Shown: positions 1 through 64,000 of the stretch, one piece after another
Numbering within the stretch: position 1 is the first letter of the stretch
Layout: each line of letters begins with the position of its first letter
Source of the DNA: Acidobacteriota bacterium
GTDB taxonomy: Bacteria; Acidobacteriota; Vicinamibacteria; Vicinamibacterales; JAHECP01
Assembly: GCA_024641665.1 (NCBI GenBank)
Contig: JAHECP010000006.1
Span: forward strand, 4,541-68,540
Length of the DNA stretch: 64,000 bases
Reading direction: 5' to 3'
Position numbers and translations under genes: made by a program
Notes under the pieces: model-generated
What the model was told of the DNA's origin: nothing
Database searches by the model: none
Seen by the model: only the letters and a program-made list of their open reading frames with translations

Positions 1-2763
1 CACGTCCACGATGAGCGCGTCCTTGTTGACCTGCGGGTAGTAGTACTTCGAGAACTCGTTCAGCCCGTACGAGCCCATGTCGGGCACGTGGACGTAGCCG
101 ACGCGCCCCCCGGTCGCCTTGGTCACCTTCTCGATGTTGCCCTGCACCCAGTTGAAGTAGTCGAGGCCGTGCTCGCTGTCGGTGGGGACGACCACCGTGT
201 CGTGCGCGCCGTCGGCCGACGGGGTGGCGTTCACCCTGAGCGTCACCTGCTTGTCGGCCTTGCCCACGAGCGCCTCGCCGATGTCCGACAGCTCGGCCGT
301 CGAGCGGCCGTCGATCGCGAGGATGTAATCGCCTTCGGCGACGTTCACGCCGATCTCGGTGAGGGGCGAGCGCAGCGAGGGATCCCAGTTCTGGCCCTTC
401 ATGATCTTCACGATCTTGAAGAACTTCGTCTTCGGGTCGCGCTCGAGCTTCGCGCCGAGCAGGCCCATCGGGATGCGCTTGATCTCGGGCTCGTCGCCGC
501 CGCCCACGTAGGTGTGCCCCGAGTTGAGCTCGCCGATCATCTCGCCGATCACGTAGGTCAGGTCGGCGCGGGTGTTGACGTAGGGCACGAGCGGCGCGTA
601 CCGGGCGCGCATCGCCGGCCAGTCGATGCCGTTCATGTTCGGCGTCCAGAAGAAGTCGCGCATCTGCCGCCACGACTCGTCGAAGATCTGCTTCCACTCG
701 GCGTGGCGGTCGAGGGTCACCTTCAGGTCGGAGAGGTCGAGGTGTTCGCTCGGCGTGACGGCCGAGGTCGGCGTGTCGACGATGGAGTACTGATCGTTCG
801 AGCCGATGATCATCCTCTTGCCGTCGGCCGAGATCTCGTACGTCACGCCGCCGGCGAAGACCTGCGTCTCCTTCCGCTTGTCGAGGTCGAACACGTAGAT
901 GCCCGGCCGCTCGCGCGTGCTGGCGCGGCCGTAGTAGAGGCGGGTGCCGACCGACGTGAGGTGCCGGTAGTTCGCGGCGGGCACGGGCAGCACGCCGATG
1001 CGCGGGATGAGCCCGTTGGCGTCCACGCGGACCGACACCGCCGCTTCCTTCTTCGGCTCGGCCTTGGCGGCCGCGCCGGCCGGCTCGACGATCTTCACCT
1101 CGTCGCTCTGCGGCGCGAGCGGGCTGGGCGTGTCCTTCGCCAGCGTGACGAAGTAGATCTTCGACATGTCCGTGTAGACGTGCTCGAACTCCTCCTGCCC
1201 GTAGGTCGGCCGGAACGAGCGCGCCGACACGAAGTAGAGCAGCGTGCCGTCCTGGCTGAACGCGGGGTCGGACACGCCGAACCAGCCGTCGGTGGCGGGA
1301 ACCGTCTGCTTCGAGGCGAGTGAATACAGGAAGATCCGGCCCGCACCCTGGTCTTCCGGCTTCGCGTACGCGATCCATTGGCTGTCGGGCGACCACGCGT
1401 AGTCGGTGATCTCCCAGGTCTGGGCCTCGGCCACCTCGGTGACGGCCTTCGTGTCGAGGTCCACGAACCGCAGGCGCTGCTTGCGGTCCGACCAGAGGAG
1501 CTTCTTGCTGTCGGGCGACCAGATCGGCTGGTACTTGTAGTTGTCGCTGTTGGTCGTCAACTGCACCGCCGCGCCCTGGCCGTCCTGCGGCTCGATCCAG
1601 ATCTCGTCCTCGCCCGTCGCGTCCGACACGTAGGATATCCAGCGGCCGTCGGGCGACCACTTCGAGTCGCGCTCGTGCACGCCCGAGCTGTGCGTGAGGT
1701 TCCGCGTAGGGCCGTTCTTGGCCGGCACCGTGAAGACGTCGCCGCGCGCGCCGAAGAGCGCCCGGCTGCCGTCGGGCGCGATCTCGAAGTTCGTCACCTT
1801 CTTGCTCACATCGACCACAGCCGGACGCCCGCTGTCGAGGTCTTCGGCGATTGTCACCGGCACCTTCGCGGCCTTCTGGGTCGCCAAGTCGAAGCGGTAG
1901 ATGTAGCCCCCGTTCTCGAACACGATCGCGTCGTCGCCGAGCGACGGGAACTTGATGTCGTAGTCCGTGAAGTCGGTCAGCTTCTTCGTCTGCTTGGTGC
2001 CCGGGTCGTAGCTGTACAGGTTCATGCGGTACGGGGCGTCGCGATCCGAGGCGAAGTAGATCGTGTTGCCCTTCCACATCGGGATGATGTCCTGCGCCGG
2101 GTTGTTCGTCAGGTCCGTCGTCTTCTTGCTCGCGAAGTCGTACAGCCACAGGTCGTCGGCCATCCCGCCGCGGTAGCGCTTCCAGGTGCGGAACTCGCGG
2201 AACACGTGGTTGTAGACGATCTGGGACCCGTCGGCCGAGTACGAGCCGAAGCCGCCGTACGGGAACGGCAGCTCCTCGAGCGGCCCGCCGTTGACGTTGG
2301 CGAGGTAGAGCTTGCCGAGAAAGTCGTTCCAGTTGATGCGGCGCGAACGGAAGAGCACGTGCGTGGCGTCCTTCCAGCCCATCACCAGGTTGTTCGGCCC
2401 CATCCGGTCCGCCACGTCGTCTCGGCCGAGCGTGGCCGTCCAGGTGAGGCGCTTGGGCACCCCGCCCTCGGACGGCATCAGGTAGACCTCGGTGTTGCCA
2501 TCGTACTGGCCGGTGAAGGCCAGCTGTTTCCCGTCGGGCGAGAAGCGGGCGAACATCTCGAACCCGACGTCGCTCGTGAGCCGGCGCGCCAGGCCGCCGG
2601 TAGCGGGCACCGTGTAGAGGTCGCCGGCGTAGGTGAAGACAATCTGGTTGCCGTGAATCGCGGGGAACCGGAGCAGGCGCGCTTTGGGGGCCTGCGCGTG
2701 CGGGCCGGCCCCGCCGGCCGCCAGGAAGATCGCGAGGGTTGCCAGGAGGAAAAGTCGTTTCAT
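1..2763 (-). CDS. Tricorn protease homolog (TolB-like propellers + PDZ + S41-type C-terminal domain); 5' end complete, 3' end runs off the window
   Basis: Own minus-strand translation. ATG = revcomp of 2761-2763, giving MKRLFLLATLAIFLAAGGAGPHAQAPKARLLRFPAIHGNQIVFTYAGDLYTVPATGG..FSPDGKQLAFTGQYDGNTEVYLMP. At the window edge it reads ..GRVGYVHVPDMGSYGLNEFSKYYYPQVNKDALIVDV. N- and C-terminal stretches translated in one frame (921 codons to the window edge); the interior was not read codon by codon. It is missing from the ORF track because no stop lies in the window. The + ORFs 88-1323 and 1378-3375 are its antisense shadows. Confidence 0.85.
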   Translation of the reverse strand, partial: MKRLFLLATLAIFLAAGGAGPHAQAPKARLLRFPAIHGNQIVFTYAGDLYTVPATGGLARRLTSDVGFEMFARFSPDGKQLAFTGQYDGNTEVYLMPSEGGVPKRLTWTATLGRDDVADRMGPNNLVMGWKDATHVLFRSRRINWNDFLGKLYLANVNGGPLEELPFPYGGFGSYSADGSQIVYNHVFREFRTWKRYRGGMADDLWLYDFASKKTTDLTNNPAQDIIPMWKGNTIYFASDRDAPYRMNLYSYDPGTKQTKKLTDFTDYDIKFPSLGDDAIVFENGGYIYRFDLATQKAAKVPVTIAEDLDSGRPAVVDVSKKVTNFEIAPDGSRALFGARGDVFTVPAKNGPTRNLTHSSGVHERDSKWSPDGRWISYVSDATGEDEIWIEPQDGQGAAVQLTTNSDNYKYQPIWSPDSKKLLWSDRKQRLRFVDLDTKAVTEVAEAQTWEITDYAWSPDSQWIAYAKPEDQGAGRIFLYSLASKQTVPATDGWFGVSDPAFSQDGTLLYFVSARSFRPTYGQEEFEHVYTDMSKIYFVTLAKDTPSPLAPQSDEVKIVEPAGAAAKAEPKKEAAVSVRVDANGLIPRIGVLPVPAANYRHLTSVGTRLYYGRASTRERPGIYVFDLDKRKETQVFAGGVTYEISADGKRMIIGSNDQYSIVDTPTSAVTPSEHLDLSDLKVTLDRHAEWKQIFDESWRQMRDFFWTPNMNGIDWPAMRARYAPLVPYVNTRADLTYVIGEMIGELNSGHTYVGGGDEPEIKRIPMGLLGAKLERDPKTKFFKIVKIMKGQNWDPSLRSPLTEIGVNVAEGDYILAIDGRSTAELSDIGEALVGKADKQVTLRVNATPSADGAHDTVVVPTDSEHGLDYFNWVQGNIEKVTKATGGRVGYVHVPDMGSYGLNEFSKYYYPQVNKDALIVDV

Positions 2764-2919
2764 GATTCGGGGGCTCCGTGCAGAAAGAGCAAGCGGGCGC
2801 GGCGCCGCGCCGGACCGACCGGCCGGCCGCCCGGGCCCGGGATGGAGAGACTATACAACCGCGCGGCCGCGAACGGGGGGCCGGGGAAGACTGACGGTGC
2901 GAAATCGCACCGGCGTGCG

Positions 2920-3822
2920 CTACGGAAGCGGCGCGCCGAGGGCATCCACGAACGACTGGACGGCCGCCAGGAACTCGTCCCGGTGGATTTGCGGCGAGAC
3001 GTGCCCGTAGCCGCTCGGCAGCAGCACGAGCGACGCGCGCGGCAGCGAGGCTTTCAGCAGCTCCGCGTCCGCGTGGTTCGGCTCGTCCGCGCTGCTGACG
3101 AGCAGCGCGCGTCCCGACCAATCGCGGAGTTCCTCGTCGCGATAGGCGCCGGCCTCGTTGAAGCGCCAGACGACGAGCGTCATGAGGCGGACGAGGAGCC
3201 GCCGGGTGAGCCCGCGCCGCAGCGACGAGGCCAGGAGCGCCTGGGCGAACCCCCGTCGCTCGACGACCTCGGGCGGCATCGGCCGATCGAAGCTCGCCAT
3301 CCGGCCGAGCTTCCGGACCATGAGCGCTCGGAGCAGCCGGACGGGCATCAGGCGCAGCAGGACCATCACCCATGAGCGGCAGCGCTCGACGCGCGGTGCG
3401 ATTGTGTTGACCAGCACGAGGCCGTCCACGCGGGAAGGTCGCCGACGGAAATAGAGCTGCCCGAGGATGCCCGACAGCGACTGTCCGAGCAGCACCACGC
3501 GGCCGATCCCTTCCGCGTCGAGCACCGCGTCGATGCCGCGGCTCATCGCGTCGGGGTCGTCGAAGGCCGAGATGTCGGCGACGGCGACGCGATTGCGTCG
3601 CTCGAGGCTCGAGACAACGTCGTAGAGCAGCTCGACGCCGCCCAATCCCCCGGCCAGGATCAGCACGGCGTGCGGACCTTCTCCGCACACGCAATAGGGC
3701 ACGGGCGTGCCACCCGACGCGATCGTGCGTTCCGTGTGGCTCGCGAGGAACTCCCGGTAGCGCGCGTGCTCGGAGGGGAACGCCGTGCGCGCGTCCTGGG
3801 GCAGATCGGGTCGTTCGATCAT
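2920..3822 (-). CDS. Alpha/beta-fold hydrolase
   Basis: ORF track 2920-4026 (-). I chose the internal ATG at 3822 (MIERPDLPQD..) because the longer form overlaps the LysR gene. Motifs: ..VLILAGGLGG.., GQSLSG nucleophile-elbow-like motif, C-terminal ..LLPSGYGHVSPQ.. Confidence 0.72.
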   Translation of the reverse strand: MIERPDLPQDARTAFPSEHARYREFLASHTERTIASGGTPVPYCVCGEGPHAVLILAGGLGGVELLYDVVSSLERRNRVAVADISAFDDPDAMSRGIDAVLDAEGIGRVVLLGQSLSGILGQLYFRRRPSRVDGLVLVNTIAPRVERCRSWVMVLLRLMPVRLLRALMVRKLGRMASFDRPMPPEVVERRGFAQALLASSLRRGLTRRLLVRLMTLVVWRFNEAGAYRDEELRDWSGRALLVSSADEPNHADAELLKASLPRASLVLLPSGYGHVSPQIHRDEFLAAVQSFVDALGAPLP

Positions 3823-3989
3823 GGGGGGCCTCCGGCGCCGGATGTGGGCGTCCCGCCGCATCCGTACCGGAGGACATCGGCGAGGCGCTCCAGATGGAGC
3901 GTCAGGCACTCGAGGAAGCCCGTATGGGCCTACAGCAGAGTACGGGATTCCCGCGATTCCGTCAGCCATGTTTTGTTTGGTTGTTTGAC

Positions 3990-4913
3990 CTATGCGTCTG
4001 ACGTGCGGGCGCCCGCCGCGCGCCACTCCCGGGCGACCGTCAGGAACGCCTCGGCGGCGTGCGAGCGTTCGCCGGCGCTCCGGTAGATCAGGCGAAGCCG
4101 GCGCGCGCGTCTCGCCTCGGGCACGCGCACCGCGGCGAGCTGGCCGCGCGCGATCTCGGTGAGCGCGCAGCGCCGCGGCAGCAGCGCCACGCCGAGCTGC
4201 ATCTCCACGGCGCGCTTGATGCCGTCGAGGCTCGGCAGCGAGATGCGGATCTCGAGCGGGGCGTGCCGCTCCTCGAACAGCCGCAGCACGCGCTCGCGCG
4301 CCGGCGACGGGTCGTTGTGCGCGACGACCGGCTGCCGCCCGAGGTCCTCGAGCGTCACCGTGCGCCGCCGCGCCAGCGGGTGCGACGGGTGGGTGAGCAG
4401 CACCAGCTCGTCGGCGCCGAGCGCCAGCGAGACCAGCCCCCGCTCGGCCGGCTCGAACGTGAGGACGCCGAAGTCGAGGCTGCGCTGCAGCACCTCCAGG
4501 CCGATCTGGCGCGACGGCACCCGCCGGACGTCCACGAGCGACTGCGGGTGCGCCTCGCGATACCGTGCGAGGAGGGGCAGGAGCGAGTGCACGCCGGCCT
4601 CGTTGGCGCCGATGAGCACGCGCCCGCGGCGCAGGTCCTGGAACTCCCGGACGGCCCCCTCGGCCTCCTCCGAGAGCCGGAGCAGCTGCTCCGCGTACCC
4701 CTGCAGGACGCGTCCGGCGTCGGTCAGCGCCCCGTCCTTGAAGGAGCGGTCGAACAGACGCTCGCCCAGCTCGTCCTCCAGGCGGCGGACGGCCTGGCTG
4801 ACGGCGGGCTGTGTGCGGTGCAGCTTCCGGGCGGCACCCGAGAAGCTGTGCTCGGCGGCCACGGTCAGGAACACCTTCAATTCGGCGAGGTCCATGGCGG
4901 TATCATAATCCAT
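3990..4913 (-). CDS. LysR-family transcriptional regulator, divergent from leuA
   Basis: The N-terminal wHTH MDLAELKVFLTVAAEHSFSGAARKLHRTQPAVSQAVRRLEDELGERLFDR is the LysR signature. About 300 aa with a C-terminal substrate-binding domain. ATG verified at 4911-4913 (revcomp). Confidence 0.9.
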   Translation of the reverse strand: MDYDTAMDLAELKVFLTVAAEHSFSGAARKLHRTQPAVSQAVRRLEDELGERLFDRSFKDGALTDAGRVLQGYAEQLLRLSEEAEGAVREFQDLRRGRVLIGANEAGVHSLLPLLARYREAHPQSLVDVRRVPSRQIGLEVLQRSLDFGVLTFEPAERGLVSLALGADELVLLTHPSHPLARRRTVTLEDLGRQPVVAHNDPSPARERVLRLFEERHAPLEIRISLPSLDGIKRAVEMQLGVALLPRRCALTEIARGQLAAVRVPEARRARRLRLIYRSAGERSHAAEAFLTVAREWRAAGARTSDA

Positions 4914-5044
4914 TCTTATGAAAATGAAATAACTATAAATTTGACCAATCTGAGCCGTTGGAGCACCCTTGGAGGCGCGTCGCCGGGAGTCGGGCCGCGA
5001 GGCCCGGGCCGTCGTGGACCGGCCGGCGCGACAGGAGGCCTCCG
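4914..5044. promoter_or_regulatory. Divergent lysR/leuA control region with AT-rich dyad TTAT-N9-ATAA (4916-4932)
   Basis: A 131-nt intergenic stretch that is strikingly AT-rich for this genome (tatcataatccattcttatgaaaatgaaataactataaatttgacc). It contains the inverted repeat TTATgaaaatgaaATAA, reminiscent of LysR-type dyad boxes. GGAGG RBS at 5034-5038 lies before the leuA ATG at 5045. Confidence 0.45.
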
Positions 5045-6289
<1,245 letters not shown>

Positions 6290-6402
6290 CAGCCGTCAGG
6301 GGTCAGGGGGCAGGGGTCAGGAAGACCATTCTGCGCCGCTGCGACCGCGTGGCAGCGGTCCTTCCTGCCCCCTGACCGCTGCCCCCTGCCCCCTGACGAC
6401 TG
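6290..6402. repeat. Long imperfect inverted repeat (arms about 6290-6327 and 6357-6402) built from CAGGGG/CCCCTG units; inner hairpin GCCGCTGC..GCAGCGG
   Basis: Left arm is cagccgtcaggggtcagggggcaggggtcaggaagacc. The revcomp of the right arm is cagtcgtcagggggcagggggcagcggtcagggggcaggaaggacc. Lies directly after the leuA stop (6287-6289) and 44 nt before leuB. Confidence 0.7.
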
Positions 6403-6445
6403 ACCCCTGTCCCGAGTTCCGAGTCCCGGGAGTACAATCCCCCCA

Positions 6446-7513
6446 ATGCGTGCCCGGATCGTCTTGCTCCCAGGGGACGGCGTCGGTCCCGAGGTCACCC
6501 GCGCGGCCGTCGAGGCCCTTCGTGCCGTCGCTTCGATCTTCCATCACGAGTTCGCGCTCGACGAGCACCCGATCGGCGGCGCCGCCTTGAACGCGGGCGG
6601 CCCGCCGCTGCCGCCGCCCACGCTCGAGGCCTGCCTCGGCGCCGACGCGGTGCTGCTCGGCGCGGTCGGCGACCCCGCCTTCGACCGCGAGGAGCCCGCG
6701 CGGCGGCCGGAGCGAGGGCTGCTCGACCTCAGGCGCGCGCTCGGCGTGTACGCCAACCTGCGGCCCGCGCGCGTCTGGCCGGGTCTCGAGGACGCCGGCC
6801 CGGTGAAGGCCTCGGCGCTCGCCGGTACCGACATGCTGATCGTGCGGGAGCTGACCGGCGGGCTCTACTACGGGGAGCCGCGCGGGTACGCCGACGAGGG
6901 CGCGTCGGCGTTCAACACCATGCGCTACTCGCGCGGCGAGATCGAGCGCGTCGCCGAGGTGGCGTTCGCCGCCGCGCGCCGTCGGCGCCGCCGGGTGGTG
7001 TCGGTGGACAAGGCCAACGTCCTCGAGACGTCCCGGCTCTGGCGGAGCGTGGTCACCGAGGTCGGCGCGCGGCACCCGGACGTCGAGCTGCAGCACCTGT
7101 ACGTCGACGCCTGCGCGATGAGGATCGCGCTTGCGCCCGCCAGCTTCGACGTCGTCCTCACCGAGAACCTGTTCGGCGACATCCTGTCGGACGAGGCGGG
7201 GGCGGTGTGCGGCTCGCTGGGGCTGCTGCCGTCGGCCAGCATCGGCGACGGCACGGGCCTCTTCGAGCCCGTGCACGGCTCGGCCCCGGACATCGCCGGG
7301 GCCGACAAGGCCAACCCGATAGGTGCGCTCGGCTCGGCTGCCATGCTGCTCGGCCACGGCCTGAAGCTCGAGGCGGAGGCCGACGCGCTCGAGCGCGCGA
7401 TCGAGGAGACGCTGGCCGCCGGCAGCCGCACGGCCGATCTGGTCGAGCGCGGCGCCCCCGCGCTCTCCTGCTCCGCGATGACGCGCGCCATCGTCGGCCG
7501 CATCCGCGCGTGA
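6446..7513 (+). CDS. leuB: 3-isopropylmalate dehydrogenase
   Basis: MRARIVLLPGDGVGPEV.., ..LLGAVGDP.., ..VDKANVLETSRLWR.., ..NLFGDILSDEAG.., ..GLFEPVHGSAPDIAG..KANPIG are the classic LeuB/isocitrate-dehydrogenase-family motifs. Confidence 0.95.
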   Translation: MRARIVLLPGDGVGPEVTRAAVEALRAVASIFHHEFALDEHPIGGAALNAGGPPLPPPTLEACLGADAVLLGAVGDPAFDREEPARRPERGLLDLRRALGVYANLRPARVWPGLEDAGPVKASALAGTDMLIVRELTGGLYYGEPRGYADEGASAFNTMRYSRGEIERVAEVAFAAARRRRRRVVSVDKANVLETSRLWRSVVTEVGARHPDVELQHLYVDACAMRIALAPASFDVVLTENLFGDILSDEAGAVCGSLGLLPSASIGDGTGLFEPVHGSAPDIAGADKANPIGALGSAAMLLGHGLKLEAEADALERAIEETLAAGSRTADLVERGAPALSCSAMTRAIVGRIRA

Positions 7514-7538
7514 CCGCGCGGTGCGGCCGCGACGACCG

Positions 7539-8456
7539 TCAGTGCGCCGGGCCCGCGACCGGCGTCGTCAGCTGCTGCTGCGCGAGCGCGGCGCCGCCCA
7601 TCAGGCCGCCCATCCCCATCGACTCGACCGCCGAGCTCGGCACGAGCATCAGCGCGCCCTTCTCCTTCAGCCCCTCGTACAGCATGTTCATCGCCCGGAG
7701 GTGGAGCGCCGTCGGGTTGTTCTGGTACGACTTCGCCGCCGAGTCGAATTGGTGGGCGATCTCGACCTCGGCTTGGGCGAGGATGATGCGCGCCTGCTTC
7801 TCGCGCGCGGCCTGCGCCTCGCGCGACATGGCGTCCTGGAGCGCGTTGGGAATCACGACGTCGCGCATCTCGACCGACTGCACGGTGATGCCCCACGGGT
7901 TGGTCCGCGCGTCGATGAGCTGCTGCAGCTCCGCCTCGATCCGCTCGCGACCGCGAAGGAGCGTCGTCAGCTCGGTCCGCCCGATGATGTCCCGCAGGCC
8001 CGTCTGTGCCGCCCAGCTCACCGCCTGGCGGTAGTCCTGCACCTCGAGCGCGGCCTTCTCCGGGTCGTACACCAGCCAGAAGAGCACGGCGTCGACGTTG
8101 ACCGGCACCGTGTCGGAGGTGAGCGTCTCCTCGGCGGCGAAGCTCGTCGTGATGACCCGCTGATCGACCCACCGGGTGATGGTCTCGACGAACGGCACGA
8201 TCCAGAACACTCCGGGGCCTCGCAGCCCGACGTAGCGGCCGAGCCGCAGCACGACCGCGCGCTCCCACTGCTTGGCCACCTTCGGCGACTGGGCGAGCAC
8301 CAGACCGACGAGGACGCCGGCGACCGCGCCGGTCGCGTTCGAGGTCGCCAGCGACACGATGGCGCCGGCCGCCGCGAACACGAGGAAGATCACGAGCGCG
8401 ACGACGTTGGGACGAGCGGCGGTCCGATCCGCATCGTCTTTCGAGAACATCTCCAC
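7539..8456 (-). CDS. SPFH/band-7 (stomatin-like) membrane protein
   Basis: N-terminal TM segment, then ..VKQWERAVVLRLGRYVGLRGPGVFWIVPFVE..VDQRV..TSDTVPVNVDAVLFW.. and the coiled-coil ..AMSREAQAAREKQARIILAQAE.. typical of stomatin/QmcA-type SPFH proteins. AAGGAGG RBS (revcomp of 8463-8469). Start is GTG 8456 or ATG 8450. Confidence 0.88.
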   Translation of the reverse strand: MEMFSKDDADRTAARPNVVALVIFLVFAAAGAIVSLATSNATGAVAGVLVGLVLAQSPKVAKQWERAVVLRLGRYVGLRGPGVFWIVPFVETITRWVDQRVITTSFAAEETLTSDTVPVNVDAVLFWLVYDPEKAALEVQDYRQAVSWAAQTGLRDIIGRTELTTLLRGRERIEAELQQLIDARTNPWGITVQSVEMRDVVIPNALQDAMSREAQAAREKQARIILAQAEVEIAHQFDSAAKSYQNNPTALHLRAMNMLYEGLKEKGALMLVPSSAVESMGMGGLMGGAALAQQQLTTPVAGPAH

Positions 8457-8467
8457 GACTGACCTCC

Positions 8468-8866
8468 TTACTCCGTTCCGTTGGAGTGCTCGATGGTTGC
8501 CACGATCTGTGCCGTCGTAAAGCCGAGCGACGCCGCGTCCGACAGGAGCCGCTGCACCATGCGCTCGAGCTCGGCCTGGCGCGCGTCGCGGCCCGCGGCG
8601 GCGGTCCGGACGGATGGGTCGGCGACGAACGTGCCGACGCCGCGTCGGGTCTCGACCACGCCGTCGCGCTCGAGTTGGGCGTAGACGCGGGCGACGGTGT
8701 TGGCGTTGACGCGCAGGTCGACGGCCAGCTGGCGCACGGTTGGCAGCTGCGCGCCCGCCGTCAGCTGGCCCGCTGTGATGGCCGCCCGGATACGCCGCTC
8801 GATCTGGGCGTAGACGGGCATCGGGTCCCGGGTGTCGATGCGGAGGAGTGGGACCACGTCAGTCAT
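8468..8866 (-). CDS. GntR-family (YtrA-like, short) transcriptional regulator, first gene of an operon with the SPFH gene
   Basis: MTDVVPLLRIDTRDPMPVYAQIERRIRAAITAGQLTAGAQLPTVRQLAVDLRVNANTVARVYAQLERDGVVETRRGVGTFV is a GntR wHTH followed by a short C-terminal tail. ATG 8866 verified; the track start 8902 lies in the promoter. Confidence 0.85.
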   Translation of the reverse strand: MTDVVPLLRIDTRDPMPVYAQIERRIRAAITAGQLTAGAQLPTVRQLAVDLRVNANTVARVYAQLERDGVVETRRGVGTFVADPSVRTAAAGRDARQAELERMVQRLLSDAASLGFTTAQIVATIEHSNGTE

Positions 8867-8902
8867 AAAACACTTATACCAGTACAATAGTACAAATGTC
8901 AA
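8867..8902 (-). promoter_or_regulatory. Sigma70-type promoter TTGACA-N18-TATAAG ending 6 nt before the GntR ATG (near-leaderless), with tandem AGTACAA AGTACAA repeat in the spacer (candidate operator)
   Basis: Minus strand reads TTGACAtttgtactattgtactggTATAAGtgttttATG. The -35 is at 8902-8897, the -10 at 8878-8873 and the ATG at 8866. The + strand shows AGTACAA at 8881-8887 and 8889-8895. Confidence 0.55.
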
Positions 8903-8954
8903 GGACTCGGTGTGGCGCCACGTTAGTCGTTTGTTTTCAACTATTTATTGGCAA

Positions 8955-10799
8955 CTACTCGACGGTGACGCTCTTGGCCAGATTGCGCGGCTGGTCCACG
9001 TCGCAGCCCAGGCGCACGGCGATGTGGTAGGCGAGCAGCTGGAGCGGAATCGTGAGCACGACGGGGGTCAGCAGCGGGTGCGCGTCGGGCACCGCGATCT
9101 GCACGTCGCGGGCCGGGTCGAGCAGCTCCGTGAGGCGGTCGTCGCCGGCGGTCGTCAGGGCGATGACCGTGCCGCCCCGCGCCTTCACTTCCTGGACGTT
9201 CCCGGCCATCTTCTCGAAGACGTGGTCGCGCGGCGCGAGCGCCACCACCGGCATGCGCTCGTCGATGAGCGCGATCGGCCCGTGCTTCATCTCGCCGGCG
9301 GGATAGCCCTCGGCGTGGATGTACGAGATCTCCTTGAGCTTCAGCGCGCCTTCGAGCGCGATCGGGTAGTTGATCCCGCGCGCGAGGTAGAGGAAGTCGC
9401 GGCGCTGGTAGAAGCGTCCGGCGACGGCCTCCACGGCGGCGTCGCACTTGAGCGCCTGTTCCAGGAGGATGGGCAGGCCCGTGAGCGCCTCGAGGTGCGG
9501 GCGCGCCGCGTCCGCCGACAGCGTGGCGCGCACGCGGCCGAGGCGCACGGCGATGAGGTGCAGCGCCACGAGCTGTGAGGTGAACGCCTTGGTGGACGCC
9601 ACGCCGATCTCCGGTCCGGCGTGCGTGTACACGGTTCCGTCGCTCTCGCGCGTCGCCATGCTGCCGACGACGTTGCAGACAGCGAGGCTGAGCGCGCCCT
9701 GGCGGCGCGCTTCCCGGAGCGCCGCCAGCGTGTCGGCGGTCTCGCCCGACTGCGTGATGACCACCGCCAGCGTGCGCGGCGTCACGATCGGTCGGCGGTA
9801 GCGGAACTCCGAGCCGTAGTCCACCTCGACGGGCACGCCGGCGAGCTGCTCGACCAGGAACTTGCCGACGAGCGCGGCATGCCACGAGGTGCCGCACGCG
9901 AGCATCACGACCCGATCCACCGCGCGCAGGCGCTCTTCGGGTATCGCCACCTCGTCGAGGAACACCGTCCCGGTCTCGGCCGACGCCCGGCCCAGCGTGG
10001 TCTCGCGCACGGCCCAGGGCTGCTCGAAGATCTCCTTGAGCATGAAGTGCTTGTAGCCCGCCTTCTCGGCCTGGACCGGGTCCCACGTGATGCGCTGGGC
10101 GGTCTTCTCGACAGGGCGCCCGCCGGCATCGGTGAACGTCACGCCAGCGCGCGTGACGACGGCCACCTCGCCGTCGTCCAGGAAGACCACGTCCCGCGTG
10201 TGCGCGAGCAGGGCGGGCACGTCCGACGCGACGAAGAACTCGCCGTCGCCGAGGCCGACGACGAGCGGCGGCCCGTTGCGGACGGCGACGATCTTGCCTG
10301 GGTCGTCCGCCGCGATGAACACGAGCGCGAAGAGGCCCCGCAGCGAGCCGAGCGCGCGCCGCACGGCGTTCTCGAGCCCGTCGTCGCGCATCTCGCGCTC
10401 CACCAGGTGCGCCACCACCTCGGTGTCGGTCTCGGTGACGAAGCGGTGTCCCTCGGCGGCGAGCGCGCGCTTCAGCTCGAGATAGTTCTCGATGATGCCG
10501 TTGTGGATGACGACGATGCGGCCGGTGCAGTCGCGGTGGGGGTGGGCGTTCTCCTCGGTCGGCCGCCCGTGGGTTGCCCAGCGCGTGTGGCCGATGCCGT
10601 ACTCGCCGTCGAGCGGGTTGGCCGCGAGCGCGTCCTCGAGCCGCGACAGCTTGCCCGCCGCCCGTCTGAGCGCGACGGCGCCGTCGCGCACCACCGCCAG
10701 TCCGGCCGAATCGTAGCCGCGGTACTCCAGACGGCGCAGGCCGTCGACGAGCAGGGGCACGACGGGCTTGGGCCCGACGTAGCCGATGATCCCACACAT
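8955..10799 (-). CDS. glmS: Glutamine--fructose-6-phosphate aminotransferase (isomerizing)
   Basis: MCGIIGYVG.. N-terminal Cys nucleophile, two SIS domains, C-terminal ..[13 protein letters not shown]. 614 aa. Confidence 0.97.
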
Positions 10800-10801
10800 T
10801 G

Positions 10802-12178
10802 TTATTCCTTCTTCAGCTTGTCTGCCCAGCCTTCCTTGTTCTCCTGCCGGCCCCGCGCGATGGCCAGCGCACCCGGCGGCACGTCCTTCGTGATGGAGGA
10901 GCCCGCGGCCACGTAGGCGCCGGCGCCCACCCGCACCGGCGCGACGAGCTGGCTGTCGCTGCCGATGAACGCGCCGTCCTCAATCACGGTCTGGTGCTTC
11001 TGCACGCCGTCGTAGTTGCACGTGATCGTCCCGGCGCCCACGTTGACGTGGTCGCCGACGACGGCGTCGCCCAGGTAGGTCAGGTGGTTGGCCTTCGAGC
11101 CCTCGCCGAGCACGGTCTTCTTCAGCTCGACGAAGTTGCCGACCCGCGCGTCGTGCCGGATCTCGCTGCCGGGCCGGATGTGCGCGAACGGGCCCACCCG
11201 CGCGCCCTCGGCAATCGTCGACTCGGTGATCACGCAGTAGTTGTTCACGACCACGCGGTCGCCGATCGTGGAATCCACGATGCGCACGCCCGCATGGATT
11301 TCGCAGGCCGCGCCGATGCGCGTGCGGCCCTCGAGCAGGACGCCGGGGTGGATGACCGTGTCCGCGCCGACCTCCACGTCCTGATCGATGTAGGTCGTCG
11401 CGGGATCCACGATCGTCACGCCGCTCCCCATCAGTTCTTCGTTCTTTCCTTGCCTCACGAGCGCAGCCACCTCCGCAAGCTCCGTACGACTGTTGATGCC
11501 CCGGATTTCCGTGGTGTCCGGCAGGACGACCGTCTCGACGACCAGCCGCCGCCGCCGGTAGAGTCCGACGAGATCGGTCAGGTAGTACTCCCCCTGCGCG
11601 TTGCTCGCCGCGATCTGCCGGATCGCGGGGAAGAGCGGCGCGAGGTCGAACACGTACAGCCCGGCGTTGATCTCGTGGATCTTCCGCTGGGCCGGCGACG
11701 CGTCGCGCTCCTCGACGATGCGCGCGATCCGCCCGCCGCTGCGCACGATGCGCCCGTAGCCGTAGGGCCGCACGGCCGTCGCGGTGAGCACCGTCGCCGC
11801 GGCGCCGCTCGCCTCGTGGACGTCGAGCACCCGACGGAGCGTCTCGGGCCTGAGCAGCGGCACGTCGCCCGAGAGCAGCAGCAGGCGTCCCGCCACCCCC
11901 TCGAAGAGCGGCGCCGTCTGCAGCAGCGCGTGGGCCGTGCCGAGCTGCGCCTCCTGGACGACGACGTGCAGGCCGGGCTCGCCGGCGAGTGCCGCCGTCA
12001 CCTGCTCCGCCAGATGGCCCACGACCACCGTCGTCGACGCCGCGTCGAGCGTGCGGGCGACGCGCAGGGCGTGGCCGATGAGCGTGCGGCCCCCGACACG
12101 GTGCAGCACCTTGGCCACACGCGAGTGCATGCGCCGGCCCTTGCCTGCCGCGAGAATGACGACGTGCAGATCGCTCAT
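10802..12178 (-). CDS. glmU: Bifunctional UDP-N-acetylglucosamine pyrophosphorylase / glucosamine-1-phosphate N-acetyltransferase
   Basis: ..[14 protein letters not shown].. nucleotidyltransferase motif plus C-terminal left-handed beta-helix hexapeptide repeats. Ends 2 nt before glmS. Confidence 0.95.
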
Positions 12179-12227
12179 CGGGTGGAGCCGGATCGGAGCG
12201 GAGGAGGAGCGCCGCGAGGCCGGGACA

Positions 12228-12872
12228 TCAGCGCGACGCCCGCGGCCGCGGCCGTCGCCGGTTGCCGGACGCCACCGGCGCCGTGACCTGCAGGAACTCC
12301 TCGTCTTCGTGCAGGGGCTCGAAGTCCGTGTCCCGCCGGGCCAGCGACCGGTTCTCGGCGTCCTGTTCGGTGGCCCGCCGCAGCTCCGCCAGCGCGTCGG
12401 CGCGCGCGCCGCGACGGGCGTGGACCGCGGCCAGCATGTACGCGACCCGGCCGGTCTCGTCGCGGTCGGCCGCCCTCAGCAGCCGGAGCGCCTCGTCGTC
12501 CTTGCCGGCGTTGAGCGCGATCGTGGCGGCGTAGACCTGCTCCTCGAGCGAGCGCGGGGCGCCGGCCTTGGGCTGCAGCTCGCGCGCGCACACCTTGAGG
12601 TAGAGCCGCACGCGCTCGTGGAGCTCCCGCTCGTCCGGAAACCGCGTGAGCACCTCGTTCAGCCGGGCCGCCGCGCCGGCGAAGTCGCGCCGCCCCAGCG
12701 CCTCCAGCCCGCGCTCGTACATCGCGACGGCCTCGAGGTACGCGGTGGATTTCGCGGGTGGCGCGGCGGCGGGAGGCGGGCTTGGACGGGACGGTCTGGC
12801 AGCCCGGGCGGCGAGGCGACCACGCCGCGGTTTTGCGGGAGGCCGGGTCGGAACCCGGCGCTGCTTCGCCAC
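12228..12872 (-). CDS. TPR-like repeat protein with basic Pro/Ala-rich N-terminus (function unknown)
   Basis: ..YLEAVAMYERGLEALGRRDFAGAAARLNEVL.., ..ATIALNAGKDDEALRLLRAA.., ..AYMLAAVHARRGARADALAELRRA.. are TPR-like helical pairs. GTG start with AGGAG RBS 6 nt upstream. Confidence 0.6.
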   Translation of the reverse strand: MAKQRRVPTRPPAKPRRGRLAARAARPSRPSPPPAAAPPAKSTAYLEAVAMYERGLEALGRRDFAGAAARLNEVLTRFPDERELHERVRLYLKVCARELQPKAGAPRSLEEQVYAATIALNAGKDDEALRLLRAADRDETGRVAYMLAAVHARRGARADALAELRRATEQDAENRSLARRDTDFEPLHEDEEFLQVTAPVASGNRRRPRPRASR

Positions 12873-13026
12873 TCGAATCTCCTGGGCGGCCGGCCTGCGG
12901 CCTCTGGTGCGCGGGACGGGGGCTATCCCCCAAACGGCGCTAAAGGTACCAAATCGGGTACGACACGGTCAAGATGACGCGATTTTCGGGCGGTTGCCGG
13001 CAAGAGACGCAGAATAACCCGTTCTG

Positions 13027-13875
13027 TCATTCGCCAGAACTCTTGGCTCGTTCGAGGGCCTGGTAGACGTCCCGCTGCTTGAGCTTGTGGGTCTCGGCGA
13101 GCCTGCGGATGGCTTCTCGTCGGCCGATCTCACCGTTTTCTGTCAGGCGGCCAAATTCTTCGGCAAGTGCAGCATCGGTCGGGGGGCCACCTGGAGCCTC
13201 ACCCTGGCGAGACGTAGGTCCTATGACCAATGTGTACTCGCCGCGCGGCTGCCTGAGCTTGCCCAGAACATCCTTTGTTGGTCCAATAACCAATTCCTCG
13301 TGAACCTTGGTCAGCTCTCGACAGACGCAAATTGGTCTATTAACCAATATTACTGCAAGCTCTCGCATGGTTGCGAGGATCCTATGAGGTGCCTCGAACA
13401 CGACAATCGTCCGTTCCTCTCTGGCCACCTCTTCGAACCACTGTTTTCTGTCTTTTGACCGAGTCGGAGGGAATCCCACGAACACGAAGGGCACCGCCGT
13501 CAGGCCGCTGGCCACCAGCGCGGTGAGGACGGCGCTCGGCCCGGGCACGGCCTCGACACGGATGCCGCGGGCGAGCGCCGCCGCCACCAGCCTTGCGCCC
13601 GGATCGGACACCACGGGGGTCCCGGCGTCGCTCACCAGGGCGACCCGGCCGCCGGCTTGCAGGCGCTCGAGCAGCGCCGGGATCTTCTGGCGCTCGTTGT
13701 GCTCGTGGAGGCTCGTCGTTCGGGTCGAGATCGAGTAGTGTTGAAGGAGCCGGGCCGTGCGCCGTGTGTCTTCCGCCGCAATGAGTTCGACTTCGCGCAG
13801 GATCCTGAGCGCGCGCAGGGTAATGTCTTCCAGGTTGCCGATGGGCGTCGCGACGACGTGAAGGCAGCCTGTCAT
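13027..13875 (-). CDS. rsmI: 16S rRNA (cytidine1402-2'-O)-methyltransferase
   Basis: ..LHVVATPIGNLEDITLRALRILREVELIAAEDTRRT..LHEHNE..VALVSDAGTPVVSDPG..VPGPSA..FEAPHR.. are RsmI/tetrapyrrole-methylase-fold motifs. Confidence 0.92.
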   Translation of the reverse strand: MTGCLHVVATPIGNLEDITLRALRILREVELIAAEDTRRTARLLQHYSISTRTTSLHEHNERQKIPALLERLQAGGRVALVSDAGTPVVSDPGARLVAAALARGIRVEAVPGPSAVLTALVASGLTAVPFVFVGFPPTRSKDRKQWFEEVAREERTIVVFEAPHRILATMRELAVILVNRPICVCRELTKVHEELVIGPTKDVLGKLRQPRGEYTLVIGPTSRQGEAPGGPPTDAALAEEFGRLTENGEIGRREAIRRLAETHKLKQRDVYQALERAKSSGE

Positions 13876-13994
13876 CGGATGAGGCCGTCAAAGGGCGAGT
13901 CGGGCGGACCCGAGCCGGTATTGTAGATCGAGCCCGGGACGTCCGACTGCGGCCGCCAAACGTCTGCCTGCTGAGGAGCAGGCCCGTCGACCGC

Positions 13995-15656
13995 ATGTAC
14001 TCCGCCGAGTCGCTTGGCCATTTCGTCGACGAATACCTGGCGTTTCTCCACGAAACGCATCCCACGAGCGCGACGTTCGACGGCGTGCACCTGCACGACG
14101 ACCTGCTCGAGGACTATTCCCGCCAGGCGATTGACACGCGCGTGCGCGAGCTCGGGGCGTTCGGCCGCCGGCTCGCCGCCATCGACCCGGCCGCCCTGAC
14201 CGTGGTCGAGCGCGTCGAGCGGCCGTTCCTCGAGGACGACATCCAGGCGCGTCTCTTCGAGCTGGAGGACATCCGCACCTGGGAGCGCAGCCCGCAGCTG
14301 TACGCCGAGCTGTTGTCCACGAGCCTGGCGAGCCAGGTGCTGTTCCCCTATGCGCCCCTCACCGAGCGCGCGCGCCGCGTGCTGTCCAAGCTGCGCCAGG
14401 CGCCGCGTCTGCTCCAGGCGGCGCGTGAGAACATCAAGGAGCCGCCGGGCCTGTTCGTGAAGATCGGCCTCGAAACGCTGCGCGGCACGTTGCGGTTCGT
14501 CGAGGAAGACCTGCCGCGCGGCCTCGCCGACGTCGACGACCTCGGCCTGCTGTCGGACCTCGCCGACGCGACCACCGAGGCCGCCGACGCGCTGCGCGGC
14601 TACATCGAGCACCTCGAGCGCGAGGTCGCGCCCCGCGCACGCGGCGCGTTCCGGCTCGGACGCGAGCGCTTCGAGCAGAAGCTGCGCCTCGAGGAGGGCA
14701 TGACCACCCCGAGCGATCGGCTGCTCGCCATCGCGATGCGCGAGCTGCACGCGACGCAGGACGCCTTCCGCCGCGAGGCCGGCCGGCTCGACGGCGGCGA
14801 TCCGCACGAGGTCTGGCGCCGCCTGAAGGCCGACCACCCGCCCGTCGGGGCCCTCGTCTCCACCGCGCGCGAGCAGGTGAACGAGCTGCTCGACTTCATC
14901 CGCCGCCGCGACCTCGTGTCGGTGCCCGGGGGCGAGACCGTCGTCGTCGCGGCGTCGCCGCGCTTCTACCGGTGGACGTTCGCCAGCATGTGGACGCCCG
15001 GTCCGTTCGAGTCGCGCGCCATGCGCGCGTACTACTACCTCACCGACGTCGAAACCTCCTGGCCCGCCGACCGCAAGGAAGAGCACCTGCGCGACTTCAA
15101 CTACGGCGCGCTCTGGGCGATCTCGATGCACGAGGTCTACCCGGGCCACTTCCTGCACTACCAGCACCTGCGCCGCGTGACCTCGAAGCTGCGCAAGTCG
15201 ATCCTCTTCGCGGCCGCCTCGTTCGTCGAGGGCTGGGCGCACTACTGCGAGCAGATGATCGTCGACGCCGGGTTCCGGCGCGACGACCCCACCGTGCGCC
15301 TGGGCCAGCTCGCCGAGGCCCTGATCCGGCTCTGCCGGTTCGTCGTGGGCATCCGCCTGCACACCGGCGACCTCTCGGTCGAGCAGGGCATGCGGTTCTT
15401 CCGCGACGAGGCGTTCATGGAAGAGCCCAGCGCCCGCCGCGAGGCCGAGCGGGGCGCGTTCGACCCGTCCTACGTGGTCTACTCGGCCGGCAAGCTCATG
15501 CTGATGAAGCTCCGCGACGATCTCAAGGCCAGCCAGGGCGGCAAGTTCGTCCCGCGCCTCTTCCACGACAGCCTGCTCGGCAACGGCCACCTGCCGTTCC
15601 CGCTGCACCGGCGGCTCCTGCTCGGCGAGGACGACCGCGGCGAGCTGCTCGAATAG
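13995..15656 (+). CDS. DUF885-family protein (putative metallopeptidase-like)
   Basis: 553 aa. ..ISMHEVYPGHFLHYQH.. and ..FVEGWAHYCEQM.. match my recollection of the DUF885 signature. The 664-aa ORF on the opposite strand is a shadow. Confidence 0.78.
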   Translation: MYSAESLGHFVDEYLAFLHETHPTSATFDGVHLHDDLLEDYSRQAIDTRVRELGAFGRRLAAIDPAALTVVERVERPFLEDDIQARLFELEDIRTWERSPQLYAELLSTSLASQVLFPYAPLTERARRVLSKLRQAPRLLQAARENIKEPPGLFVKIGLETLRGTLRFVEEDLPRGLADVDDLGLLSDLADATTEAADALRGYIEHLEREVAPRARGAFRLGRERFEQKLRLEEGMTTPSDRLLAIAMRELHATQDAFRREAGRLDGGDPHEVWRRLKADHPPVGALVSTAREQVNELLDFIRRRDLVSVPGGETVVVAASPRFYRWTFASMWTPGPFESRAMRAYYYLTDVETSWPADRKEEHLRDFNYGALWAISMHEVYPGHFLHYQHLRRVTSKLRKSILFAAASFVEGWAHYCEQMIVDAGFRRDDPTVRLGQLAEALIRLCRFVVGIRLHTGDLSVEQGMRFFRDEAFMEEPSARREAERGAFDPSYVVYSAGKLMLMKLRDDLKASQGGKFVPRLFHDSLLGNGHLPFPLHRRLLLGEDDRGELLE

Positions 15657-15739
15657 GTCGATTTGACAGAAGTCATTGGAATTGAGTAGGTTAGAGCAAG
15701 ACGTCCACAACAGATCGACGCTGGAGAGTCGTCTGAACC

Positions 15740-16048
15740 ATGCCGCTGTATGAGTACGAGTGCGAAGCCTGCGGCAAACACTTCGAGCTGATTCGCAAGT
15801 TCTCCGACCCGCCGGTCGAAACCTGCCTCTCCTGCGGCGGGCCGGTTCGCAAGCTGCTGTCGTCACCCGCCATCCAGTTCAAGGGGACCGGCTGGTACAT
15901 CACCGACTACGCCCGGAAGAGCTCCGCGCCGTCCGGCCCGTCGGAGTCGGGCAACGGCACCAAGCCCGAAGCGTCCACCTCGACCGCCGAGGCCTCGAAG
16001 GACGGCAAGCCGGCTTCGCCCGCTTCATCATCGTCGACGACCAAGTAG
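15740..16048 (+). CDS. FmdB-family zinc-ribbon protein with Ser/Pro/Ala-rich tail
   Basis: MPLYEYECEACGKHFELIRKFSDPPVETCLSCGGPVRKLLS is the CxxC..CxxC FmdB/CxxC_CxxC_SSSS motif. Confidence 0.85.
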   Translation: MPLYEYECEACGKHFELIRKFSDPPVETCLSCGGPVRKLLSSPAIQFKGTGWYITDYARKSSAPSGPSESGNGTKPEASTSTAEASKDGKPASPASSSSTTK

Positions 16049-16086
16049 GGTCCGGCTTCCGCCTTCGCCGAGGCTACGGCGGACTC

Positions 16087-16111
16087 GCCGAAGCTCGAAG
16101 AGCGGAGGCGG
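16087..16111 (+). repeat. 25-nt exact repeat copy 1 (GCCGAAGCTCGAAGAGCGGAGGCGG)
   Basis: Identical 25-mer at 17268-17292. The flanks are also similar over about 80 nt (ggcttccgcc..ggctcagg versus ggccttcgcg..gcctcagg). Confidence 0.85.
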
Positions 16112-16227
16112 TCGGCCGGACCTGCAGGCTCAGGGCTCACGGGCCAGGTCTCAGGCGCTATCCGCCGTCACGCGCGGCGGTCCCGGGCGGCGTCGGGGCA
16201 GGCGCCCAGCTCCAAGCCACCTGTGGA

Positions 16228-16245
16228 GGCCGGCTTCAGCCGGCC
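16228..16245. terminator. GC hairpin GGCCGGCTTCAGCCGGCC inside a conserved ~36-nt element, 10 nt beyond the galU stop
   Basis: gtggaGGCCGGCTTCAGCCGGCCcgaacaccctcacc. A near-identical element lies at 18672-18706. No U-tract. Confidence 0.5.
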
Positions 16246-16254
16246 CGAACACCC

Positions 16255-17151
16255 TCACCGCAGCTTCAGCTTGTTCTCGAGGTCGATCGAGCTGAGGTAC
16301 TCGCGGAAGGGGCCGGCGAGGTCCGGCCGTCTGAGCGCGAAGTACACGACCGCGCGCAGGAACCCCAGCTTGTTGCCGGTGTCGTGGCGGACGCCGTCGA
16401 TTTCCAGCGCGTAGAGCGGCCGCTTCTGCAGCAGACTTCGCAGCCCGTTGGTGAGCTGGATCTCGCCCGTCCGGTCGCTCTGGGTCGCTTCGAGCTCGGG
16501 GAAGATGTCGGGCGTCAGCACGTAGCGTCCGATGATGGCCAGGTTCGACGGCGCCTCGGCGACGGCGGGCTTTTCCACCAGGTCGACGATGCGGTGGACG
16601 CCCGGGCGGATGGGCTCGGCGTCGAGGATGCCGTAGGCGCTGACCTCCTCGGTCGGCACGCGCTCGACGGCGATGACCGGACCTTGCAGCTCCTCGTACA
16701 CCGCGATCATCTGTCGGAGCGCCGGCGGGTTCGCGTCGATCACGTCGTCGCCGAGGATGACGGCGAACGGCTCGTGGCCGATCAGACCCTGGGTCACGAG
16801 CACGGCATGACCGAGACCGAGCGGCTCGCCCTGCCGGACGTAGGAGAAGTTGATGAGGTTGGAGATCTTGCGAATCTCCTCGAGCTGGGCCGTCTTGCCG
16901 CGCGCCTCGAGAAACGTCTCGAGCTCGATGTTGACGTCGAAGTGATCCTCGATGGCGTTCTTGCCGCGGCCGGTGACCAGGATGATGTTGTCCACGCCCG
17001 AGGCCAGCGCCTCTTCCACGCCGTACTGGATGATGGGCTTGTCGACGAGCGGCAGCATCTCCTTGGGCTGGGCCTTGGTGGCGGGTAGGAAGCGCGTGCC
17101 CAGCCCGGCGACGGGGAAGACGGCCTTGCGGATCGTGGCGTGTCGTGTCAA
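16255..17151 (-). CDS. galU: UTP--glucose-1-phosphate uridylyltransferase
   Basis: ..[56 protein letters not shown].. are GalU motifs. The apparent start is TTG at 17151. Confidence 0.92.
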
Positions 17152-17267
17152 CGGTCCCCCTCACTCTGCCGGTCCCGGCATCGTATCTCATTGCGGCGGT
17201 ATCAGTTAAGATCAACCCTGGCCGCTTGGCCCGCCGGCCTTCGCGCCTGGGCGCTTCGGCCCGGCAA

Positions 17268-17292
17268 GCCGAAGCTCGAAGAGCGGAGGCGG
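17268..17292 (+). repeat. 25-nt exact repeat copy 2 (GCCGAAGCTCGAAGAGCGGAGGCGG), 34 nt upstream of the serS ATG
   Basis: Exact match to 16087-16111, same orientation. Confidence 0.85.
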
Positions 17293-17325
17293 CCCGGCCC
17301 CCGGCCTCCGGCCTCAGGAGATTTC

Positions 17326-18615
17326 ATGCTCGATCCGGCCTTCGTCCGCGACCATCTCGACGACGTGCGCACGGGTCTGCGCAACCGCGGCCTCGACGTC
17401 GACAAGGACCTGGAGCACCTGGTGTCGCTCGAGACGCGCCGCCGCCAGATGATCCCCGAGGTTGAGGGGCTCAAGCGCCTGCAGAACACGGCGGGCGACG
17501 AGATCGCCCGCGCCAAGCGGCAGGGGAAGGACGCCGCGCCGATCTTCGCGGCCAACAAGCAGCGCGCCGCGCAGATCAAGCAGCTGGAGATCACGCTCGA
17601 CTCGATCGAGCACCAGCGCCTCGTCGTCCTGCAGACGCTGCCCAACCTGCCGCACGCGAGCGTGCCGGTCGGGGCGAGCGCGGCCGACAACCGGGAGGTG
17701 CGGCGCCACGGCGACCCGCCGGCGTTCGACTTCGAGCCCAAGGCGCACTGGGATCTCGGGCCGGCGCTCGGCATCGTCGACTTCGAGCGGGCGACGAAGA
17801 TGTCGGGCGCGCGCTTCTCGGTGCTGCTGGGCGCGGGGGCGCGGCTGTCGCGCGCGCTCATCAACTTCATGCTCGACCTGCACGCGCGCGAGCACGGCTA
17901 CACCGAGATCGAGCCGCCGTTTCTCGTGAACGCCGCCGCGCTCACCGGCACGGGCAACCTGCCGAAGTTCGAGGCCGACCTCTTCAAGGTGGCGGGCGAC
18001 TGGGATCTGTACCTGATTCCCACCGCCGAGGTGCCCGTCACCAACCTCTATCGCAACGAGATCCTGGACGGCCGGACGCTGCCGCTGCGCTACGTCGCCT
18101 ACACGCCGTGCTTCCGCAGCGAGGCCGGCTCGTACGGCGCGGACGTGCGCGGCCTGATCCGCCAGCACCAGTTCGACAAGGTGGAGCTCGTGAAGTTCAC
18201 GCGGCCCGAGCAGTCGTACGACGAGCTCGAGTCGCTCACGGCGCACGCCGAAGAAGTGCTGAAGCGCCTCGGCCTGCCGTACCGCACGGTCGTGCTGTGC
18301 ACGGGCGACATGGGCTTCGCCGCGGCGAAGACCTACGACATCGAGGTGTGGCTGCCGAGCCAGAAGGCCTATCGCGAGATCTCGTCGTGCAGCAACACCG
18401 AGGCCTTCCAGGCGCGCCGCGCGAACATCAAGTTCCGCGGCGACGGCACCGGCAAGGCCGAGTTCGTACACACGCTGAACGGCTCGGGCCTCGCCGTCGG
18501 CCGGACGATCATCGCCATCCTGGAGAATTGCCAGCGGAAGGACGGCTCGGTGGTCGTGCCCGAAGTCCTGCGGCCGTACATGGGCGGGATCGAAGTGATC
18601 GAGCCTTCGGCGTGA
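17326..18615 (+). CDS. serS: Seryl-tRNA synthetase
   Basis: [22 protein letters not shown].. N-terminal coiled-coil arm. Class II motifs ..[22 protein letters not shown].. and ..[19 protein letters not shown]... ATG 17326 verified with an AGGAG RBS; the track start 17140 is an extension. Confidence 0.96.
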
Positions 18616-18676
18616 CCCGCGTAACGACCACGGAAATCGCCACGGATTGAGCCACGGAAAGGCCGCCTTCCGTGGG

Positions 18677-18694
18677 GGCCGGCTTGAGCCGGCC
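18677..18694. terminator. GC hairpin GGCCGGCTTGAGCCGGCC (second copy of the conserved element) between convergent serS and the small minus-strand gene
   Basis: gtgggGGCCGGCTTGAGCCGGCCcgacgcctcaccc. Preceded by three CCACGGA units and the hairpin CCACGGAAaggccgccTTCCGTGG (18649-18672). Confidence 0.5.
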
Positions 18695-18706
18695 CGACGC
18701 CTCACC

Positions 18707-19292
18707 CTAGATGTCGCAGCTGGAATCGTTGAACTCGAGGATCGGGTGCGGAGCGTTCTTCGTGGTGATCTCATACCGTTCCTGACAGAAGATCTCGTAG
18801 CCGCCCTCATCCGGAACCCACTGGATGAACACGTACTCCGTGTCGTCCCCGGCGATCCTGAACGTGAAGCTGCTGAGCGCCCGATAGAACTCTCGTGCGC
18901 TCGCCTCCTGCTCGGCCATCCAACTCGCTCCGCGGCGCGCCGTAGTGCCGTTCGGCGTTGTCGAACATGTCGTCGGCCTGATCCTTCAGCAGGTCGACGG
19001 CGGCACGGTAGGCGGGCGAGCCCGTGTCGATCATGCCGGACGAGGATCGCAGCTTCGCAACATCCACCTCGTGGTAATGCAGTTCGGCCAGCCGTTCCCA
19101 GTCCACATCGACCGGCGAATCGAAGAGCACCTTCTCTTCTTCTGCGTACGCGTTCGTGAAGTGCGTCCGCGTGTCGTCGAAGGCGGGGCATTCGAACCAC
19201 GACGGTCCCGGTGAGCCCGACCCCGGGATGACCGGTGTCAGATCGACGCCCTCGGGTGGGGCGCCGAGAATCTGAAGCTCAGAAACCTCCAC
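18707..19292 (-). pseudogene. Hypothetical gene split by a frameshift near 18914-18926 (5' part in the frame of ORF 18807-19616, 3' part = 70-aa ORF 18707-18919); lower-GC islet
   Basis: High third-position GC supports coding in frame A (..SWFECPAFDDTRTHFTNAYAEEEKVLFDSPVDVDWERLAELHYHEVDVAKL..DDMFDNAERHYGAPRSEL). It then switches to frame B (MAEQEASAREFYRALSSFTFRIAGDDTEYVFIQWVPDEGGYEIFCQERYEITTKNAPHPILEFNDSSCDI*). Frame A has no stop until 18807. The 5' start is uncertain: GTG 19292 or TTG 19532. No family recognised. Confidence 0.35.
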
Positions 19293-19543
19293 GAACAGAC
19301 CGCCGGTCCGGCGCCAATAACCCGTTGAAAGCGGCTTCGTCGCAGAGCGCCGGCGGTTCGCGCCCCTCGGGCAGACATGCCGAATCTCGACGTCGCCTTC
19401 CGGAAGATCATGTCGTTCTCCGGCGGCTGCGTTCGACCGGGCGCTTGCTGGTCCGACTTCCCTGTACGTGAGTCGATCGGACAGAGCAACTGGCGCGAGG
19501 AGGGAATCGGCAGACCGGCCCAGATCTCCCAATCTGAGGTTTG

Positions 19544-19563
19544 AGAATATGATATATAGTATT
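19544..19563 (-). promoter_or_regulatory. AT-rich box copy 1 (minus-strand reading AATACTATATATCATATTCT), pointing towards the frameshifted gene
   Basis: A 20-nt AT island in GC-rich DNA. Nearly identical to the copy at 59334-59355 (GAATACTATATATAATATAGG). Confidence 0.55.
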
Positions 19564-19726
19564 GAGAGCGGCCCGGGCCGGGGGGCGGGCGGCGCCGCTT
19601 GCCACCGCGGGGCCATGCACGCGTGAAGGTGCCAGGAGGGCCGGGATCCGGCAAGCGCGTCTCACGGGCGAACGATTGCCCGGCGGCGTTCCCGCCCGGC
19701 GCGTGACGAACGATCGCGACATCCCC

Positions 19727-19747
19727 GATAATTGTATATAATATTCC
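19727..19747 (+). promoter_or_regulatory. AT-rich box copy 2 (GATAATTGTATATAATATTCC), GCGACA-N15-TATAAT / N17-TAATAT, pointing towards the class V PLP-enzyme operon
   Basis: Perfect TATAAT at 19737-19742. A -35-like GCGACA at 19716-19721. Inverted relative to copy 1, 163 nt away, which gives a divergent promoter layout. Confidence 0.55.
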
Positions 19748-19960
19748 ACCGGCGGCGGGCCCGGCGGTTCGAGGAGATTCAGCACGGTGCTTACACCACG
19801 CGTCAACCACCACCGGCCCGATTCGACCCAGCCGGCAGGCTGGCCGCCGGCCATCGGTGCGCTTCGACACGTGCCCGGCAGCCGACACGTGGTGCTGAGC
19901 CGCGTGTCGGTGTCGTGGTAGGCACGGCAGGGCTCGTTCCCGTGACGTCAGGGGGGATAC

Positions 19961-21283
19961 ATGGAGACTGACTACGAACAGGGCCTGTTCTCACCCGCCT
20001 TGATGCAGGAGATCAGGAACCAGTTCATCTACGTCGATTGGGACCCCTACTCCGGCCGGCGCATCTTCTTCGATGCGGCGTCAGGCTCGTGCCGGCCAAC
20101 GCGGGTCATCGAGGCGATGGGGATGGAAACCTGTCTCCCGGACCAGCAGGGGCGCGCCAACCCTGGCTCCCAACACGCCATGGACGTGACCGCGAAGGGG
20201 ATCGAGGATCTGATGATCTTCTTCGGTGCGAGATCCGGTCAGATCATCCCGGGCTGGAGCAGCAGCCACGTCATCTTCCGCATCACCGACGCCGTCGTCT
20301 CCACGATCCCCGGCACGAACGTCATTACCACGGGCCTGGACCACGCGTCGGTCCAGAGCGCGTTGGCGCTCTTCGCCGCGAAGTATCACAAGGAGCTGCG
20401 CGTCGCCGCGCCCGACCCGGACACGGCCTCGGTCAAGACCGACGCGATCTTGAACCACGTCGACGAGCACACGTGCTTCCTCGTCCTGACCCACACGTCG
20501 AACGTCACCGGTGAGGTCTACGACGTCAAGACCATCATTCGCGAGGCCCGTGCGATCAAGCCCGACCTGTTCGTGATGGTCGACGGCGTGCAGTACTCTC
20601 CATCCGACGTCATCGACGTCGAGGACGTCGGCGCCGACGCCTACGTCATCGCGCCCTACAAGAATTACGGTGTCAAGGGCTGCGGCTACGCGCACGCATC
20701 GGAGCGGCTCGCCGCGCTGCCGCACTGGAAGTACAGCCTCAAGCCGGCCGCCTGCTGGGATCTGGGCGGCGTCGAGCACCAGTCCTACGCGGCCTGGTCG
20801 GCGGTCGTCGATTACCTGTGCTGGCTCGGCGGGCGGTTCACGAGCGCTTCCGACCGGCGGTCGCTCGTCGTCGCGGCGATGAAGGCGATCAAGGCGCACC
20901 AGGTCGGGTTGCTGTCGCTGTTGCTCCACGGGACGGGCGATGTGGCCGGCCTCAGGGAGATGGATCACGTGACCGTCTACGGGGTCGGCGATCCTCTCTG
21001 GAAGCAGTCGCTGCTGGTCGGGTTCAACCTGGCCGGGATCGAATCCACCGAGGGATGTGCCCTCTACAAGTCGGCCCAGATCCGCGTGCACGCGCCAGGC
21101 CACGATCCGTACTTCGCGGCGATGCTGCGGCAGATCGGCATCGACAGTTGCATCAGGCTGTCGGGCAGCCACTACAACTCGCCCCAGGAAATCGAGGCCT
21201 TCTTGCGGGCAACCGCGAGTTTTGCCACCGAGCGGGACGCGCCACTGGACGGGCGTCGTGCAGACGTGACCATCGCGACCTGA
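19961..21283 (+). CDS. Aminotransferase class V-fold PLP-dependent enzyme (cysteine desulfurase/SufS-like fold, specificity unknown)
   Basis: ..RRIFFDAASGS.., ..LVLTHTSNVTGEVYDVKTI.., ..MVDGVQYSPSDVIDVEDVGADAYVIAPYKNYGVKGCGYAH.. (Lys in APYK aligns with the SGHK PLP lysine), ..IRLSGSHYNSPQEIEAF... Confidence 0.75.
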   Translation: METDYEQGLFSPALMQEIRNQFIYVDWDPYSGRRIFFDAASGSCRPTRVIEAMGMETCLPDQQGRANPGSQHAMDVTAKGIEDLMIFFGARSGQIIPGWSSSHVIFRITDAVVSTIPGTNVITTGLDHASVQSALALFAAKYHKELRVAAPDPDTASVKTDAILNHVDEHTCFLVLTHTSNVTGEVYDVKTIIREARAIKPDLFVMVDGVQYSPSDVIDVEDVGADAYVIAPYKNYGVKGCGYAHASERLAALPHWKYSLKPAACWDLGGVEHQSYAAWSAVVDYLCWLGGRFTSASDRRSLVVAAMKAIKAHQVGLLSLLLHGTGDVAGLREMDHVTVYGVGDPLWKQSLLVGFNLAGIESTEGCALYKSAQIRVHAPGHDPYFAAMLRQIGIDSCIRLSGSHYNSPQEIEAFLRATASFATERDAPLDGRRADVTIAT

Positions 21284-21493
21284 CGCGCCGCCGGCAGGGA
21301 GCGCGTCCTCGTGCGCACAGCCGCCCTAGAACCGGTTTCATGATCTCCGCAGCGCCAATGAGCGCCGCGGCGAATTGGAAGAACGCCAGGAACATCCGGG
21401 TGGAGCGCTCGTGGCGAACCAGCAGCCGGCGGAAGCCATAGCGTTATCTTGCGCGGTCGAACCGCAGCACCCGCGCTTCTAGGAGGCGAAGTC

Positions 21494-22471
21494 ATGTTCA
21501 GGATGCGATTTCTGATTGGAGCTATCGGACTTGTGCTGTTGTGCCCTGCGACCTCACCAGGACAATCGCTTGTGGCCGTCTCGGCCCGGGGCGAGGGGGC
21601 CGTCAAGCTCTACTCGCCGGTCCGCGACACTCTTCGCCTGGTCAAGTCCGTTCCTGCCGGGCGGCAGCCCGGCGAGATGTGTCTGGATCCCGAAGGGACG
21701 CACCTGTTCGTGGGAGAGGTTCCGGAAAAACAAGTAGGTGTGCTCGATCTGCAGAGCAAGACCATCGTCGCCACCATATCCGATCCCGGCATCGAGTCAC
21801 CGGACGGATGCGCCGTCAGCCCGGACGGAAGCAAGCTGTACGTCGTGGATAGGGAAGCCAACACCGTCTTCGTCTTCAATATCGCGTCCCGCCAGCTGAT
21901 CAAGAAGATTGCGGTGGGCCAAGAGCCAAGGCGTGCGCTGTTTTCACGCGACGGAAAGACAGTTATCGTCACCAGCGCCGAAGCCGCCACCCTCACTGTG
22001 ATCGACGCTTCGACCGATACGATCGTGCGCACCGTCAAGACCGGCCACGGACCTCAGGACCTCGCCTTTACGCCGGACGGCAAGTTACTGGTCGTCGGGC
22101 TCATCGACGATGACGCGGTCGGTTACTTCAATGCCAACACGTTGGAGCTCGAGCAGGAGGTTGGGACTGTCCAATCGCCGCAGCATGTCGTCCCCTCGCT
22201 GGATGGCCAGCTCTTGTTCGTCTCAGGCCATCTCCAAGGTGTCATCGGAGTGATGAACCTGCGCCCGAACAGCCGATTGGCGCGTCGTCTTGTCCAAACG
22301 ATTCCGGTCGGCACCAGGACCCAGTGGGGCCTGACCATGAGCGCGGACGGCAAGTACTTGTACTCAACACAGCCGGCCGATGACGCCCTTTCAGTCATCG
22401 ATCTGCAGTTGATGAAAGCTGTCTTCACCTTGCACGTTGCGGGGGCCGGTGCAGTGATCTTCTGCAAGTGA
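21494..22471 (+). CDS. Secreted YVTN-type beta-propeller protein, paralog P1
   Basis: AGGAGG RBS + ATG 21494. Signal-like MFRMRFLIGAIGLVLLCPATSPGQS. Repeated ..PDG..LYV..N.V.V(I)D.. blades. Colinear with the 31251 and 47775 genes. GC is lower (about 52-62%) than the surroundings. Confidence 0.8.
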   Translation: MFRMRFLIGAIGLVLLCPATSPGQSLVAVSARGEGAVKLYSPVRDTLRLVKSVPAGRQPGEMCLDPEGTHLFVGEVPEKQVGVLDLQSKTIVATISDPGIESPDGCAVSPDGSKLYVVDREANTVFVFNIASRQLIKKIAVGQEPRRALFSRDGKTVIVTSAEAATLTVIDASTDTIVRTVKTGHGPQDLAFTPDGKLLVVGLIDDDAVGYFNANTLELEQEVGTVQSPQHVVPSLDGQLLFVSGHLQGVIGVMNLRPNSRLARRLVQTIPVGTRTQWGLTMSADGKYLYSTQPADDALSVIDLQLMKAVFTLHVAGAGAVIFCK

Positions 22472-22489
22472 AGAGATCTCCATTTGGCA

Positions 22490-22531
22490 CGGAAGAAGCG
22501 GTTCGATCTTGGCCCATTGCGCGTCGGTCAG
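22490..22531 (-). mobile_element. Stub of an IS5-family (IS427/IS1031-like) transposase N-terminus
   Basis: Minus-strand translation gives RLTDAQWAKIEPLLP. This matches the conserved ..LTDxxWxxIEPLLP.. opening of IS5-family DDE transposases (from memory). Homology stops after about 15 codons, where it abuts the end of the P1 gene. Confidence 0.4.
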
Positions 22532-22635
22532 ACGGGTGCTGCGCCTGGCCTGGCAGTGCAACGACGCTGGGTGATCGAGACGGCGACGCTCGAGGTGATC
22601 GACAACTTGCGGTGACGGAAGCGTGGAGGTAACAG

Positions 22636-25455
22636 GTGAGGGCCCGAATCTTCGTCTTGCTGCTTTGCTTGATCTCGTTGCCGACACGCGATGTTGGAAC
22701 GGCGCGCCAGGGCGGTTCCGCATCGGTCGTCGCGCTGACGAACGCGACAGTCGTCGTCGGCAACGGCCAGGTGCTCCCGCGGGCGACCGTGGTCGTGCAC
22801 GACGGGATCATTCGCGCGGTCGGTGCCAAGGTGGCGATCCCGGCTGGCGCGAGGGTGGTGAACCTGGGTGGCGCCTACCTGTACCCGGGGCTGATCGACG
22901 CGCTGACGGTTCAGGTTTTCAAGGATGCGCCGGCCGGGCACGCTGCGCAGGCTGGTTCGACGTCGCGCGGACAGCCCGCTGCTTCCGACCAGGCAGGTCC
23001 TGACGGCGGCGGCTTCTTCGCGCACGTCGAGGCAGCCGACCAGCTCGATCCCGACCCGGCCGCCTGGGCGGCGTGGCGTGACGCGGGCATCCTGACGCTG
23101 CACGTGTCGCCGGACCGTGGCATCTTCGAGGGACAGACGGCGGTGGTGACGCTCGAGGGCGAGGCCGCGACGCCGAGGGTCATCCGCCGGGCCGTTGGGA
23201 TGCGGATTGCGCTGCGCACCCTCAGTGCGCCTCGACGGGCGGGCTTTCCGGTTCCGGGCGGGCTGTATCCCGGCTCGCTCCTCAGCGTCTGGTCCCATAT
23301 CGAGCAGACCGTGCTCGACGCGCAGCACGCCCTGAAGGCCGCCGCCTTCCCCGCGACCGACCTCGCCTCGATCGGGTACGCGGAGCCCGTGCGCGCACTC
23401 GAGGCCCTGCGCCCCGTCGCGGAAGGGACGATGCCGCTCATCGTTCCGGCGCGCGCCGAGCGCGAGGTGCAGCGGGTCCTCGACCTCGCGGACCGGTTTC
23501 ACGTCCGGTGCATGATCGCCGGCGGCTACGAGGCCGCGCAGCACGCCGAGGCGTTGAAGGCCGCGAAGCTGCCGGTCATCGTCAGCCTGAATTTCCCGCC
23601 CAGGCCAGCGAGCCGGCTGGGCAAGCAGGCGCAATTCGTCACGACCGCCGCAGCGGCCGCGCCCGAGGAAACCTACCTGGAGATGCGGGCCCGGGTCCAT
23701 GCGCCGGAAGCGGCCGGGGAGCTGGCGCGCGCGGGCGTGCCGTTCGCGTTTGCATCGGACGGGTTGAAGACGGGTGACGCGTTCCTGGCGAACCTCCGGC
23801 GGGCGGTGGCGAACGGCCTGTCGAAGGAGGCCGCCATCCGCGCGGCAACACTGTCGGCGGCGGAGATCCTCGGCGTGGCGCAGCAGGTGGGCAGCATCGA
23901 GCCCGGCAAGATCGCGAACCTGATCGTCGCCGACGGCGATCTGCTCGATGAGGGCACCCGCCTGACGGCGGTCTACGTCGGCGGCCACGAACGGACGGCC
24001 GCGACGACGGAGTCCGGAGCGGCATCGGTCCCGACGCCGGTTCCCGGGCGGCGTGCGGCCGCACGCGCGCCGGCCGCCCCCCCGTTCGTCTCGCGCGTGA
24101 TGGCCGCCGGCACCGACCCGTACTTCCCGCCGCCGGTCGCGTCCGAGGAGCTTCTCATCAGGAACGCCACGGTCATGACGGCGACGCACGGCACGCTCGA
24201 GCACACGTCGATTCTGGTCCGTCATGGCAAGATCGCCGCGATTGGCGCCAACCTCGAGGCCGGACCGCAGGCGCGGATCGTCGATGCGACCGGCAAGTGG
24301 GTGACGCCCGGCTTCATCGACACCCACAACCACATCGGGAGCGACGCGCACAACGACGCCACGATTGCCGTGACGTCGATGACGAAGCTCGAAGACGTCA
24401 TCGATCCGACCGAGATCGGGGTGTACCGGGCGCTGAGCGGCGGTGTGACGATGGTGCACACCATGCACGGCAGCGTCAACCCCATTGGCGGGCAGGGCGT
24501 TCTGATCAAGACGGCGTGGGGGAAACCCGCCAAGGACCTGGTCGTGCCCGGAGCGACACCGACCCTCAAGATGGCGCTCGGGACCAACCCGAAGGGCCGC
24601 GGCACCCAGCCGGCGGAGGGCGTGGCGCGGCGGTACCCCGCGAGCCGCATGGGCGTCATGGACGTCATCCGAAGCGCGCTCGTGGCGGCGAGGGACTACA
24701 AGCTGCAGTGGGATCTCTACGAGAAGGCCCGCGACGGGCACCTCGGCCTGCTGCCCCCGCGGCGCGATCTCACGCTCGAACCCCTCGTGGAGGTGTTGAC
24801 GGGCACGCGCATGATCACGGTCCACGCGTACCAGGCGGACGAGATGCTGACCCTGATGCGGCTGGCCGACGAGTTCGGCTTCAAGGTCGGCCGCTTCGAG
24901 CATGCCGCCGAGGGGTACAAGATCGCGCCCGAGCTGGCGCGACACGGTGCGGGCGTTGCCGCCTTCGATCTGCTGGGCACCAAGGTCGAATCGTGGGATG
25001 CCATTCCCCAGGGGATCGCCGTCCTCGTCAAGGCGGGCGTGTCGGTGTCGATCGGCACCGATGGCTGGGAAGTCGCGCACATGGTGCACGAGGCGGCCCA
25101 GACGCTCGAGTACGGGTTGACGCCCGATCAGGCCCTGGCGCTCATCACGATCAACGCCGCGAAGCAGCACGGCGTCGATCGGACAGTCGGTTCCATCGAC
25201 GAAGGCAAGGACGCCAACCTGGTGATCTTCGACAAGTACCCGTTCAGCGTGTACGCCACGCCGGAGCAGGTGTACATCGACGGGCAGTTGTATTTCAGCC
25301 GCGCACGCGACCGGGAACGGGCGAAGGCGATCGCGGCCGAGAAGGAGCGGTTGTCCGCGCTCGACGAGGTGCCGGCTGCGCCCGGCGTGACGACCGGGTC
25401 GCCGGCCGTCCGCCCGCAATCGCCCGCAGGAAGGCAGGTACCCAGTGGCCGCTAG
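22636..25455 (+). CDS. Two-domain amidohydrolase: N-terminal domain lacking the HxH metal motif + C-terminal catalytic-type domain
   Basis: GTG start with a GGAGG RBS and a signal-like N-terminus. Domain 1: ..YLYPGLIDALTVQVF.. (no HxH) ..GSIEPGKIANLIVADGD... Domain 2: ..WVTPGFIDTHNHIGSD.. (HxH present) ..SIGTDGW..GSIDEGKDANLVIFD... Confidence 0.8.
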   Translation: MRARIFVLLLCLISLPTRDVGTARQGGSASVVALTNATVVVGNGQVLPRATVVVHDGIIRAVGAKVAIPAGARVVNLGGAYLYPGLIDALTVQVFKDAPAGHAAQAGSTSRGQPAASDQAGPDGGGFFAHVEAADQLDPDPAAWAAWRDAGILTLHVSPDRGIFEGQTAVVTLEGEAATPRVIRRAVGMRIALRTLSAPRRAGFPVPGGLYPGSLLSVWSHIEQTVLDAQHALKAAAFPATDLASIGYAEPVRALEALRPVAEGTMPLIVPARAEREVQRVLDLADRFHVRCMIAGGYEAAQHAEALKAAKLPVIVSLNFPPRPASRLGKQAQFVTTAAAAAPEETYLEMRARVHAPEAAGELARAGVPFAFASDGLKTGDAFLANLRRAVANGLSKEAAIRAATLSAAEILGVAQQVGSIEPGKIANLIVADGDLLDEGTRLTAVYVGGHERTAATTESGAASVPTPVPGRRAAARAPAAPPFVSRVMAAGTDPYFPPPVASEELLIRNATVMTATHGTLEHTSILVRHGKIAAIGANLEAGPQARIVDATGKWVTPGFIDTHNHIGSDAHNDATIAVTSMTKLEDVIDPTEIGVYRALSGGVTMVHTMHGSVNPIGGQGVLIKTAWGKPAKDLVVPGATPTLKMALGTNPKGRGTQPAEGVARRYPASRMGVMDVIRSALVAARDYKLQWDLYEKARDGHLGLLPPRRDLTLEPLVEVLTGTRMITVHAYQADEMLTLMRLADEFGFKVGRFEHAAEGYKIAPELARHGAGVAAFDLLGTKVESWDAIPQGIAVLVKAGVSVSIGTDGWEVAHMVHEAAQTLEYGLTPDQALALITINAAKQHGVDRTVGSIDEGKDANLVIFDKYPFSVYATPEQVYIDGQLYFSRARDRERAKAIAAEKERLSALDEVPAAPGVTTGSPAVRPQSPAGRQVPSGR

Positions 25456-26764
25456 ATCACGACGTCAATCGGGGCGCCGCGCGCCCATCGTCTGCGCCGC
25501 GGTTGGCGCGGCGCTCCTCGTCTTCACCGATGTCGCCTCCGCCCAGCAGGCCTACGCGATCAAAGACGCGCGCATCGTCACCGTGTCGGGACCGGTGATC
25601 GAGAAGGGGACGGTCGTGATCCGCGACGGCCGCATCGCCGATGTCGGCGCGGCCGTCACCGTGCCAGCCGAGGCGACGGTCATCGACGGCCGGGGGCTGA
25701 CGGTGTACCCCGGGCTGTTCGACGCCTTCACCAGCGTCGGCCTCACCGAGATCCCCGGCCTCTGGGAATCGGACGACTTCAGCGACATCGGTGACTTCAC
25801 GCCGCAGCTCATGACGTTCGACGCGTTCCACAGCGCCAGCGCGTTTGTCGCGATCGCACGATCGGTCGGCATTCTGCACGTGGTGAGCAGTCCCAGTAGC
25901 GGCATCGTGGCCGGCCAGGGCGCCGTGATGGCGCTCGGCGGGTGGACGGCCGACGAGATGGTGGTGGCCAAGCATGGCCCGATGTTCGTCGACTTTCCGA
26001 AGCTGCTCAACTACGACGCGCCGGCCTACACGCGCCGCCGCCACCCGTATGCCGAGGTGAAGGACTACGCGACGAAGATGCGCGAGCTGACAGAGTTCTT
26101 CGCCGCTGCGCGCAAGTACATGGACGCCAGGGACCAGGCCGGGGCCGAGGCTCCCGCCCCGACGGCCGAGGAGGCGCCGTACGAGGCGATGATCCCGGTG
26201 CTCAAAGGGCGGCAACCGGTGTTCATCGAGGTGCAGAGCGAACAGGACATCAGAAAGGCGGTCGGGTTCGCGCGCGAACAGAAGCTGAACTACGTGCTGG
26301 TCGGGGCCGAAGACGCGCCGCTCCTCGCCGACTTCCTGAAGGAGCAGGACGCCCGCGTGATTGTCGGTCCTCCCGGCGACATGCCGATTCGCCCCGACGA
26401 CCCGGTCGACACGGTGTGCCGCGCCGCGGCCGTGCTGCACGAGCACGGGGTCGGGATTGCCTTCGGAACGGTAAGTGGAACGGCCAACGACCTCAGCCTG
26501 CGCCACCAGGTCGGCATGGCGGTGGCGTGCGGCCTCCCGCGCGACGTGGCGCTGCGCAGCGTCACGCTGACGCCCGCCGAATTCGTCGGCGTCGCCGGTG
26601 AGGTGGGCAGCATCGAGACGGGCAAGCGGGCGGACCTCGTGCTGACCGACGGCGACATCTTCGAGTACGGAACCCACATCATCCAGACCTTCGTCAACGG
26701 GAAACAGGCGGGCGTGGAATCGCGCTACACGGACCTGTACGAGAAGTACAAGGACAGGAAATAG
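25445..26764 (+). CDS. Amidohydrolase-fold protein lacking the HxH motif (probable non-catalytic partner)
   Basis: ..LTVYPGLFDAFTSVGLTEI.. replaces the PGxxDxHxH motif. C-terminal ..GSIETGKRADLVLTDGD... GTG start overlaps the upstream stop by 11 nt. Signal-like N-terminus. Confidence 0.78.
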   Translation: MAARSRRQSGRRAPIVCAAVGAALLVFTDVASAQQAYAIKDARIVTVSGPVIEKGTVVIRDGRIADVGAAVTVPAEATVIDGRGLTVYPGLFDAFTSVGLTEIPGLWESDDFSDIGDFTPQLMTFDAFHSASAFVAIARSVGILHVVSSPSSGIVAGQGAVMALGGWTADEMVVAKHGPMFVDFPKLLNYDAPAYTRRRHPYAEVKDYATKMRELTEFFAAARKYMDARDQAGAEAPAPTAEEAPYEAMIPVLKGRQPVFIEVQSEQDIRKAVGFAREQKLNYVLVGAEDAPLLADFLKEQDARVIVGPPGDMPIRPDDPVDTVCRAAAVLHEHGVGIAFGTVSGTANDLSLRHQVGMAVACGLPRDVALRSVTLTPAEFVGVAGEVGSIETGKRADLVLTDGDIFEYGTHIIQTFVNGKQAGVESRYTDLYEKYKDRK

Positions 26765-26798
26765 AGAACGAGGGACATCGGGTCCTGGAGATGGGCAC

Positions 26799-28202
26799 AT
26801 GAAACGCCGGCCCTGTCCGCTGCGGGTCGTCGCCCTGCTCGTGGGCGCCGGTCTTGCCACCCAGACGTTCGCCCAGGCGCCGCCGTTCGAGCCGGCCCAG
26901 AGCCCGCGCCTCGCCGTGCTGCAAAGGGACGTGCAGAGCGGCGCCGCCGATGCGGTTGCGACCTTCTGGAAGGAGATGGAGGCCCGGGGCACGCCCCTCG
27001 TCGAGCCGGTGCCGGACGACGATCAGCACGTGATCGCCACCTTCCTGTGGCGCGGGAAGCCGGAGACGACGAGCGTGCTCGCCGTCATCCCGTTCCGGTC
27101 CTCGCGCAGCCTCGTCGAGAACCTGATGGCGCAGGTGCCCGGCACCGATGTCTGGTACCGCACGCTCGAGATCCGCAGCGACCTGCGCTTCACGTACTCG
27201 TTCCTGCCCGACCCGCTCGCGGCGATGACCGCCCGCGTGTCGCTTCCCGATCTGATGCGCCTGCAGCAGTTCGATCCCCTCAACCGGAAGACGTTTCGCT
27301 CGCCGCCCGATCCCGAGGATCCCGACATGAACCGGATCGAGGGGTCCATCGCGGAGATGCCGAAGGCCTCAGCACAGCCCTGGATTGCGAGACAGGAAGG
27401 CATTCCGGACGGCCGGGTCGAGATGCACCGGTTCAAGAGCGCCGTTCTCGGCAACGAGCGGCGCATCTGGATCTACACGCCACCCGGATACTCGCCGACG
27501 GCGAACCAGCTCTATCGCATGGTGATCTGCTTCGACGGGCGCGCGTACCTGGACAGCGCGGGAATCCCGACGCCCACGATCCTCGACAACCTCCTCGCCG
27601 CGCGCAAGATCCCGCCAATCGTGGCGGTGCTCGTCGAGAACCCGTGGACGTCGCGGCAGAAGGAGCTGAGCAACCACCAGGCCTTCGTGGACTTCCTGGC
27701 CACGGAGCTCCTGCCGTGGGTGCGCCAGGCGTATCACGTCACGACCGATCCCACGAAGACGATCGTGTGCGGTCTGAGCGCTGGGGGGCTGACGGCGGGC
27801 TACGTGGCGTTCAAGCGGCCCGACCTGTTCGGCAACGTGCTCGCCCAGTCGGGCGCGTTCTGGCGGGGCAACGAAGGCGACGAAGTGAACCACGAATGGC
27901 TGACGCAGCAGTTCCAGGCGAGCCCGGTGCTGCCCATTCACTTCTGCATCCAGGCGGGGTTCCTCGAGCAGGGCGTTCCCTCGCCGAACAACGGACCGTC
28001 GCTGCCGCTCGCGGCGCGGCACCTGCGGGACGTCTTGGTGGCCAAGGGTTATCCGGTCGTCGAGTATCGCGACGTGCCCGGCGGGCACGAGCCCCTCACC
28101 TGGCGCGGCACGCTCTCCGACGGGCTGCTGTTCCTGCTCCAGCACGAATCGACGCGAGGCACGACGCCCGGGGCCGTCTCTCCGGCTACCGCGACGCGGT
28201 AG
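26799..28202 (+). CDS. Enterochelin-esterase(Fes)-like putative esterase with N-terminal Ig-like domain
   Basis: Signal peptide MKRRPCPLRVVALLVGAGLATQTFAQA. ..RRIWIYTPPGY..ICFDG..Y.. and GLSAGG nucleophile elbow. Same overall layout as Fes/PF00756-type esterases (recollection). Confidence 0.72.
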   Translation: MKRRPCPLRVVALLVGAGLATQTFAQAPPFEPAQSPRLAVLQRDVQSGAADAVATFWKEMEARGTPLVEPVPDDDQHVIATFLWRGKPETTSVLAVIPFRSSRSLVENLMAQVPGTDVWYRTLEIRSDLRFTYSFLPDPLAAMTARVSLPDLMRLQQFDPLNRKTFRSPPDPEDPDMNRIEGSIAEMPKASAQPWIARQEGIPDGRVEMHRFKSAVLGNERRIWIYTPPGYSPTANQLYRMVICFDGRAYLDSAGIPTPTILDNLLAARKIPPIVAVLVENPWTSRQKELSNHQAFVDFLATELLPWVRQAYHVTTDPTKTIVCGLSAGGLTAGYVAFKRPDLFGNVLAQSGAFWRGNEGDEVNHEWLTQQFQASPVLPIHFCIQAGFLEQGVPSPNNGPSLPLAARHLRDVLVAKGYPVVEYRDVPGGHEPLTWRGTLSDGLLFLLQHESTRGTTPGAVSPATATR

Positions 28203-31104
28203 GCGGGGCGGGGGGCTGGCGACGGCCCGCGTCCAGGTCGTTCCAGTTGAGGATCGCGTTGAAGCCCAGAAAGAAGCTGCCCTGCGTCTCCCATCTCCAG
28301 TAGGGCCGGTTGGCGAACATCACGACGTGCCCCCCGCCGACGGGCGCATCGACGACGACGGCGCGGCCGGCGAGCGCCTGCCCGCCCACGAGCATGCCGC
28401 TCAGCAGCAGGTCGTTCGGATCCGCAGGAAACCGGAGAATCACCCGGGGCAGCATGTCCGCGCCGCCACCGGCCACGCGCACGGCCTTCGGGACCCACTC
28501 TGCGCTCGCCGCCGCCGCCGGCGGCGCGCCCGATCGCGCCCGCGGCGCGAGCGTCGTCAGCTGCGGTCGCGCGCTGTTGGGCGTCGGGTTCTGTCCCACC
28601 CCGGGAATCTCAGGCGCGGTGTTCGGCGCGGCTCCGCCCCAGCGGATCGCCAGGACAGGGCCTTGATTGAAGTAGACCGCGAGCGCGTCGGCGTCGTAGC
28701 CGTAGAGGATCGGGCTGGTCCTGTCGGCGAGCAGCGCCTTGAGCACCGATCCCTTCGCGTACAGGCCGGGAGGGTCTTCGACGACCACGCCGGTCGTCAC
28801 GCCGTAGGCCGGCAGGATCGTCGTCGTCGATCCCTCGACGAGGAGCGTGCCGCCGGCCTTGAGGAACCGGGCGAGATTGGCCACGCCGTCGATTCCCATG
28901 CCGCCGCGCACGTCGTCGGTCGAGTCGAGGACGCCGAGGTGCGGCGTCAGCTCGCTCTTCTGGTACGGAATCGGGTCGCCGATGAGCGGGATGCCGTTCA
29001 CCTGCTCCTGCGGCGTGCCGCCGATGTGGGGCAGCACGATGACGTCGAAGCGCGCCCTCAAGTCGCCGGCGCGCAGCTTGTCTTCACCGATGTAGGTGTA
29101 GGGCACGCCGAACTTGTCCAGCGCCAGCCGCACCCAGCCTTCGTCCTGCGCGCGCAGCCAGGAATGCACGAAGCCGATGCGGGGCACATCGAGGTCGTGC
29201 GCCGGAACCGGGGGCGGCGCCGGTACGGCGTAGGCGGACAGGCCGAGATCTCTGATCGACGCGTCGACCGCCCCGTGACTGGCGTCCGGCAGGATGAAGG
29301 TCCCGGCGGGGAACGTGCGTCCGGCCGCCTCGAACGGCTGTTCGGCCGCCTGCATGCGGACGTCGGGATGCGCGAAGCGGAACGTGACCAGCCGGTTGTC
29401 CGTGTTGTGCTCGACGAGCAGCACCGGACCGCTGCCCTGGATGGCGCCCGTCACCGACGCGTCGGCCGACATCAGCGTCATCGGCAAGGCGAGAATCGCC
29501 TGGTCGTTGACCCGTTCGGCCGTCACATTGCGCAGCAGCGGCAGGCTCCAGCCGGTGTCGTCAAAGGGGATCGGATTGGCAGGGGCAAAGGCCTGCAGGC
29601 CGAGCAGGGCGTCCACGACAGGGCGGTACGGCTGGTTCATGCGCACCACGTAGTCGCCGGCCGCCACCGACACGCCGCCGAGCGCGGCTGGCGCGCCGGC
29701 CCGATGCACCTCGACGCCCTGCCGCCGCAGGAGGTTCACGAGGTCCGCGGCCTCACTGCGGCGCCGCTGCGCCGCCGGGATCACCCAGGCGAACGGCGCC
29801 TCGGTCCGTCCGCGTTCGACGGCCCGCTTGTTCTTCAGGTAGTAGTTCTCGAGAAACGTCTCCCGGTTGCGGGCCACGAAGTTCAGGCCCAGCAGCAGCG
29901 CGCTCTCCTGGATGTTGACGTTGTTGCGCGGTCCCCACTTGATGCGCGGCAAGGGCGGTGTCGGCCGGTACCATTCTCGGCTGAGCTGGGCCGGACCGGG
30001 CATGACCTCGTACGGCTCCGGGCCGTACTTCTGCGTCTCGTAGATCCGGCCGATCGCGTTGTGCAGGTTCGCGATGAAGATCATGAAGTTGGGCGCCCAT
30101 CCGCCGTAGGTCGTGCCGCCCGTCCACACGCCCGGCACGCCGCGCTTGGTCATCTCGCTCTCTTCGTGCTTGGCGAGCAGCCACCATTCCTCGATCGTCA
30201 GAGGATCGACCGACCCGTTGAGCGGGCTCGTGCCGGTCCAGATGTACAGGTACGGTATGGACTCGTGGAGGTCGTGCACCACGGTCGGATGCCAGTCGAG
30301 GAAGGCGCGCATCATGTCCTGCGTGAGCGTGAGCCCCTGCCCGATGGCGTCCCGGTTGTTGTCGTGCGCCACGTAGCGACCCCACCAGGTCGGCGGCGGC
30401 ACCGGCTTCCCCGTCTTCTTGCCGTAGTAGAACGTGTCGACCTGCTTGTCGCGCCCGTCGACCTCGACGACCGGCGTGATGGCCACGATCACGTTGTTGC
30501 GGATGGCCTGGATGAACGGCGTCTCCTCGACCGCCAGGCGGAAGGCCAGCTCCATGAGCATCTCCGGGCTGCCCGATTCGGTGGAGTGCATCGAGCCGGT
30601 GATGTGGTAGATCGGCTTGCCCGCGGCCACGAGCTCGCGCGCGCGCGCCTCGTCGAGCTCGCGCGGATCGGTCAATTGCGCGGTGATCGCCTTGTACCTG
30701 TCGAGCGAGCGAATCGTCGCCGCGTCGGCCACGACCGCCATCACGAGATCGCGCCCCTCGTCGCTCTTGCCGATCGTGAACAGCGACACGCGATCGGAGG
30801 CCGCGTCGAGGGCGTGGAAATAGCGGAGGATGTCGTCGTAGTAGGTGAGCTCGTTCGGCGTCCCCGGGATGCGGCCGAGCACCGCGAGCGGCGAGGGGAC
30901 GCGGTCGGACGCCGGCATGTGATCGACCAGCTCGGTCAGGATGCGCCGGTCCTCGGTGTACTGCCGGATCTTCGCAGTGTATTCCGCGTCGAGGGTCTGC
31001 GGGGCCGGCGGCTTTTGGGCGCCCCGCGCAGACAGGGTGGTGTCGGGCACGCAGACGACACTGGCGATTGCGGCGGCGGCCAGGACACGGGCGATGGGCT
31101 TCAT
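28186..31104 (-). CDS. Large secreted M14-family zinc carboxypeptidase-like protein
   Basis: ATG 31104 (MKPIARVLAAAAIASVV..). ..IYHITGSMHSTESGSPEMLMELA.. carries the HxxE zinc motif of M14. ..VAHDNNRD.. and ..VHDLHES... The 3' end overlaps the convergent esterase gene by 17 nt. Confidence 0.78.
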   Translation of the reverse strand: MKPIARVLAAAAIASVVCVPDTTLSARGAQKPPAPQTLDAEYTAKIRQYTEDRRILTELVDHMPASDRVPSPLAVLGRIPGTPNELTYYDDILRYFHALDAASDRVSLFTIGKSDEGRDLVMAVVADAATIRSLDRYKAITAQLTDPRELDEARARELVAAGKPIYHITGSMHSTESGSPEMLMELAFRLAVEETPFIQAIRNNVIVAITPVVEVDGRDKQVDTFYYGKKTGKPVPPPTWWGRYVAHDNNRDAIGQGLTLTQDMMRAFLDWHPTVVHDLHESIPYLYIWTGTSPLNGSVDPLTIEEWWLLAKHEESEMTKRGVPGVWTGGTTYGGWAPNFMIFIANLHNAIGRIYETQKYGPEPYEVMPGPAQLSREWYRPTPPLPRIKWGPRNNVNIQESALLLGLNFVARNRETFLENYYLKNKRAVERGRTEAPFAWVIPAAQRRRSEAADLVNLLRRQGVEVHRAGAPAALGGVSVAAGDYVVRMNQPYRPVVDALLGLQAFAPANPIPFDDTGWSLPLLRNVTAERVNDQAILALPMTLMSADASVTGAIQGSGPVLLVEHNTDNRLVTFRFAHPDVRMQAAEQPFEAAGRTFPAGTFILPDASHGAVDASIRDLGLSAYAVPAPPPVPAHDLDVPRIGFVHSWLRAQDEGWVRLALDKFGVPYTYIGEDKLRAGDLRARFDVIVLPHIGGTPQEQVNGIPLIGDPIPYQKSELTPHLGVLDSTDDVRGGMGIDGVANLARFLKAGGTLLVEGSTTTILPAYGVTTGVVVEDPPGLYAKGSVLKALLADRTSPILYGYDADALAVYFNQGPVLAIRWGGAAPNTAPEIPGVGQNPTPNSARPQLTTLAPRARSGAPPAAAASAEWVPKAVRVAGGGADMLPRVILRFPADPNDLLLSGMLVGGQALAGRAVVVDAPVGGGHVVMFANRPYWRWETQGSFFLGFNAILNWNDLDAGRRQPPAPPTASR

Positions 31105-31165
31105 GGGTTCGCTCCGGCTCGGAACACGCGCTCCGGGGGGGCAGCCCCGCGGAGCCACTGGGCGA

Positions 31166-31198
31166 TTGACAAACATAGATATTGTATATGAAATATCC
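31166..31198. promoter_or_regulatory. AT-rich box copy 3 (TTGACAaacatagatattgtataTGAAATatcc) in the divergent M14 / propeller-P2 intergenic region
   Basis: TTGACA 31166-31171, a 17-nt spacer, then TGAAAT 31189-31194. Core TTGTATATGAAATATCC lies 52 nt before ATG 31251. The reverse strand reads CATATACAATATCTAT towards the M14 gene. Confidence 0.55.
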
Positions 31199-31250
31199 TA
31201 ACGTACGCGTCCGATCGGGCACCGCCGGATACCCACATCGGAAGGGAACG

Positions 31251-32240
31251 ATGACGCTCACACTCCGCCAGTCCTGGTTGCTCGTGATCCTCGCGTGCTC
31301 GTGGTCCGTGGCCGCCGCCCAGCCGGCGAGCCGCGACAGTCTGCTGCTGGTCGTCCATCGGACCGATGCCACGCTCGGCGTGTTCAAGGCACAGGGGGCG
31401 TCCCTCACCTCCGTCAAGACCCTGCCCACGGGAAGCGGTCCGCGCGAGGTGTGTATCACGCCGGATGGCCGGCGCGCGTACGTGTCGAACAAGGACGACC
31501 ACTCGTTGACGGTCGTCGACCTCGACACGATGACGGTGGCCGCGACCGTCACCGATCCGACCTTGCGAAGCCCCGAGGGCCTGGCCGTGAGCCCGGACGG
31601 AAAGCGGCTGTATGTGGCCATGTCCGCGCAGGACTCCGTCCTCGTCCTGTCCACCGACACCCACGGGGTGATCAAGGAGATTCCGACGGGCGGGAAGACG
31701 CCGATGCGGCTGCTGCTCGCGCCCGACGGTCGCACGCTGTGGGTCGCCAACGATCAGTCGTTCTCGGTGTCGGTCATCGACACGACGAGCGGGACGGTCG
31801 CCGCCACGATCAAGGTCGGCAAGCAGCCGCGCGGGATGGCGCTGACGCCGGACGGGAAGATGCTGCTCGTCGTGAATGTCTCCCAGGACACGCTGTCGTT
31901 CGTCGAGACAGCCAGCCGCCAGGTCACAGGGCCGGTCGGCCTCGGTCACGCGCCGCAGCGCATCGTCCTGGCGCCCGATGGCCAGCTGGGCTACGTCACC
32001 GGGCGAGGGTGTGACGCGCTCCTGTTCGTGGATCTGCGCGGCGGCGCCAACCGCAGTCTCAAGAAGCAGCTGCCGGTAGGCGCGCAGCCGAACGGCCTCG
32101 TGTTGAACGGGGACGGTACGTACCTGTATGTCGGCAACGACAAGGACAACACCCTGTCGGTGATCGACCTGCGCGTGATGGAAGCCGTCAGGACGGTGCC
32201 CACGGGTCGCTTTCCAGACGGCCTCGCCTTCCGCCAGTAA
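31251..32240 (+). CDS. Secreted YVTN-type beta-propeller protein, paralog P2
   Basis: Signal MTLTLRQSWLLVILACSWSVAAAQ. ..VKTLPTGSGPREVCITPDGRRAYVSN..SLTVVDL.., ..DPTLRSPEGLAVSPDGKRLYVA.., C-terminal ..TLSVIDLRVMEAVRTVPTGRFPDGLAFRQ. Confidence 0.82.
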   Translation: MTLTLRQSWLLVILACSWSVAAAQPASRDSLLLVVHRTDATLGVFKAQGASLTSVKTLPTGSGPREVCITPDGRRAYVSNKDDHSLTVVDLDTMTVAATVTDPTLRSPEGLAVSPDGKRLYVAMSAQDSVLVLSTDTHGVIKEIPTGGKTPMRLLLAPDGRTLWVANDQSFSVSVIDTTSGTVAATIKVGKQPRGMALTPDGKMLLVVNVSQDTLSFVETASRQVTGPVGLGHAPQRIVLAPDGQLGYVTGRGCDALLFVDLRGGANRSLKKQLPVGAQPNGLVLNGDGTYLYVGNDKDNTLSVIDLRVMEAVRTVPTGRFPDGLAFRQ

Positions 32241-32261
32241 CGGCTGTCGAGGGAGTGGACC

Positions 32262-33713
32262 ATGCCACCGCGTCGCTTCGCGATCGCTCTCGTCTGGCTG
32301 GCGCTCGCGCTGACCGCACCGCCTGCCATGGCCGCACAGCCACGGCAGCCGCTGGCGCAGCAGCCCGAGGTCGCCGCGACCATCCGGGTCCTCGACGCCT
32401 GGCTGCAGGAGATGGTGGTCTCCCGCGAGCAAACGGGTCTGTCCATCGGTATCGTCTACGACCAGGACCTGATCTGGGCGAAGGGGTACGGGTTCGCCAA
32501 TCGCGAGCTGCGGCAGCAGGCCACGTCGGCGACGCTGTACCGCATTGCCTCGATTTCGAAGCTGTTCACGGCGACGGCCATCATGCAGCTTCGCGACGCG
32601 GGCAAACTGCGGCTCGACGACCCGGTCTCGAAGTATCTGCCGTGGTTTCAAGTGAAGAAGGTCGAACCCGACGCCCCGGCGATCACCATCCGGCACCTGC
32701 TGACCCACACGTCCGGGCTGCCTCGCGAGCTGCCGCTCCACTATTGGAACGACCTGAGATTCCCGAGCCGCGAGGAGATGATGCGCCTCGTGTCCCGGGA
32801 GGAGGCCGTCTTCCCGCCCGAGGTCGAGTACAAGTACTCGAATCTTGCCATGGCGATCGCCGGCGAAGTGGTCGCCGCCGTGTCCGGGGAGCCGTACGCG
32901 CAGTACATCGAGGACCATGTGCTCAGGCCGCTCGGGATGCAGTCGACGCGTGTGACGCCCGAGCCGACGACGCCGGGGCTCGCCGTCGGCTACCGAAAGC
33001 GCGTGCCCGGCGAGCCGCGGGAGGTCGAAGACTTCATCGACGCGCGCGGCCTGACGCCGGCCGCGAACCTCGCCTCGAACGTGGAGGACCTGGCGCGGTT
33101 CGTCTCGCTGCAATTCCGCGACGGCCCGGCCGGCGGCGCGCAGATCCTCAACGGCTTCACGCTGCGCGAGATGCACCGCGTCGAATGGTTGCGTCCCGAC
33201 TGGCAGAGCGGTCAGGGGCTGGGGTTCTGGATCCGTCACGTCGGCTCGCAGGTGCGGGTCGGGCACGACGGTGCGGCGCCGGGCTACAAGAGCCAGATCG
33301 AGACGTCGCCGGCTGAGAAGTTCGGTGTGATCGTCCTCGTCAACGACTACGACGCCGATCCCCTGTTCTACGTCAATCAGGCGTTCACCATTGTCGGTCC
33401 GGCCGTCGCCAAGGCGACCGAGACGCCGCGGCCGCGACCCATCGCGGACCCCGCCTGGTCGCAGTACGAGGGCACCTACACGTGGAAGCACGTGGACGTC
33501 CAGATCATGGTGCTCGACGGCGAACTGACGATGATCGTGCCCGACGCGACCAATCCGTGGGAGTCGCGGGTGCGGCTGACGCCCGTCGGACCCCGGACGT
33601 TCCGGATGGTCGGGGGTGGGATGGATGGCGAGCTGCTCACCTTCGACGTCGACGAGACAGGACGAGCCACGAGGCTGACGGCGGGCAGCTACTACCGGTT
33701 GCGGAAACGATAG
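32262..33713 (+). CDS. Beta-lactamase-family serine hydrolase (S12 / class C-like) with extra C-terminal domain
   Basis: Signal peptide. ..LYRIASISKLFTATAIMQL.. carries the SxxK motif. ..YSNLAMAIAG.. carries the YxN motif. ~100-aa C-terminal extension. Confidence 0.82.
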   Translation: MPPRRFAIALVWLALALTAPPAMAAQPRQPLAQQPEVAATIRVLDAWLQEMVVSREQTGLSIGIVYDQDLIWAKGYGFANRELRQQATSATLYRIASISKLFTATAIMQLRDAGKLRLDDPVSKYLPWFQVKKVEPDAPAITIRHLLTHTSGLPRELPLHYWNDLRFPSREEMMRLVSREEAVFPPEVEYKYSNLAMAIAGEVVAAVSGEPYAQYIEDHVLRPLGMQSTRVTPEPTTPGLAVGYRKRVPGEPREVEDFIDARGLTPAANLASNVEDLARFVSLQFRDGPAGGAQILNGFTLREMHRVEWLRPDWQSGQGLGFWIRHVGSQVRVGHDGAAPGYKSQIETSPAEKFGVIVLVNDYDADPLFYVNQAFTIVGPAVAKATETPRPRPIADPAWSQYEGTYTWKHVDVQIMVLDGELTMIVPDATNPWESRVRLTPVGPRTFRMVGGGMDGELLTFDVDETGRATRLTAGSYYRLRKR

Positions 33714-33727
33714 CGAGCGACGCGGCC

Positions 33728-35089
33728 ATGGACTTCCAACACCTGTCCTTCGATCCCGCCCCCTCCATCAAGACGCCTCCGCCGGGGCCGCGCTCGCAGC
33801 AGTACCTGGCGTTCCAGGCGACACACGAGGCGGCGGCCGTCTCCTATCCCCGCGGGTTTCCGTGCGCGCTGGCGCGCGGCCGCGGCGCCACCGTCGAGGA
33901 CGTCGACGGCAACGTCTACCTCGACTTCTTCGGCGGCGCGGGTGTCATGGCCGTCGGGCACGGCAATCCGGAGGTCGTGGCGGCGGCCGAGGCCCAGGTC
34001 GCGCAGCTGACCCACGCCCTCGACCTGCCGACGCCGGCCCGCCGCGACCTCGTCGAGCGGCTGCGTGAGGTGCTGCCGCCGGCGCTCACCCGCGTGTTCT
34101 TCGGCGGCCCGACCGGATCGGATGCCGTGGAAGCGGCCGTGAAGCTGGCACGCCTCAACACCGGCCGCGCTCCGCTCATCGCGTTCGAGGGCGGGTACCA
34201 CGGCATGACGAGCGGCGCGCTCTCGTTGTCGAGCGGGCGATCGTTCAAGAACCGTCTCCTTCCGCTCGTGGCCGAAGTCCACTTCGTCCCCTACGCCTAC
34301 TGCTATCGCTGCGCCTTCGGCAAGACGAGAGACACGTGCGGCCTGCAGTGCGCGCAGCACCTGGATCACGTGCTGGAGGACCCGCACTCGGGCGTGGGCA
34401 CGCCGGCCGCCGTCATCGTCGAACCGATTCAGGGCGAGGGCGGATCGATCGTGCCGCCGCCCGAGTTCCTGCCGAAGGTTCGCGAGATCTGCGACCGGCA
34501 CCAGGTGCTGCTCATCGCCGACGAGATCCAGGCGGGATTCTGTCGGACCGGGAAGATGTTCGCCTTCGAGCACAGCGGGACGGTGCCCGACATCGTGACC
34601 CTGAGCAAGGCGCTCGGCGGACTGGGGTTCCCGATCTCGGCCCTTGCCTACAAGGAAGCCTTGAACACGTGGGGACCGGGTGCCCACATCGGCACGTTCC
34701 GGGGCAATGTGGTCGCCTACGCAGCCGGCGCCGCCGCCCTTCGTTTCATGGACGAGCACGACCTGGCCGCACACGCCTCGCGCCTCGGCGAGCAGCTGCT
34801 GACGCTGTTGCAGGAGGTCGAGCGCGAGTCCCCGTTCGTCGGCGAGGCTCGCGGCAAGGGTCTGATGCTCGGTGTCGAGTTCGTGAAGGACAAGGCGACG
34901 AAGGAGCCGGCGCCGGATCTGGCGTCGCGGGTGCGAAGCCTGTGCTTCAAGCGCGGGCTGCTCATCGAGATCGGGGGGCACTACTCGAACGTGGCGCGGT
35001 TCCTGCCGCCGCTGGTGCTCACCGAGGCGCTCGCGCGACGCGGGGCCGAGATCTTCGCCGAGTCGGTCAGGGATCTGAAGATTGGGTGA
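33728..35089 (+). CDS. Class III (GabT/ornithine-type) PLP aminotransferase
   Basis: ATG 33728 verified. ..DVDGNVYLDFFGGAGVMAVGHGNPEV.., ..EPIQGEGG.., ..LIADEIQAGFCRTG.., ..DIVTLSKALGG.. (PLP lysine). Confidence 0.88.
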   Translation: MDFQHLSFDPAPSIKTPPPGPRSQQYLAFQATHEAAAVSYPRGFPCALARGRGATVEDVDGNVYLDFFGGAGVMAVGHGNPEVVAAAEAQVAQLTHALDLPTPARRDLVERLREVLPPALTRVFFGGPTGSDAVEAAVKLARLNTGRAPLIAFEGGYHGMTSGALSLSSGRSFKNRLLPLVAEVHFVPYAYCYRCAFGKTRDTCGLQCAQHLDHVLEDPHSGVGTPAAVIVEPIQGEGGSIVPPPEFLPKVREICDRHQVLLIADEIQAGFCRTGKMFAFEHSGTVPDIVTLSKALGGLGFPISALAYKEALNTWGPGAHIGTFRGNVVAYAAGAAALRFMDEHDLAAHASRLGEQLLTLLQEVERESPFVGEARGKGLMLGVEFVKDKATKEPAPDLASRVRSLCFKRGLLIEIGGHYSNVARFLPPLVLTEALARRGAEIFAESVRDLKIG

Positions 35090-35097
35090 GAACCGCC

Positions 35098-38058
35098 ATG
35101 CTTCTACGAATCCTCACGCTGTGCGTCCTGGTCGCGCTTTCGCCCTCCACCCCGGCGGCCGACACCGCTCCCGTCTTCAACGATCTGGCGTGGCAGAACA
35201 TCGGCCCGCTCCGCGGTGGCCGATCGATCGCTGTCGCCGGCAGCGAGGCCAGGCCCTTCGAGTACTACTTCGGCGCGACGGGCGGGGGCCTCTGGAAGAC
35301 GGTAGACGGCGGCACGAGCTGGAGGCCCGTCACCGACGGCCAGATTGCCAGCTCGTCGGTCGGCGCCGTGGCCGTGTCCGCCTCGAATCCCGACGTGGTC
35401 TATATCGGGATGGGGGAGTCGCAGCTCCGCGGCAGCGTCATGCAGGGCGACGGGGTCTACCGCTCCCTCGACGGCGGACGCACGTGGCAGCACGCGGGCC
35501 TCGCCGATACGCTCACGATTTCGCGCATCCGCGTCCATCCACGCGATCCGCAGCTCGTGTACGCCGCCGCGCTCGGCGATCCGACCGGGCCGTCGCCGGC
35601 GCGCGGCGTCTACCGGAGCCGCGACGGAGGGCGGACGTGGCAGCAGATCCTCTTCCGTGACGACCGCACCGGCGCCGTCGACCTCGCGATCGATCCGCAG
35701 AATCCGTCGGTGCTGTACGCCGCGCTGTGGCAGGTGCAACGGATTCCGTGGCGGTTGTGGAGCGGCGGACCGGGGTCGGGGCTCTTCAAGTCGACCGACG
35801 GCGGCGACACCTGGGCGGACATCACGCGGGCGCCCGGTCTGCCGGAGGGCGTGCTGGGCAAGATCGGCATCGCCGTCTCGGGGGCGGACTCCCGCCGGCT
35901 CTACGCCGTGATCGAAGCCAAGGCCGGCGGATTGTACCGCTCGGATGACGCCGGCGCGACGTGGACGCTCGTCAACGCCAGCCGCGACCTCTGGCAGCGG
36001 TCGTTCTACTTCAACCGCGTGGTGGCCGATCCCCGCAATCGCGACGTCGTCTACGTGCTGAACTTCATGATCGCGCGCTCGACGGACGGCGGCGCGAGCT
36101 ATGCCCTCATCCAGGGTTCCCACGTGGACTATCACGATCTCTGGATCGATCCGGCGGACTCGCAGCGCATGATTGCGGGTAACGACGGAGGGGGCTCCAT
36201 CAGCGTGGACGGCGGCGCCACCTGGACCGACCAACGGTACGCGACGGCACAACTGTACCGGGTCGAGACCACGGCCGACTTTCCCTACTACGTTGCCGCC
36301 TGCCAGCAGGACGTCGGGTCCGTGGCGGTGCCCAGCGCGGCCGACGAGATCGCCGGCGCACCAGGAGCGCCGCAGGGGTTGTTCTTCTACGAGGTCGGTG
36401 GCGGCGAAAGCGGTTGGGTGGCGCCGCATCCCGCGAAACCAGGCATCTTCTTCGCGGGGTCCACGAACACGCTGACGCGGTTCGACCGGGCGACGAACCA
36501 GCTGCGCGACCTGCAGCCATGGCCGCGGACGGTCATGGGCGAGCCGGCGAAGGACATGCCGGAACGATGGAACTGGACCTATCCCGTCATCTTCTCGCCG
36601 ATCCCGCCGTACGACCTCTATGTCGGATCGCAGCACGTCTGGCGCTCGCGGGACGAGGGCCTCACGTGGGAGAAGATCAGTCCCGATCTCACGCGCGCGG
36701 ATCCGAAGACGCTGGGCGACACGGGCGGGCCGATCATGTTCGATGAGGATGGCCCGGAGGTGTATGCGACGGTCTTTGCGCTCGCGCCCTCACGGCTCGA
36801 GCGCGACACGATTTGGGCGGGATCCGACGACGGGCTCGTCCACGTGACGCGTGACGGCGGCAAGTCGTGGCAGAACGTGACGCCGCCCGGGCTGCCGGAG
36901 TACAGCCGCATCAGCGTGATCGACGCGTCCGCGCACGCGCCCGGCCGGGCGTTCCTCGCGGCCAAGCGCAACCAGCTCGGCGATCGCCAGCCTTACCTGT
37001 ACAAGACCGACGACTACGGCGCGACGTGGACGCGCATCGATGCGACCCTGCCGCGCGGCGACTTCACGCACGTCATCCGCGAAGACCCCACACGCCGTGG
37101 CCTGCTGTACGCGGGCACGGAACACGGCGTCTACGTCTCGTTCGACGACGGCGCCCGGTGGCAATCGCTCAGCCTGAACCTGCCGGACACTCAGGTGCCG
37201 GACCTGAAGGTCGAGCGGAACGACCTCGTCATCGCGACGCACGGGCGCTCGTTCTGGATCCTCCCGAGCATCGCCATGCTCCGGCAGGGGGCGGCGGTCC
37301 AGCCCGGAACGGCGTTCCGGCTGTTCAAACCCGAAGGGGTGTACCGATCGGCTCGACCCGCGCGCATCGACATCGTGTCGGCGGTGCCGCTCACCGGCGC
37401 CTCGGTCGAGATCCTCGACGACGACGGGGTGGTTCTGCGCGCGCTCGACGTGCCGAAGACCCTCGCGACCGGTCACCACCGCGTGACGTGGAACCTGCGC
37501 ACGCGCGGCGCGACCGTGTTTCCCGGCATCGTGCTCGAGGCGGCGAGTCCGGCACGCGGCGTTCTGGTGCCGCCGGGTGAGTATCAGGTGCGTGTGCGCG
37601 CGAACGGCGTCTCGACGGCGCAGCCGTTCACGGTGCAGGGGGATCCGCGCGTGACCGACGTCACGCCAGCCGACTATGCCGCGCAGTACGCGCTGGCGCT
37701 GCGCCTGCGCGATGCAGTGAGCGCCGCGAACGAAGCCGTGCTGCGGATTCGCGAGGTGAAGACGAAGCTCGCGGCGACACCCGGGCAGGCGCAGGCGATC
37801 GCCGAACTGTCGGCGATCGAGGCCGAGCTGTATCAGGTGAAGAACCGCACCCCGAAAGACAAGATTGCCTTTCCGATCCGACTGAACGACCGACTGGCCG
37901 GACTGCTCGCGATCGTCGAAATGGGCGACGGCGCTCCGACCGCGGCGGATCGGAAGGTCGCCGACGAGCTGATGGCGGATCTCGACGCGCATCTCGCGCG
38001 GCTGGACCGCGTGCTGCGCCAGGCCGGTGCCGCAGCCGCCCGTCAGGAGACGCCGTAA
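35098..38058 (+). CDS. BNR/Asp-box repeat, sortilin(VPS10)-like secreted protein ('glycosyl hydrolase BNR repeat' type)
   Basis: Signal MLLRILTLCVLVALSPSTPAA. At least 10 SxDxGxTW-type Asp-boxes (TVDGGTSW, SLDGGRTW, SRDGGRTW, STDGGDTW, SDDAGATW, SVDGGATW, SRDEGLTW, TRDGGKSW, TDDYGATW..). Confidence 0.8.
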   Translation: MLLRILTLCVLVALSPSTPAADTAPVFNDLAWQNIGPLRGGRSIAVAGSEARPFEYYFGATGGGLWKTVDGGTSWRPVTDGQIASSSVGAVAVSASNPDVVYIGMGESQLRGSVMQGDGVYRSLDGGRTWQHAGLADTLTISRIRVHPRDPQLVYAAALGDPTGPSPARGVYRSRDGGRTWQQILFRDDRTGAVDLAIDPQNPSVLYAALWQVQRIPWRLWSGGPGSGLFKSTDGGDTWADITRAPGLPEGVLGKIGIAVSGADSRRLYAVIEAKAGGLYRSDDAGATWTLVNASRDLWQRSFYFNRVVADPRNRDVVYVLNFMIARSTDGGASYALIQGSHVDYHDLWIDPADSQRMIAGNDGGGSISVDGGATWTDQRYATAQLYRVETTADFPYYVAACQQDVGSVAVPSAADEIAGAPGAPQGLFFYEVGGGESGWVAPHPAKPGIFFAGSTNTLTRFDRATNQLRDLQPWPRTVMGEPAKDMPERWNWTYPVIFSPIPPYDLYVGSQHVWRSRDEGLTWEKISPDLTRADPKTLGDTGGPIMFDEDGPEVYATVFALAPSRLERDTIWAGSDDGLVHVTRDGGKSWQNVTPPGLPEYSRISVIDASAHAPGRAFLAAKRNQLGDRQPYLYKTDDYGATWTRIDATLPRGDFTHVIREDPTRRGLLYAGTEHGVYVSFDDGARWQSLSLNLPDTQVPDLKVERNDLVIATHGRSFWILPSIAMLRQGAAVQPGTAFRLFKPEGVYRSARPARIDIVSAVPLTGASVEILDDDGVVLRALDVPKTLATGHHRVTWNLRTRGATVFPGIVLEAASPARGVLVPPGEYQVRVRANGVSTAQPFTVQGDPRVTDVTPADYAAQYALALRLRDAVSAANEAVLRIREVKTKLAATPGQAQAIAELSAIEAELYQVKNRTPKDKIAFPIRLNDRLAGLLAIVEMGDGAPTAADRKVADELMADLDAHLARLDRVLRQAGAAAARQETP

Positions 38059-38096
38059 CCGATGGCCACCGTCGAACGGTGTGAACGGTGCCGAAG

Positions 38097-40157
38097 ATGC
38101 TGAACGCACGACGATCGCGGCGTGAACGGGCCGATATCCTGCGGGGGGTGAGTGCGGCTCTGCTGCTCGGGTTGCTCGCGATCACGGTCCTTGGTGCCGG
38201 GCCGGATCCACGGGCCTTCACGGCCGCCGACTATTTCGTCCTCCGCACGGTGACGGATTCGCAGATCTCACCCGATGCTTCGCAGGTGGCGTTCGTGGTG
38301 TCGTCCGTCGACCAGAAACGCGCGCGGCGGACGTCGATCTGGCTGGCGCGGTCGGACGGCGCCGCGGCGCCCATCGAGCTCACGCCCGGCGCGCCGAACG
38401 CCGGCTCGCCGCGCTGGCGGCCCGACGGTCGTGCCCTCGCCTTCGTGTCGGCCCGCCCGCAGCGCGATCAGGAGGGGGCACCAGCGGCGCAGGTGTACCT
38501 GCTCGCCTTCGAGGGCGCCGAGGCGCGGCCGATCACGTCGCTGGCCGACGGCGTCGTCGCCTTCCAGTGGTCGCCCGACGGCACCCGTCTCGCGTGTGTG
38601 AGCCGTACTCGACCCGCCGGGCGGACGAGCGGGTCGGACACGCGGCGGTACACGTCCATCTGGTACAAGTTCGACGGCCGTGGCTACCTCGACGTCCGCC
38701 GCGCGCACCTGTGGGTCGTGAACGTCGCCGACGGCGGCGCGGTCCAGGTCACGGACGGCGACTGGGATGACAGCGAGCCGGAGTGGTCACCCGACGGCAC
38801 GCGTCTCGCGTTCGTGTCGGACCGGCGATCGAACGGCACGGACTGGGAGGGACGCCACGCCGACGTGTGGGTCGTGCCCGCCGGGGGAGGCGACGCACGC
38901 CGGGTGTCGGACCACGACGAAGCCGACACGAACCCGGAATGGTCGCCCGACGGACGGAGCCTTGCATTCCTGGGCAGCCTGAGCGAAGGCGATCATCCGA
39001 AGATCTACGTTGCCGCCGCCGCGGGCGGTCCCTCGCGCCTCGTCACACGCGAGCCGCTGCAGCTGGCGGCTCGCCTCCAATGGCCTGCGCCCGGGGACGC
39101 GCTGTACTTCGAGGCCAACGTCGACGGCACACAGCAGCTGTTTCGCGTCGAGTATGCGTCCGGCAGGCTGACGCAGACGACGAGCGGGCCACGCGACGTC
39201 CGCGGGGTGTCATTCAGCCTCGGCGACCGCATCGCGTATCGGTCGAACGACTACTCCCATCCGGACGACTTGTTCGTGGCGGCGCGCGACGGCTCGCAAG
39301 AACGCCGCCTCACAACGCTGAACGCCGACGCGTTGGCGCCCGTACAGCTGTCGGCGCCGGAGCCGCTGACCTGGAAGGCCGCCGACGGCCTGACGATTCA
39401 CGGCTATGTCGTGAAGCCGTTCGGATGGCGCGAGGGTCGCCGCTACCCCCTGATCATGCAGCTCCATGGCGGGCCGAACGGGATGCACGGGTTCAGCTGG
39501 GGCATGGACGCGCAGGTCTTCGCCGGGGCGGGCTACGCCGTGTTCCTGCCGAACCCGCGGGGCTCCTCCGGCTACGGCGAGGTGTACCAACGCGCCGTGC
39601 AGAACGAATGGGGCGGCAAGGCCTACACCGACATCATGGTGGGGGTGGACGCCGTCCTCATGAAGTACGCATGGATCGATCCCGAGCGCATGGGCGTGAC
39701 CGGCCACAGCTATGGCGGATTCATGACCGACTGGATCGTCGGCCACACCGATCGCTTCAGGGCGGCCACCTCGCTCGCCGGCATCTCCGATTTCATCAGC
39801 GTCGAGGGCACCCGCGACGCGGCGTACAACCACCGGCGCGATTTCGGCGGCGACCTCTGGGAGCGCTTCCAGGAGTACTGGGATACCTCGCCCTTGAAGT
39901 ACGCCCCGCAGGTGAAGACGCCGACCATGATCCTGCACGGCGAGGCGGATGCGCGCGTGCCGCTCGAACAGGGAGAGGAGTTCTTCCGCGCGCTGAAGCA
40001 CTTCGGCGTCCCGGCCGAGCTCGTCGTCTTCCCGCGCGCGTCGCACGGCTTCCGCGCCGGCGGCGACCCGAAGCAGCTCGTCGAGCTGCTCGAGTGGCAG
40101 CTCTACTGGTTCGACCGGTGGGTGAAGGGAAACGCCGACGCGAAGCCGCCGGCCTGA
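38097..40157 (+). CDS. S9-family serine peptidase (acylaminoacyl-/dipeptidyl-peptidase type) with TolB-like propeller
   Basis: ..SPDG..LAF.. repeats, GHSYGGF nucleophile, ..LHGEADARVP... ATG 38097; the alternative GTG 38088 is in frame. Confidence 0.85.
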   Translation: MLNARRSRRERADILRGVSAALLLGLLAITVLGAGPDPRAFTAADYFVLRTVTDSQISPDASQVAFVVSSVDQKRARRTSIWLARSDGAAAPIELTPGAPNAGSPRWRPDGRALAFVSARPQRDQEGAPAAQVYLLAFEGAEARPITSLADGVVAFQWSPDGTRLACVSRTRPAGRTSGSDTRRYTSIWYKFDGRGYLDVRRAHLWVVNVADGGAVQVTDGDWDDSEPEWSPDGTRLAFVSDRRSNGTDWEGRHADVWVVPAGGGDARRVSDHDEADTNPEWSPDGRSLAFLGSLSEGDHPKIYVAAAAGGPSRLVTREPLQLAARLQWPAPGDALYFEANVDGTQQLFRVEYASGRLTQTTSGPRDVRGVSFSLGDRIAYRSNDYSHPDDLFVAARDGSQERRLTTLNADALAPVQLSAPEPLTWKAADGLTIHGYVVKPFGWREGRRYPLIMQLHGGPNGMHGFSWGMDAQVFAGAGYAVFLPNPRGSSGYGEVYQRAVQNEWGGKAYTDIMVGVDAVLMKYAWIDPERMGVTGHSYGGFMTDWIVGHTDRFRAATSLAGISDFISVEGTRDAAYNHRRDFGGDLWERFQEYWDTSPLKYAPQVKTPTMILHGEADARVPLEQGEEFFRALKHFGVPAELVVFPRASHGFRAGGDPKQLVELLEWQLYWFDRWVKGNADAKPPA

Positions 40158-40204
40158 GAGAAGAAGATTCTGAGGCAGTGGTCGAAGGAAACAGGAGGCA
40201 ACCG

Positions 40205-41656
40205 ATGCATCGCGTTGGGCTGCTGCTGGTGGTGGCGCTCCTTGCGCAGGCGGCCGGCTCGGGAGTCGTGCGCGTGACACACACGTTTCCGAGCCTGAGC
40301 GGGCCGAACCCTGCGGACGCCGGCTCGACGTCCGCGGATCTGTCAGGGGGCGTCAGCGACAGACACCTCGTCACGTTCATCAACGGCGGGTTCTCGGTAC
40401 TGGCGAAGGCCGACGGCAGGGAGGTACAGCCTCATCAGACCCAGATGCAGTTCTGGACGGCGGCCTTCGAAAACGCAGGCGACCAGGTGATGGGCAAACC
40501 GTACGATCCCCGCATCTCGTACGACCCGATGACGCGGCGCTGGTTCGCTGCGGCCAACGAGAACATCAATGGCCTGAGCCACATGATTCTGTTCGCCGTC
40601 TCGGAGGATGCCAACCCGACCCACCGGTGGAAGGCCGTCCGCTACGAGGCGCCCGTCTCGGTGGACAATTGCAAGCTCGCAATCGACCGCTTCGGCGTGT
40701 ATTCCACCGCGCTTGCCGGCAGCCGCGACCCCGCCGAGATCCCGCACGTTCCCGTGATCGCGATCCCGAAGGAGGATCTGCTCTGGAAAGGGGACGGGAA
40801 GCCGTCGCTCGAGCACCTGAACCTGTTCGAGGTGATTGGCGTGCCACGGATGAGCGACCGCAAGTACAACGGGACCGAAGGCATGGTGCCGGCGTACGAC
40901 TGGGATGCGCACAAGAGCAGGTCCACGCCGGTGTATTACGTGAACCGGTTCCGGAAGGAGGTCGACGGCGAAACCTTCCTGCAAATCCGCAAGCTGACGT
41001 GGATCTCGCCCGCCAAGGCCACGTTCAGCGACGCGGCGGAGATCGGCCTCGGCGAACACTACAGCGTCCAGCCGACATCGCTCGGCGTCCAGCCTCCGCT
41101 CGGCGACAATCTCCACTCACCGGGCATCCGTGCCGGCGAAGCGCGCATCGTCAATGCCATCGTTCGCAACGGGAGGCTGTACACCATTGCCGCCGCGCAG
41201 ATGGGGGAGCGAACGGGCGCGTTCTGGGTCGAGATCGACCTGGCGACGATGAAACTCCTCCAGCACGGCACGCTCGCCGATCCCGACCTGGACATCCTGT
41301 TCCCGTCGATCAACGTCGATCGCAACGGCAACATCGGCATCGGCATGTCCGCCACGTCCGCCACGGTGTATCCATCGGCGTACGTCACAGGACGCCTCAA
41401 GAGCGACCCGCCGAACACGCTGCGGCCGCTGGTGCGCGCTGTCGAAGGAAAGTACGTGCACCTGCGGAAGAGGACGGACGTGACGAAGCCGGACCAGGGC
41501 GAGAGCTGGAGCGACTACTCCATGGTCATCCTCGATCCCGTCGATCAGACGACGTTCTGGACGCTGCAGGAAGCGACGACCAATCCGACGATGCCGCAGG
41601 AACAGAACGCGGATCGTTACGGCACGCACTGGGTGACGTGGCGGGTGGGAAAGTGA
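40205..41656 (+). CDS. Secreted protein of unknown function (483 aa), embedded in the peptidase operon
   Basis: ATG 40205 and signal-like MHRVGLLLVVALLAQAAG. No catalytic motif recognised. C-terminal ..GESWSDYSMVILDPVDQTTFWTLQE.. resembles a (R)WGDYS..DP.D..FW signature I recall from uncharacterised propeller-like proteins (unverified). Confidence 0.6.
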   Translation: MHRVGLLLVVALLAQAAGSGVVRVTHTFPSLSGPNPADAGSTSADLSGGVSDRHLVTFINGGFSVLAKADGREVQPHQTQMQFWTAAFENAGDQVMGKPYDPRISYDPMTRRWFAAANENINGLSHMILFAVSEDANPTHRWKAVRYEAPVSVDNCKLAIDRFGVYSTALAGSRDPAEIPHVPVIAIPKEDLLWKGDGKPSLEHLNLFEVIGVPRMSDRKYNGTEGMVPAYDWDAHKSRSTPVYYVNRFRKEVDGETFLQIRKLTWISPAKATFSDAAEIGLGEHYSVQPTSLGVQPPLGDNLHSPGIRAGEARIVNAIVRNGRLYTIAAAQMGERTGAFWVEIDLATMKLLQHGTLADPDLDILFPSINVDRNGNIGIGMSATSATVYPSAYVTGRLKSDPPNTLRPLVRAVEGKYVHLRKRTDVTKPDQGESWSDYSMVILDPVDQTTFWTLQEATTNPTMPQEQNADRYGTHWVTWRVGK

Positions 41657-43257
41657 GGTGTCAGGTGCGACGGTTGCAACACGTGGCCGAGGCGTGGACG
41701 GCACGGCTGCTGTGCGCTGCGGCGGTGCTCGCGTTCGTGGCGTCGTGCGCGGGAACGACGCCGGGGCGTGGCGGCGAACCGGCGGCTGGCTCCGTCGTGC
41801 TGTCCCCGTTCACGCTGAACACGAACGGGCAGTCGCTGGCCGCCGAGGAAGGGCTGCTGTTCGTACCCGAAAACCGCGCGAAACCGAAGAGCCGGATCAT
41901 CGGAGTCCATTTCATCCGGATTCGGGGAACGCGCGGGTCGGGCTCGCCGGTCTTCTATCTTCCAGGTGGTCCCGGGACGTTCGTGACGCGCGCGAACATC
42001 GAAAACGCCAGGTACCAGCGTGAGATCGAGTTCCAGCGGGCGTCCGGACGCGACCTCCTGTTCGTCAACCAGCGCGGCAACCCGTCGGTGCCACTGGCGT
42101 CGAATCTGGTCTGGCCAGCCGCGCCGGAGCCGCTCGGACAAGCGGAGACGCAGCAGAGCGAGGCCGAGGTCCTGCGCACAGCGGTCGAACAGGGGCAGGC
42201 GGAATGGGCGAAGCGCGGCGTCGATCTCACCGGCTACGACATCCTCAACATCAGCGACGATGTCGAGGATCTCCGCCAGGCGCTCGGGTACGACCGCATC
42301 ATCTTCTGCGCCGGCAGCTTCGGGTCACAGTGGACCTTTGCCTTCCTCAAACGACACGCGTCGTCGGTGGACCGAGTGCTGCTGCGCGGCGTCGAACCGC
42401 TCGATTACGGATATGACAGCCCCATGTGGCTCTGGAACGCCGTCGAGCGGGTGGCCGCCGTGGCCGACGCGGACCCGGCGCTGAAAGGACTGATTCCGCA
42501 AGGGGGGTTGCTCGAGGCCGTCAAGACGATCCTCGACCGTCTGGAGAAACAGCCGCAGACGGTCACCATCACGAACCGGACCGACGGGAAGCCCGTCAGC
42601 GTGACGGTCGGCAAATACGACCTGCAGAACGTTCTCAAGTACCCGACGCCGCAGCCCTACCGGAACAACCTCGAGCGGTGGCCACGGTTCATCCTGGAGC
42701 TCTACCAGGGTGATTACCGGTACCTGGCGGCCACCGCCCTCGAGTCGCGCACTGGCGGCGGGCGCCCGATGATCGGCCTGCTGATCGACAACAGCCTCGG
42801 GATCAGCGCCGAACGCGAGGCGCAACTCGAGAGCGAGACCGAGCAGCAGTGGATCGGACCCGTGGAGCCCGCATACTTTGCGACGCGCGACCTGACAGTC
42901 ACCACGCGCGTACCGGACGCCTTCCGCGCGGACGCGCCCATCGAGTCGCCGGCCGTCTTCCTCCAGGGCGACATGGATTTCTCGACGCCGATGGAGAACG
43001 CGCAACATCAGGCGAAGCTGCTCAGCCGCGGCCGGCTGGTGGTCGTGCATCGGGGAACGCACTCGGTGGATGACGAGGTCGAGGCGATGCACCCCGAGCT
43101 GAAGGCGGCGCTGCAGCGGTTTCTCGCGGCCGATACCGACGTCGAGATCGACGCGGCCCTCGAGGCGCTGCCCGCGGAGGCCGCTCTTCCGCCGATCGCG
43201 TTCGAGACGCTCGAGGGGCCGTCGCTCTACGAGCGCTGGCTGAAGCGGTCCTGGTAG
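41653..43257 (+). CDS. S33-type alpha/beta hydrolase (prolyl/tripeptidyl aminopeptidase-like), probable lipoprotein
   Basis: ..LLCAAAVLAFVASCAG.. is lipobox-like. ..VFYLPGGPG.. oxyanion motif. AGSFGS aligns to the GGSWGS nucleophile elbow. The candidate GTG 41653 overlaps the upstream stop (GTGA); alternative starts are 41665, 41674 and 41683. Confidence 0.72.
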   Translation: MRCQVRRLQHVAEAWTARLLCAAAVLAFVASCAGTTPGRGGEPAAGSVVLSPFTLNTNGQSLAAEEGLLFVPENRAKPKSRIIGVHFIRIRGTRGSGSPVFYLPGGPGTFVTRANIENARYQREIEFQRASGRDLLFVNQRGNPSVPLASNLVWPAAPEPLGQAETQQSEAEVLRTAVEQGQAEWAKRGVDLTGYDILNISDDVEDLRQALGYDRIIFCAGSFGSQWTFAFLKRHASSVDRVLLRGVEPLDYGYDSPMWLWNAVERVAAVADADPALKGLIPQGGLLEAVKTILDRLEKQPQTVTITNRTDGKPVSVTVGKYDLQNVLKYPTPQPYRNNLERWPRFILELYQGDYRYLAATALESRTGGGRPMIGLLIDNSLGISAEREAQLESETEQQWIGPVEPAYFATRDLTVTTRVPDAFRADAPIESPAVFLQGDMDFSTPMENAQHQAKLLSRGRLVVVHRGTHSVDDEVEAMHPELKAALQRFLAADTDVEIDAALEALPAEAALPPIAFETLEGPSLYERWLKRSW

Positions 43258-43282
43258 ACCGGGTCCCGTGCTGCGGCGGACG

Positions 43283-43696
43283 GCCGGCGCGGATGAACTT
43301 CCTCGCGCGGACGTGCGGGCCCTTCAGGTCGATGATCGAGATCTTCTGTTCGAGCACGGTCAGCACGAACGCGGGCTGGCCGTCGCGGGACACCTCGAGC
43401 CGCTGCGGCGAGCCGCCGGCGCCAATCGTCAGCTGCACGGCCTTGGTGTCGGCGTCGATGCACGAGACCGTATCGTCATCGACGTTCGTGACGAGCACGG
43501 TCTTGTGATCCAGCAGGAAGAGCGGCGTTCTCGGGGCGTGACCGCCCGAGGTGAAGTGGTCGAGGACGGTGTCGGTCGCCGCGTCGAGGATGCTGATGTG
43601 GTTGCCCTCCTCGGCCGTCACGTAGTAGCGGCGCGCATCGGGCGTGAAGACCACCCGCCACGGCTCCTTACCCATGTCCGTGAGGTGCTTGACCAC
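43283..43696 (-). pseudogene. Remnant (about 3 blades, ~138 aa) of a fourth YVTN beta-propeller paralog, truncated at both ends
   Basis: Within ORF 43022-43927 (-): GKEPWRVVFTPDARRYYVTAEEGNHISILDAATDTVLDHFTSGGHAPRTPLFLLDHKTVLVTNVDDDTVSCIDADTKAVQLTIGAGGSPQRLEVSRDGQPAFVLTVLEQKISIIDL. This aligns to the middle blades of P2/P3. There is no signal peptide and no PDGLAFRQ-type C-terminus. Its ends run into the flanking + strand genes. Confidence 0.55.
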
Positions 43697-45839
43697 GCGT
43701 GACCGACAGCTGGCCCTCGGCGTGTTCCTTGTCATGGCCTTCGTTGTGGCGCCCGGCCGCGCCCAGGAACGCGAGGACCGCACGCTGCTCTCCTGGGCCC
43801 AGATGCACGCCATCGTCGACGAGGCGTCGGGCGAGCGCGCCATGCAGACGGTCCAGATGATCGCGCCCTTTCCCGGGCTGCGCCCGGCGTCCGAATACAC
43901 CGGACACTTCCACGAGAGTGACGCCATGGCGCGGCTGGCGCGCGAGTACGGCTTCAGCGACGTCCAGATTGAGACGTATCCCCTGCCGGCACCGCTGTGG
44001 CAGGCGTCCGAGGCCCAGCTCTGGATGGTGGAGCCGCAGGCGAAGAAGCTCTACGACGCGCACGACGTCAACCTCGCGGTCGTCGCAGGCAGCGACACGG
44101 GTGACCTGACCGCGGATGTCGCCGACGTGGGCACGGGGCAGCGCGCGAAGGAGTACGCCGGGATCGACGTGAGCGGCAAGATCGTGCTGGGATCCGGACC
44201 GGCGCGCGGCCTGCAGCAGCTCGGAGTGTTCGAGCGAGGAGCGGTCGGTCTCATCAGCTACGACTCGCATCGGCCCAACGCGTATCCGGACGAAGTGCTC
44301 GATCAGGAGCACATCAGGCCCGGGCCGAGCGGCAAGAGCGCCGGCTTTGCGTGGGCGATCTCGCCGCGGGTCGCGCGCGAGCTGCTGGACGGCCTGCACG
44401 GCGGGCGCCGGGTGCGGCTGCGGTCGGTCGTCAAGGCCGAATCGTTCCCCGGCAAGCACGAGATGGTGCACGCGATGATTCCGGGCGACGGCAGCTCGCC
44501 GCAGGCGATCGTGGTGTCGGCCCACCTGTTCGAGCAGCACCTGAAGCAAGGCGCGAACGACGATGCATCGGGATGTGCCGTGACCCTCGAGATGGGCCGC
44601 ACGCTCCTCCGGCTCGTGGCCGAAGGGAAGCTCCCCAGGCCCCGGCGCGACATTCACTTCACGTGGATCGACGAGGTGCGCGGCACGCGCGAGTGGCTGA
44701 AGCGCCACGACGACGTGCGCCAGCGGTTGATCGCGGACCTGAACTTCGACCAGGTCGGCAACGGCCTGTTGCGGAGCTCGAGCCTCTACGTCCTGCACCG
44801 CACGCCCGACACCCTGTCCAGCTACCTCAACGACGTGGGCGCCAGCTTCCTCGAGTTCGTGGACCACACGAACCGGGAGCGGGCCGTCTACCGCACTCAC
44901 GGCTTCGGCTTCTCCATGCCGGTGGTCGCGCCGACCGGAACCCACGACGACCCGTTCATCACGGCCGTCGCCCCCTACTGGCCACCAAGCGACCACCGCG
45001 TGTACCTCGATCAGGGCATCCCTGCTGTGCTGTTCAACGACTGGCCGGACATGTGGTACCACTCGTCCTACGACCGTCCGGACCGAGGCATCCTCGATCC
45101 GACGCAGATGAAACGCGCGGCCGTGGTCGGCGCGGCCTTCGTGAGTCTGCTGGCGTCGGCCGATGACGAGCTTGCCACCCGTGCGATGTTCGAGTCGCTC
45201 GGGCGCGGCTCGGAGCGGATGGCCGCGGCGGTTGGCCGGGGACTCGGTTTCATGGCGGACGCCCAGGGGCCCCTGGTCGCGACGGCCTACAAGGAGGCCC
45301 TCAACGCGCTGCGGCACCAGATGGCCGTCGAGCGCGACGTCGTCAAGTCCGCGGCGGTGCTGTTTGCCGATCGGGCCGCGGGCGAACGCGCGGTCGCGAG
45401 CGTCCTGCCGCTCGTCGAAGCCCGCGCGGCGGCACTCCAGAACGAGCTGGCTGCGGCGTTTCGGGTGAAGGCCGAACAGTACCATCTCGCGCCGACCGAA
45501 CCACCGCCCTCGGCCGCCGAGACGCTGGCGGCCCGCCAGGTGCCCGAACGCACGAAGCCTCTGCAGCCACCGGGCGTGATTCAGGCGGCGATCGCCAAGC
45601 TGCCCCCAGCCGATGAAGCAGCTGTTGCCGCGGCGCTGGCGAGGATGCCGGCGTACGAGAGCTTCAACTACGAGTTCAATGCGCTCCTCCAGCAGAAGGA
45701 GACGATCCTCGAGATCCGTGACTTCCTGTCCGGCGAGTTCGATCCCCTGCCGCTTGCCGATCTCCTGGGCTACCTGCACGCTCAGGAGAAGCTCGGGTTC
45801 ATGCGCATCGTGGAGCGTCCGGGACCGAAAGGCCGGTGA
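43674..45839 (+). CDS. M28-like peptidase-fold protein (PA domain + aminopeptidase-like domain + C-terminal helical domain)
   Basis: Signal-like MSVRCLTTRDRQLALGVFLVMAFVVAPGRAQ. ..VVSAHLFEQHLKQGANDDASGCAVTLEM.. carries the GAxDDxSG metal-site motif. ..WYHSSYD... The start is uncertain (GTG 43644 alternative). Confidence 0.72.
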   Translation: MSVRCLTTRDRQLALGVFLVMAFVVAPGRAQEREDRTLLSWAQMHAIVDEASGERAMQTVQMIAPFPGLRPASEYTGHFHESDAMARLAREYGFSDVQIETYPLPAPLWQASEAQLWMVEPQAKKLYDAHDVNLAVVAGSDTGDLTADVADVGTGQRAKEYAGIDVSGKIVLGSGPARGLQQLGVFERGAVGLISYDSHRPNAYPDEVLDQEHIRPGPSGKSAGFAWAISPRVARELLDGLHGGRRVRLRSVVKAESFPGKHEMVHAMIPGDGSSPQAIVVSAHLFEQHLKQGANDDASGCAVTLEMGRTLLRLVAEGKLPRPRRDIHFTWIDEVRGTREWLKRHDDVRQRLIADLNFDQVGNGLLRSSSLYVLHRTPDTLSSYLNDVGASFLEFVDHTNRERAVYRTHGFGFSMPVVAPTGTHDDPFITAVAPYWPPSDHRVYLDQGIPAVLFNDWPDMWYHSSYDRPDRGILDPTQMKRAAVVGAAFVSLLASADDELATRAMFESLGRGSERMAAAVGRGLGFMADAQGPLVATAYKEALNALRHQMAVERDVVKSAAVLFADRAAGERAVASVLPLVEARAAALQNELAAAFRVKAEQYHLAPTEPPPSAAETLAARQVPERTKPLQPPGVIQAAIAKLPPADEAAVAAALARMPAYESFNYEFNALLQQKETILEIRDFLSGEFDPLPLADLLGYLHAQEKLGFMRIVERPGPKGR

Positions 45840-45961
45840 GGCCGCCGACGGGACAGGCATTCACGCATGTTGGCCGAGGCGCTGGCTGGCGACGATGACC
45901 AAGCAAGAGAGCGGAAGGCGCACGGTACCTCTTCGAGGTCGGGATGGCGTGGCGGCCGGAA

Positions 45962-45987
45962 GGGATATGATATACTTTGCGCATATG
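45962..45987 (+). promoter_or_regulatory. AT-rich box copy 4 (GGGATATGATATACTTTGCGCATATG) overlapping the GntR start; TATACT 45971-45976 lies 8 nt before ATG 45985 (near-leaderless)
   Basis: The reverse complement AAGTATATCATATCCC matches copy 5 (TAGTATATAATATCCC) at 14/16 positions. Confidence 0.5.
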
Positions 45988-46680
45988 AGGCCAGGCGGCA
46001 ACTCTCTCATTGAGCTCGACCCCACTGTCGCGCTACCTACGGCACTGCCCGATCGCATCTACGCCACGCTCAAGCACCGCATCCTCACGGGCTCGATCCT
46101 GCCATCGGCGCGCATCATCGAAAAGGAACTCTGCACCGAGATGCACGTCTCACGAACGCCGCTCAGGGAGGCCCTGAACCGCCTCGCGCTGGAAGGCCTG
46201 GTGCAGATCGTCCCCTACCGGGGCTACGTCGTGGCCCCGCTGACCGTTCAGGGGTTCCGGGAACTCTGCGAGGTGCGACGTATCCTCGAGGCCGAGACGG
46301 CCGCGCTGGCGGCCGAGCGGGCGACCGATGCCGACATCGCGCACTTGGCCTCGCTGGCCGAGCTGCGGTACCGGCGGGAGGACCGCCGGACCTACGGCAA
46401 GTACCTCCGGGCCAACAGCGCGTTCCATCAGGCGCTGGTGCGATCGTCCGGCAACACCCGGCTCGAAGGCATTGTGATGCTGGCACTTGATCAACACCAG
46501 CGCCCGCTGTATCTCGGCCTGGGAGTAGGGGTCGATGGAGCGGCGTCGACCGGCGAGCATCGGGATATCGTCGATGCGATCCGGGAGCGGAAGCCGCAGC
46601 GCGCGCGTGAGGTGATGATCCAACATCTGAGGCGCGCGGAGGATCGCATCGCGAGCGCCCTGCAGGCCGCTGGCTACTGA
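45985..46680 (+). CDS. GntR-family transcriptional regulator, FadR subfamily (FCD C-terminal domain)
   Basis: ..PDRIYATLKHRILTGSILPSARIIEKELCTEMHVSRTPLREALNRLALEGLVQIVPYRGYVVAPL.. wHTH, followed by an all-helical ..FHQALVRSSGN..EHRDIVDAI.. FCD-type domain. An alternative ATG lies at 45967. Confidence 0.85.
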   Translation: MRPGGNSLIELDPTVALPTALPDRIYATLKHRILTGSILPSARIIEKELCTEMHVSRTPLREALNRLALEGLVQIVPYRGYVVAPLTVQGFRELCEVRRILEAETAALAAERATDADIAHLASLAELRYRREDRRTYGKYLRANSAFHQALVRSSGNTRLEGIVMLALDQHQRPLYLGLGVGVDGAASTGEHRDIVDAIRERKPQRAREVMIQHLRRAEDRIASALQAAGY

Positions 46681-46728
46681 CGCGGCGGATCCGTGTCCGG
46701 CTTGTGGTGCCGGGCCGGTGGACTCGAA

Positions 46729-46748
46729 GGGCCGCCGTACGGCGGCCC
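46729..46748. terminator. Perfect GC hairpin GGGCCGCC-GTAC-GGCGGCCC between convergent GntR and propeller P3 genes
   Basis: 8-bp GC stem and 4-nt loop read directly from the sequence. Sits between stop codons at 46680 (+) and 46792 (-). No U-tract. Confidence 0.6.
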
Positions 46749-46791
46749 TCCTCGTGCAAGAACCTCCCGCGACACCCGTTGGACCGCCCGC

Positions 46792-47775
46792 CTACTTGCG
46801 GAACGCGATCCCGTTTGGATCCTTCTCCGTCGGCACCGTGTTGACCACCTTCAACGTGGCCGTGTCGATCACCGTGATGTTGTTGTCCGCATTGCTCGAC
46901 GCGTAGACGAACGCCCCGTCATCGCTGATGTCGAGCCCCCACGGGGCCTTGCCAACCGGAACGATGACGTTCTTGTCGTGCTTCTGCAGGTCTCCGATCG
47001 CGTACACGGTGGCCGTAATGCGTGAGAGCACGAAGGTCGGCGAGCCTTTCGGGTGGCAGACGATCCGCTGGGGTGACGCGGGGACACCCTGAATGCGCGT
47101 GACCTGCTCGGTGACCGCGTCGATGTAATAGAGGGTGTCGTCCTCGACCGCGCCCGCCAGCAGCAGCGTGCCGTCCGGCGTGAACGTCAGGCCTCCCCGG
47201 ACCTCGTTGCCGACCTTGATCCGCTTGATCACCTTTTCGGAGGCGGCGTCGATGACCGCGATCTCGGGCGTCTTGTTGCAGCCGGCGTAGATCTTCTTCC
47301 CATCCGGCGAGAAGGTCAGGCGTCGCGGCGTATCGAGCGCAAGCGGGATCTCGTTGATCACCTTGTTGGTCCTGGTATCGATCACGACGGCGGAGGCGCT
47401 GGCCGCGCCCACGACGTACAGCTTCCTGCCGTCGGGGCTGACGACTCCACCGTCCGGGTACTTGATCCGGGGGTCGGTGATGGTGGTGGTCACGGCCATC
47501 TTGTTCAGGTCGATGACCGAGATCGAGTTGTCGTCCGCGTTGGACACATAGGCCGTGTTGCCGTCGGGTGACAGGCACACCTCGCGTGGCGTCTTGCCGA
47601 CCGGGATGGATTTCAGCGGCGTCAAGTCCCTGCCGGCGACCTTGTAGATCGTCACGGTCTGCGGGGCGCGATTGACGACGACGAGCAGCTTGTCCCGCAC
47701 GGCGGGCCGGGCGTGAACGACCGACGCCAAGACAAGGGCGGCCGAGAGGACGGACATCACGCGCGAGGTTCTCAT
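46792..47775 (-). CDS. Secreted YVTN-type beta-propeller protein, paralog P3
   Basis: ATG 47775 and signal MRTSRVMSVLSAALVLASVVHA. ..LKSIPVGKTPREVCLSPDGNTAYVSN..SISVIDL.., ..DPRIKYPDGGVVSPDGRKLYVV.., C-terminal ..NITVIDTATLKVVNTVPTEKDPNGIAFRK. Confidence 0.82.
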   Translation of the reverse strand: MRTSRVMSVLSAALVLASVVHARPAVRDKLLVVVNRAPQTVTIYKVAGRDLTPLKSIPVGKTPREVCLSPDGNTAYVSNADDNSISVIDLNKMAVTTTITDPRIKYPDGGVVSPDGRKLYVVGAASASAVVIDTRTNKVINEIPLALDTPRRLTFSPDGKKIYAGCNKTPEIAVIDAASEKVIKRIKVGNEVRGGLTFTPDGTLLLAGAVEDDTLYYIDAVTEQVTRIQGVPASPQRIVCHPKGSPTFVLSRITATVYAIGDLQKHDKNVIVPVGKAPWGLDISDDGAFVYASSNADNNITVIDTATLKVVNTVPTEKDPNGIAFRK

Positions 47776-47895
47776 GGCAGGCTCCTGACAAGAGAGTCCG
47801 ACGCCGAGTCGGCGTCTGGCGTCCCGCACGCCGCCGGACCACGAGATACGGGCGGTTTGGGGGCGCGGCGACGGAGGACCCAAAGCCGAGTCACG

Positions 47896-47915
47896 CATAT
47901 AGTATATAATATCCC
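47896..47915. promoter_or_regulatory. AT-rich box copy 5 (CATATAGTATATAATATCCC) in the divergent P3 / M28 intergenic region
   Basis: Contains a perfect TATAAT (47905-47910), 72 nt before ATG 47988. The reverse strand reads GGGATATTATATACTATATG towards P3. Confidence 0.55.
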
Positions 47916-47987
47916 ATCGCCGAGGGTACTCGGCCCGCCGGGGCGTCGGGCGGCCCGCGCCCGCGCGTTCGGCTCTTGGAGGCCCCC

Positions 47988-49682
47988 ATGTCGCCCATCT
48001 CCGCGCCCGGTGCCGCCACGAGGTGCCAGCGTTTCGTCCCCGTCCCGACGACCCCTGCGGCCGTGGCCCTCGCCGTCGCCATCGGGCTGGCCGTGTCGTT
48101 CGGGTGCGCGCGGGCCCAGGCGCCCTCCGCGCGGGTCCCCGTTCCCGAACCCGCCCTCGCCACCATCACGATACCCAAGCTGGCCGGGCCCATCCGCTTC
48201 CTCACGAACGACCTCCTCGAGGGCCGCGTCGTCGGCCACCGGGGCAACGAGATCGCCGAGATCTTCGTCGCCTCGGCGCTCGAACGGACCGGGCTCGCGG
48301 GCGTGAACGTCAGCAGCGACGGGCCGTACTACCAGCCGTTCGAGCTCATCGGAGCCGTCGCCGAGGCGGGCAACAAGCTCGTCGTGTCCGGTCCCGCCGT
48401 CAGCGGGGCGGCGCGAGCGACCTACGAGATCGGGCCGGACTTCTCGCCCATCAATATCTCGACGCTCGGCGAGGTTTCCGGCGACCTGGTCGTCGCCGGC
48501 TACGGTATCAGCGATCCCGCGCACGGCGAGGACGACTACCAGGGCGTCGAGGCCACCGGGAAGATCGTGCTCGTCCTCGACGGCAGCGGGACGCTGAACC
48601 TGCTCGACGTCACGCCGACCGTCAAGGCCCGTGTCGCCAAGGCGCACGGCGCCACGGGGCTGATCATCGCCACGCCGGTCATCGACGGCAAGCGCGTGTG
48701 GCCCGACGCCATCTCGCCGAAAGTCAACCGCTTCATTCCGCCGGCGCGCACCGACGGCGTCGAAATCCCGGTCGTCAACATCTCGCTGAAGCTCGCGGAT
48801 CGACTGCTCGCGCCCCGCGGCCAGACCGTGGATTCGCTGACGAAGCGCCTCGCCGAGACACGCGCGGGTGCATCGTTCCCTCTCCCCGGCCAGCGCGCGA
48901 CGATCGCCGTCCATCTCGCACGGCGGCGGGTGGTCGTCCGCAACCTGCTCGCCGTCATGGAGGGGACCGACCCCGTCCTCAAGAACGAGCTCGTGGTCGT
49001 CGGTGCGCACTTCGACGCGAACGGGATTGATGACAAAGGCCTGATCTACCGGGGCGCCGACGACAACGCGTCGGGCGCCTCCGCCGTCCTGGCCATTGCC
49101 GGTGCCTTCGCTCAAGCGGCGGCGGACGGGATACGGCCGACGCGCACGGTCGTCTTCGCGCTCTGGAACTCCGAGGAGAAGGCCCGCTCCGGCTCGACCT
49201 ACTACGTGGGGCACCCGGTGCCAGACTGGGGCACGGTGGTGGTCAACGTCAACCTCGATCAGATCGGTCGCAACGAGGAGAACGACGGCTCCGATCCGCG
49301 GCTCCAGGTCTTTCCGCTGTCGTCTGCCGAGGAGAATGCGAACGTCGTGCACCTGCTCGGCTACTCGCTGTGCCCGGACGTCGCGCGCATCGTCATGGAA
49401 GAGAACGCGACGATCGGGCTGACGGTCAAGGAGGATTACGACGATCATGCGTCGAACCTGCTGCGTCGCAGCGACCACTGGGCGTTCCTCCTGAAAGGCA
49501 TCCCCGCGGTCTTCCTCCACACCGGCCTGCCCCCGGACTATCACTTGCCGACCGACACGATCGACAAGATCAACTTTCCGAAGCTCCAGAGAATCACGAT
49601 CCTCGCGTTCCGCACCGTCTGGCGTCTGGCCACAGAGACCGAGCGACCTCAGCCGCCGCGGATGGACGGCCGGACCGATTGA
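47988..49682 (+). CDS. M28-family aminopeptidase with PA domain
   Basis: GGAGG RBS + ATG 47988; the track TTG 47976 is an alternative. ..VVVGAHFDANG..YRGADDNASGASAVLAIA.., ..LWNSEE.., ..SDHWAF.. are M28 metal-ligand motifs. Confidence 0.85.
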   Translation: MSPISAPGAATRCQRFVPVPTTPAAVALAVAIGLAVSFGCARAQAPSARVPVPEPALATITIPKLAGPIRFLTNDLLEGRVVGHRGNEIAEIFVASALERTGLAGVNVSSDGPYYQPFELIGAVAEAGNKLVVSGPAVSGAARATYEIGPDFSPINISTLGEVSGDLVVAGYGISDPAHGEDDYQGVEATGKIVLVLDGSGTLNLLDVTPTVKARVAKAHGATGLIIATPVIDGKRVWPDAISPKVNRFIPPARTDGVEIPVVNISLKLADRLLAPRGQTVDSLTKRLAETRAGASFPLPGQRATIAVHLARRRVVVRNLLAVMEGTDPVLKNELVVVGAHFDANGIDDKGLIYRGADDNASGASAVLAIAGAFAQAAADGIRPTRTVVFALWNSEEKARSGSTYYVGHPVPDWGTVVVNVNLDQIGRNEENDGSDPRLQVFPLSSAEENANVVHLLGYSLCPDVARIVMEENATIGLTVKEDYDDHASNLLRRSDHWAFLLKGIPAVFLHTGLPPDYHLPTDTIDKINFPKLQRITILAFRTVWRLATETERPQPPRMDGRTD

Positions 49683-49738
49683 CGGTCGCTGGCGGGGTCC
49701 GTGCCACTACGGGCGCAGATGCCCGGCGAGGTGCTTTC

Positions 49739-51901
49739 ATGAGGTCCGGAAGTCTCGTGTTTGGGCTGGCTGGCCTTGTCGTAGTCCCGTTGCTGGGAGC
49801 CGGACCCCGGCACGCCGCGCGCGTCAACGCGCCGCAGGACGCCGCGGCGCCCGAGGGCGTCGCGCTCGAGGCGCTGCTCGGTGTGCCGAGCGCGTCGCAA
49901 CTCGTGGCGGCTCCGGCCGGCCGCGCGGTGGCATGGGTTCAGAACGACCGCGGGCAACGCAACGTGTGGGTGGCCGATGACATCGCGCCCGGCGCGCGGC
50001 GCCTGACCGCCTTCGGCCGCGACGATGGCCAGCAGCTGTCCGAGCTGTCGTGGTCGCCCGACGGGCGCGCGGTGGTCTTCACGCGCGGAAACGGGGCCGG
50101 CGCCGCCGGCGAGCCGCTGAACCCGTCGAGCGACCTCGCGAGTACGCCGCGCAGCGTGTGGATGGCCGCCGTGGACGGCAGCGGCGCGCCCCAGCTGGGC
50201 GAGGGGCACTCGCCGGCGGTCTCGCCGCACGGCGACCAGGTGGCGTTTCTCAAAGGCAGGCAGATCTGGGTGGTGCCTGCGACGGACAGGGCGCCGGCGC
50301 GGCAACTCCTCGCGCCACACGGAGCGGTCTCGTCGCTCGCCTGGTCGCCAGACGGAGAGGCTCTCGCCTTCACCCTCGCCCGCGGCGGCCACACGCTCGT
50401 GGCGGTCTTCGGCGCCGGCCGCCGTATGCTCGAGTACGTGTCGCCGAGCGCGGATCGCGATCTCTACCCGCGCTGGTCGCCGGATGGTCGCCGTCTGGCC
50501 TTCATCCGCTTGTTCAATATCGAGGCGACCATGCGGTCGACCGAGCGGTTCGGCGCGATCGACAGTCCGTGGGCCGTGATGGTGGCGACCCGCGGAGAAG
50601 ACGATGCCGGCTTCGGCCCCGCGTTCGAGGTCTGGCGCGCGCCGGACCGGCCGCTCGGGTCCTTCCCCCGCACCCTCCAGTTCCTCGACTGGGTGGACGG
50701 CGATCGGCTCGTGTTCGCATCCGAGCACGAGGGCTGGGCCCACCTCTACCTGGCCGACCCGTCCGCGCCCGCGACGCCGCCGTCGCTGTTGACGCCGGGA
50801 TCCTGCGAGGTGGACGACGTGGCCGTGGCGGCGGGCCGTCGCACGCTCGTGGTCGCGTCGAATTGTGGAGATCTCGAGCGGCGGCACCTGTGGAGCATCG
50901 ACGTGTCGGCGGACGGCGCCACCGAGCGCGCCGAGCCGAGGCAGCTGACCAGTGGAACGAGCGTCGATACGGCACCGGTCGTCACCGCCGACGGGAAGAC
51001 GGTCGTCTTCCTGAGAGGAGAGGGGCGCACGCCGACGGCGCTCCAGGCGCTCTCGCTGGCTGACCTGGTCGTCAAGCCGTTCGTGCCCGATCTCGTTTCC
51101 CCCGCGTTTCCCAGTGGGGCACTGGTCGAGCCGCGAGTGGTGACGTTCAAGTCGGATGACGGCCTCGACCTGCACGCGGTGGTGTACGCGTCGCCCGCCG
51201 CTGCCGGTCGAGCCGACAGGCGCCCGGCGCTCGTGCACGTGCATGGCGGCCCGACGTCCGGCCAGGAGCTGGCCGGCTGGCAGCCGGTCTTTCAGTACCT
51301 GGTGTCCCGCGGTTTCCTCGTGCTCGGGCTCAACTACCGCGGCGGCGCGGGGTACGGCCGCGCCTTCCGCGAGATACCGGAGCAGGGAGCCAACGGCGCC
51401 GCGGAGTATCAGGACGTCGAGGCCGCCGCACGGTACCTCCGGGCACGGCCGGACGTCGACCCGGCGCGCATCGGCATCTGGGGCATGTCGTACGGCGGCT
51501 ACCTCACGCAGCTCGCGCTGGCGCGCAATTCGGATCTGTTCGCTGCGGGTGTCACCGAATGCGGCATTTTCGATCTCGCCGCGGGTCAGAGCCCGAACAA
51601 CCCGGCCAGGCGCAGCGGCGACGCGGCACGTCTCGCCCTGGCATCGTCCGCCGGCGGCTCAATCGATCGGTGGCGATCGCCCGTCCTCATCATCCACGGG
51701 GACGACGACCCCGGGGTGGATTTCAACCTGCAGACGGTCGCGCTCGTGCGCGCGCTGCGGGCACGCGGCGTGAGGTTCGAGCTGCTCGTGCTGCCGGACG
51801 AGGGGCACGGATCGTCGGTCTGGGCGCACGTCGTGCGCGGGCACCAGGCCACGGCCGACTTCTTCGCACGGACGCTGGGCCTCCGCGCGAAGAGGCCTTG
51901 A
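49739..51901 (+). CDS. S9-family serine peptidase with TolB-like propeller (second copy)
   Basis: ATG 49739 and signal MRSGSLVFGLAGLVVVPLLGAG. ..WSPDG..LAF.. repeats, GMSYGGY nucleophile, ..IHGDDDPGV... Confidence 0.85.
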   Translation: MRSGSLVFGLAGLVVVPLLGAGPRHAARVNAPQDAAAPEGVALEALLGVPSASQLVAAPAGRAVAWVQNDRGQRNVWVADDIAPGARRLTAFGRDDGQQLSELSWSPDGRAVVFTRGNGAGAAGEPLNPSSDLASTPRSVWMAAVDGSGAPQLGEGHSPAVSPHGDQVAFLKGRQIWVVPATDRAPARQLLAPHGAVSSLAWSPDGEALAFTLARGGHTLVAVFGAGRRMLEYVSPSADRDLYPRWSPDGRRLAFIRLFNIEATMRSTERFGAIDSPWAVMVATRGEDDAGFGPAFEVWRAPDRPLGSFPRTLQFLDWVDGDRLVFASEHEGWAHLYLADPSAPATPPSLLTPGSCEVDDVAVAAGRRTLVVASNCGDLERRHLWSIDVSADGATERAEPRQLTSGTSVDTAPVVTADGKTVVFLRGEGRTPTALQALSLADLVVKPFVPDLVSPAFPSGALVEPRVVTFKSDDGLDLHAVVYASPAAAGRADRRPALVHVHGGPTSGQELAGWQPVFQYLVSRGFLVLGLNYRGGAGYGRAFREIPEQGANGAAEYQDVEAAARYLRARPDVDPARIGIWGMSYGGYLTQLALARNSDLFAAGVTECGIFDLAAGQSPNNPARRSGDAARLALASSAGGSIDRWRSPVLIIHGDDDPGVDFNLQTVALVRALRARGVRFELLVLPDEGHGSSVWAHVVRGHQATADFFARTLGLRAKRP

Positions 51902-51924
51902 CCGCCGGCCGAAGGGAGCACCAG

Positions 51925-52899
51925 GTGCGTAATCCAACCATCTCGCCGAACATTCTCGATGTCGTCGGCCAGACGCCGTTGATCGCGTTGTCGCGCCTGA
52001 CGGCGGGATGCCGATCCCGCGTGTTCGCCAAACTGGAATCCGCCAACCCCGGCCTCAGCGTCAAGGACCGACCCGCGCTGCAGCTGCTGCGTGACGCCGA
52101 GCGGCAGGGCCGCCTGAAACCGGGCATGACCGTCATCGAGCGCACGAGCGGGAACATGGGAACCGGCCTCGCGCTCGCGTGCCTGCACCTGGGCTACAAG
52201 CTGGTGGTCCTGATGTCGGCCGGGAACAGCGTCGAGCGGCGCCAGATCATTCAGGCGCTGGGCGGCAAGGTCATTCTCGTGCCCCAGGTGAACGGGACGC
52301 CTGGTCAGGTGACCGGGGACGACCTCAAGGCCGTGGAACGGGAAACGATCCGGCTGATGAACGAGATGGGGGCGTATCGGGCGGATCAGTTCCACAACCC
52401 GAGCTGCGTGCGCGCGCACGAGCGCGGAACCGGCCGGGAGATCTGGCGGCAGTGCCGCGGACGCGTGGACGCGTTCGTCTCGGTGGCGGGCTCGGCCGGC
52501 ACGTTCGTCGGCGTGTCCCGCTACCTGAAGCGCCACAACCCGAAGGTGAAGTGCTACGCGGTCGAGCCGACCAACGCGGCGCTCCTCTCCGGCCGGCGCA
52601 AGAAGCCGGGCCGCCACCGACTGCAGGGCGTCGGCTACATGGAGATCCCGCCGCTCTGGGAGCCCGAGCTCGCCGACGGGTTCATCAGCGTGGGCGATCG
52701 CGAGGCCACCACCATGGCACGGCTGCTCGCCCGCAAGGAAGGGATCCTGGCGGGCTACACGACCGGCGCGAACGTGGCGGCGGCGCTGCGGCTCGCGCGA
52801 TCCTCGAAACGGCCCATCAACGTGGTGACCATCATCACAGACTCGGGGCTGAAGTACCTCAGCACCGATCTGTACCCCGACTCGGCGACGTCGCTGTGA
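51925..52899 (+). CDS. Cysteine synthase / cystathionine beta-synthase-family (fold type II) PLP enzyme
   Basis: GTG 51925 with a GAAGGGAG RBS. ..GQTPLIALSRL..KLESANPGLSVKDRPAL.. (PLP lysine), ..TSGNMGTGLA.., ..GSAGTFVGVSRYLK... Confidence 0.82.
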   Translation: MRNPTISPNILDVVGQTPLIALSRLTAGCRSRVFAKLESANPGLSVKDRPALQLLRDAERQGRLKPGMTVIERTSGNMGTGLALACLHLGYKLVVLMSAGNSVERRQIIQALGGKVILVPQVNGTPGQVTGDDLKAVERETIRLMNEMGAYRADQFHNPSCVRAHERGTGREIWRQCRGRVDAFVSVAGSAGTFVGVSRYLKRHNPKVKCYAVEPTNAALLSGRRKKPGRHRLQGVGYMEIPPLWEPELADGFISVGDREATTMARLLARKEGILAGYTTGANVAAALRLARSSKRPINVVTIITDSGLKYLSTDLYPDSATSL

Positions 52900-52947
52900 T
52901 TGAGCCGCGCGACATTCCCGGCGTTCCTCATGGAGGACCACATCGAG

Positions 52948-54003
52948 ATGTCAGGCAGAATACCGGCGTGGAGCCTCACGCTGATCGCGAGCCTGCCGTT
53001 CGCCCTGTACGCGCAGAATCAGGCGCCCGCGCGCGCCGGTTCTCTCCCGACGCCGACGGCGGCCGTCGAGAGCGTGGGTGCGAGTGTCACCGCGGTTCGG
53101 CTCGGCGGCAAGCCGATCATCACGCCGCAATCGAGCCCGACACTGGGTGACAACATCAACGGGCCTTCGCTGATTCGCGCTCCGGGGTGGGTGGAACATC
53201 CCCTGGGCCGGTACTATCTCTACTTCGCCCACCATGAAGGGCAGTTCATCAGGCTCGCCTATGCCGATCGCCTGACCGGTCCATGGAAGATCTACGAGCC
53301 TGGCACGCTCAAGCTGTCCGAGGCGCCTCTTTGCTGGAATCACATTGCGTCGCCCGACGTGCATGTGGACGAGGCCCGCAAAGAGATCCGGATGTACTAT
53401 CACTGCCCCAGCCGCACCCGGGCGCCCGCGCCGTCGGTGAATTCGGGGCACCCGCCGAACGAGGTGCAGGGCACGTTTCTGGCCACGTCCACCGACGGGT
53501 TGCACTTTGCGCCTGGCTCGGTGGACCTCGGTCCTTTCTACTTCCGGGTCTTTCGCTGGGGCGGCTACGACTATGCCCTCGCGCGAGGCGGGACCCTGCT
53601 CCGGTCGCGCGAGGGGAGGTCGGCGTTCGAGCAGGGTCCGGACCTGTTTGGCGGCGACCCGCATCACCTCATGCGGCACGCCGCGGTGGATCTGCGCGGC
53701 GACACGCTGCGCGTCTACTACTCGCGCATCGGAGACCGGCCCGAACGCATCCTGGTTTCCCAGCTTCAGCTGACGCCGGATTGGGAGGGATGGCGCGCGT
53801 CGCCGCCGACGGACGTGCTCAGCCCGGAGACGGACTACGAAGGCGGGACGCTGCCGCTCGAGACCTCGGAGACTTCACTGGCGCGGCATCCGGTCCGGCA
53901 GCTGCGCGATCCGGCCATCTTCCACGAACAGGGACGGACGTACCTGATCTACTCCGTCGCAGGCGAGAGCGGGCTGGCCATCGCCGAGCTGCGCGAGCAG
54001 TAA
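52948..54003 (+). CDS. Secreted protein, probable five-bladed beta-propeller of the GH43/GH32-like clan (function unknown)
   Basis: Signal MSGRIPAWSLTLIASLPFALYAQ. ..NGPSLIRAPGWVEHPLGRYYLYFAHHEGQFIRLAYADRLTGPW.. and ..LRDPAIFHEQGRTYLIYSVAGE.. resemble GH43-like propeller blades (recollection, unverified). Confidence 0.5.
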   Translation: MSGRIPAWSLTLIASLPFALYAQNQAPARAGSLPTPTAAVESVGASVTAVRLGGKPIITPQSSPTLGDNINGPSLIRAPGWVEHPLGRYYLYFAHHEGQFIRLAYADRLTGPWKIYEPGTLKLSEAPLCWNHIASPDVHVDEARKEIRMYYHCPSRTRAPAPSVNSGHPPNEVQGTFLATSTDGLHFAPGSVDLGPFYFRVFRWGGYDYALARGGTLLRSREGRSAFEQGPDLFGGDPHHLMRHAAVDLRGDTLRVYYSRIGDRPERILVSQLQLTPDWEGWRASPPTDVLSPETDYEGGTLPLETSETSLARHPVRQLRDPAIFHEQGRTYLIYSVAGESGLAIAELREQ

Positions 54004-54051
54004 GGCGTCCGAGTCCGATCGATCGCGCAGCGCGCTTCTCGATCCCCTCGA

Positions 54052-56193
54052 TCAACCGCCGATGTGGAAGCGTCGGAGGAAGAACTCGAACATCTCCCGA
54101 TCGCCACGTTGCTGAGCCACCCGCTTGGCGTCGGGGGCGCCGTCGTCCTGCACGTAGTCGCCCATCGCGTGGAAGATGCACTCGAGGCCCAGGCTCTCCA
54201 TTTGCGATTTGAGCGCCAGGCCGAGTTTCGGGTGATGGACGTAGCCGACGCCCCCTGCGGGAACCGGCCCCAGGACGTACCGGTAGTACGTGAACACCGG
54301 GGGATCGTCCTTGGTCAAGTACGTCAGTGGCGATGCGGCGTCGAAGAGCGCCTGCGCGCCGGGCGCGTCCATGTCGGAGACGCCATGAAGGCCGGCGAGC
54401 ATCGCGAAGGTCTCAGGCGATGGCCCGAGCAGCCTGCGGAAGACGTGCGGGTCGTACGACGCCTGGCCGTTGATCGAGCCGATCGCCCGCAACCTCGAGG
54501 ACTGCCGCGCGATCGGGTCGGTGCTCCACGGGTTGGCCAGATCGTCGTGAAACCCGACCCAGAGCGCGATGCCCGCTCCGGCCGACACGCCGTACGCCGC
54601 GACCCGCTCGGAATCCAGGTTCCAGTCGCCGGCTTTCGAGCGGAGGAACTGGATGGCGCGCGCGCCGTCGTACATGGGCGCGGGCAGGTGTACGCCCTCC
54701 TTCGCGTACTGGTACCTGACCGAGGCAAACGAGACGCCCTCGCTCAGCGCCCACGTCAGCATGTCCGTATTGGGCAGCGTCTTGTCCCCGGCCACGAATC
54801 CGCCGCCGTGAAAGAAGACGATGAGCGGCGTCGGACGGGCGGAGGAAGCCAGCCAGAGGTCGAGCGTGTTCCGCGGAGCCGGTCCGTAGCGGGCGTCGAC
54901 GACATCCGGGGGGCGCGCCGGGGCGGATGTCGCGGTACGGGCCGGCTGGGTCGTCGCGTCGGAGAGGCCCGCCGCCTGAGCGGACGGCCCAGCCCGTCCT
55001 GTTGCCTGCGTGAGCATGACCGGCTGGGTCCAGGCCATCAGCCCGTTCGACTCGATGATCTTCGCGCGGACGTAGTGCTCGTCGCCTCGGAACCGGTACA
55101 CGACCGGGGGCGCGGTCGGGTTGAGCGGGCCTGTTCTCGCCGTGACCTCGGGATCGACGGAGATGTTCGCCAGCACCTTCCCGCCCTGCCCGATGAAGAG
55201 TACCTGGTACTTGCTGCGCGAACGTGGGCGGATCTCGATGGTCATCGCCGACGAGGTCACCTGGTAGTCGGCTAGCTCGACACCCGTCGAGGCGTAGAAG
55301 TCGCCCCGCTCCATCGCCTCGAGGATGGCCGCGGCGGTCAGCTCCCGGGCGCGCACTACAATCCACCCGCGCCCCGGCGCGGTCATGGCCGTCGGCGACG
55401 TGGCCCGCTGGAACCAGTGCACGTCGTCGGCCGCCACGGCGTAGAGGAGCGTTCCGGCGGAGAGCACGGCGTCCCACATTTCCTCGACGCCCGGCCGTCC
55501 GCCGCCGCCGACGTTGTGCGATTGCAGGTGCCCGTTGAAGATCTCGAGGAGCTTGACGTTCCGTGCCTGTGCCAGATCCTCGGCGGCGAAGGACCAAAGG
55601 AAGTTGGGATGGTTAATCACCGGGATGCCCCCGGCGGCCCGCACCGCGTCAATATCGCGCTGCAGCGTCCCGACCAGGGTGTCGCCGCCCTGGGGCAGGA
55701 CGACGGTCTGGATGCCGAGGGCGCCGAGGTGGACCTGCTTGGCCGCCAGATCGCGCTCGCCCGGGCGCGCGGCGGCAGGCGAGTAGGCGTCCGACAGCTC
55801 CTCGCCCGGAATCAGGAGGAACGGGTTCGACATGCCGACATCGGCGTTGGCGCCGGCCACCGGTGCCGTTGAGTAGAGCCCGTTCAGCACGTCCACGCGC
55901 GTGAGCAGGTTGTGGTCGGTCAGCACGAGGAAGTGGTACCTCTCGCGCCGGTACCACTGCACGACCTCGTCCGGGGTGGCTTCTCCATCGATGCTGTTGA
56001 TCGTGTGGGTATGGATGTTGCCCTTGTACCACTTGGTCGCGGGTGGTGGCGACGCCGGCGCCGTCACCGGCCCTGCGGCGGGGGGCATGAACCAGGCGAG
56101 GACGAAGACGAGGGTAACGCAGAACGCCCACATCACATGTCTCCCATGCCCGCCGCGGCCGAACAGCACCAGCAGTACGGGTCGTGTGCGCAT
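54052..56193 (-). CDS. Fusion protein: N-terminal PHP/CehA-McbA-type metallohydrolase domain + C-terminal HGGG-type alpha/beta esterase domain
   Basis: ..KWYKGNIHTHTINSIDGEATPDEVVQWYRRERYHFLVLTDHN.. is a PHP HxH motif. After an Ala/Thr/Pro linker comes ..LIVFFHGGGFVAGDK.. and GVSAGAG (GxSxG). Candidate starts are ATG 56193 or ATG 56133. Confidence 0.75.
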   Translation of the reverse strand: MRTRPVLLVLFGRGGHGRHVMWAFCVTLVFVLAWFMPPAAGPVTAPASPPPATKWYKGNIHTHTINSIDGEATPDEVVQWYRRERYHFLVLTDHNLLTRVDVLNGLYSTAPVAGANADVGMSNPFLLIPGEELSDAYSPAAARPGERDLAAKQVHLGALGIQTVVLPQGGDTLVGTLQRDIDAVRAAGGIPVINHPNFLWSFAAEDLAQARNVKLLEIFNGHLQSHNVGGGGRPGVEEMWDAVLSAGTLLYAVAADDVHWFQRATSPTAMTAPGRGWIVVRARELTAAAILEAMERGDFYASTGVELADYQVTSSAMTIEIRPRSRSKYQVLFIGQGGKVLANISVDPEVTARTGPLNPTAPPVVYRFRGDEHYVRAKIIESNGLMAWTQPVMLTQATGRAGPSAQAAGLSDATTQPARTATSAPARPPDVVDARYGPAPRNTLDLWLASSARPTPLIVFFHGGGFVAGDKTLPNTDMLTWALSEGVSFASVRYQYAKEGVHLPAPMYDGARAIQFLRSKAGDWNLDSERVAAYGVSAGAGIALWVGFHDDLANPWSTDPIARQSSRLRAIGSINGQASYDPHVFRRLLGPSPETFAMLAGLHGVSDMDAPGAQALFDAASPLTYLTKDDPPVFTYYRYVLGPVPAGGVGYVHHPKLGLALKSQMESLGLECIFHAMGDYVQDDGAPDAKRVAQQRGDREMFEFFLRRFHIGG

Positions 56194-56364
56194 CAATGTC
56201 CCCAGCTGCGATGACGTGGGGCCGTCCGGGCGTCAGGAAGCACCCGTGCAGCAGTTTCCAGCCGCATGGCCCGACGCCCTCGCGGTTCGCGACCGCTCTC
56301 GAGACACGAACGCCAGGGACCGACTGGGCCGACCCCTGGCGTCGGTCGCCGCCGCGCGGGCGGG

Positions 56365-59109
56365 TCAGAACGAGAAGCGCAATCCGAGCCCGGCCTGCCG
56401 GGCGGACGCCCAGGCGCTCGGCACGCCGTAGCTACTGCCAGAGGATTCGGTCACCGCTTGCGCCGATCCGTGGTTCAGCGCGTTGAAGACATCGACGTAG
56501 ATCCCGGCGGTCCCTCCGGACGCACCGAGGCTGGGCACACGGAACGTCTTCTCGAAGCGCACGTCGAGCTGATTGAGCGGGTCGGCGGTGTAGGCCCCGC
56601 GCGGCTCGACGCGCACGGTCTGGTTGCCCTGACTGAGCCCGCGGATGGTGGCGGTGCGGCCATACGGCGCGCCGCTGGCGTAGCGGTAGGTCCCGCTGAT
56701 GTTGAAGCCCCCGTAGTAGGGCAGCCGATAGGTGCCGTTCAGGACGAACTGGTTCGGGACGTCGAACTGCCCGGGACCCCAGGCGTTGATCAGCACGTTG
56801 GGGTTGGCCCACGCGCCCGTCTGGCCGACGTCCGGGCCGGTGCCGATGTTGTTGTTCTTGAAGTTGTTGACGTTGCCGATGCCCTTCGACCGCGTGTAGG
56901 ACACGAGCAGCTGCCAGTTGTGGGAGAAGCGCTTCTGGGCGATCAGCATGAACGCCGTGTAGCGCCGCGTCGCGTCGCTGGGGTTGGAGAAGACGAGCAC
57001 CGACTGCCCGGGGTTGTCCAGGTTGTAGACGGTGAGCATCGCGCCGTCATCCGGCGTGCCGGCCACGTTGTCCGGGCCCGGGTCCTGTTTCGAGATGGGC
57101 GTCCAGGTCGACGCCGTGTCGACGAAGGCGAAGATGTCGCCCCAGGTGCGGCGCACGAACTGGGCGGTGATGCCGAAGTCGGGGAACAGCTCGTGCTCGA
57201 GCGCGACCGTGAACTGATCCAGGTTCGCCTGCTTCAGGTTCGTGTCGATCGACAGGTTGCCCGGCATGACCGACCGGTTCAGCTCCTGGAAGCTGCCGTC
57301 GGCGAGCACCTTGGCGGTGATCTTCGGCGACCAGTCACTGAAGTCGAGGAAGTTGAACATCTGGGGCGAGACGTCCTCGTGGAACCGGCCGTAGTGGCCG
57401 CGCAGGAGCGTCCGGTGGTCACCCCGCAGGTCCCAGGCGAAGCCGATCCGCGGGTCCACGGGGTTGGTGCTGAAGACACCGCTCTCGCCCGGAATCGAGC
57501 CGCGGTTCAGGCCGATGCGGACGCCGGGCTCCAGGATGATCCGGTCGGTCAGCTGCCACGCATCCTGCGCGAAGAGGCTGACGCGGGTGGAGATCCCGTC
57601 AACCGTCTGCCCGTCCCACAGCGTGACCTGGTTCGGCACGCCGCCCTTGTCGGAGTACAGGCGCCCGCCGGCGTATCCGCTCCAGTTGTAGATCTCGGTG
57701 CGCACGAACTCGCCGCCGAGCTTCAGCTCATGGCTCTTGCCGGCGACTCCGTCCACCCATCGCGTCACGCTGCCCGACACGTTCTGGCGGGGTTGCTTCT
57801 GCCTGGAGAAGCCGGTGTAGTTGCCCCACGAGTAGCCCCAGACCGTGTCGGTGTGCGCGTAGGGTCCGTCAATCGTGTTGGGCGGGAGGGGCATGAACTC
57901 CTGGGTGAAGGACAACCCGCCGCCGCGGATCTCGACGAGCGTCTTATCGTTGGCGGTCCAGGTCAGCCGCGCGCTGTACATGGTCTTGGGCAGGTCGCCC
58001 GAATACTGCGCGCTGGCGTCGAGGTTGGTCCGGGTGCCGTAGGTCTCCATCGCGTCCAGGTCGTGCTCGACGAACGCCTCCACCTTGACGCTGTTCGCGG
58101 CCGCCCAGTTGATCTTCCCGACGTACCGCTTCCAGCGCTCCTGCGAGGGCACCGGCTTGCCGTCGGGCCCCGGGAGTGCTCCCGCGGTGACCGATCCGTT
58201 GCGGTAGTACTGGCCGCCCGCGAAGAAGAAGAGCTTGTCCTTCACGAGCGGACCGCCGCCCTGGTAGCTCAGATCCCACAGCGTGTCGATCTCGGCCGGC
58301 GTGAACTTGGCCTGGAGCGACGGATCGAGGCCGCCCGTGTTGTCCCCCAGCCAGCTCTGCCGCGTTGTCGTGTACTCGAACAGGCCCGAGAAGTTGTTGC
58401 TGCCCGAGCGCATGATCATGTTCGAGATCGTGCCGGTGAACTCGCCGTACTCCGCGTTGGCGCCGAGCGCGACGACCTGCACCTCCTGCATCCAGTTGAA
58501 GTTCAGAATCGAGGTGCGGATATTGCCGCCCGGGACGCTCGAGGACATGCCATCGACCAGCAGGTTGTTCGCGTCGCGCGCGCCGCCGTGCGCGGTGCGG
58601 TTGGTCGTGACCCCGGGGGCCAGGGCGAAGACCTCGTTCGGCCGGTCGCTGCGGCCGCCGACGGGCAGGCTCTGCAAGAGCTCGTTGTCGACCTTGGTGG
58701 TCGAGGCGGCCGTCTTGACGTCGATGACCGGCGTGTCCCCGGTGACCGTGACGGTCTCCTCCACGTTGCCGACCTGCATGACGAGGTCGACGGTGACCGT
58801 GGTCCCGAAGTCCACCTGCAGCTGCGTCCGGTTGACCGTCCGGAAGCCCTGGAGGGTGGCATCGACGGCGTAGACGCCCGGGGGAAGGTCGGAGAAGCGG
58901 TAGACCCCTCGGGCGTCGGTGACCGCGGTCTGGGCACCGCCGACCATGTTGGGGCTGGAGAGCGTCACGGTGACGCCGGGCAGCACTCCGCCGGTGTCGT
59001 CCTTGATGACGCCCGAGATCTCGGAGCGCGTTTGCGCCCAGGTGGTTCCCGCCGTCGCCAGGAGGATGAGCGCGGCGGCGACCACCAGCCATCTGCTGCG
59101 AGCGGCCAT
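56365..59109 (-). CDS. Oar-like TonB-dependent outer-membrane receptor with N-terminal CarboxypepD_reg domain
   Basis: AAGGAG RBS + ATG 59109 and signal MAARSRWLVVAAALILLATAGTTWAQ. ..ISGVIKDDTGGVLPGVTVTLSS..DARGVYRFSDLPPGVY.. is the CarboxypepD_reg domain. Long beta-barrel region with the terminal ..GLGLRFSF. Confidence 0.85.
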   Translation of the reverse strand: MAARSRWLVVAAALILLATAGTTWAQTRSEISGVIKDDTGGVLPGVTVTLSSPNMVGGAQTAVTDARGVYRFSDLPPGVYAVDATLQGFRTVNRTQLQVDFGTTVTVDLVMQVGNVEETVTVTGDTPVIDVKTAASTTKVDNELLQSLPVGGRSDRPNEVFALAPGVTTNRTAHGGARDANNLLVDGMSSSVPGGNIRTSILNFNWMQEVQVVALGANAEYGEFTGTISNMIMRSGSNNFSGLFEYTTTRQSWLGDNTGGLDPSLQAKFTPAEIDTLWDLSYQGGGPLVKDKLFFFAGGQYYRNGSVTAGALPGPDGKPVPSQERWKRYVGKINWAAANSVKVEAFVEHDLDAMETYGTRTNLDASAQYSGDLPKTMYSARLTWTANDKTLVEIRGGGLSFTQEFMPLPPNTIDGPYAHTDTVWGYSWGNYTGFSRQKQPRQNVSGSVTRWVDGVAGKSHELKLGGEFVRTEIYNWSGYAGGRLYSDKGGVPNQVTLWDGQTVDGISTRVSLFAQDAWQLTDRIILEPGVRIGLNRGSIPGESGVFSTNPVDPRIGFAWDLRGDHRTLLRGHYGRFHEDVSPQMFNFLDFSDWSPKITAKVLADGSFQELNRSVMPGNLSIDTNLKQANLDQFTVALEHELFPDFGITAQFVRRTWGDIFAFVDTASTWTPISKQDPGPDNVAGTPDDGAMLTVYNLDNPGQSVLVFSNPSDATRRYTAFMLIAQKRFSHNWQLLVSYTRSKGIGNVNNFKNNNIGTGPDVGQTGAWANPNVLINAWGPGQFDVPNQFVLNGTYRLPYYGGFNISGTYRYASGAPYGRTATIRGLSQGNQTVRVEPRGAYTADPLNQLDVRFEKTFRVPSLGASGGTAGIYVDVFNALNHGSAQAVTESSGSSYGVPSAWASARQAGLGLRFSF

Positions 59110-59333
59110 GGCAGTACTCCTTGAACCGGGTTGTCGGGGAGATCGAGGTTCGGACGCGTAGGCCAGCGGGTTGCCGGGCAGCGTGCGGGCCGGGCAGCCC
59201 ACGGCCACGAACAGGCGTGAGGGCGTGAGGGCGCGAGGCGGAGGGACGATCGAGTCGCCATAACCCGCCAGGGAGGCCAGGGAGTTGACAGGAACCGGCG
59301 CGATCGGGGGAACGGGCCTCCGGTGCTCGTCCG

Positions 59334-59364
59334 GAATACTATATATAATATAGGCCACTGTCAA
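59334..59364 (-). promoter_or_regulatory. AT-rich box copy 6; textbook TTGACA-N17-TAGTAT on the minus strand, ~225 nt upstream of the receptor ATG
   Basis: Minus strand reads TTGACAgtggcctatattatataTAGTATtcc (-35 at 59364-59359, -10 at 59341-59336). The + strand reads GAATACTATATATAATATAGG. Confidence 0.6.
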
Positions 59365-59434
59365 GCCCGGGTGCCAACTCCCTTCCGGGGCCCGCCACGT
59401 GCCCCCGGCACCCGGAAACCGGCCGGTGCGCGCC

Positions 59435-60370
59435 TCACGGCCGCTCGCGCGCGCTCGCGGCCGCCGGCTTCAAGTGCCGGTCGAGCCATCGAATCGTCTC
59501 GGCCGTGATGTCGGGCCACTCGGGATGCGGCGTGTCGGCCGTCGCACCGAACGTGGCGCCGTGGACCCCGCCCGGAATCCTCAACAGCCTGACCGGCACC
59601 CCGGCCGCCCGCAGCGCCTTCTCGAACGTCACCGACTGCTCGTAGGGCACGGTCGGGTCCGCGTCGCCGTGAACGAGCAACGTCGGGGGCGCGGCGCTCG
59701 ACACGTGCGTGATCGGCGAGGCCTCGGTGTACACCTTCTTCGCCGGCGGTGAGTTGCCTGGAGCGATGTCCAGGAACAGCGCCAGCGCAACGAGGCCGTT
59801 GCCACCCTTCATCTCCCTCAAGTCGGACGGTGCGGCCCGCAAGACGAGGCACTGCAGCGTGGCGGGCTCCCCGTTCACCGGGTCGTCGCGATCGTCCGCG
59901 TTTCCCGGCGCGCCGAGCACCCCCGTGAGCCCGATCAGGTGCGCGCCCGACGAGCCCCCCACCCCGCCGATCCTGGTGGGATCGATGCCGTACGCGTTCG
60001 CATGGTGGCGGACGAAGCGCACGGCCCGCTGGACGTCCTCGACGGCCGCTGGATACTTGAATTCCGGCGCCGCCCGATGATTGATCGTGAAGACGGTGTA
60101 CCCGGCCCGCGCCAACGGCAGGACCGACGTCTCGAGCTCCGCCTCCTTGAGCTGACGCGCGTTGTAGGTCGACCGCGCCCGCCAGCCGCTGCCGGCGACG
60201 AAGACGACGCCGTACCTGTTGGGCGCATCGGGATGGTAGACATCCATGAGCAGGGCCAGGCCTCCGTACATCCCGTAGACCACGTTCCGGTCCACGCGCA
60301 GGTCGGCGGCCGCTGCCGGGCTGGCACCCAATAACGCCAGGGCGGTCACAATCATGCTCAGGCGACGCAT
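59435..60370 (-). CDS. Secreted alpha/beta hydrolase (esterase / S9-C-terminal-like)
   Basis: Signal MRRLSMIVTALALLGASPAAAA. ..VVFVAGSGW.., GGSSGAH (GxSxG), ..LLVHGDADPTVP.., ..GGVHGA... Confidence 0.78.
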   Translation of the reverse strand: MRRLSMIVTALALLGASPAAAADLRVDRNVVYGMYGGLALLMDVYHPDAPNRYGVVFVAGSGWRARSTYNARQLKEAELETSVLPLARAGYTVFTINHRAAPEFKYPAAVEDVQRAVRFVRHHANAYGIDPTRIGGVGGSSGAHLIGLTGVLGAPGNADDRDDPVNGEPATLQCLVLRAAPSDLREMKGGNGLVALALFLDIAPGNSPPAKKVYTEASPITHVSSAAPPTLLVHGDADPTVPYEQSVTFEKALRAAGVPVRLLRIPGGVHGATFGATADTPHPEWPDITAETIRWLDRHLKPAAASARERP

Positions 60371-60402
60371 GGTCGATCTCCTCCTTCCAGCCCAGGCTGG
60401 TC

Positions 60403-61049
60403 CTACTGTTCCGACCCCAGCCCGGCGAGGATGTCCGAGATGTCGCGGGCGAGGGGGACGATCCGGGCGTTCTCGAGGTTCGTCATCAAGGCCACGACCT
60501 GCTTCCGGTCCGGCCGCAGGTACAGCAGGTTCGTCACCCGCTGCTGGTTGCCCGTGTGCAGGATCTCAGGCACGCCGTCGTGCCACCGCAGCATCCAGCC
60601 GATGCCGTACGCGAGCTCGTCACCGGCGGGTTGTGGCCTCCGTTTCGTTGCCGGATAGGGCGTCCACATGAGGTCCACCGTCTGCGGCTCGACGAGCCTG
60701 CCCGCCTGGAACGCCACAGCGAACCGGGCGAGATCCACGACGGTTGCGTCGAGGCCTCCTCCCGGGATCTTGTAGCTGGTGTCGGCGAGGTGCGAGTTGC
60801 GGAGCTCGCCGCTCGGCAGCTGCGGACGACGCCGTCCACGGCAACGGCGATCGAGACCGCGGGAATGGTCTGGCGGGCCATCTCCGTCGTGATCGCCCGT
60901 TCGATCCGCGCCTGCACGTCGGCCGGCAGCCCGGTCGGCGCCGGCGCGGTGACAGCCTGCTGCGGGTGGGTCCATGCCTGTGGGGGGTGCCCCAGACCGA
61001 TCGCCGCCGCGGCGACGACCGGGACCAGCCATCGCATCCACCTGTGCAT
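60403..61049 (-). pseudogene. Beta-lactamase-family serine hydrolase with internal deletion + frameshift (catalytic SxxK region missing)
   Basis: Frame A from ATG 61049: MHRWMRWLVPVVAAAAIGLG..LPADVQARIERAITTEMARQTIPAVSIAVAVDGVV. The sense continues only in another frame: ..QLPSGELRNSHLADTSYKIPGGGLDATVVDLARFAVAFQAGRLVEP..AYGIGWMLRW..VVALMTNLE..*. Total is about 215 codons versus 350-480 for intact relatives such as 32262-33713. Confidence 0.6.
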
Positions 61050-61154
61050 CGCATGCCTCCTCGTTGTGTCGCGGCTGCCGCGCATTGACCCTTCGGCCTC
61101 CGCGGTGCCGCCCGATGCGGGGCCAACCCTCCGCGCCGGCCGTAAACACGCCGG

Positions 61155-61178
61155 CAAATATATCGTATATCATACGTA
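61155..61178. promoter_or_regulatory. AT-rich box copy 7 (CAAATATATCGTATATCATACGTA) between the pseudogene and the 61394 gene
   Basis: Core TCGTATATCATAC. Lies 106 nt from the pseudogene ATG (minus) and 216 nt from ATG 61394 (plus). Confidence 0.45.
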
Positions 61179-61393
61179 AGCCGGTCGCGCCCAGGATCCG
61201 GCGCCCTGCCCATCGACGCGGCGGAGGGAAAAAGCCACGTGAAGTGTCAGGCGAACTACGTCCGCAAGACCGATACCGGTGGCCTCGTGCCGAGCCGCCA
61301 CCAGGTGCTGACGAACATGCAGCTGTGGTGGTGACGAGGGCGGCACAGCCGGCTTCTTCGGCACACGATTCGGCTTCCTCCGGAGGACAACAC

Positions 61394-62476
61394 ATGCGAG
61401 CAGGACAGATCGTCCCGTGCGGGTTCGCGGTGATCGCCGGCGTCGCGGCGACCCTCGTGGCCCAGGCGCCCCCGCCGTCCGTGGTGCGCCCGCTCGACGA
61501 TGCCCGGAAGAAGGCATTCGTCGAATACGTCGTGGCGCACTACCAGACACCAGAGGACCTCGTCGCCGCGCTGTTCGAGGACCACGACATCGTGTTCATC
61601 GGGCATCACCATGCGAAGCAGGAGGTGGAGTTCCTCTACCCGCTGCTGGAGCGGCTGTATCGGGCTGGCGTGTACAACCTGAGCTTCGAGTTCGCCCTGC
61701 ACGCCGATCAAGAGAAGATCGATCGGCTCGTCACGGCCGACGCGTACGACGAGAGCCTGGCGCGCCAGGTGACCTACAACCGATACGAGGACGGCTACCA
61801 GGAGGACGCGGATCTCTTCAAGGCGGCCTGGCGCCTCAACCGGCAGCTGCCCGCTGGAGCGCGCCCGTTCCGGATCATGGGCATCAACGAGATTGACGGT
61901 ACGGACCTGGCGCCGAAGGGCACGCCGCTCGACGAGCTGAACGCGATTCGCAACAAGTACCTGAACGGGCACCGCCGGGACATCGTCAATCGGACGTGGG
62001 CTGATTTCATTTCGCGAGATTTCATTGCCAACAAGGAGAAGGCTGCCGTGTTCGTCGGGTCGGCCCATGCCACCACGAGGTTCCGGCTCGACCGGCGCCC
62101 CCTGACGGCGCACTTCACGAGCGTCGGGAACTTCATCTACAACTACATCGGCGAGCGGGCGACCACCGTGTTCCTGCACGGCGCGACGCCCCTGCAGCGG
62201 TCATATCTGAAGGGCGAAGCGGCGACCGCCGAGGCCAACAAGGCCACGGCGCAGATCGAAGAGCTGATGGCCGCCGTGCCGGCCCAATACCGGCGCGTCG
62301 GACTCGCGGTGCGGCCGGGAACGCCGTTCGGCGATCTGCCGGTTCCCGCGCCCGGCTACGTCAACGGGCGAGCGAGCGGCTTCACGTGGGCGGACATTTG
62401 TGATGGGTATGTCTACCTGATTCCGGCGGGGGAGTACGAGCGGCCGACGCCCTTTGCGAAAGCCGGCGGCTCCTAG
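61394..62476 (+). CDS. Hypothetical secreted protein, possibly ChaN/Tiki/erythromycin-esterase superfamily
   Basis: GGAGGA RBS + ATG 61394. Signal-like MRAGQIVPCGFAVIAGVAATLVAQA. ..HDIVFIGHHHAKQEVEFLYPLLERLYRAGVYNLSFEFA..DQEKID.. resembles the GExH..E..Q layout of ChaN-like proteins. The family assignment is weak. Confidence 0.45.
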   Translation: MRAGQIVPCGFAVIAGVAATLVAQAPPPSVVRPLDDARKKAFVEYVVAHYQTPEDLVAALFEDHDIVFIGHHHAKQEVEFLYPLLERLYRAGVYNLSFEFALHADQEKIDRLVTADAYDESLARQVTYNRYEDGYQEDADLFKAAWRLNRQLPAGARPFRIMGINEIDGTDLAPKGTPLDELNAIRNKYLNGHRRDIVNRTWADFISRDFIANKEKAAVFVGSAHATTRFRLDRRPLTAHFTSVGNFIYNYIGERATTVFLHGATPLQRSYLKGEAATAEANKATAQIEELMAAVPAQYRRVGLAVRPGTPFGDLPVPAPGYVNGRASGFTWADICDGYVYLIPAGEYERPTPFAKAGGS

Positions 62477-62585
62477 GCCGTGGATACGAACCGCGCATTG
62501 TCGGATGCGAAGGACGGATCTCGCCTCGCGTCCCGCCAGCACACCGCGGGAAGCACAGGGCGCGGCAGCCCGGACCGCGAATCGC

Positions 62586-64000
62586 CTATCGCCGGGCCAA
62601 CAAGGGCGTCGAGGTTGGCGTCGCCGGACGCTTCATGTACTTCTCGTACTCGCGGCGATCGAGCGTCTCGAGACTCGCCGGTTCGCCGTTGACGAAGACG
62701 TACTTGACCTCCGTCTGGGCGTCGAAGATGTCGCCGGTCGCCACGACCAGGTTCGCGATTTTCCCCGTGTCGATGCTGCCCAACTTGTCGGCCACGCCGA
62801 GGAACTCGGCCGGCGTGAGGGTGACGCTGCGCAGCGCCACGTCATAGGGAAGGCCGTAGGCGACGGTGTTGCCGACCGAATACGGGAAGATCCGCGTGAG
62901 CGCCGGGCGGAAGCCGAGCGTCGAGATCGCGACGGGCACACCCTTGTCATGGAGCACGGCCGCCGTCCGGTACGCGATGTCGATCGGATCGTCCTCGGCC
63001 TGCCCCGTGCTGAGCGGCCAGCTGAGCAGCACGCGCACGCCGTGCTGCTTCAGGAAGTCCGCGACCCGCCAGGCGCCCGACCGGGCCCCGATGACGTAGT
63101 TCAGGTGCTCCTCCAAGGCGAACTCGACCGCCGTCCGGATGTCCACGTGGTTGACCGTCTCGATGATGACCGGTTCCCGGCCGTCGAGCACGGGGATCAT
63201 GGCCTCGAGCTGGTCGTCCTTCGTGAACCCGGCTCCGGTTGCGTTCCGCGCCTTCGTCGCCATGTACGCGCGCGCCTTGGCGAAGAAATCCTCCAGCTGT
63301 CGCAGCTGGCGGTCGTACTGCACCTTGGTTGCGGAGAACGGCGTCACCTGGAATCGCTCGTCCTCGGTGTATTCCAGCGAGCCGACGGTCGGAAAGACGA
63401 CGACCAGCGCGGTGCGCGGCCGCGCGAGCATCTCCTCGCCGGTCCAGCCATCCAGGTTCATGATTTCGCCCTGTCCCGGCACCACGCCGCGCGTCGGGCG
63501 GGCGAGCACGTGGGTGATGCCGGCCGCGCGCGCGCGGGGGATGTCGTCGCTGTCCGCGAAGAACGACGTGGACGGGGTCAGCTGCGGTACGAACGCCCCC
63601 AGCTGGCGCTCGGCCGCGGCCTCGCTCATGCCCAGCCCGCTGTCGGCATCGAAGAGGCCCGGGTACACCGTGAGCCCGCGGCCGTCGATCACGCGCGCGC
63701 CCTCCGGCCTGGCGACGTCCGTCCCGACATCCGCGATGAGGCCGTTGCTGATGACGACCGAGCCATCCTCGAGGGTCGGGGCGGACACTCTGACGACCTT
63801 TGCGTGCTCGATGACGTAGCTCGCCCGCGTCGGACGCAGCCGCCAGGCCGGCGGGGGCGTGCTCACGGTCGCGCCGGCGGAGGGCGGTGCCGGCGGGGCC
63901 GGCGCGACCGTCGCCTCGGCTCCCGGCCGCGCGGATGACGGCGCCAGCCGCTCGCGTTCGGCGTCGAGCCAGGCCTGCCGCTCCTTCTCGTGCTCGCGGC
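62586..64000 (-). CDS. Amidohydrolase-fold protein lacking HxH (paralog of 25445-26764); frame stays open upstream to the window edge, possibly fused to or preceded by a catalytic amidohydrolase
   Basis: ..LTVYPGLFDADSGLGMSE.. (no HxH) and ..GSIDTGKIANLVVATGD... The track start GTG 63866 is only the first start codon in an open frame. Upstream in the same frame my translation gives ..REHEKERQAWLDAERERLAPSSARPGAEATVAPAPPAPP.., which resembles the C-terminal tail of 22636-25455. Confidence 0.7.
   Translation of the reverse strand, partial: REHEKERQAWLDAERERLAPSSARPGAEATVAPAPPAPPSAGATVSTPPPAWRLRPTRASYVIEHAKVVRVSAPTLEDGSVVISNGLIADVGTDVARPEGARVIDGRGLTVYPGLFDADSGLGMSEAAAERQLGAFVPQLTPSTSFFADSDDIPRARAAGITHVLARPTRGVVPGQGEIMNLDGWTGEEMLARPRTALVVVFPTVGSLEYTEDERFQVTPFSATKVQYDRQLRQLEDFFAKARAYMATKARNATGAGFTKDDQLEAMIPVLDGREPVIIETVNHVDIRTAVEFALEEHLNYVIGARSGAWRVADFLKQHGVRVLLSWPLSTGQAEDDPIDIAYRTAAVLHDKGVPVAISTLGFRPALTRIFPYSVGNTVAYGLPYDVALRSVTLTPAEFLGVADKLGSIDTGKIANLVVATGDIFDAQTEVKYVFVNGEPASLETLDRREYEKYMKRPATPTSTPLLARR

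Follow-up and report, generated by a model that had tools for sequence, protein, structure and literature searches.

A conserved AT-rich palindrome before peptidase and amino-acid-catabolism operons of an uncultured acidobacterium as a probable operator of a GntR/FCD regulator

AT-rich boxes recur before accessory operons in the 64,000-nt stretch of acidobacterial DNA analysed here (the window, taken at its full length; GC 0.687), raising the question of whether they are a shared operator, a promoter class or a chance likeness. The original prediction proposed an operator or a lineage-specific promoter class linking hydrolase genes across about 45 kb; those of its decisive tests that can be made in silico support that proposal. 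All seven strings on which it drew are present, displaced by 0-5 nt from the stated coordinates (corrected starts in Table 1), and Pfam backs the gene contexts assigned to them. Its core motif captured the centre and right half of the site but missed that the boxes are an 18-bp palindrome, nATATYRTA-TAYRATATn (ideal form ATATTGTATACAATAT). The strings had been aligned in mixed orientations relative to the genes (59338 on the plus strand and the Oar-like gene on the minus; 45962 reverse-complemented and the GntR gene on the plus), which does no harm, the motif being a dyad. The boxes would link the 45 kb, and the predicted regulon runs beyond the window's right edge: locus L056, identical to the window across their overlap and extending past that edge, carries box 8 in the next divergent intergenic region.

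Table 1. Boxes, associated genes and other AT islands (positions in the window; scores on the external matrix; string, true start of the originally listed string)
Feature	Position	Strand	Score	String	Description
Five non-box AT islands	4901-4949, 8863-8879, 8883-8899, 8930-8950, 13329-13354
Box 1	19546-19563	.	15.7	19544 rc	AATATGATATATAGTATT; equalled by 0/2000 within-island shuffles
Box 1, downstream gene	about 18707-19500	-			Frameshifted (visible in translation), function unassigned
Box 2	19728-19745	.	16.5	19732+	ATAATTGTATATAATATT
Box 2, operon	19961-28202	+			Aminotran_5, propeller, two amidohydrolases, esterase
Box 3	31178-31195	.	14.9	31182+	GATATTGTATATGAAATA; divergon
Box 3, minus side	ATG 31104	-			M14
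Box 3, plus side	31251-45839	+			Propeller-2, beta-lactamase, Aminotran_3, BNR/sortilin, S9, unknown, a/b hydrolase, M28
Box 4	45964-45981	.	7.8	45962 rc	GATATGATATACTTTGCG; weak, one half-site plus centre; window rank 7
GntR/FCD gene	45985-46680	+			FadR-subfamily transcription factor, proposed cognate regulator; PF00392 + PF07729
Box 5	47896-47913	.	16.4	47900+	CATATAGTATATAATATC; divergon
Box 5, minus side	ATG 47775	-			Propeller-3
Box 5, plus side	47988-54003	+			M28-PA, S9, PALP, unknown
Box 6	59335-59352	.	18.0	59338+	AATACTATATATAATATA
Box 6, downstream	59334-54052	-			Oar-like outer-membrane protein, BD-FAE hydrolase
Box 7	61159-61176	.	13.1	61163+	TATATCGTATATCATACG; equalled by 0/2000 shuffles
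Box 7, left side	5' end about 61046	-			Disrupted beta-lactamase-like gene; then BD-FAE gene 59435-60376
Box 7, right side	61394-62476	+			Gene calls from L056
Amidohydrolase gene	62586-64000	-			1311 aa; 3' part inside window
Box 8	outside window, equivalent 66808-66825		16.6		AATATGATATATAATATC; promoter region of the 1311-aa amidohydrolase gene

The matrix scan proposed with the original prediction was run over the window and related loci, using a palindromic matrix built de novo from DNA upstream of GntR/FCD orthologues at 18 other loci, window sequence excluded (consensus TATATTGTATACAATATA). Its top seven matches in the window are exactly the seven boxes, against a maximum of 10.8, and a 95th percentile of maxima of 8.6, in 200 random 64-kb sequences. 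Box 4, the regulator's own site, stays under that percentile; its within-island shuffle p is 0.0045, and it is conserved in L001 and L057. One might suppose that the likeness is chance among TA-rich low-complexity islands, given that (TA)n-like sequences align readily and that the first alignment had mixed orientations. The window has just 12 AT islands with at least 11/14 A/T, and the motif is common only to the seven boxes; the five others do not differ from their own within-island shuffles, and six islands reach 13 on the matrix, compared with a mean of 0.0095 and a maximum of 1 after shuffling letters within each island. Likewise, dinucleotide shuffles lead one to expect 0.02 copies of TATATMATA, of which there are six, and GTATATMATATYCC at up to two mismatches occurs five times against 0.04. 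Chance, to which we give next to no probability, is refuted by these shuffles, by a matrix trained on other genomes that picks exactly these sites, and by their retention in orthologous intergenic regions. The seven boxes are true copies of one 18-bp palindromic site.

In favour of the original prediction, many Acidobacteriota/Vicinamibacterales contigs retain the box at orthologous promoters, namely those of Aminotran_5, GntR itself, M14, M28/PA, BNR/sortilin and the Oar-like receptor. The box 2 orthologue is kept in nine genomes, whose intergenic columns all vary except TATA..ATAT and three more near the RBS/start codon; box 3 is retained in L003 amid otherwise diverged DNA; box 5 is conserved in L001, and equivalent boxes front M28/PA in L002 and L003; and an identical 19-mer to box 6 lies in L046 between divergent Oar-like and GntR genes. 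Across 274 kb of non-window loci, a box precedes 14 of 26 regulon homologues and none of 65 other genes, divergent regions included (Fisher about 9e-10); the remaining 12 of the 26 have no box scoring at least 10, several having sub-threshold ones. The held-out loci L057-L059 yielded nine sites scoring at least 8.2 (eight of them at least 11), all intergenic and within about 300 nt of a gene start. Among relatives on long contigs L057 is the closest, and there, within ±10 kb, no regulon-type gene but the GntR gene has a box. Over the window's housekeeping third (1-18.6 kb), no gene has an upstream copy and every matrix match scores below 5, in keeping with what had been noted originally; the supposed weaker relatives at 2844-2860 and 13917 are lone half-sites at most. 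Locally, within the roughly 340 kb of related DNA scanned, the box is not a generic promoter.

All 25 of 25 sites contain the central TATA, dyad-partner columns correlate at 0.83-1.0 in eight of nine pairs, and complementarity per site is 5.28/9 versus 4.23 ± 0.23, a level attained by 0/2000 shuffles. Conservation extends to G at position 7, to C at position 12 and along the ATAT arms to ±8, and the motif occurs in both orientations relative to genes. GT and AC occur together in none of the seven window sites as read from the sequences (exactly one of them in five, neither in box 6), so that these sites are degenerate and closely resemble plain -10 or TA-rich promoter DNA.

The boxes also overlap predicted promoters. 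Each contains TAnnnT hexamers (TATAAT, TAATAT, TAGTAT) and lies 12-230 nt upstream of start codons, with 64-130 nt from box centre to well-supported ones. A -35-like hexamer stands 6-8 nt upstream of the box in 14/15 cases, a -35 is recognisable at only about a quarter of sites, and where TTGACA is present this distance would make the distal half-site serve as the -10 as well. TTGACA at 31166-31171 (plus strand) precedes box 3 by 6 nt (TTGACA-N6-box), TTGACA-N7 precedes box 8 on the minus strand, and box 2 has GCGACA 6 nt upstream, with GTGACG-18-GATAAT as an alternative found by the scan. Before the Oar-like gene, the predicted TTGACA-N17-TAGTAT was confirmed on the minus strand, with the -35 at 59364-59359 and the -10 at 59341-59336 inside box 6. 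A sigma-70 scan of 40 kb (18.6-38.6 and 44-64 kb) gave just two matches, each of which touches a box. Such hexamers, spacings and distances, together with window sites short of the full GT...AC pair, could also mark a strong promoter type peculiar to the lineage, used by this set of secreted-hydrolase genes and lacking a dedicated repressor (an unusually AT-rich or extended -10, or an alternative sigma site), and the matrix alone cannot tell an operator from a promoter type of this gene set because its training regions often included the divergent Oar-like promoter. We nevertheless consider that type unlikely: promoters are directional, yet the dyad lies in either orientation; its conserved positions exceed what a -10 requires; most sites show no recognisable -35; and the motif fits the GntR-family rule, is found where one particular regulator gene is present and precedes that gene. 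An operator is better supported than a promoter class, from dyad symmetry and the match to TKGT/ACMA boxes (PMC4494728). The two had been posed as alternatives, but a box overlapping the -10 region is not an alternative to a promoter.

Alternatively, the symmetry could come from bidirectional promoters, in which a near-palindromic -10 drives divergent transcription and no transcription factor is needed. Four of the eight boxes (3, 5, 7 and 8) separate divergent genes, with a fifth divergent pair flanked by boxes 1 and 2. As PMC10268837 presents them (after Warman et al. 2021), bacterial bidirectional promoters are, like the boxes, AT-rich, near-palindromic and located between divergent genes, pseudo-symmetric through the -10 element, with -10-like hexamers readable on both strands. 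The symmetry described there, however, is that of a base-centred 5-bp core, A(-11)...T(-7), and the TSSs are separated by 18 bp, whereas the dyad here spans 18 bp, is even-centred (between two bases) and has G/C at ±3 and arms at ±5-8. Moreover, boxes also occur behind co-directional neighbours (Aminotran_5 in L002, L003, L004 and L039; the window's Oar-like gene), are absent from the unrelated divergent regions counted above, and are confined to one gene set and travel with one regulator. We regard this explanation as very improbable.

Which protein, then, reads the operator? By association, the GntR/FCD protein is the most likely reader, and we infer that the boxes are probably its operators. 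Its PDB relatives are FadR-subfamily regulators, and its orthologues in Vicinamibacterales/Vicinamibacteria MAGs are 61-89% identical, with an invariant recognition-helix block, SRTPLREALNRL. P0124, at 237 aa, is six residues longer than the 231 aa read from ATG 45985, implying a start at the in-frame ATG 45967; box 4 abuts or overlaps the start, lying next to the former ATG or containing the latter, annotated one. The copy noted originally at the regulator's own start recurs, as GntR/FCD orthologues are almost always fronted by a box (L001-L004, L010, L032, L038-L054, L057-L059; orthologues 62-89% identical). The dyad might instead serve another transcription factor encoded elsewhere, the GntR/FCD gene being a regulated member: the assignment comes from co-localisation, the Aminotran_5 box is 26 kb from the window's GntR gene, and the fetched DNA of L005 and L006 contains boxes but no GntR gene. 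This seems quite unlikely, since the motif is specifically of the GntR/FadR TKGT-N2-ACMA class, the GntR orthologue adjoins a box at about 20 independent loci, more than any other gene, no second regulator gene recurs across these loci, and DNA-reading helix and motif are both invariant across orthologues. Aminotran_5 loci of Gemmatimonadaceae and Bryobacterales have neither GntR orthologue nor box in the fetched DNA.

With the GntR/FCD protein as reader, a dimer would recognise the A/T-rich 18-bp dyad (ideal core TTGT-AT-ACAA), which would sit over the core promoter with box positions about 12-17 (YRATAT) as the -10 hexamer, so that the bound regulator would block RNA polymerase. A small-molecule effector, probably an amino-acid- or peptide-derived acid, would bind the FCD domain and release it. 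A single site could govern both operons of a divergent region, and the weaker box 4 may allow the presumed repressor to act on its own gene. The predicted regulon on the contig comprises at least eight sites, about 11 transcription units and about 30 genes, including putative secreted peptidases (M28, S9, M14), other hydrolases (amidohydrolases, BD-FAE, beta-lactamase-fold enzymes), PLP enzymes (Aminotran_5, Aminotran_3, PALP), three YncE-like propellers, BNR/sortilin and the Oar-like outer-membrane protein. Such a mechanism would be ordinary and well known, and the candidate operator would unite, as one regulon, the peptidase and amino-acid-catabolism genes spread over about 45 kb in an uncultured Vicinamibacteria-like acidobacterium.

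The operator of Bacillus subtilis GntR, ATACTTGTATACAAGTAT, overlaps the promoter of the single gluconate operon under its control and has the central TTGTATACAA palindrome in common with the boxes, with different flanks; the two regulators are related at the family level. Escherichia coli NanR, also of the FadR subfamily, is a weak match (E = 2.5e-8 to structure 6on4; 75 bits on the NCBIfam NanR model versus a cut-off of 260). Its GGTATA-type hexamers resemble the GTATA(T/C) core, but it binds direct repeats of TGGTATAW (PMC4494728) rather than an inverted repeat. HypR of Streptomyces coelicolor, a GntR/FadR-like repressor of L-hydroxyproline utilisation, represses its own gene from a site that covers the -10, and its regulon, which includes a secreted M9 collagenase, mixes amino-acid catabolism with a secreted peptidase, as predicted here (PMC6608401). 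Its motif, CTNTGC(A/C)ATGTCAC, differs and has weak symmetry (PMC6608401); HypR comes from another phylum, has another gene set and serves here as a precedent. FadR-subfamily sites in general, often located in divergons, take the form of A/T-rich palindromes in which the GT and AC of the TKGT/ACMA boxes are 2-3 nt apart (PMC4494728). Suvorova et al. 2015 (PMC4494728) surveyed phyla other than Acidobacteria, a name absent from their text; in their GntR, HpxS, HypR, MdcY and PrpR groups the palindromic operators have a 2-nt GT-AC distance, matched by the consensus here, TTGT-AT-ACAA. These groups combine, as here, a wHTH GntR domain with an FCD domain, and have sites before the regulator gene, in divergons, and as one central site for two operons. 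The regulator described here is not an orthologue of any curated one, falling under every NCBIfam cut-off; many of the proposed sites, all seven in the window included, keep one GT/AC or neither; conservation reaches unusually far into the long periphery (ATAT arms, 18 bp); and, compared with local FadR-type regulators, the predicted regulon is large (at least eight sites, about 30 genes).

All seven AT-rich boxes of the original prediction are present in the window, 0-5 nt from where it had placed them. The window has 68.7% GC, and no more than 12 AT islands in it reach 11 A/T in 14 nt, namely the seven boxes and five others. TATATMATA occurs six times in it, compared to 0.02 expected, and GTATATMATATYCC, allowing up to two mismatches, five times, compared to 0.04 expected. 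An external 18-bp matrix was learned by palindromic EM de novo, with the window excluded, from 18 non-redundant regions upstream of GntR orthologs; with the regulator (the GntR/FCD protein encoded at 45985-46680, + strand) as bait, 19 metagenome loci had been collected, and unrelated seeds of the EM converged on TATATTGTATACAATATA. Applied to the window, this matrix returned boxes 1-7 as its seven best-scoring sites, the maximum in 200 random 64-kb sequences being 10.8. Since TA-rich islands are trivially alike, letters were shuffled inside each island as a further null: six islands scored 13 or more with the other-genome matrix, against a shuffle mean of 0.0095, and the five non-box islands were indistinguishable from their own shuffles. 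All boxes in the window are intergenic and upstream of genes. An eighth (score 16.6) was found in the next divergent intergenic region beyond the right end of the window, on a Logan contig identical to that end and reaching 5.4 kb further, where it precedes the gene for a 1311-aa amidohydrolase whose 3′ part is the last gene of the window. The claim that housekeeping genes lack a box was borne out, as the external matrix found none at 1-18.6 kb, but the weaker copies proposed at 2844-2860 and 13917 scored below 5 and are at best lone half-sites.

Boxes and other AT islands in the window, with external-matrix scores
Feature	Position	Score
Box 1	19546-19563	15.7
Box 2	19728-19745	16.5
Box 3	31178-31195	14.9
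Box 4	45964-45981	7.8 (weak)
Box 5	47896-47913	16.4
Box 6	59335-59352	18.0
Box 7	61159-61176	13.1
Non-box AT island	4901-4949	
Non-box AT island	8863-8879	
Non-box AT island	8883-8899	
Non-box AT island	8930-8950	
Non-box AT island	13329-13354	

Three other identities were rejected. That any AT island is a generic promoter does not fit the failure of the five other islands with the matrix; an AT island is altogether missing at most genes of the related loci. A MITE or other repeat element was discarded, since no family of repeats 20 nt or longer includes the boxes, as was a 5′ UTR RNA element, because no Rfam match reached the gathering score in the window and box orientation relative to the genes varies. 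As to the non-box islands themselves, the three at 8863-8950 lie upstream of a small GntR-domain gene (~130-150 aa; 8468-8923, − strand) and carry another motif, CCAGTACAATAGTACAAATG (GTAC-N4-GTAC, or tandem AGTACAA), which does not match the box matrix and is probably that regulator's own operator. The island at 13329-13354, within the rsmI-like TP_methylase ORF, harbours a palindrome, TTGGTCTATTAACCAA (TTGGT-N6-ACCAA), resembling a FadR/PdhR-type site of another kind. The 49-nt AT-rich region at 4901-4949, between divergent LysR and HMGL/homocitrate-synthase-like genes, bears no relation to the box (score 1.5); presumably it is the LysR-type control region of the leuA/leuB-like operon.

Genes were mapped by GC3 frame analysis and Pfam. 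Housekeeping genes occupy 1-18.6 kb (tricorn protease, LysR, leuA/leuB-like, GlmS, GlmU, an rsmI-like methylase, DUF885 and SerRS). From 18.8 to 64 kb there are peptidases (three M28 genes, S9 and M14) and other hydrolases (amidohydrolases, BD-FAE and beta-lactamase-fold enzymes); three YncE/lactonase-type propellers, a BNR/sortilin protein and an Oar-like outer-membrane protein; the PLP enzymes Aminotran_5 (cysteine-desulfurase-like), Aminotran_3 (DABA/ornithine-type) and PALP (cysteine-synthase-like); and one GntR/FCD regulator. A box stands at each transcription-unit start between 18.8 and 62.5 kb.

Several features of these genes deserve mention in their own right. Paralog sets, comprising the propellers at 21572-22471, 31251-32240 and 46792-47775 and the related amidohydrolases at 25469-26764 and 62586-63998 (DNA identity 70-77% over 100-200 nt), suggest that the regulon grew by duplication; propellers 2 and 3 open transcription units right at a box, and propeller 1 is the second gene of the box-2 operon. 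Box 1 precedes a gene (18707-19500, − strand) split over two reading frames, with a frameshift near 18900-18990 and no Pfam match, which is a pseudogene or else reflects an error of assembly. The Aminotran_5 gene begins ~215 nt 3′ of its box, compared to ~45-70 nt in eight relatives, and the extra leader (19746-19960) is GC-rich without an Rfam match; GC-rich hairpins lie directly 3′ of boxes 2 and 5 (for example GCCGAG-GGTA-CTCGGC, 47919-47934). The Aminotran_5 protein (19961-21283; TIGR01976-related) shows 69-82% identity among Acidobacteriota, Gemmatimonadaceae, Aminicenantes and Bacteroidales, unusually high for phyla so distant, which suggests horizontal spread or very strong constraint.

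The boxes recur at orthologous loci. Relatives were found by alignment-based queries (a search of genome contigs with a single M28/PA protein gave no match), and ~340 kb of loci and contigs were scanned in total; the Acidobacteriota compared, Vicinamibacteria included, are all known from metagenomes and MAGs. Loci L002 and L003, identified through M28/PA orthologs (~65% identity), have the same gene families in a tight cluster around a GntR/FCD ortholog, and nearly every AT island in them is a box, preceding BNR/sortilin, the GntR gene, Aminotran_5, the Aminotran_3/M28-PA divergon and M14. A box also precedes the Aminotran_5 ortholog in six high-GC Acidobacteriota/Vicinamibacterales loci (L004, L005, L006, L010, L032 and L039) and the GntR ortholog in ~20 loci, whereas the Aminotran_5 loci of Gemmatimonadaceae and Bryobacterales have no box, and no GntR ortholog in the fetched DNA. 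Conservation of the motif, a check named with the original prediction, is evident in the upstream alignments: across nine genomes, the only invariant columns before Aminotran_5 are TATA..ATAT and three near the RBS or start codon, and between the window and L003 the region upstream of M14 is diverged and indel-rich, with the box alone kept. In 274 kb of non-redundant loci, leaving out the window, sites scoring at least 10 were found at 14 of 26 regulon-homolog upstream regions and at 0 of 65 others (Fisher 9e-10). The held-out long-contig loci L057-L059 added nine sites, all intergenic, upstream of an abhydrolase, GntR, BNR/sortilin and a GGT operon, and in the divergons lactate-permease/Aminotran_5, Oar-like/DUF885, PALP-S9-M28-BD-FAE/GntR and propeller/amidohydrolase. 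L057, the closest long-contig relative, is however a counter-example, with only the GntR gene's own weak site within 10 kb on either side.

Other palindromes were noticed in these relatives. Four low-GC Aminicenantes loci (L014, L015, L018 and L035) share a conserved palindrome, (G)GAATATTC, ~60-90 nt before the Aminotran_5 ortholog and similar to the outer arm of the box (AATATTC); only 28-34% paralogs, with no close GntR ortholog, were found nearby. An AT island in L032 (17364-17408) has repeated AGATATATCT palindromes (ACAGATATATCTTATGCAGATATATCTAGACATGATATATATGG) of box-like composition yet distinct (score 7.8), and may be a site for another regulator. In L045-L054, where the regulators are 62-64% identical, the Oar-like/GntR divergon has two sites ~50-70 nt apart, one of which (ATTGTATACGATATACAAT) is a pair of 18-bp dyads that overlap with a 7-bp offset; its equivalent in L054 is a simple palindrome, ATTGTATACAAT.

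A first hint that the box is a dyad came from the unstable orientations given by an asymmetric 20-nt EM model. Aligned on their invariant centre, 25 sites read nATAT-YR-TATA-YR-ATATn, with the central TATA in every one. Dyad-partner columns correlate at 0.83-1.0 in eight of nine pairs, and self-complementarity per site is 5.28 of 9, a value matched by none of 2000 shuffles (4.23 ± 0.23). The dyad is even-centred (TA|TA), spans 18 bp and is informative out to ±8, including G/C at ±3. The core first proposed, GTATAT[AC]ATAT[CT]CC, captured the centre and right half-site of a real element but missed the full dyad, and its alignment could mix orientations because the element is a dyad. These properties bear on what the boxes are. 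The dyad, its independence of orientation and the conserved G/C positions speak against a promoter class independent of any transcription factor. That the symmetry is that of a pseudo-symmetric bidirectional promoter is highly improbable: such promoters have a 5-bp core with A-11/T-7 paired reciprocally, centred on one base, and TSSs 18 bp apart (PMC10268837), a geometry different from the even-centred 18-bp dyad with G/C at ±3, and boxes with co-directional neighbours and the restriction to one gene set would be left unexplained.

Several boxes probably overlap promoter elements. Of 15 TTGACA-like hexamers (at least 5/6), 14 are located 6-8 nt upstream of the box, invariably pointing at a gene, which would place the −10 at box positions ~12-17 (TAATAT, TAGTAT, TGAAAT). 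The TTGACA-17-TAGTAT sequence reported at box 6, before the Oar-like gene, was recovered by a generic sigma-70 scan and cleanly fits the pattern of a TTGACA-like −35 and a TATAAT-like −10 set 16-18 nt apart; boxes 2 and 3 and the eighth box fit that pattern loosely, and boxes 1, 4, 5 and 7 have no recognisable −35 in their upstream sequence. Over 40 kb (18.6-38.6 and 44-64 kb) the same scan gave only two sites, both touching boxes. Well-supported starts with RBS and signal peptides, in agreement with L001 gene calls, are found 64-130 nt downstream of the box centres, and leaderless mRNAs from the ATGs abutting boxes (47898 and 31176) were rejected on these grounds. Box 4 is at or over the start of the regulator gene (ATG 45985, or the annotated ATG 45967 within the box).

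The regulator has an N-terminal winged-helix GntR domain (PF00392, 6.2e-17, residues 23-83) and an all-helical C-terminal FCD domain for effector binding and oligomerisation (PF07729, 9.6e-27, residues 93-216), and matches solved FadR-subfamily proteins over its full length (7u5q, 7xp0, 3c7j, McbR, NanR and PdhR). It falls under the cut-off of every model for curated named regulators (PhnR, NanR, CsiR, LldR, ExuR, PdhR and GlcC), the best being TIGR03338 phnR_burk (97.8 bits, cut-off 271.5), and, judged by sequence, is a separate ortholog group not equivalent to these. More than 120 clusters at 61% identity or above make up the group; metagenomes or MAGs are the source of every one, and those with a name are Vicinamibacterales or Vicinamibacteria. 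In the aligned orthologs, the recognition-helix block SRTPLREALNRL does not vary. FadR-subfamily operators are A/T-rich palindromes with TKGT/ACMA boxes whose GT and AC are separated by 3 nt (in some groups by 2 nt), often in divergons with one central site, as described in a 2015 GntR survey that covered no Acidobacteria (PMC4494728). The consensus across genomes, TTGT-AT-ACAA, in which G7 and C12 each reach 68%, fits the 2-nt class (PMC4494728); of GT and AC, five of the seven window sites have only one, box 6 lacks the two, and no site has both. From its association with the boxes and this family rule, we infer that the regulator binds them. Control by another transcription factor, for which there is no candidate, is very unlikely. 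The boxes are real, conserved and regulon-specific, and most likely serve as operators for a FadR-type GntR regulator of an uncultured, Vicinamibacteria-like acidobacterium.

In the literature we found no relevant account of such a regulon, or of a TTGTATACAA operator, in Acidobacteria. A tentative and rather doubtful wider claim is that the class Vicinamibacteria would have here its first defined transcription factor, operator and regulon, with one FadR-type repressor as master switch of extracellular protein and peptide scavenging and each half-site (YRATAT) serving as a −10 hexamer, such that one dimer would silence both arms of a divergon; if true, peptidases, the Oar-like outer-membrane protein and PLP enzymes would be under that switch. 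The regulator-operator-target unit recurs in many related contigs and is open to test as one regulator, an 18-bp operator model and a defined set of ~30 putative target genes for the breakdown of proteins and peptides. The matrix allows regulon members to be annotated in MAGs, can help in guessing what unknown genes with a box do, and can inform target selection for heterologous binding assays; the operator offers a handle for finding the inducing metabolite.

In the mechanism we propose, a regulator dimer on the dyad would cover the −10 and the spacer and so repress transcription, and an FCD-bound effector would relieve repression, both the sign of regulation and the effector being our supposition. 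A FadR-type repressor acting over the −10 is a conventional mechanism. HypR of S. coelicolor, a FadR-like autorepressor with its own site over the −10 and a regulon that includes a secreted collagenase (PMC6608401), provides a precedent for it.

Follow-up and report, generated by a model that had tools for sequence, protein, structure and literature searches.

The genes of a hydrolase-rich island of 45-50 kb, which starts at about 19.5 kb of the window (the whole stretch of 64,000 nucleotides analysed) and extends in the public contig past the window end to at least 68.4 kb, probably make up a single autoregulated GntR regulon that serves the scavenging of peptides and amino acids. A 17-bp motif tracks a GntR regulator, the same gene families recur around this regulator in relatives, and a core of genes is conserved; therefore, the island is best read as a single regulon. 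The source is a soil member of the Acidobacteriota (Vicinamibacterales), a little-studied group, in which the common operator makes protein/peptide scavenging directly testable.

Structure and organization of the island

Genes were called from third-codon-position GC and annotated with Pfam and NCBIfam. Counted from about 19.5 kb to past the end of the window, the island comprises 26 genes; the first-pass annotation, where it ran from 19.9 kb to the window end, described it largely correctly. The M14, two M28, two S9, S33 and S12 proteins, the amidohydrolases, the Fes-like and BD-FAE esterases, the PHP-esterase fusion and the BNR/sortilin-like protein were all recovered, at the places listed below, together with the single Oar-type TonB-dependent receptor and the single FCD-type GntR regulator. 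The statement that almost every gene encodes a hydrolase was overstated, the clear hydrolases being 13 of the 26. Signal peptides, which had been assigned to almost all products, were judged by a hydrophobicity heuristic alone, and about 21 of 25 products carry a signal-peptide-like N-terminus; three PLP enzymes (19961, 33728 and 51898) are cytoplasmic. The remaining members include three YncE/YVTN beta-propellers (21494, 31251 and 46792), a GH74-like double propeller and two genes without an assigned family (40205 and 52930). Several island members are esterases or unknowns, not peptidases. The genes are the following:

19961-21283 (+), AT5, class-V PLP enzyme, cysteine-desulfurase-like (Pfam Aminotran_5; NCBIfam VC1184-like match below cut-off)
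21494-22471 (+), prop1, predicted exported YncE/YVTN 7-bladed beta-propeller (Pfam Lactonase/YNCE; AGGAGG ribosome-binding site and signal-peptide-like N-terminus at this start)
22636-25455 (+), predicted exported double amidohydrolase, 939 aa (Pfam Amidohydro_1/3, three stretches; best NCBIfam match Caulobacter-type Xaa-Pro dipeptidase, below cut-off)
25445-26764 (+), predicted exported amidohydrolase, 439 aa (Pfam Amidohydro_1/3; 45% identical to the window-end amidohydrolase)
26799-28202 (+), predicted exported Fes-like esterase (Pfam Enterochelin_N and Esterase; NCBIfam enterochelin esterase 203 bits vs cut-off 222)
28186-31104 (-), predicted exported M14-family protein, 972 aa (Pfam Peptidase_M14, partial match)
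31251-32240 (+), prop2, predicted exported YncE/YVTN beta-propeller, first gene of a long operon (Pfam and NCBIfam)
32262-33713 (+), predicted exported S12/beta-lactamase-family serine hydrolase (Pfam Beta-lactamase 244 bits; best NCBIfam match AmpH-like)
33728-35089 (+), AT3, class-III aminotransferase of the diaminobutyrate/GABA type (Pfam 328 bits; TIGR00709 409 bits, over the cut-off of 401.6)
35098-38058 (+), BNR, predicted exported tandem double beta-propeller, sortilin/BNR, GH74-like fold (Pfam)
38088-40157 (+), S9a, predicted exported prolyl-oligopeptidase-family peptidase with PD40 propeller (Pfam Peptidase_S9 175 bits; Dpp5-like, below cut-off)
40205-41656 (+), unk1, predicted exported beta-propeller (AF2 pLDDT 91)
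41653-43257 (+), S33-like (TAP-like) alpha/beta hydrolase that may be a lipoprotein (Pfam Abhydrolase_1/4)
43273-43543 (-), remnant of a YncE-type propeller gene (weak Pfam YNCE match on the 43022-43927 (-) translation)
43644-45839 (+), M28a, predicted exported M28 peptidase, 731 aa (Pfam Peptidase_M28)
45967-46680 (+), GntR/FCD regulator of the FadR subfamily (Pfam GntR 61 bits, FCD 94 bits)
46792-47775 (-), prop3, predicted exported YncE/YVTN beta-propeller, 41% identical to prop2 (Pfam)
47988-49682 (+), M28b, predicted exported PA-domain M28 aminopeptidase (Pfam PA and Peptidase_M28, 108 bits)
49739-51901 (+), S9b, predicted exported S9 peptidase with propeller (Pfam Peptidase_S9 132 bits, DPPIV_N)
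51898-52899 (+), PALP, CysK-like fold-type II PLP enzyme (Pfam PALP 235 bits; cysKM 309 bits vs cut-off 344)
52930-54003 (+), unk2, predicted exported protein of no assigned family
54052-56196 (-), predicted exported PHP (CehA/McbA-type) metallohydrolase-esterase fusion (Pfam BD-FAE/Abhydrolase_3; NCBIfam CehA_McbA_metalo 103 bits, over the cut-off of 80)
56365-59109 (-), Oar-type TonB-dependent outer-membrane receptor (Pfam CarboxypepD_reg and OMP_b-brl_4)
59435-60370 (-), predicted exported BD-FAE-family esterase (Pfam BD-FAE 142 bits)
60403-61036 (-), S12 remnant, a pseudogene (Pfam Beta-lactamase, C-terminal part only)
61394-62476 (+), predicted exported ChaN/Tiki-superfamily-like protein with signal-peptide-like N-terminus (Pfam Cofac_haem_bdg 20 bits, below cut-off)
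62586-64000 (-), large amidohydrolase running off the window (Pfam; in full, in L001, 1311 aa with its start at about 66.5 kb)

Two assignments of the first-pass annotation were abandoned. The stretch 60403-61036, taken as a gene, is a remnant that has kept the signal peptide and lost the catalytic part (111 aa in the public contig). The protein unk1, described as a GH43-like propeller, showed no GH43 membership: Pfam, NCBIfam and PDB sequence searches returned no match, only 46 homologues were found, and the fold matches of its beta-propeller model are weak (TM 0.3-0.45). The same three kinds of search gave no match for unk2. The best Foldseek matches of BNR are GH74 xyloglucanases (E 1e-26, TM 0.58, 15-17% identity), and its C-terminus is modelled as a beta-sandwich plus helical bundle (AF2, pLDDT 87).

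The co-directional runs already described are real, with gaps mostly between -11 and 56 bp; exceptions are gaps of 210, 164, 386, 168 and 325 bp, the 386-bp one holding the propeller remnant and a coding-like GC3 signal. The 19.5-kb left flank contains housekeeping genes (GlmS/GlmU, SerRS, IPMDH and others) and two hydrolase genes. Since the flank is of this kind, and since an operator-like motif common to all the island transcription units is absent from it, the clustering of hydrolases is probably more than chance.

A 17-bp motif in the promoter regions of the island

The AT-rich motif has the consensus (A/G)TAT(G/T)ATATA(C/T)AATATT, many sites reading TTGTATAT(C/A)A, and has exactly seven occurrences in the window, all of them in promoter regions within the island:

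O1, 19546-19563, AATATGATATATAGTATT, in the intergenic region ahead of both the AT5 operon and a frameshifted - strand ORF (PWM 34.8 bits and pattern match)
O2, 19728-19745, AATATTATATACAATTAT (- strand), with AT5 starting 216 bp downstream (PWM 33.5 bits)
O3, 31178-31195, between the divergently transcribed M14 (-) and prop2 (+) (PWM 24.1 bits)
O4, 45964-45981, at the GntR gene start (pattern match ATATGATATAC)
O5, 47896-47913, between the divergent prop3 (-) and M28b (+) (PWM 31.3 bits)
O6, 59335-59352, upstream of Oar (PWM 32.9 bits)
O7, 61159-61176, between the S12-remnant/BD-FAE unit (-) and the ChaN-like gene (+), a perfect dyad CGTAT-GAT-ATACG (PWM 27.2 bits)

All seven sites are intergenic, with a start codon 4-226 bp away, and three of them are in divergent promoter regions; an eighth lies between divergent genes at about 66.81 kb, just past the window end (L001). 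The pattern RTATNATATAY with at most one mismatch gave 20 overlapping matches, which fall into the seven sites, against 0.18 expected in the window. At a PWM threshold of at least 10 bits, only one further match (16 bits) was retrieved in the 64 kb, and five of the seven stretches with at least 14 of 16 A/T positions are operator sites. No site was found in the 210-bp and 164-bp gaps inside the first run, nor does M28a have an operator of its own. The placement at seven promoter regions, plus the eighth, predicts co-regulation of these units rather than independent expression, and argues for their grouping as one locus, as originally proposed.

A -35-like hexamer is visible at O3 (TTGACA 11 bp upstream, + strand), at O6, which overlaps a promoter-like TTGACA-17-TAGTAT in the promoter scan, and at the eighth site; at these three the -10 region falls within the operator. 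Because a TATAAT-like stretch is part of the motif, its conservation could partly be that of the -10 box itself.

The reading of the motif as an operator of the GntR regulator is suggested by co-occurrence and position. The database copy of the regulator (P0001) has 237 aa and lies on a 79-kb contig; 538 homologues were retrieved at E<=1e-40. More than 20 loci from metagenomes and MAGs have the motif upstream of a GntR orthologue, and in at least 14 loci the distance is 20-90 bp. High-GC loci with a GntR orthologue contain 19 sites in 224 kb, against one in 1.08 Mb of comparable loci without it; this single site is in L113, where a GntR fragment lies at the edge of the locus. The FadR subfamily is known for A/T-rich palindromic sites that contain TKGT/ACMA boxes (PMC4494728), and the island motif fits this family. 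The island GntR is proposed to bind the motif. The position of O4, kept as CATATGATATACTTT in the relative with an 89% identical GntR (L114), is proposed to reflect autoregulation; in L114, the closest long relative, the autoregulatory site is the only one within +-10 kb.

Organization of the same families in relatives

The order of the whole island is not conserved among relatives; what withstood the synteny comparison is that Vicinamibacterales loci (L121, L122, L116, L118, L120, L114 and L010) have the same families around the regulator: BNR, S33, AT5, AT3, S12, S9, M28, BD-FAE, amidohydrolases, YncE propellers and Oar receptors. The conserved core is AT5-BNR-S33-GntR. AT5 orthologues (69-83% identical) adjoin BNR in L083, L119, L007 and L068, and S33 orthologues (54-89%) adjoin BNR or GntR in L003, L010, L083, L114, L117, L119, L120 and L121. 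The operator precedes AT5 orthologues in L084, L116, L117 and L118, BNR orthologues in L003, L010, L116 and L121, and S33 orthologues in L116 and L120. In L119, AT5-BNR-S33 is present without GntR or site. No characterised close homologue was found for BNR, S33 or AT5.

Outside the core, the operator is located between AT3 and the PA-M28 orthologue (64% to M28b) in L118, ahead of PALP-S9-M28 in L122, and ahead of Oar-unk1 in L121, where a 69% unk1 orthologue follows the receptor; the L121 island also holds a 44% homologue of the double amidohydrolase. A 51% PALP homologue in L113 has the operator upstream and a GntR gene downstream. Homologues of Oar (43-51%; L095, L121 and L122) adjoin GntR or operators, and those of prop2 (40-41%; L095, L116 and L122) adjoin Oar receptors or operators. 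AT3 orthologues (87-91%) occur in L118 and L114, an S12 orthologue (86-91%) in L114, a 50% S9a orthologue after BNR in L010, and BD-FAE homologues after AT5 in L116 and L117. In L122, a 48% unk2 homologue belongs to one called gene of 610 aa that includes an esterase domain. Other genes of relatives under the same operator encode M19, M42, M24, GGT, asparaginase, sarcosine oxidase and threo-3-hydroxyaspartate ammonia-lyase.

A possible mechanism of regulation and scavenging

A GntR+FCD dimer would bind the 17-bp A/T-rich operator in the promoter regions of nine or more transcription units, that of its own gene included. Since the operator covers the -10 region at the three sites with a -35-like hexamer, the default state would most likely be repression, which might be lifted when the FCD domain binds a small-molecule product of the pathway. 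A mechanistic precedent is AusR, a GntR repressor inside an alginate PUL; it binds operators that occur singly, in pairs or in threes, and degradation intermediates release it (PMC7641319).

The induced cell would export exo- and oligopeptidases (M14, two M28, two S9, S12, S33 and three to four amidohydrolase-type dipeptidases), along with esterases and a number of beta-propeller proteins. The oligomers produced might then be imported via the single Oar-type receptor and trimmed in the periplasm, and the three PLP enzymes might process the released amino acids, unusual ones included. The peptide target, suggested from the outset, fits the peptidase content and the M19, M42, M24, GGT, asparaginase and sarcosine-oxidase genes placed under the operator in relatives.

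The resemblance to PULs noted in the first-pass annotation holds at the functional level only: the island encodes neither a SusC/SusD pair nor an inner-membrane transporter, and would work like a PUL without being one. No paper in the literature searched has a term like 'peptide utilization locus'. The regulon may extend elsewhere in the genome, beyond the island.

Gene Content of the Island and Export of Its Products

Gene calling was based on codon-position GC, with heuristic gene starts, and the products were annotated with Pfam and NCBIfam. The G+C content of the window is about 69%, and the GC3 of real genes is about 0.9. From 19.96 kb onward, the content shifts with respect to the ordinary left flank (1-19.5 kb), and the genes of the block, hereinafter the island, follow one another in this order (minus-strand genes are marked):

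Order of the island genes, with the short names used in the text
AT5, class-V PLP enzyme
prop1, YncE-type propeller
double amidohydrolase
single amidohydrolase
Fes-like esterase
M14 peptidase (-)
prop2, propeller
S12 protein
AT3, class-III aminotransferase
BNR, sortilin/BNR-like protein (986 aa)
S9 peptidase
unk1, protein of no family
S33/TAP-like hydrolase
M28 peptidase (M28a, 43644-45839)
GntR, GntR+FCD regulator (45967-46680, +)
prop3, propeller (-)
PA-M28 peptidase
S9 peptidase
PALP, CysK-like PLP enzyme
unk2, protein of no family
PHP(CehA/McbA)-esterase fusion (-)
Oar-type TonB-dependent receptor (-)
BD-FAE esterase (-)
S12 remnant (-)
ChaN/Tiki-like protein
large amidohydrolase (-)

The large amidohydrolase gene runs off the window end; in L001, a public contig of the same organism, its product is 1311 aa long, and beyond it lies a divergent 50% paralogue of unk1, so that the block extends to at least 68.4 kb. 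Thirteen hydrolase genes are present beside the Oar-type receptor and the GntR. The inventory and the coordinates of the first-pass annotation hold; its statement that almost every gene encodes a hydrolase is too broad, since about half of them are clear hydrolases, and no GH43 membership is demonstrable. The gene that it had named a GH43-like propeller is unsupported as such: the propellers are of the YncE/YVTN type, and unk1 reaches a TM of 0.3-0.45 to sialidases, GH43, and YncE.

According to a hydrophobicity heuristic, about 21 of the 25 products carry a signal-peptide-like N-terminus, which is missing from AT5, AT3, PALP, and GntR and is visible in prop1 solely if the upstream ATG at 21494 is used. 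N-terminal signal sequences aside, none of the island proteins has more than one hydrophobic 19-mer, so no polytopic protein or inner-membrane transporter is encoded; in its place, relatives have MFS, lactate permease, or PepSY_TM genes. The Oar-type receptor combines an N-terminal CarboxypepD_reg domain (PF13620, 61 bits) with an OMP_b-brl_4 outer-membrane beta-barrel (PF25183, 97 bits), with no Plug domain at E<=0.001, and no SusD-family Pfam hit was found among the island proteins.

The paralogues within the island are old (25-45% identity). Two gene remnants were also observed, i.e., an S12 gene (60403-61036, -) that has kept its signal peptide and lost its catalytic part, and a piece of a fourth YncE-type propeller (43273-43543, -); they point to an ongoing gain and loss of genes.

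A Motif Shared by the Island Promoter Regions

When the intergenic regions were listed, the same AT-rich sequence was noticed before several units. The whole window contains seven A/T-rich 16-mers, five of which fall in this motif. Searching for RTATNATATAY with at most one mismatch gave 20 overlapping matches, against 0.18 expected from shuffles, which collapse to the seven sites O1-O7; an eighth lies just past the window end.

Predicted 17-bp operators, position, and location
O1, 19546, upstream of the AT5 operon
O2, 19728, upstream of the AT5 operon
O3, 31178, between M14 and the prop2-S12-AT3-BNR-S9-unk1-S33 operon
O4, 45964, start of the GntR gene
O5, 47896, between prop3 and the M28-S9-PALP-unk2 operon
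O6, 59335, upstream of Oar
O7, 61159, between the BD-FAE unit and the ChaN-like gene
Eighth site, L001 2541-2558 (about 66.81 kb), between the 1311-aa amidohydrolase and the unk1 paralogue

All seven sites are intergenic and none is located in the left flank, whose housekeeping promoters are devoid of the motif; a PWM at 10 bits gave one extra match in the window (16 bits, at 4899). No site of their own was found for M28a and for two internal gaps of the first run. The sequences flanking the sites differ from each other, and the motif is therefore not a dispersed repeat. A TTGACA hexamer occurs 10-11 bp upstream of O3, O6, and the eighth site, where the motif thus covers the -10 region. Scans with the sigma-70 consensus returned just two promoter-like sites, not above shuffles, so that the promoter architecture is read from the three visible TTGACA boxes.

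Directly downstream of O1, a coding-like region (18710-19350, -) with a frame switch near 18.9 kb and no Pfam hit may be a frameshifted/pseudogenised ORF or two short ORFs, and may represent an extra or decayed member of the regulon.

The Regulator and Its Link to the Motif

Two Pfam domains were found in the GntR protein, a winged helix at the N-terminus (GntR, 61.2 bits, cut-off 27) and an all-helical effector domain at the C-terminus (FCD, 93.9 bits, cut-off 24.3); from this architecture, the locus would be a FadR-subfamily regulon.

The link between motif and regulator was assessed through a metagenome scan anchored on GntR, all the fetched loci being scanned for the motif. High-GC loci with a GntR orthologue (56-84% identity) contain 19 sites in 224 kb, and high-GC Acidobacteriota and Gemmatimonadota loci without one contain a single site in 1.08 Mb, in a locus (L113) at whose edge a GntR fragment lies. 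The motif is placed 20-90 bp upstream of the start of the orthologue in at least 14 loci, often as GTATGATATAYAATATT. PWM matches also arose in Bacteroidota loci of low GC, but were attributed to base composition and left out. The consensus of 35 distinct sites is (A/G)TAT(G/T)ATATA(C/T)aATATt, with an invariant ATATA core. The operator is A/T-rich and has dyad symmetry, which is perfect in some sites (e.g., CGTAT-GAT-ATACG and GATAT-TAT-ATATC); many sites have a TTGT box, the partner box being ATMA and not ACMA. The co-occurrence of motif and regulator and the position of the sites support a binding of GntR to the motif, which we infer, as we do the repression, the putative small-molecule effector, and the substrate of the regulon.

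Conservation in Relatives

In a tblastn search of all the window proteins against 80 BNR-anchored genome loci, the island was not found conserved as a block, and most of these loci have no second island family within 10 kb. Conservation becomes visible solely when the regulator serves as the anchor of the loci (metagenomic and MAG sequences of relatives) and these are compared by family and operator:

Arrangement of island families in loci of relatives; (site), predicted operator
L083, one of the closest relatives: AT5-BNR-S33-GntR, directly adjacent
L119, one of the closest relatives: AT5-BNR-S33
L114, 89% relative: Oar-S9-S12-AT3-BNR-S33-(site)-GntR
L116: (site)S33-GntR; BNR(site); lactate permease(site)AT5-BD-FAE; (site)-GGT
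L118: BNR-GntR-(site)-AT5; AT3(site)PA-M28
L120: GntR(site)S33-BNR-amidohydrolase; M42-asparaginase-M19(site)sarcosine oxidase
L121: PALP-GntR(site)BNR-S33; PepSY_TM(site)Oar-unk1; then S15, S9, GDSL lipase, and two amidohydrolases
L122: Oar, DUF885, (unk2-esterase, M28, S9, PALP)(site)GntR, DAO, YncE propeller(site)(amidohydrolase-FGE-S33 fusion, S12, hydantoinase)
L010: (two sites)BNR-S9-Oar-GntR-S33

The longer contigs of Vicinamibacterales relatives (L116, L118, L120, L121, L122, and L010) are multi-operator islands built from the same families. Membership and control, and not gene order, are conserved across relatives. The first-pass annotation had grouped the island genes into one locus, and this grouping finds a counterpart here: since the same families recur around the regulator, co-localisation is kept in relatives, as families around regulator and motif and not as order. 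The island of the window would look like an expanded version, with insertions between the core genes and two gene remnants.

The three core proteins, i.e., BNR, the S33-like hydrolase, and AT5, are uncharacterised, and AT5 is related just distantly to cysteine desulfurases. The AF2 model of BNR, a confident one (pLDDT 87), is a tandem double propeller closest in fold to GH74 xyloglucanases, whose tandem 7-bladed propellers form a cleft (Foldseek, E 1e-26, TM 0.58, 15-17% identity); at such an identity, the resemblance suggested by the model is one of fold, and BNR is not assigned to GH74. The protein unk1 is a propeller without an assigned family and with 46 detectable homologues. Searches of PDB sequences with BNR, S33, unk1, unk2, and M14 gave nothing useful.

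Some further observations concern these families. An AT5 gene about 70% identical to that of the window lies beside one or two S33-like genes and a BNR gene in an Aminicenantes MAG and a Bacteroidales MAG (L007 278-6151 and L068 5446-12880), and the cross-phylum conservation of AT5 is unusually high, which may reflect either a close functional tie among the three genes or lateral transfer. The PALP enzymes of two other loci (L105 and L093), considered as orthologues of the CysK-like gene, were dropped, being of the threo-3-hydroxyaspartate ammonia-lyase/dehydratase types. In L122, a single called gene (2938-4770, -; 610 aa) holds an unk2 homologue (48%) and an esterase domain that is 54% identical to the C-terminal half of the PHP-esterase, the convergent neighbour of unk2 in the window, which hints at a functional link between the two. 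In L104, one fusion gene (6214-8349, -) joins an S12/beta-lactamase-family domain to an M15 D-Ala-D-Ala dipeptidase domain; a 56% GntR orthologue and an Oar-type receptor are located nearby. DUF885 genes adjoin GntR or Oar genes in L083 (6352-7998) and L122 (1120-2925); a left flank gene of the window (13995-15656, +), which has neither a signal peptide nor an operator, shows 32% identity over 28% of its length to the latter.

Function and Substrate of the Putative Regulon

The peptidase set (carboxypeptidases and aminopeptidases, oligopeptidases, and dipeptidase-like amidohydrolases) fits a stepwise extracytoplasmic breakdown of peptides, and the Oar-type receptor is the sole candidate importer of the island. 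The genes found under the same operator in relatives (M19, M42, M24, GGT, asparaginase, sarcosine oxidase, and a threo-3-hydroxyaspartate ammonia-lyase above the NCBIfam cut-off) point in the same direction.

It is possible, albeit not the likelier case, that the same regulon is aimed not at bulk protein but at peptides that contain ester bonds and residues of a non-proteinogenic, D-, or iso-linked kind, such as peptidoglycan stem peptides, non-ribosomal peptides/depsipeptides, or peptidic siderophores. The window contains S12 (the family of D-stereospecific peptidases and D-Ala-D-Ala carboxypeptidases), M14, and amidohydrolases, an enterochelin-esterase homologue near the cut-off and with a signal peptide, two BD-FAE esterases and the CehA/McbA-esterase fusion, a diaminobutyrate-type aminotransferase, and a CysK/SbnA-like enzyme. 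In relatives, the S12+M15 fusion, a DAO-family oxidase, a GlcD-like D-2-hydroxyacid oxidase, and a lactate permease are near or under the same regulator, as are the ammonia-lyase, sarcosine oxidase, GGT, an isoaspartyl-type asparaginase, and a PepSY_TM gene adjoining the Oar receptor. On the other hand, general exopeptidases (M28, S9) predominate, stereospecificity does not follow from family names, genes for a muramidase, a muramoyl-alanine amidase, or a MurQ-type protein are absent, and the window genes have no equivalog-level assignment, the 'dat' subfamily excepted. Unusual peptides are kept as a rival to, or a refinement of, general peptide breakdown because no assignment of a window gene is specific enough.

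A broader and rather doubtful proposal is that of a Vicinamibacterales equivalent of the PULs for peptidic necromass, i.e., an expandable GntR regulon around a conserved but uncharacterised core (GH74-like double propeller, S33-like hydrolase, and cysteine-desulfurase-like PLP enzyme). Its substrates would be peptides poorly handled by ordinary proteases, whether peptidoglycan stem peptides or non-ribosomal peptides, depsipeptides, or siderophores with D-, iso-, N-methyl, beta-hydroxy, or diamino residues; import would fall to the Oar-type receptor, and the YncE-type and unk1 propellers would be substrate-binding or ring-opening accessories.

Alternative Explanations of the Motif and of the Grouping

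The units might be co-regulated without GntR as the binding factor, if the motif is recognised by another factor or is a promoter element of the extended -10/UP type, in which case GntR would merely be one of the targets. TATAAT or a near variant lies inside many sites, O3, O6, and the eighth site are at the expected -10 position, and the right half-site is ATMA, compared with the canonical ACMA of FadR-type motifs (PMC4494728). Such a reading appears improbable: a promoter element of this kind would have to be essentially missing from 1.08 Mb of high-GC Acidobacteriota/Gemmatimonadota loci without a GntR orthologue and from the housekeeping promoters of the flank, and yet adjoin the orthologue in most loci that have one, and the dyad symmetry with an A/T-rich TKGT-type half-site recalls the FadR subfamily.

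According to a second explanation, exported hydrolase genes are so common in Vicinamibacterales that a 45-kb run of them requires no functional or regulatory link. The absence of whole-island synteny, the isolation of BNR from other island families in most of the 80 loci, the age of the island paralogues, and the tricorn protease and alpha/beta hydrolase of the flank are consistent with a chance neighbourhood, as are the numerous secreted proteins of unassigned location and TonB-receptor proteins of Acidobacteriota (PMC11495043). It is, however, disfavoured, and we consider it very improbable, in view of the motif common to seven island promoter regions and missing from the flank, with 0.18 matches expected, and of several independent relatives in which regulator and motif are accompanied by these families.

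A horizontally acquired genomic island, to which the sharp functional block beside housekeeping genes and the gene remnants might be ascribed, can hardly be credited and was rejected, because the GC content (0.65-0.72) and GC3 are the same as in the flank, the tRNA and Rfam scans and Pfam found no tRNA, integrase, transposase, or Rfam element, and the orthologues of same-order relatives have regulator and operator in common.

Comparison with Known Systems

The closest mechanistic precedent for a GntR-controlled island would be, by analogy, AusR, a repressor of the GntR family whose gene is part of the alginate PUL of Zobellia galactanivorans; at many promoters it binds between one and three operators, from which degradation intermediates release it (PMC7641319). 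Both have many promoters with one, two, or three operator copies, and secreted degradative enzymes and a TonB-dependent receptor as targets, predicted ones in the island; the release by degradation intermediates, demonstrated for AusR, is presumed for the island, which is known from sequence alone. The AusR system acts on alginate, with CAZymes and a SusC/SusD pair, in Bacteroidota, whereas the island has peptidases/esterases, an Oar-type receptor, no SusD, and no inner-membrane transporter, belongs to Acidobacteriota, and differs in operator sequence.

Like Bacteroidota PULs, the island gathers in one place, and under a putative common control, genes for exported hydrolases and for a candidate TonB-dependent importer of the outer membrane, but the defining SusC/SusD tandem is missing, the receptor is of the CarboxypepD_reg + OMP_b-brl_4 (Oar) type, and the enzymes are mainly peptidases. 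The CUT loci of Xanthomonas, associated with the work of Blanvillain et al. of 2007, reportedly comprise a TonB-dependent receptor, degradative enzymes, a local regulator, and an inner-membrane transporter, with carbohydrates as targets. They too are found outside Bacteroidota and join receptor, enzymes, and regulator in one locus; the island, unlike them, encodes no polytopic membrane protein or inner-membrane transporter. The island resembles AusR, PULs, and CUT loci in logic, and has neither the SusC/SusD of PULs nor the inner-membrane transporter of CUT loci. Its receptor shares the architecture of Myxococcus xanthus Oar (an N-terminal carboxypeptidase-regulatory-like domain followed by a TonB-dependent barrel), which is linked to protease export in development and not to nutrient import; the functional inference is not transferable.

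FadR-subfamily operators are A/T-rich palindromes with TKGT/ACMA boxes, and the targets surveyed are mostly sugar-acid, lactate, or fatty-acid genes, in tabulated taxa that do not include Acidobacteria (PMC4494728). The island shares with these regulons the GntR wHTH + FCD architecture and divergent intergenic sites, and its A/T-rich operator, with dyad symmetry and a TKGT-type box in many sites, would agree with theirs in part; it differs in the ATMA right half-site, in an additional conserved AATATT extension, and in having exported peptidases as targets. A literature search for a paper naming a peptide/protein utilisation locus gave spurious matches only, and one joining Acidobacteria, TonB, peptidase, and GntR gave nothing specific.

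Vicinamibacterales and related Acidobacteriota have hardly been cultured, and their feeding on proteinaceous matter or microbial necromass is known mainly from gene counts. They recur in the soil metagenomes of this analysis. The locus offers a testable system, in which the regulator is named, the 17-bp operator is defined, eight binding sites are predicted, and about 25 target genes, one candidate importer among them, can be listed; to three recurrent families without known function (the BNR double propeller, unk1, and unk2) it ascribes a putative role in peptide scavenging, and the operator is usable as a genomic marker for further members in other MAGs. If the reading of D-/non-proteinogenic peptides is true, a route recycling cell-wall and secondary-metabolite nitrogen in soil would be at hand.

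Observations on the Left Flank

The left flank (1-19.5 kb) contains a tricorn-type protease, an alpha/beta hydrolase, a LysR gene, a homocitrate/isopropylmalate-synthase-like gene, IPMDH, an SPFH gene with a small GntR, GlmS-GlmU, a TPR protein, a nucleotidyltransferase, and SerRS. The following features were observed:

1-2763 (-), tricorn-type protease (PD40, Tricorn_C1, Tricorn PDZ) with a signal-peptide-like N-terminus, running off the window start; a peptidase outside the operator-marked block
6290-6445, long G+C-rich inverted repeat, GGGGTCAGGGGGCAGGGGTCAGG ... CCTGCCCCCTGACC..., between the homocitrate-synthase-like gene and IPMDH
8468-8866 (-), second, small (132 aa) GntR-type regulator upstream of the SPFH/Band-7 gene
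8867-8954, upstream of this regulator, distinct palindrome GTACAATAGTAC, unrelated to the island motif
15741-16047 (+), small CxxC...CxxC zinc-ribbon ORF, within an apparent 598-bp gap
16085-16115 and 17265-17295, 16225-16250 and 18680-18705, short repeats flanking the nucleotidyltransferase and SerRS genes

The zinc-ribbon ORF is one that we take to be FmdB-like in appearance. The inverted repeat could be a terminator or an attenuator, and the short repeats, consisting of two copies of GCCGAAGCTCGAAGAGCGGAGGCGG and two copies of a GGCCGGCTT(C/G)AGCCGGCCCGA hairpin, look REP-like.

Follow-up and report, generated by a model that had tools for sequence, protein, structure and literature searches.

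The window, a stretch of 64,000 nucleotides of acidobacterial DNA, carries three intact genes for exported seven-bladed YVTN propellers: P1 (21494..22471, + strand, 325 aa), recognized from its translation and its Pfam and NCBIfam hits, P2 (31251..32240, + strand, 329 aa), from its translation, an AF2 model and a Foldseek search, and P3 (46792..47775, - strand, 327 aa), from its translation and its orthologues. An earlier sequence-only reading had named these open reading frames and described them as paralogues that align block by block, and so they do: the translations are stop-free and 325-329 aa long, both sequence blocks cited for the three proteins are found in them verbatim, and an alignment of all three is colinear over the full length. 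In BLASTP comparisons, P2 and P3 are 41% identical over 330 aa (E 1e-87), and P1 is 33% identical both to P2 (E 6e-58) and to P3 (E 8e-53), a likeness which by these scores lies well above chance level. Orthologues of each paralogue are found at 75-85% identity on related metagenome contigs, as compared with 33-41% between the paralogues; P1, P2, P3 and a relic, P4, are assigned by sequence to four anciently diverged orthogroups, of which that of P3 is the largest, with orthologues at 49-100% identity. The contigs with the 75-85% orthologues look Vicinamibacteria-like, and the subfamily is so far almost confined to such acidobacterial contigs. P1, which has a GGAGG 8 nt 5' of its ATG, is a compositional outlier (GC3 of 0.74 vs 0.887±0.025 for the island, z -5.8); it is probably a recent acquisition.

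The relic, a fourth propeller copy absent from the earlier three-paralogue account, is a piece of 139 codons corresponding to blades 3-5 (43259..43675, - strand) and sits in the 386-nt gap from g12 to the M28 peptidase gene g13. It matches the YNCE model (1.6e-8) and, by tblastn, residues 140-270 of P1-P3 (E 4e-17), and it is 70% identical to residues 150-281 of an intact member of the fourth orthogroup, P', in the related locus L099, where P' and the beginning of the g13 orthologue, again an M28 gene, overlap by 4 nt. A 301-aa open reading frame at 43022-43927 (- strand) was considered as the full gene and rejected, as it is propeller-like only in the central 139 codons; at either end it runs antisense to g12 and g13, its third-codon positions coinciding with those of g13.

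All three intact proteins pass the cut-off of the YVTN repeat model TIGR02276 (93.8 bits for P1, 171.9 for P2 and 142.5 for P3, cut-off 27.85) and also match the Pfam models Lactonase and YNCE. The AF2 model of P2 (pLDDT 95.3) predicts 28 strands in seven blades, each of about 42 aa, which are joined by minimal loops and closed by a 1+3 velcro, and the colinear alignment suggests the same seven-bladed fold for P1 and P3. In Foldseek, the best match of the P2 model is 1L0Q (TM 0.84, rmsd 1.8 Å, 33% identity), which is also the best sequence match (profile E 8e-72); hydrazine synthase beta, QHNDH beta, BtuG and YbhE are further near structures. The structure search that the sequence-only reading had proposed thus returns a closed propeller for P2, nearest to 1L0Q, and from it comes no catalytic assignment. 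The signal peptides that had been claimed for P1, P2 and P3 were judged by eye and are there in all three, each with a positively charged n-region and a hydrophobic core. In homologues across the groups the cleavage site is mostly A-x-A, cut before a Q (SPase-I type), and in the P2 model residues 1-30 lie outside the propeller as a helix of low confidence. An ILAC motif in P2 resembles a lipobox, but a lipoprotein was rejected, as the Cys is absent from the 84% orthologue; because this Cys is not conserved, the propellers are predicted not to be lipoproteins. P1-P4 make up a compact subfamily of YVTN beta-propellers that are Sec-exported, single-domain and seven-bladed.

The genes among which they lie form a conserved, heavily shuffled set for periplasmic peptide breakdown. 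Its hydrolases are an amidohydrolase pair of the Xaa-Pro-dipeptidase type, an S12 enzyme with a beta-lactamase fold and peptidases of the M28, S9 and M14 families; besides these, the island encodes a secreted orphan protein of 480 aa, a BNR/sortilin protein, a CysK-like PLP enzyme and a TonB-dependent-like barrel; enterochelin-esterase-like and PepSY_TM genes are likewise present in such islands. The amidohydrolase pair (g3 and g4; 22636..26764, + strand), identified by Pfam, comprises a protein of 939 aa with tandem domains and one of 439 aa; the pair is of the Xaa-Pro-dipeptidase (Caulobacter) type, with NF051886 as its best NCBIfam match, under the cut-off. An M14 carboxypeptidase of 996 aa (g6, Pfam; 28186..31176, - strand) diverges from P2, and directly behind P2 lies g7 (32262..33713, + strand), a beta-lactamase-fold serine hydrolase (S12, AmpH- or D-aminopeptidase-like; Pfam Beta-lactamase 2.8e-72) whose NCBIfam matches to AmpH, class C and D-aminopeptidase all stay under the cut-off. 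The orphan g11 (40205..41656, + strand, 483 aa) belongs to a family for which no Pfam, NCBIfam or PDB match was obtained, even by profile search at permissive E-values; its single-sequence AF2 model had a pLDDT of 30 and was discarded. Further along follow the M28 peptidase g13 (Pfam M28; about 720 aa; 43674..45839, + strand), divergent from the P4 relic, a GntR/FCD transcription regulator (g14, Pfam GntR and FCD; 45985..46680, + strand) and g15-g17 (47988..52899, + strand), which encode an M28+PA aminopeptidase, an S9 peptidase with a PD40 propeller and the CysK-like PLP enzyme (Pfam, with NCBIfam for g17). Two S9 enzymes of the island, g10 and g16, have a fused propeller. At the island edge, 8.6 kb from P3 within the window, lies a TonB-dependent-receptor-like outer-membrane barrel (56365..59469, - strand; Pfam CarboxypepD_reg and OMP_b-brl_4). 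An Rfam scan of the full window gave no match.

Each propeller had been ascribed to a transcription unit. P2 does head an operon, being the first gene after the divergent promoter region, with six more genes behind it on the same strand, spaced at most 47 nt apart, and P3 is indeed divergent from the M28+PA/S9 operon. P1 lies on the same strand as the gene at 19961, in whose operon it had been placed as second gene, but its flanking gaps are 210 nt and 164 nt, and an uninformative scan predicted no promoter or terminator around it; membership is plausible. The AT box said to be shared by P3 and the M28/S9 operon is a significant palindrome that recurs at island promoters. It reads GTATATAATATCC (47902..47914), between P3 and the M28+PA operon, and further copies lie at 19545-19557, 19734-19746, 31184-31198 (between g6 and P2), 45963-45975, 59341-59353 and 61158-61172, with the palindromic consensus GKATAT-N-ATATMC. 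A search with GKATATNATATMC, allowing at most two mismatches, returned these 7 matches as opposed to 0.44 expected, a number reached in none of 100 shuffles, and 6 of the 7 are at promoters. The box at 59341-59353 is at the 5' end of the gene for the TonB-dependent-like barrel, and the box is kept at equivalent promoters in five related loci (L001, L006, L094, L091 and L003). The copy at 45963-45975 is perfect and ends 9 nt before the ATG of g14 at 45985, and it is the position of this one box that makes g14 a candidate AT-box binder; no GntR orthologues were found in the related loci fetched. We propose that the AT box may be the operator of this regulator and that the propellers would therefore be co-expressed with the hydrolases.

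Is the neighbourhood of the propellers preserved in related genomes? We compared 26 contexts of the subfamily with two sets of controls, 70 distant YVTN genes and 10 distant YVTN genes from other Acidobacteriota. The control loci came from a scan of species-representative genomes, with at least 70 distant YVTN genes at no more than 48% identity among the matches listed; a metagenome scan with the P3-group alignment gave eight loci, six of them useful. A hydrolase, be it an amidohydrolase, a beta-lactamase-fold enzyme or a peptidase, is directly adjacent in 15 of the 26 contexts vs 1 of the 70 distant YVTN genes listed (Fisher p 8e-10) and none of the 10 from other Acidobacteriota (p 0.002), and in 22/26 the propeller directly adjoins a recurrent island gene. 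The subfamily is thus non-randomly linked to peptidase genes, as had been surmised, and to amidohydrolase genes as well. Since about half of all genes inside such islands encode hydrolases, this adjacency reflects membership of the island and is by itself no sign of a specific partner; the counts are also inflated, because the contexts come from a narrow lineage with shared ancestry, which is mitigated by extensive rearrangement.

What did not hold is a dedicated one-to-one pairing of each propeller with a hydrolase operon. The amidohydrolase pair behind P1 has an 80% nt orthologous counterpart that follows the P3 orthologue in relatives, P1 orthologues elsewhere (74-81% identity) are without hydrolase neighbours, and P3-type genes adjoin different island genes in different genomes. 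The association is with the island and not with one fixed partner. Only P2 and the beta-lactamase-fold gene appear to act as a fixed cassette: its DNA is 84.5% identical to L001 10000-12443, an 84% orthologue of g7 stands directly 3' of the P2 orthologue there, with an 87% orthologue of g6 in the same divergent position, and in L011 a beta-lactamase-fold gene adjoins a P2-type gene. Orthologues of the g3/g4 pair, the commonest neighbour of P3-type propellers, adjoin propellers in six loci (L004, L006, L011, L092, L095 and L099), and in two of these, L004 and L092, this cassette is preceded by a P3 orthologue where it is preceded by P1 here, an in-situ displacement with DNA homology that sets in precisely at the start codon of the amidohydrolase. 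Among the recurrent neighbours, the g11 family is the most specific: its homologues (51-68% identity) directly adjoin propellers in L101, L004 (two copies), L100 and L003 and are one gene from a propeller in L095. Orthologues of g13 (63%) are found in L101 and, directly after P', in L099, and an 85% orthologue of g17 is directly upstream of an 85% P3 orthologue in L091. Several propeller paralogues are clustered per island in L006, L011, L099, L101 and the L001/L004 contig. No member of the subfamily was seen fused to a hydrolase among the homologues listed; a profile search for fusions in a library of 1.84 billion representatives was uninformative, as giant multi-propeller proteins dominate the summed score. 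In the literature we found no paper that links YVTN propellers to peptidase clusters.

The propellers could be ordinary exported proteins carried along in an island prone to recombination, without any functional link, their adjacency to hydrolases stemming from the shared ancestry of a few genomes. Such a coincidence would agree with the unrelated contexts of the P1 orthologues, with the lack of a directly adjacent hydrolase in L100, L093 and the P0004 contig, with the origin of all informative contigs in one lineage and with the huge size of the YVTN family (333,427 representatives at E<=1e-3 in a profile search). We regard it as rather improbable, however, as the association survives extensive reordering and reorientation of genes, another paralogue has taken over the propeller slot, the promoters share an operator-like box, the taxonomically near controls are without adjacent hydrolases, and start and stop codons overlap with those of island genes, by 4 nt between P' and the M28 or a PALP gene and by 1 nt between a propeller and a g11-like gene.

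What, then, might the propellers do? A ring of residues predicted to line the central pocket of the top face is conserved (Glu66, Asp/Glu109, Arg153, Asp213, Gln236 and Arg237 in P2 numbering). Blade-specific residues where strand A begins, and in the B-C loop of blade 4, do not vary within groups, and group-specific residues occupy positions 65, 152, 194, 281 and 323 of the same face. The alignment of the P1, P2 and P3 groups contains no His, Cys or Ser conserved across all three. The lack of conserved His or Cys, together with scores of 15-21 bits in partial matches to NF038015 (AztD zinc metallochaperone, cut-off 400), led us to drop an AztD-like zinc chaperone serving the Zn hydrolases. 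From these data no catalytic assignment is possible, and our best guess is an accessory for binding or scaffolding in the periplasm.

An enzyme of the PF10282 kind, a periplasmic lactonase, lyase or cycloisomerase similar to PpgL, YbhE, CMLE or Vgb, is a possibility that we consider unlikely, though less so than the other alternatives. It would open a bond beyond the reach of the neighbouring peptidases, such as the ester or lactone of a depsipeptide, or one in a cyclic peptide or a siderophore-like compound, and the enterochelin-esterase-like and PepSY_TM genes of the islands would suit it. The Arg/Glu/Asp/Gln ring lies at the central pocket of the face where propeller enzymes keep their active sites, YbhE and 6-phosphogluconolactonase structures rank third and fourth in Foldseek (TM 0.80-0.82), and PF10282 is matched above its gathering score of 21.7 (60-96 bits), but only through partial repeat stretches. 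P2 also matches Vgb_lyase (PF24684) weakly, at 31.3 bits vs a gathering score of 50, and the Pfam scan gave no such match for P1 or P3. The 6-phosphogluconolactonase equivalog PRK11028 is far missed (29-40 vs 370 bits) and identity to YbhE is just 17%. Moreover, no His or metal-ligand set is common to the three groups, the very short loops leave little space for a substrate-shaping pocket, and four diverged paralogues in one island suit binders of varied specificity better than a single chemistry.

Our preferred reading, to which we give a little less than an even chance, is that the propellers are non-catalytic periplasmic binding modules, co-expressed with the island hydrolases under the AT box and the GntR/FCD regulator. 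Non-catalytic seven-bladed propellers are known as periplasmic subunits or binders in QHNDH beta, the methylamine dehydrogenase heavy chain and BtuG. The pocket would capture peptide-like substrates or dock on partner hydrolases, so handing over or gating substrate in the periplasm, and residues 65, 152, 194, 281 and 323 might tune the paralogues to different ligands or partners. Against such a role, the Arg/Glu/Asp-rich pocket fits catalysis equally well, as in the metal-independent PF10282 lactonases and cycloisomerases, and the P1 orthologues of other loci are not beside hydrolases.

Binding could also serve other ends. Like YncE beside the TonB-dependent receptor YncD, or BtuG with BtuB, the propellers might shuttle imported oligopeptides or another nutrient for an outer-membrane transporter, here the TonB-dependent-like barrel, and for PepSY_TM proteins. 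The barrel gene at the island edge has an AT box, genes of its type are directly adjacent to a propeller only in L101 (P'), one gene away in L096 and near one on the P0135 contig, PepSY_TM genes occur in L006, L010, L096 and L101, BtuG structures match at TM 0.72-0.76, and TonB-dependent receptors are a top neighbour family of distant YVTN genes (5/128 among those listed). We nevertheless think a shuttle improbable, for only 2 of the 26 contexts have a transporter gene directly beside the propeller, far below hydrolases, the propellers have no lipobox, unlike BtuG, identity to YncE and BtuG is 12-18%, and with 64-83 bits they stay below the cut-off of 400 for the YncE equivalog NF052280. More remote still is a tight-binding inhibitor or immunity protein that caps the co-expressed periplasmic hydrolases and shields the cell's own peptidoglycan and proteins, in the manner of BLIP-II, a seven-bladed propeller that inhibits beta-lactamases. 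The cassette of P2 with a g7-type enzyme is kept, g7-type enzymes are related to D-Ala-D-Ala peptidases, and the top face is diversified among paralogues. The blades of BLIP-II are of a different, RCC1-like type, however, and it is absent from the top 50 fold matches; propellers also adjoin cytoplasmic enzymes (PALP) and many unrelated hydrolase classes, and the neighbour genes bear no sign of toxicity. We hold an inhibitor to be very improbable.

Stand-alone exported propellers of the YVTN/YncE type are among the commonest bacterial proteins without assigned function, with more than 300,000 cluster representatives. In soil Acidobacteria, a subfamily of them is now tied to peptide hydrolases by neighbourhood, overlaps, paralogue replacement and an operator-like box, and g7, the amidohydrolase pair, the 700-aa M28 peptidase and the orphan g11 family offer themselves as candidate partners for experiments. 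If the propellers are partners in substrate capture or gating, part of a very large family would gain a role, and models of peptide and necromass degradation by abundant soil bacteria a further component; if they are enzymes, their surroundings suggest peptide-like substrates with an unusual bond.

Among known systems, the nearest in structure is 1L0Q, a surface-layer protein of Methanosarcina mazei from the same repeat family, exported and seven-bladed, with about 42 aa to a blade. It is, however, one domain of a multidomain archaeal surface protein, followed by PKD domains, whereas here we see a stand-alone protein of the bacterial periplasm in a catabolic island. In this respect PedA2 (TIGR03866, the PQQ-dependent catabolism-associated propeller) is more alike, a stand-alone exported seven-bladed YVTN propeller in a catabolic or uptake cluster, listed without assigned function in a table of ped-cluster genes (PMC12997753). 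In NCBIfam, all three proteins have TIGR03866 as their first or second hit, but they score 129.1 (P1), 181.1 (P2) and 135.0 bits (P3) vs 287.3, and the window genes scanned include neither a PQQ dehydrogenase nor an ABC transporter; the propellers have peptidases and amidohydrolases as neighbours instead. The PF10282 lactonases (1RI6, 6NAU) are of similar size and fold, and PpgL is also periplasmic, but beyond the low identity their equivalog is missed by about 330 bits and the context is unrelated to sugar-acid metabolism. BtuG differs as a surface lipoprotein with a lipobox Cys. Propellers of about 340 aa with seven blades that match P1-P3 are also found in 1JJU_B (QHNDH beta), the methylamine dehydrogenase heavy chain and 5C2V_B (hydrazine synthase beta), which are structural or substrate-channel partners of a periplasmic catabolic enzyme; here, the matches of P1, P2 and P3 to TIGR03907 and NF052340 miss all family cut-offs and the partner subunit genes are absent. 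Finally, a beta-propeller is combined with a peptidase in the S9 prolyl oligopeptidase/DPP family and in tricorn, where it gates the access of oligopeptides. Those propellers are of the PD40/DPPIV type and covalently fused to the catalytic domain, in contrast to the separate YVTN-type proteins of the island. Tentatively, and as a conjecture that is more likely to fail than to hold, we suggest that the propellers, possibly with the g11 family, could be an unrecognized class of free-standing periplasmic subunits that assist peptide-degrading hydrolases, a 'split' counterpart of the gating propellers of S9 peptidases and tricorn, interchangeable at a given cassette, tuned to substrates or partners and controlled by GntR/FCD via the AT box.

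Because the window has 68.7% G+C, its gene map was built from third-codon-position GC together with Pfam scans. The three open reading frames singled out in the sequence-only reading are real: translation yields 325 residues for P1 (21494-22471, plus strand), 329 for P2 (31251-32240, plus strand) and 327 for P3 (46792-47775, minus strand), both sequence blocks quoted there occur in the products, and a Shine-Dalgarno-like GGAGG, AGGAG or GGAAGGGA precedes each ATG by 7-8 nt. The colinearity claimed for the three proteins extends over their whole length, with 41% identity between P2 and P3 (E 1e-87) and 33% between P1 and either of them (E 1e-53 to 1e-58), and all pass the YVTN repeat model TIGR02276 as well as Pfam Lactonase (PF10282) and YNCE (PF21783). 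Most homologues in all three groups carry a Sec-type signal peptide with an A-x-A|Q-like end; since the cysteine in the signal peptide of P2 is not conserved, a lipoprotein reading is ruled out and the propellers are soluble exported proteins. An AlphaFold2 model of P2 with a 70-sequence alignment as input (pLDDT 95.3) comprises seven four-stranded blades, 28 strands in all, the last blade being closed by the C-terminal strand together with three N-terminal strands.

The count of three copies proved too low, as it missed a minus-strand reading frame with a YNCE match between the alpha/beta hydrolase g12 and the M28 peptidase g13. This fragment, P4 (43259-43675, minus strand), has 139 codons for three blades, a GC3 of 0.93 and no stop codon; in tblastn, 43289-43702 (minus strand) matches residues 140-270 of P1-P3 (E 4e-17), and the propeller-homologous part fills exactly the 386-nt gap from the g12 stop (43257) to the g13 start (43644/43674). 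Locus L099 has an intact propeller of 339 aa, P', which precedes a 63% orthologue of g13, the stop of the one overlapping the start of the other by 4 nt; the fragment matches the central part of P' at 70% identity. P4 is accordingly what remains, probably after a rearrangement, of a fourth orthogroup, reduced to three blades. A CATG palindrome (43673-43676) holds both the relic ATG and that of g13. A longer open reading frame, 43022-43927, was rejected as an antisense-frame artefact.

Housekeeping genes occupy positions 1-19,000 (LysR, GlmS, GlmU, DUF885, SerRS, an HMGL-like homocitrate/isopropylmalate synthase-family gene and one of the Iso_dh, isopropylmalate/isocitrate dehydrogenase, family). 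An island spans 19,961-59,469, its genes named from Pfam and NCBIfam matches. It opens with a class V aminotransferase, P1 and the amidohydrolases g3 (939 aa) and g4 (439 aa), both with a Caulobacter Xaa-Pro dipeptidase as best model, followed by an enterochelin-esterase-like protein, a 996-aa M14 carboxypeptidase on the minus strand, P2, and g7, an AmpH/D-aminopeptidase-like beta-lactamase-fold hydrolase. Next come a diaminobutyrate-type class III aminotransferase, a 986-aa BNR/sortilin protein, an S9 peptidase with PD40 repeats, the orphan secreted g11 (483 aa), g12, the P4 relic, g13 (about 720 aa), the GntR/FCD regulator g14 and P3. An M28+PA aminopeptidase, another S9 peptidase, a CysK-like PLP enzyme (PALP), two proteins without clear family and a TonB-dependent-like outer-membrane barrel complete the series. 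The large amidohydrolase g3 (22636-25455, plus strand) holds two amidohydrolase domains in tandem; in relatives a single-domain paralogue of about 435 aa always comes next after it, and the two are frequently present in duplicate (L004, L006). A 726-aa protein (54052-56232, minus strand) fuses an N-terminal part of about 350 residues, 53% identical to stand-alone proteins of 382/383 aa in L099 and L004 to which no family could be assigned, to a BD-FAE/alpha-beta-hydrolase esterase domain, a possible Rosetta-stone link. A 367-aa protein (52900-54003, plus strand) has no family and only a faint GH43-like match; its 50% orthologue lies within the L011 island (3691-4722).

How closely are the propellers tied to hydrolases? 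We compiled 26 contexts of the subfamily (members with 45% identity or more to P1, P2 or P3, or of the P' type) from the window, the contigs with listed homologues and the annotated scan loci. A peptidase, amidohydrolase or beta-lactamase-fold gene directly adjoins the propeller in 15 of them, and a recurrent island gene, that is, a hydrolase or a g11-like, PALP, BNR/sortilin, TonB-like barrel or PepSY_TM gene, in 22. For the control, the genes immediately beside 70 distant YVTN genes (25-38% identity) in species-representative genomes were taken, 128 in all, most commonly encoding periplasmic binding proteins, TonB-dependent receptors, DoxD and cytochromes c; a single one was homologous to any window hydrolase (Fisher's exact test, p = 8e-10; 4e-8 with the window left out). 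Among control loci from other Acidobacteriota, 0/10 had a hydrolase neighbour (p = 0.002). With 15/26 against 1/70 and 0/10, the subfamily as a whole is therefore not randomly distributed relative to peptidases, in agreement with the linkage first proposed. The barrel among the recurrent genes would suit a propeller that acts as a shuttle for an outer-membrane transporter, a role that we consider improbable.

The proposed pairing of each propeller with its own hydrolase operon, however, stands only as linkage to the island and not as a fixed partnership. The amidohydrolase pair is syntenic between the window and its close relative L004, with 80% DNA identity that sets in precisely with the large amidohydrolase's start codon, and the slot directly upstream is occupied by P1 in the window (21494-22471), by a P3 orthologue (81%) in L004 (10001-10981) and by a P3-type gene (70%) in L092 (79-1050). 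Given this exchange of occupants, the outlying GC3 of P1 (0.74 versus 0.887+-0.025 for the island; z = -5.8) and the absence of hydrolase neighbours next to its orthologues elsewhere (74-81%), P1 looks like a recent arrival in a position that in relatives belongs to a P3-type gene. Such orthologues would also accord with propellers that have no functional link to the island, which, set beside the association of the subfamily as a whole, seems to us a doubtful proposition. P3 in the window now faces the M28+PA/S9/PALP operon, and in L091 an 85% P3 orthologue directly follows an 85% orthologue of the window PALP gene. Elsewhere P3-type genes adjoin amidohydrolase pairs (L004, L006, L011, L092, L095, L099), g11-like genes (L004, L100, L101) or BNR/sortilin genes (L094, L095), and a g11-like gene adjoins a P2-type gene in L003. 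Overlapping stop and start codons link P' with M28 and with PALP, and a propeller with a g11-like gene, and several propeller paralogues share an island also in L006, L011, L099, L101 and the L001/L004 contig.

Only P2 and g7 behave as a fixed cassette, with 84.5% DNA identity to L001 that again sets in precisely with the start codon of P2; in L011, too, the P2-type gene has a beta-lactamase-fold gene as its neighbour, and in L003 one lies two genes off. A propeller accompanying such a fold might be a BLIP-II-like inhibitor, a reading to which we give very little credence.

The g11 family (window 40205-41656, plus strand; L101 6648-8105; L004 6936-9899; L100 9032-10084) comprises secreted proteins of about 480 aa with no match in Pfam, NCBIfam or PDB, and supplies the direct propeller neighbour in several genomes. 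Its members share an Asp-box-like motif, AVSxDxxPTHxWKA. A single-sequence AF2 model of g11 (pLDDT 30) was unusable.

Orthologues on other metagenome contigs are 84% identical to P2 (P0001), 76-85% to P3 (P0122-P0128) and 74-81% to P1 (P0229-P0234), and a 100% match to P3 is also found on a 79-kb NCBI contig. As the paralogues share only 33-41% compared with 75-85% between orthologues, the propeller duplications are much older than these genomes. A profile search of the broad YVTN family returned 333,427 cluster representatives at E<=1e-3; the specific subfamily is scarce in public collections, its few named relatives being Acidobacteria and Vicinamibacterales MAGs. In L007 (6910-7950) and L008 (3447-4448), the P1 orthologues, which lie outside hydrolase islands, have a second propeller-like gene upstream, whose very divergent 346-aa product gives a weak Beta-prop_THOC3 match and 25% identity to a P2-type protein.

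The AT box noticed earlier is a genuine palindrome, GKATAT-N(1-3)-ATATMC, with seven window matches at <=2 mismatches versus 0.44 expected, a number attained in 0/100 shuffles. Promoter regions account for six of them: 19545 and 19734 upstream of the 19961 operon, 31184 in the M14-P2 interval, 45963 ending 9 nt ahead of the g14 ATG, 47902 in the P3-M28+PA interval and 59341 at the 5' end of the barrel gene, while that at about 61158 is a variant with a three-nucleotide spacer. The 1.3 kb upstream of the 19961 operon (18616-19960), which gave no convincing gene and no Rfam match, contains two of these boxes plus a leader roughly 215 nt long. The box recurs at corresponding promoters of related loci: in L001 it separates M14 from the operon that includes the P2 orthologue, in L006 it lies directly upstream of a P2-type gene and in L094 between BNR/sortilin and a P3-type gene. 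Its GT...AC form is in keeping with GntR-family operators. The box is likely the operator of a peptide-catabolism regulon, and it is solely from its occurrence at g14's own gene that we infer binding by g14, no orthologue of which occurs in the fetched related loci.

What, then, do the propellers do? The nearest structure to the P2 fold is the M. mazei S-layer YVTN domain (TM 0.84); YbhE-type 6-phosphogluconolactonases (TM 0.80-0.82, 17% identity), hydrazine synthase beta, Lp49, NirN/NirF, BtuG, NosZ and QHNDH beta are also among the nearest, and none of these gives the propellers a function. P1, P2 and P3 widely miss every specific NCBIfam model. When conservation is mapped onto the strand/loop pattern of the P2 model, with spatial placement resting on propeller topology, the blade-specific residues are predicted on the top face, at the strand A openings of each blade and in the blade 4 B-C loop, and are nearly invariant within each orthogroup. 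Glu66, Asp/Glu109, Arg153, Asp213, Gln236 and Arg237 (P2 numbering) are common to all three groups, positions 65, 152, 194, 281 and 323 differ between them, and none of the residues that all three conserve is a His, Cys or Ser. The pattern indicates a putative functional central pocket with group-specific tuning, which fits a binding site as well as a metal-independent active site. An enzyme of the lactonase/lyase kind, for which the Lactonase match and the YbhE-type structures could be cited and against which the missed specific models count, is rather unlikely in our judgement. A non-catalytic accessory that binds a ligand or partner could well be the answer, at not quite even chances. The step from gene-set membership to function is one we infer; the membership itself, as exported components of a conserved and probably GntR-controlled periplasmic peptide-degradation gene set, we hold with good confidence.

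Our literature search retrieved no paper tying the YVTN family to peptidase clusters. The fold and the repeat family are already well known, as are exported YVTN propellers of unknown function in catabolic clusters, for instance PedA2, listed in the ped cluster without assigned function (PMC12997753). To these known systems the present case adds a well-documented genomic association and concrete candidate partners for the propellers.
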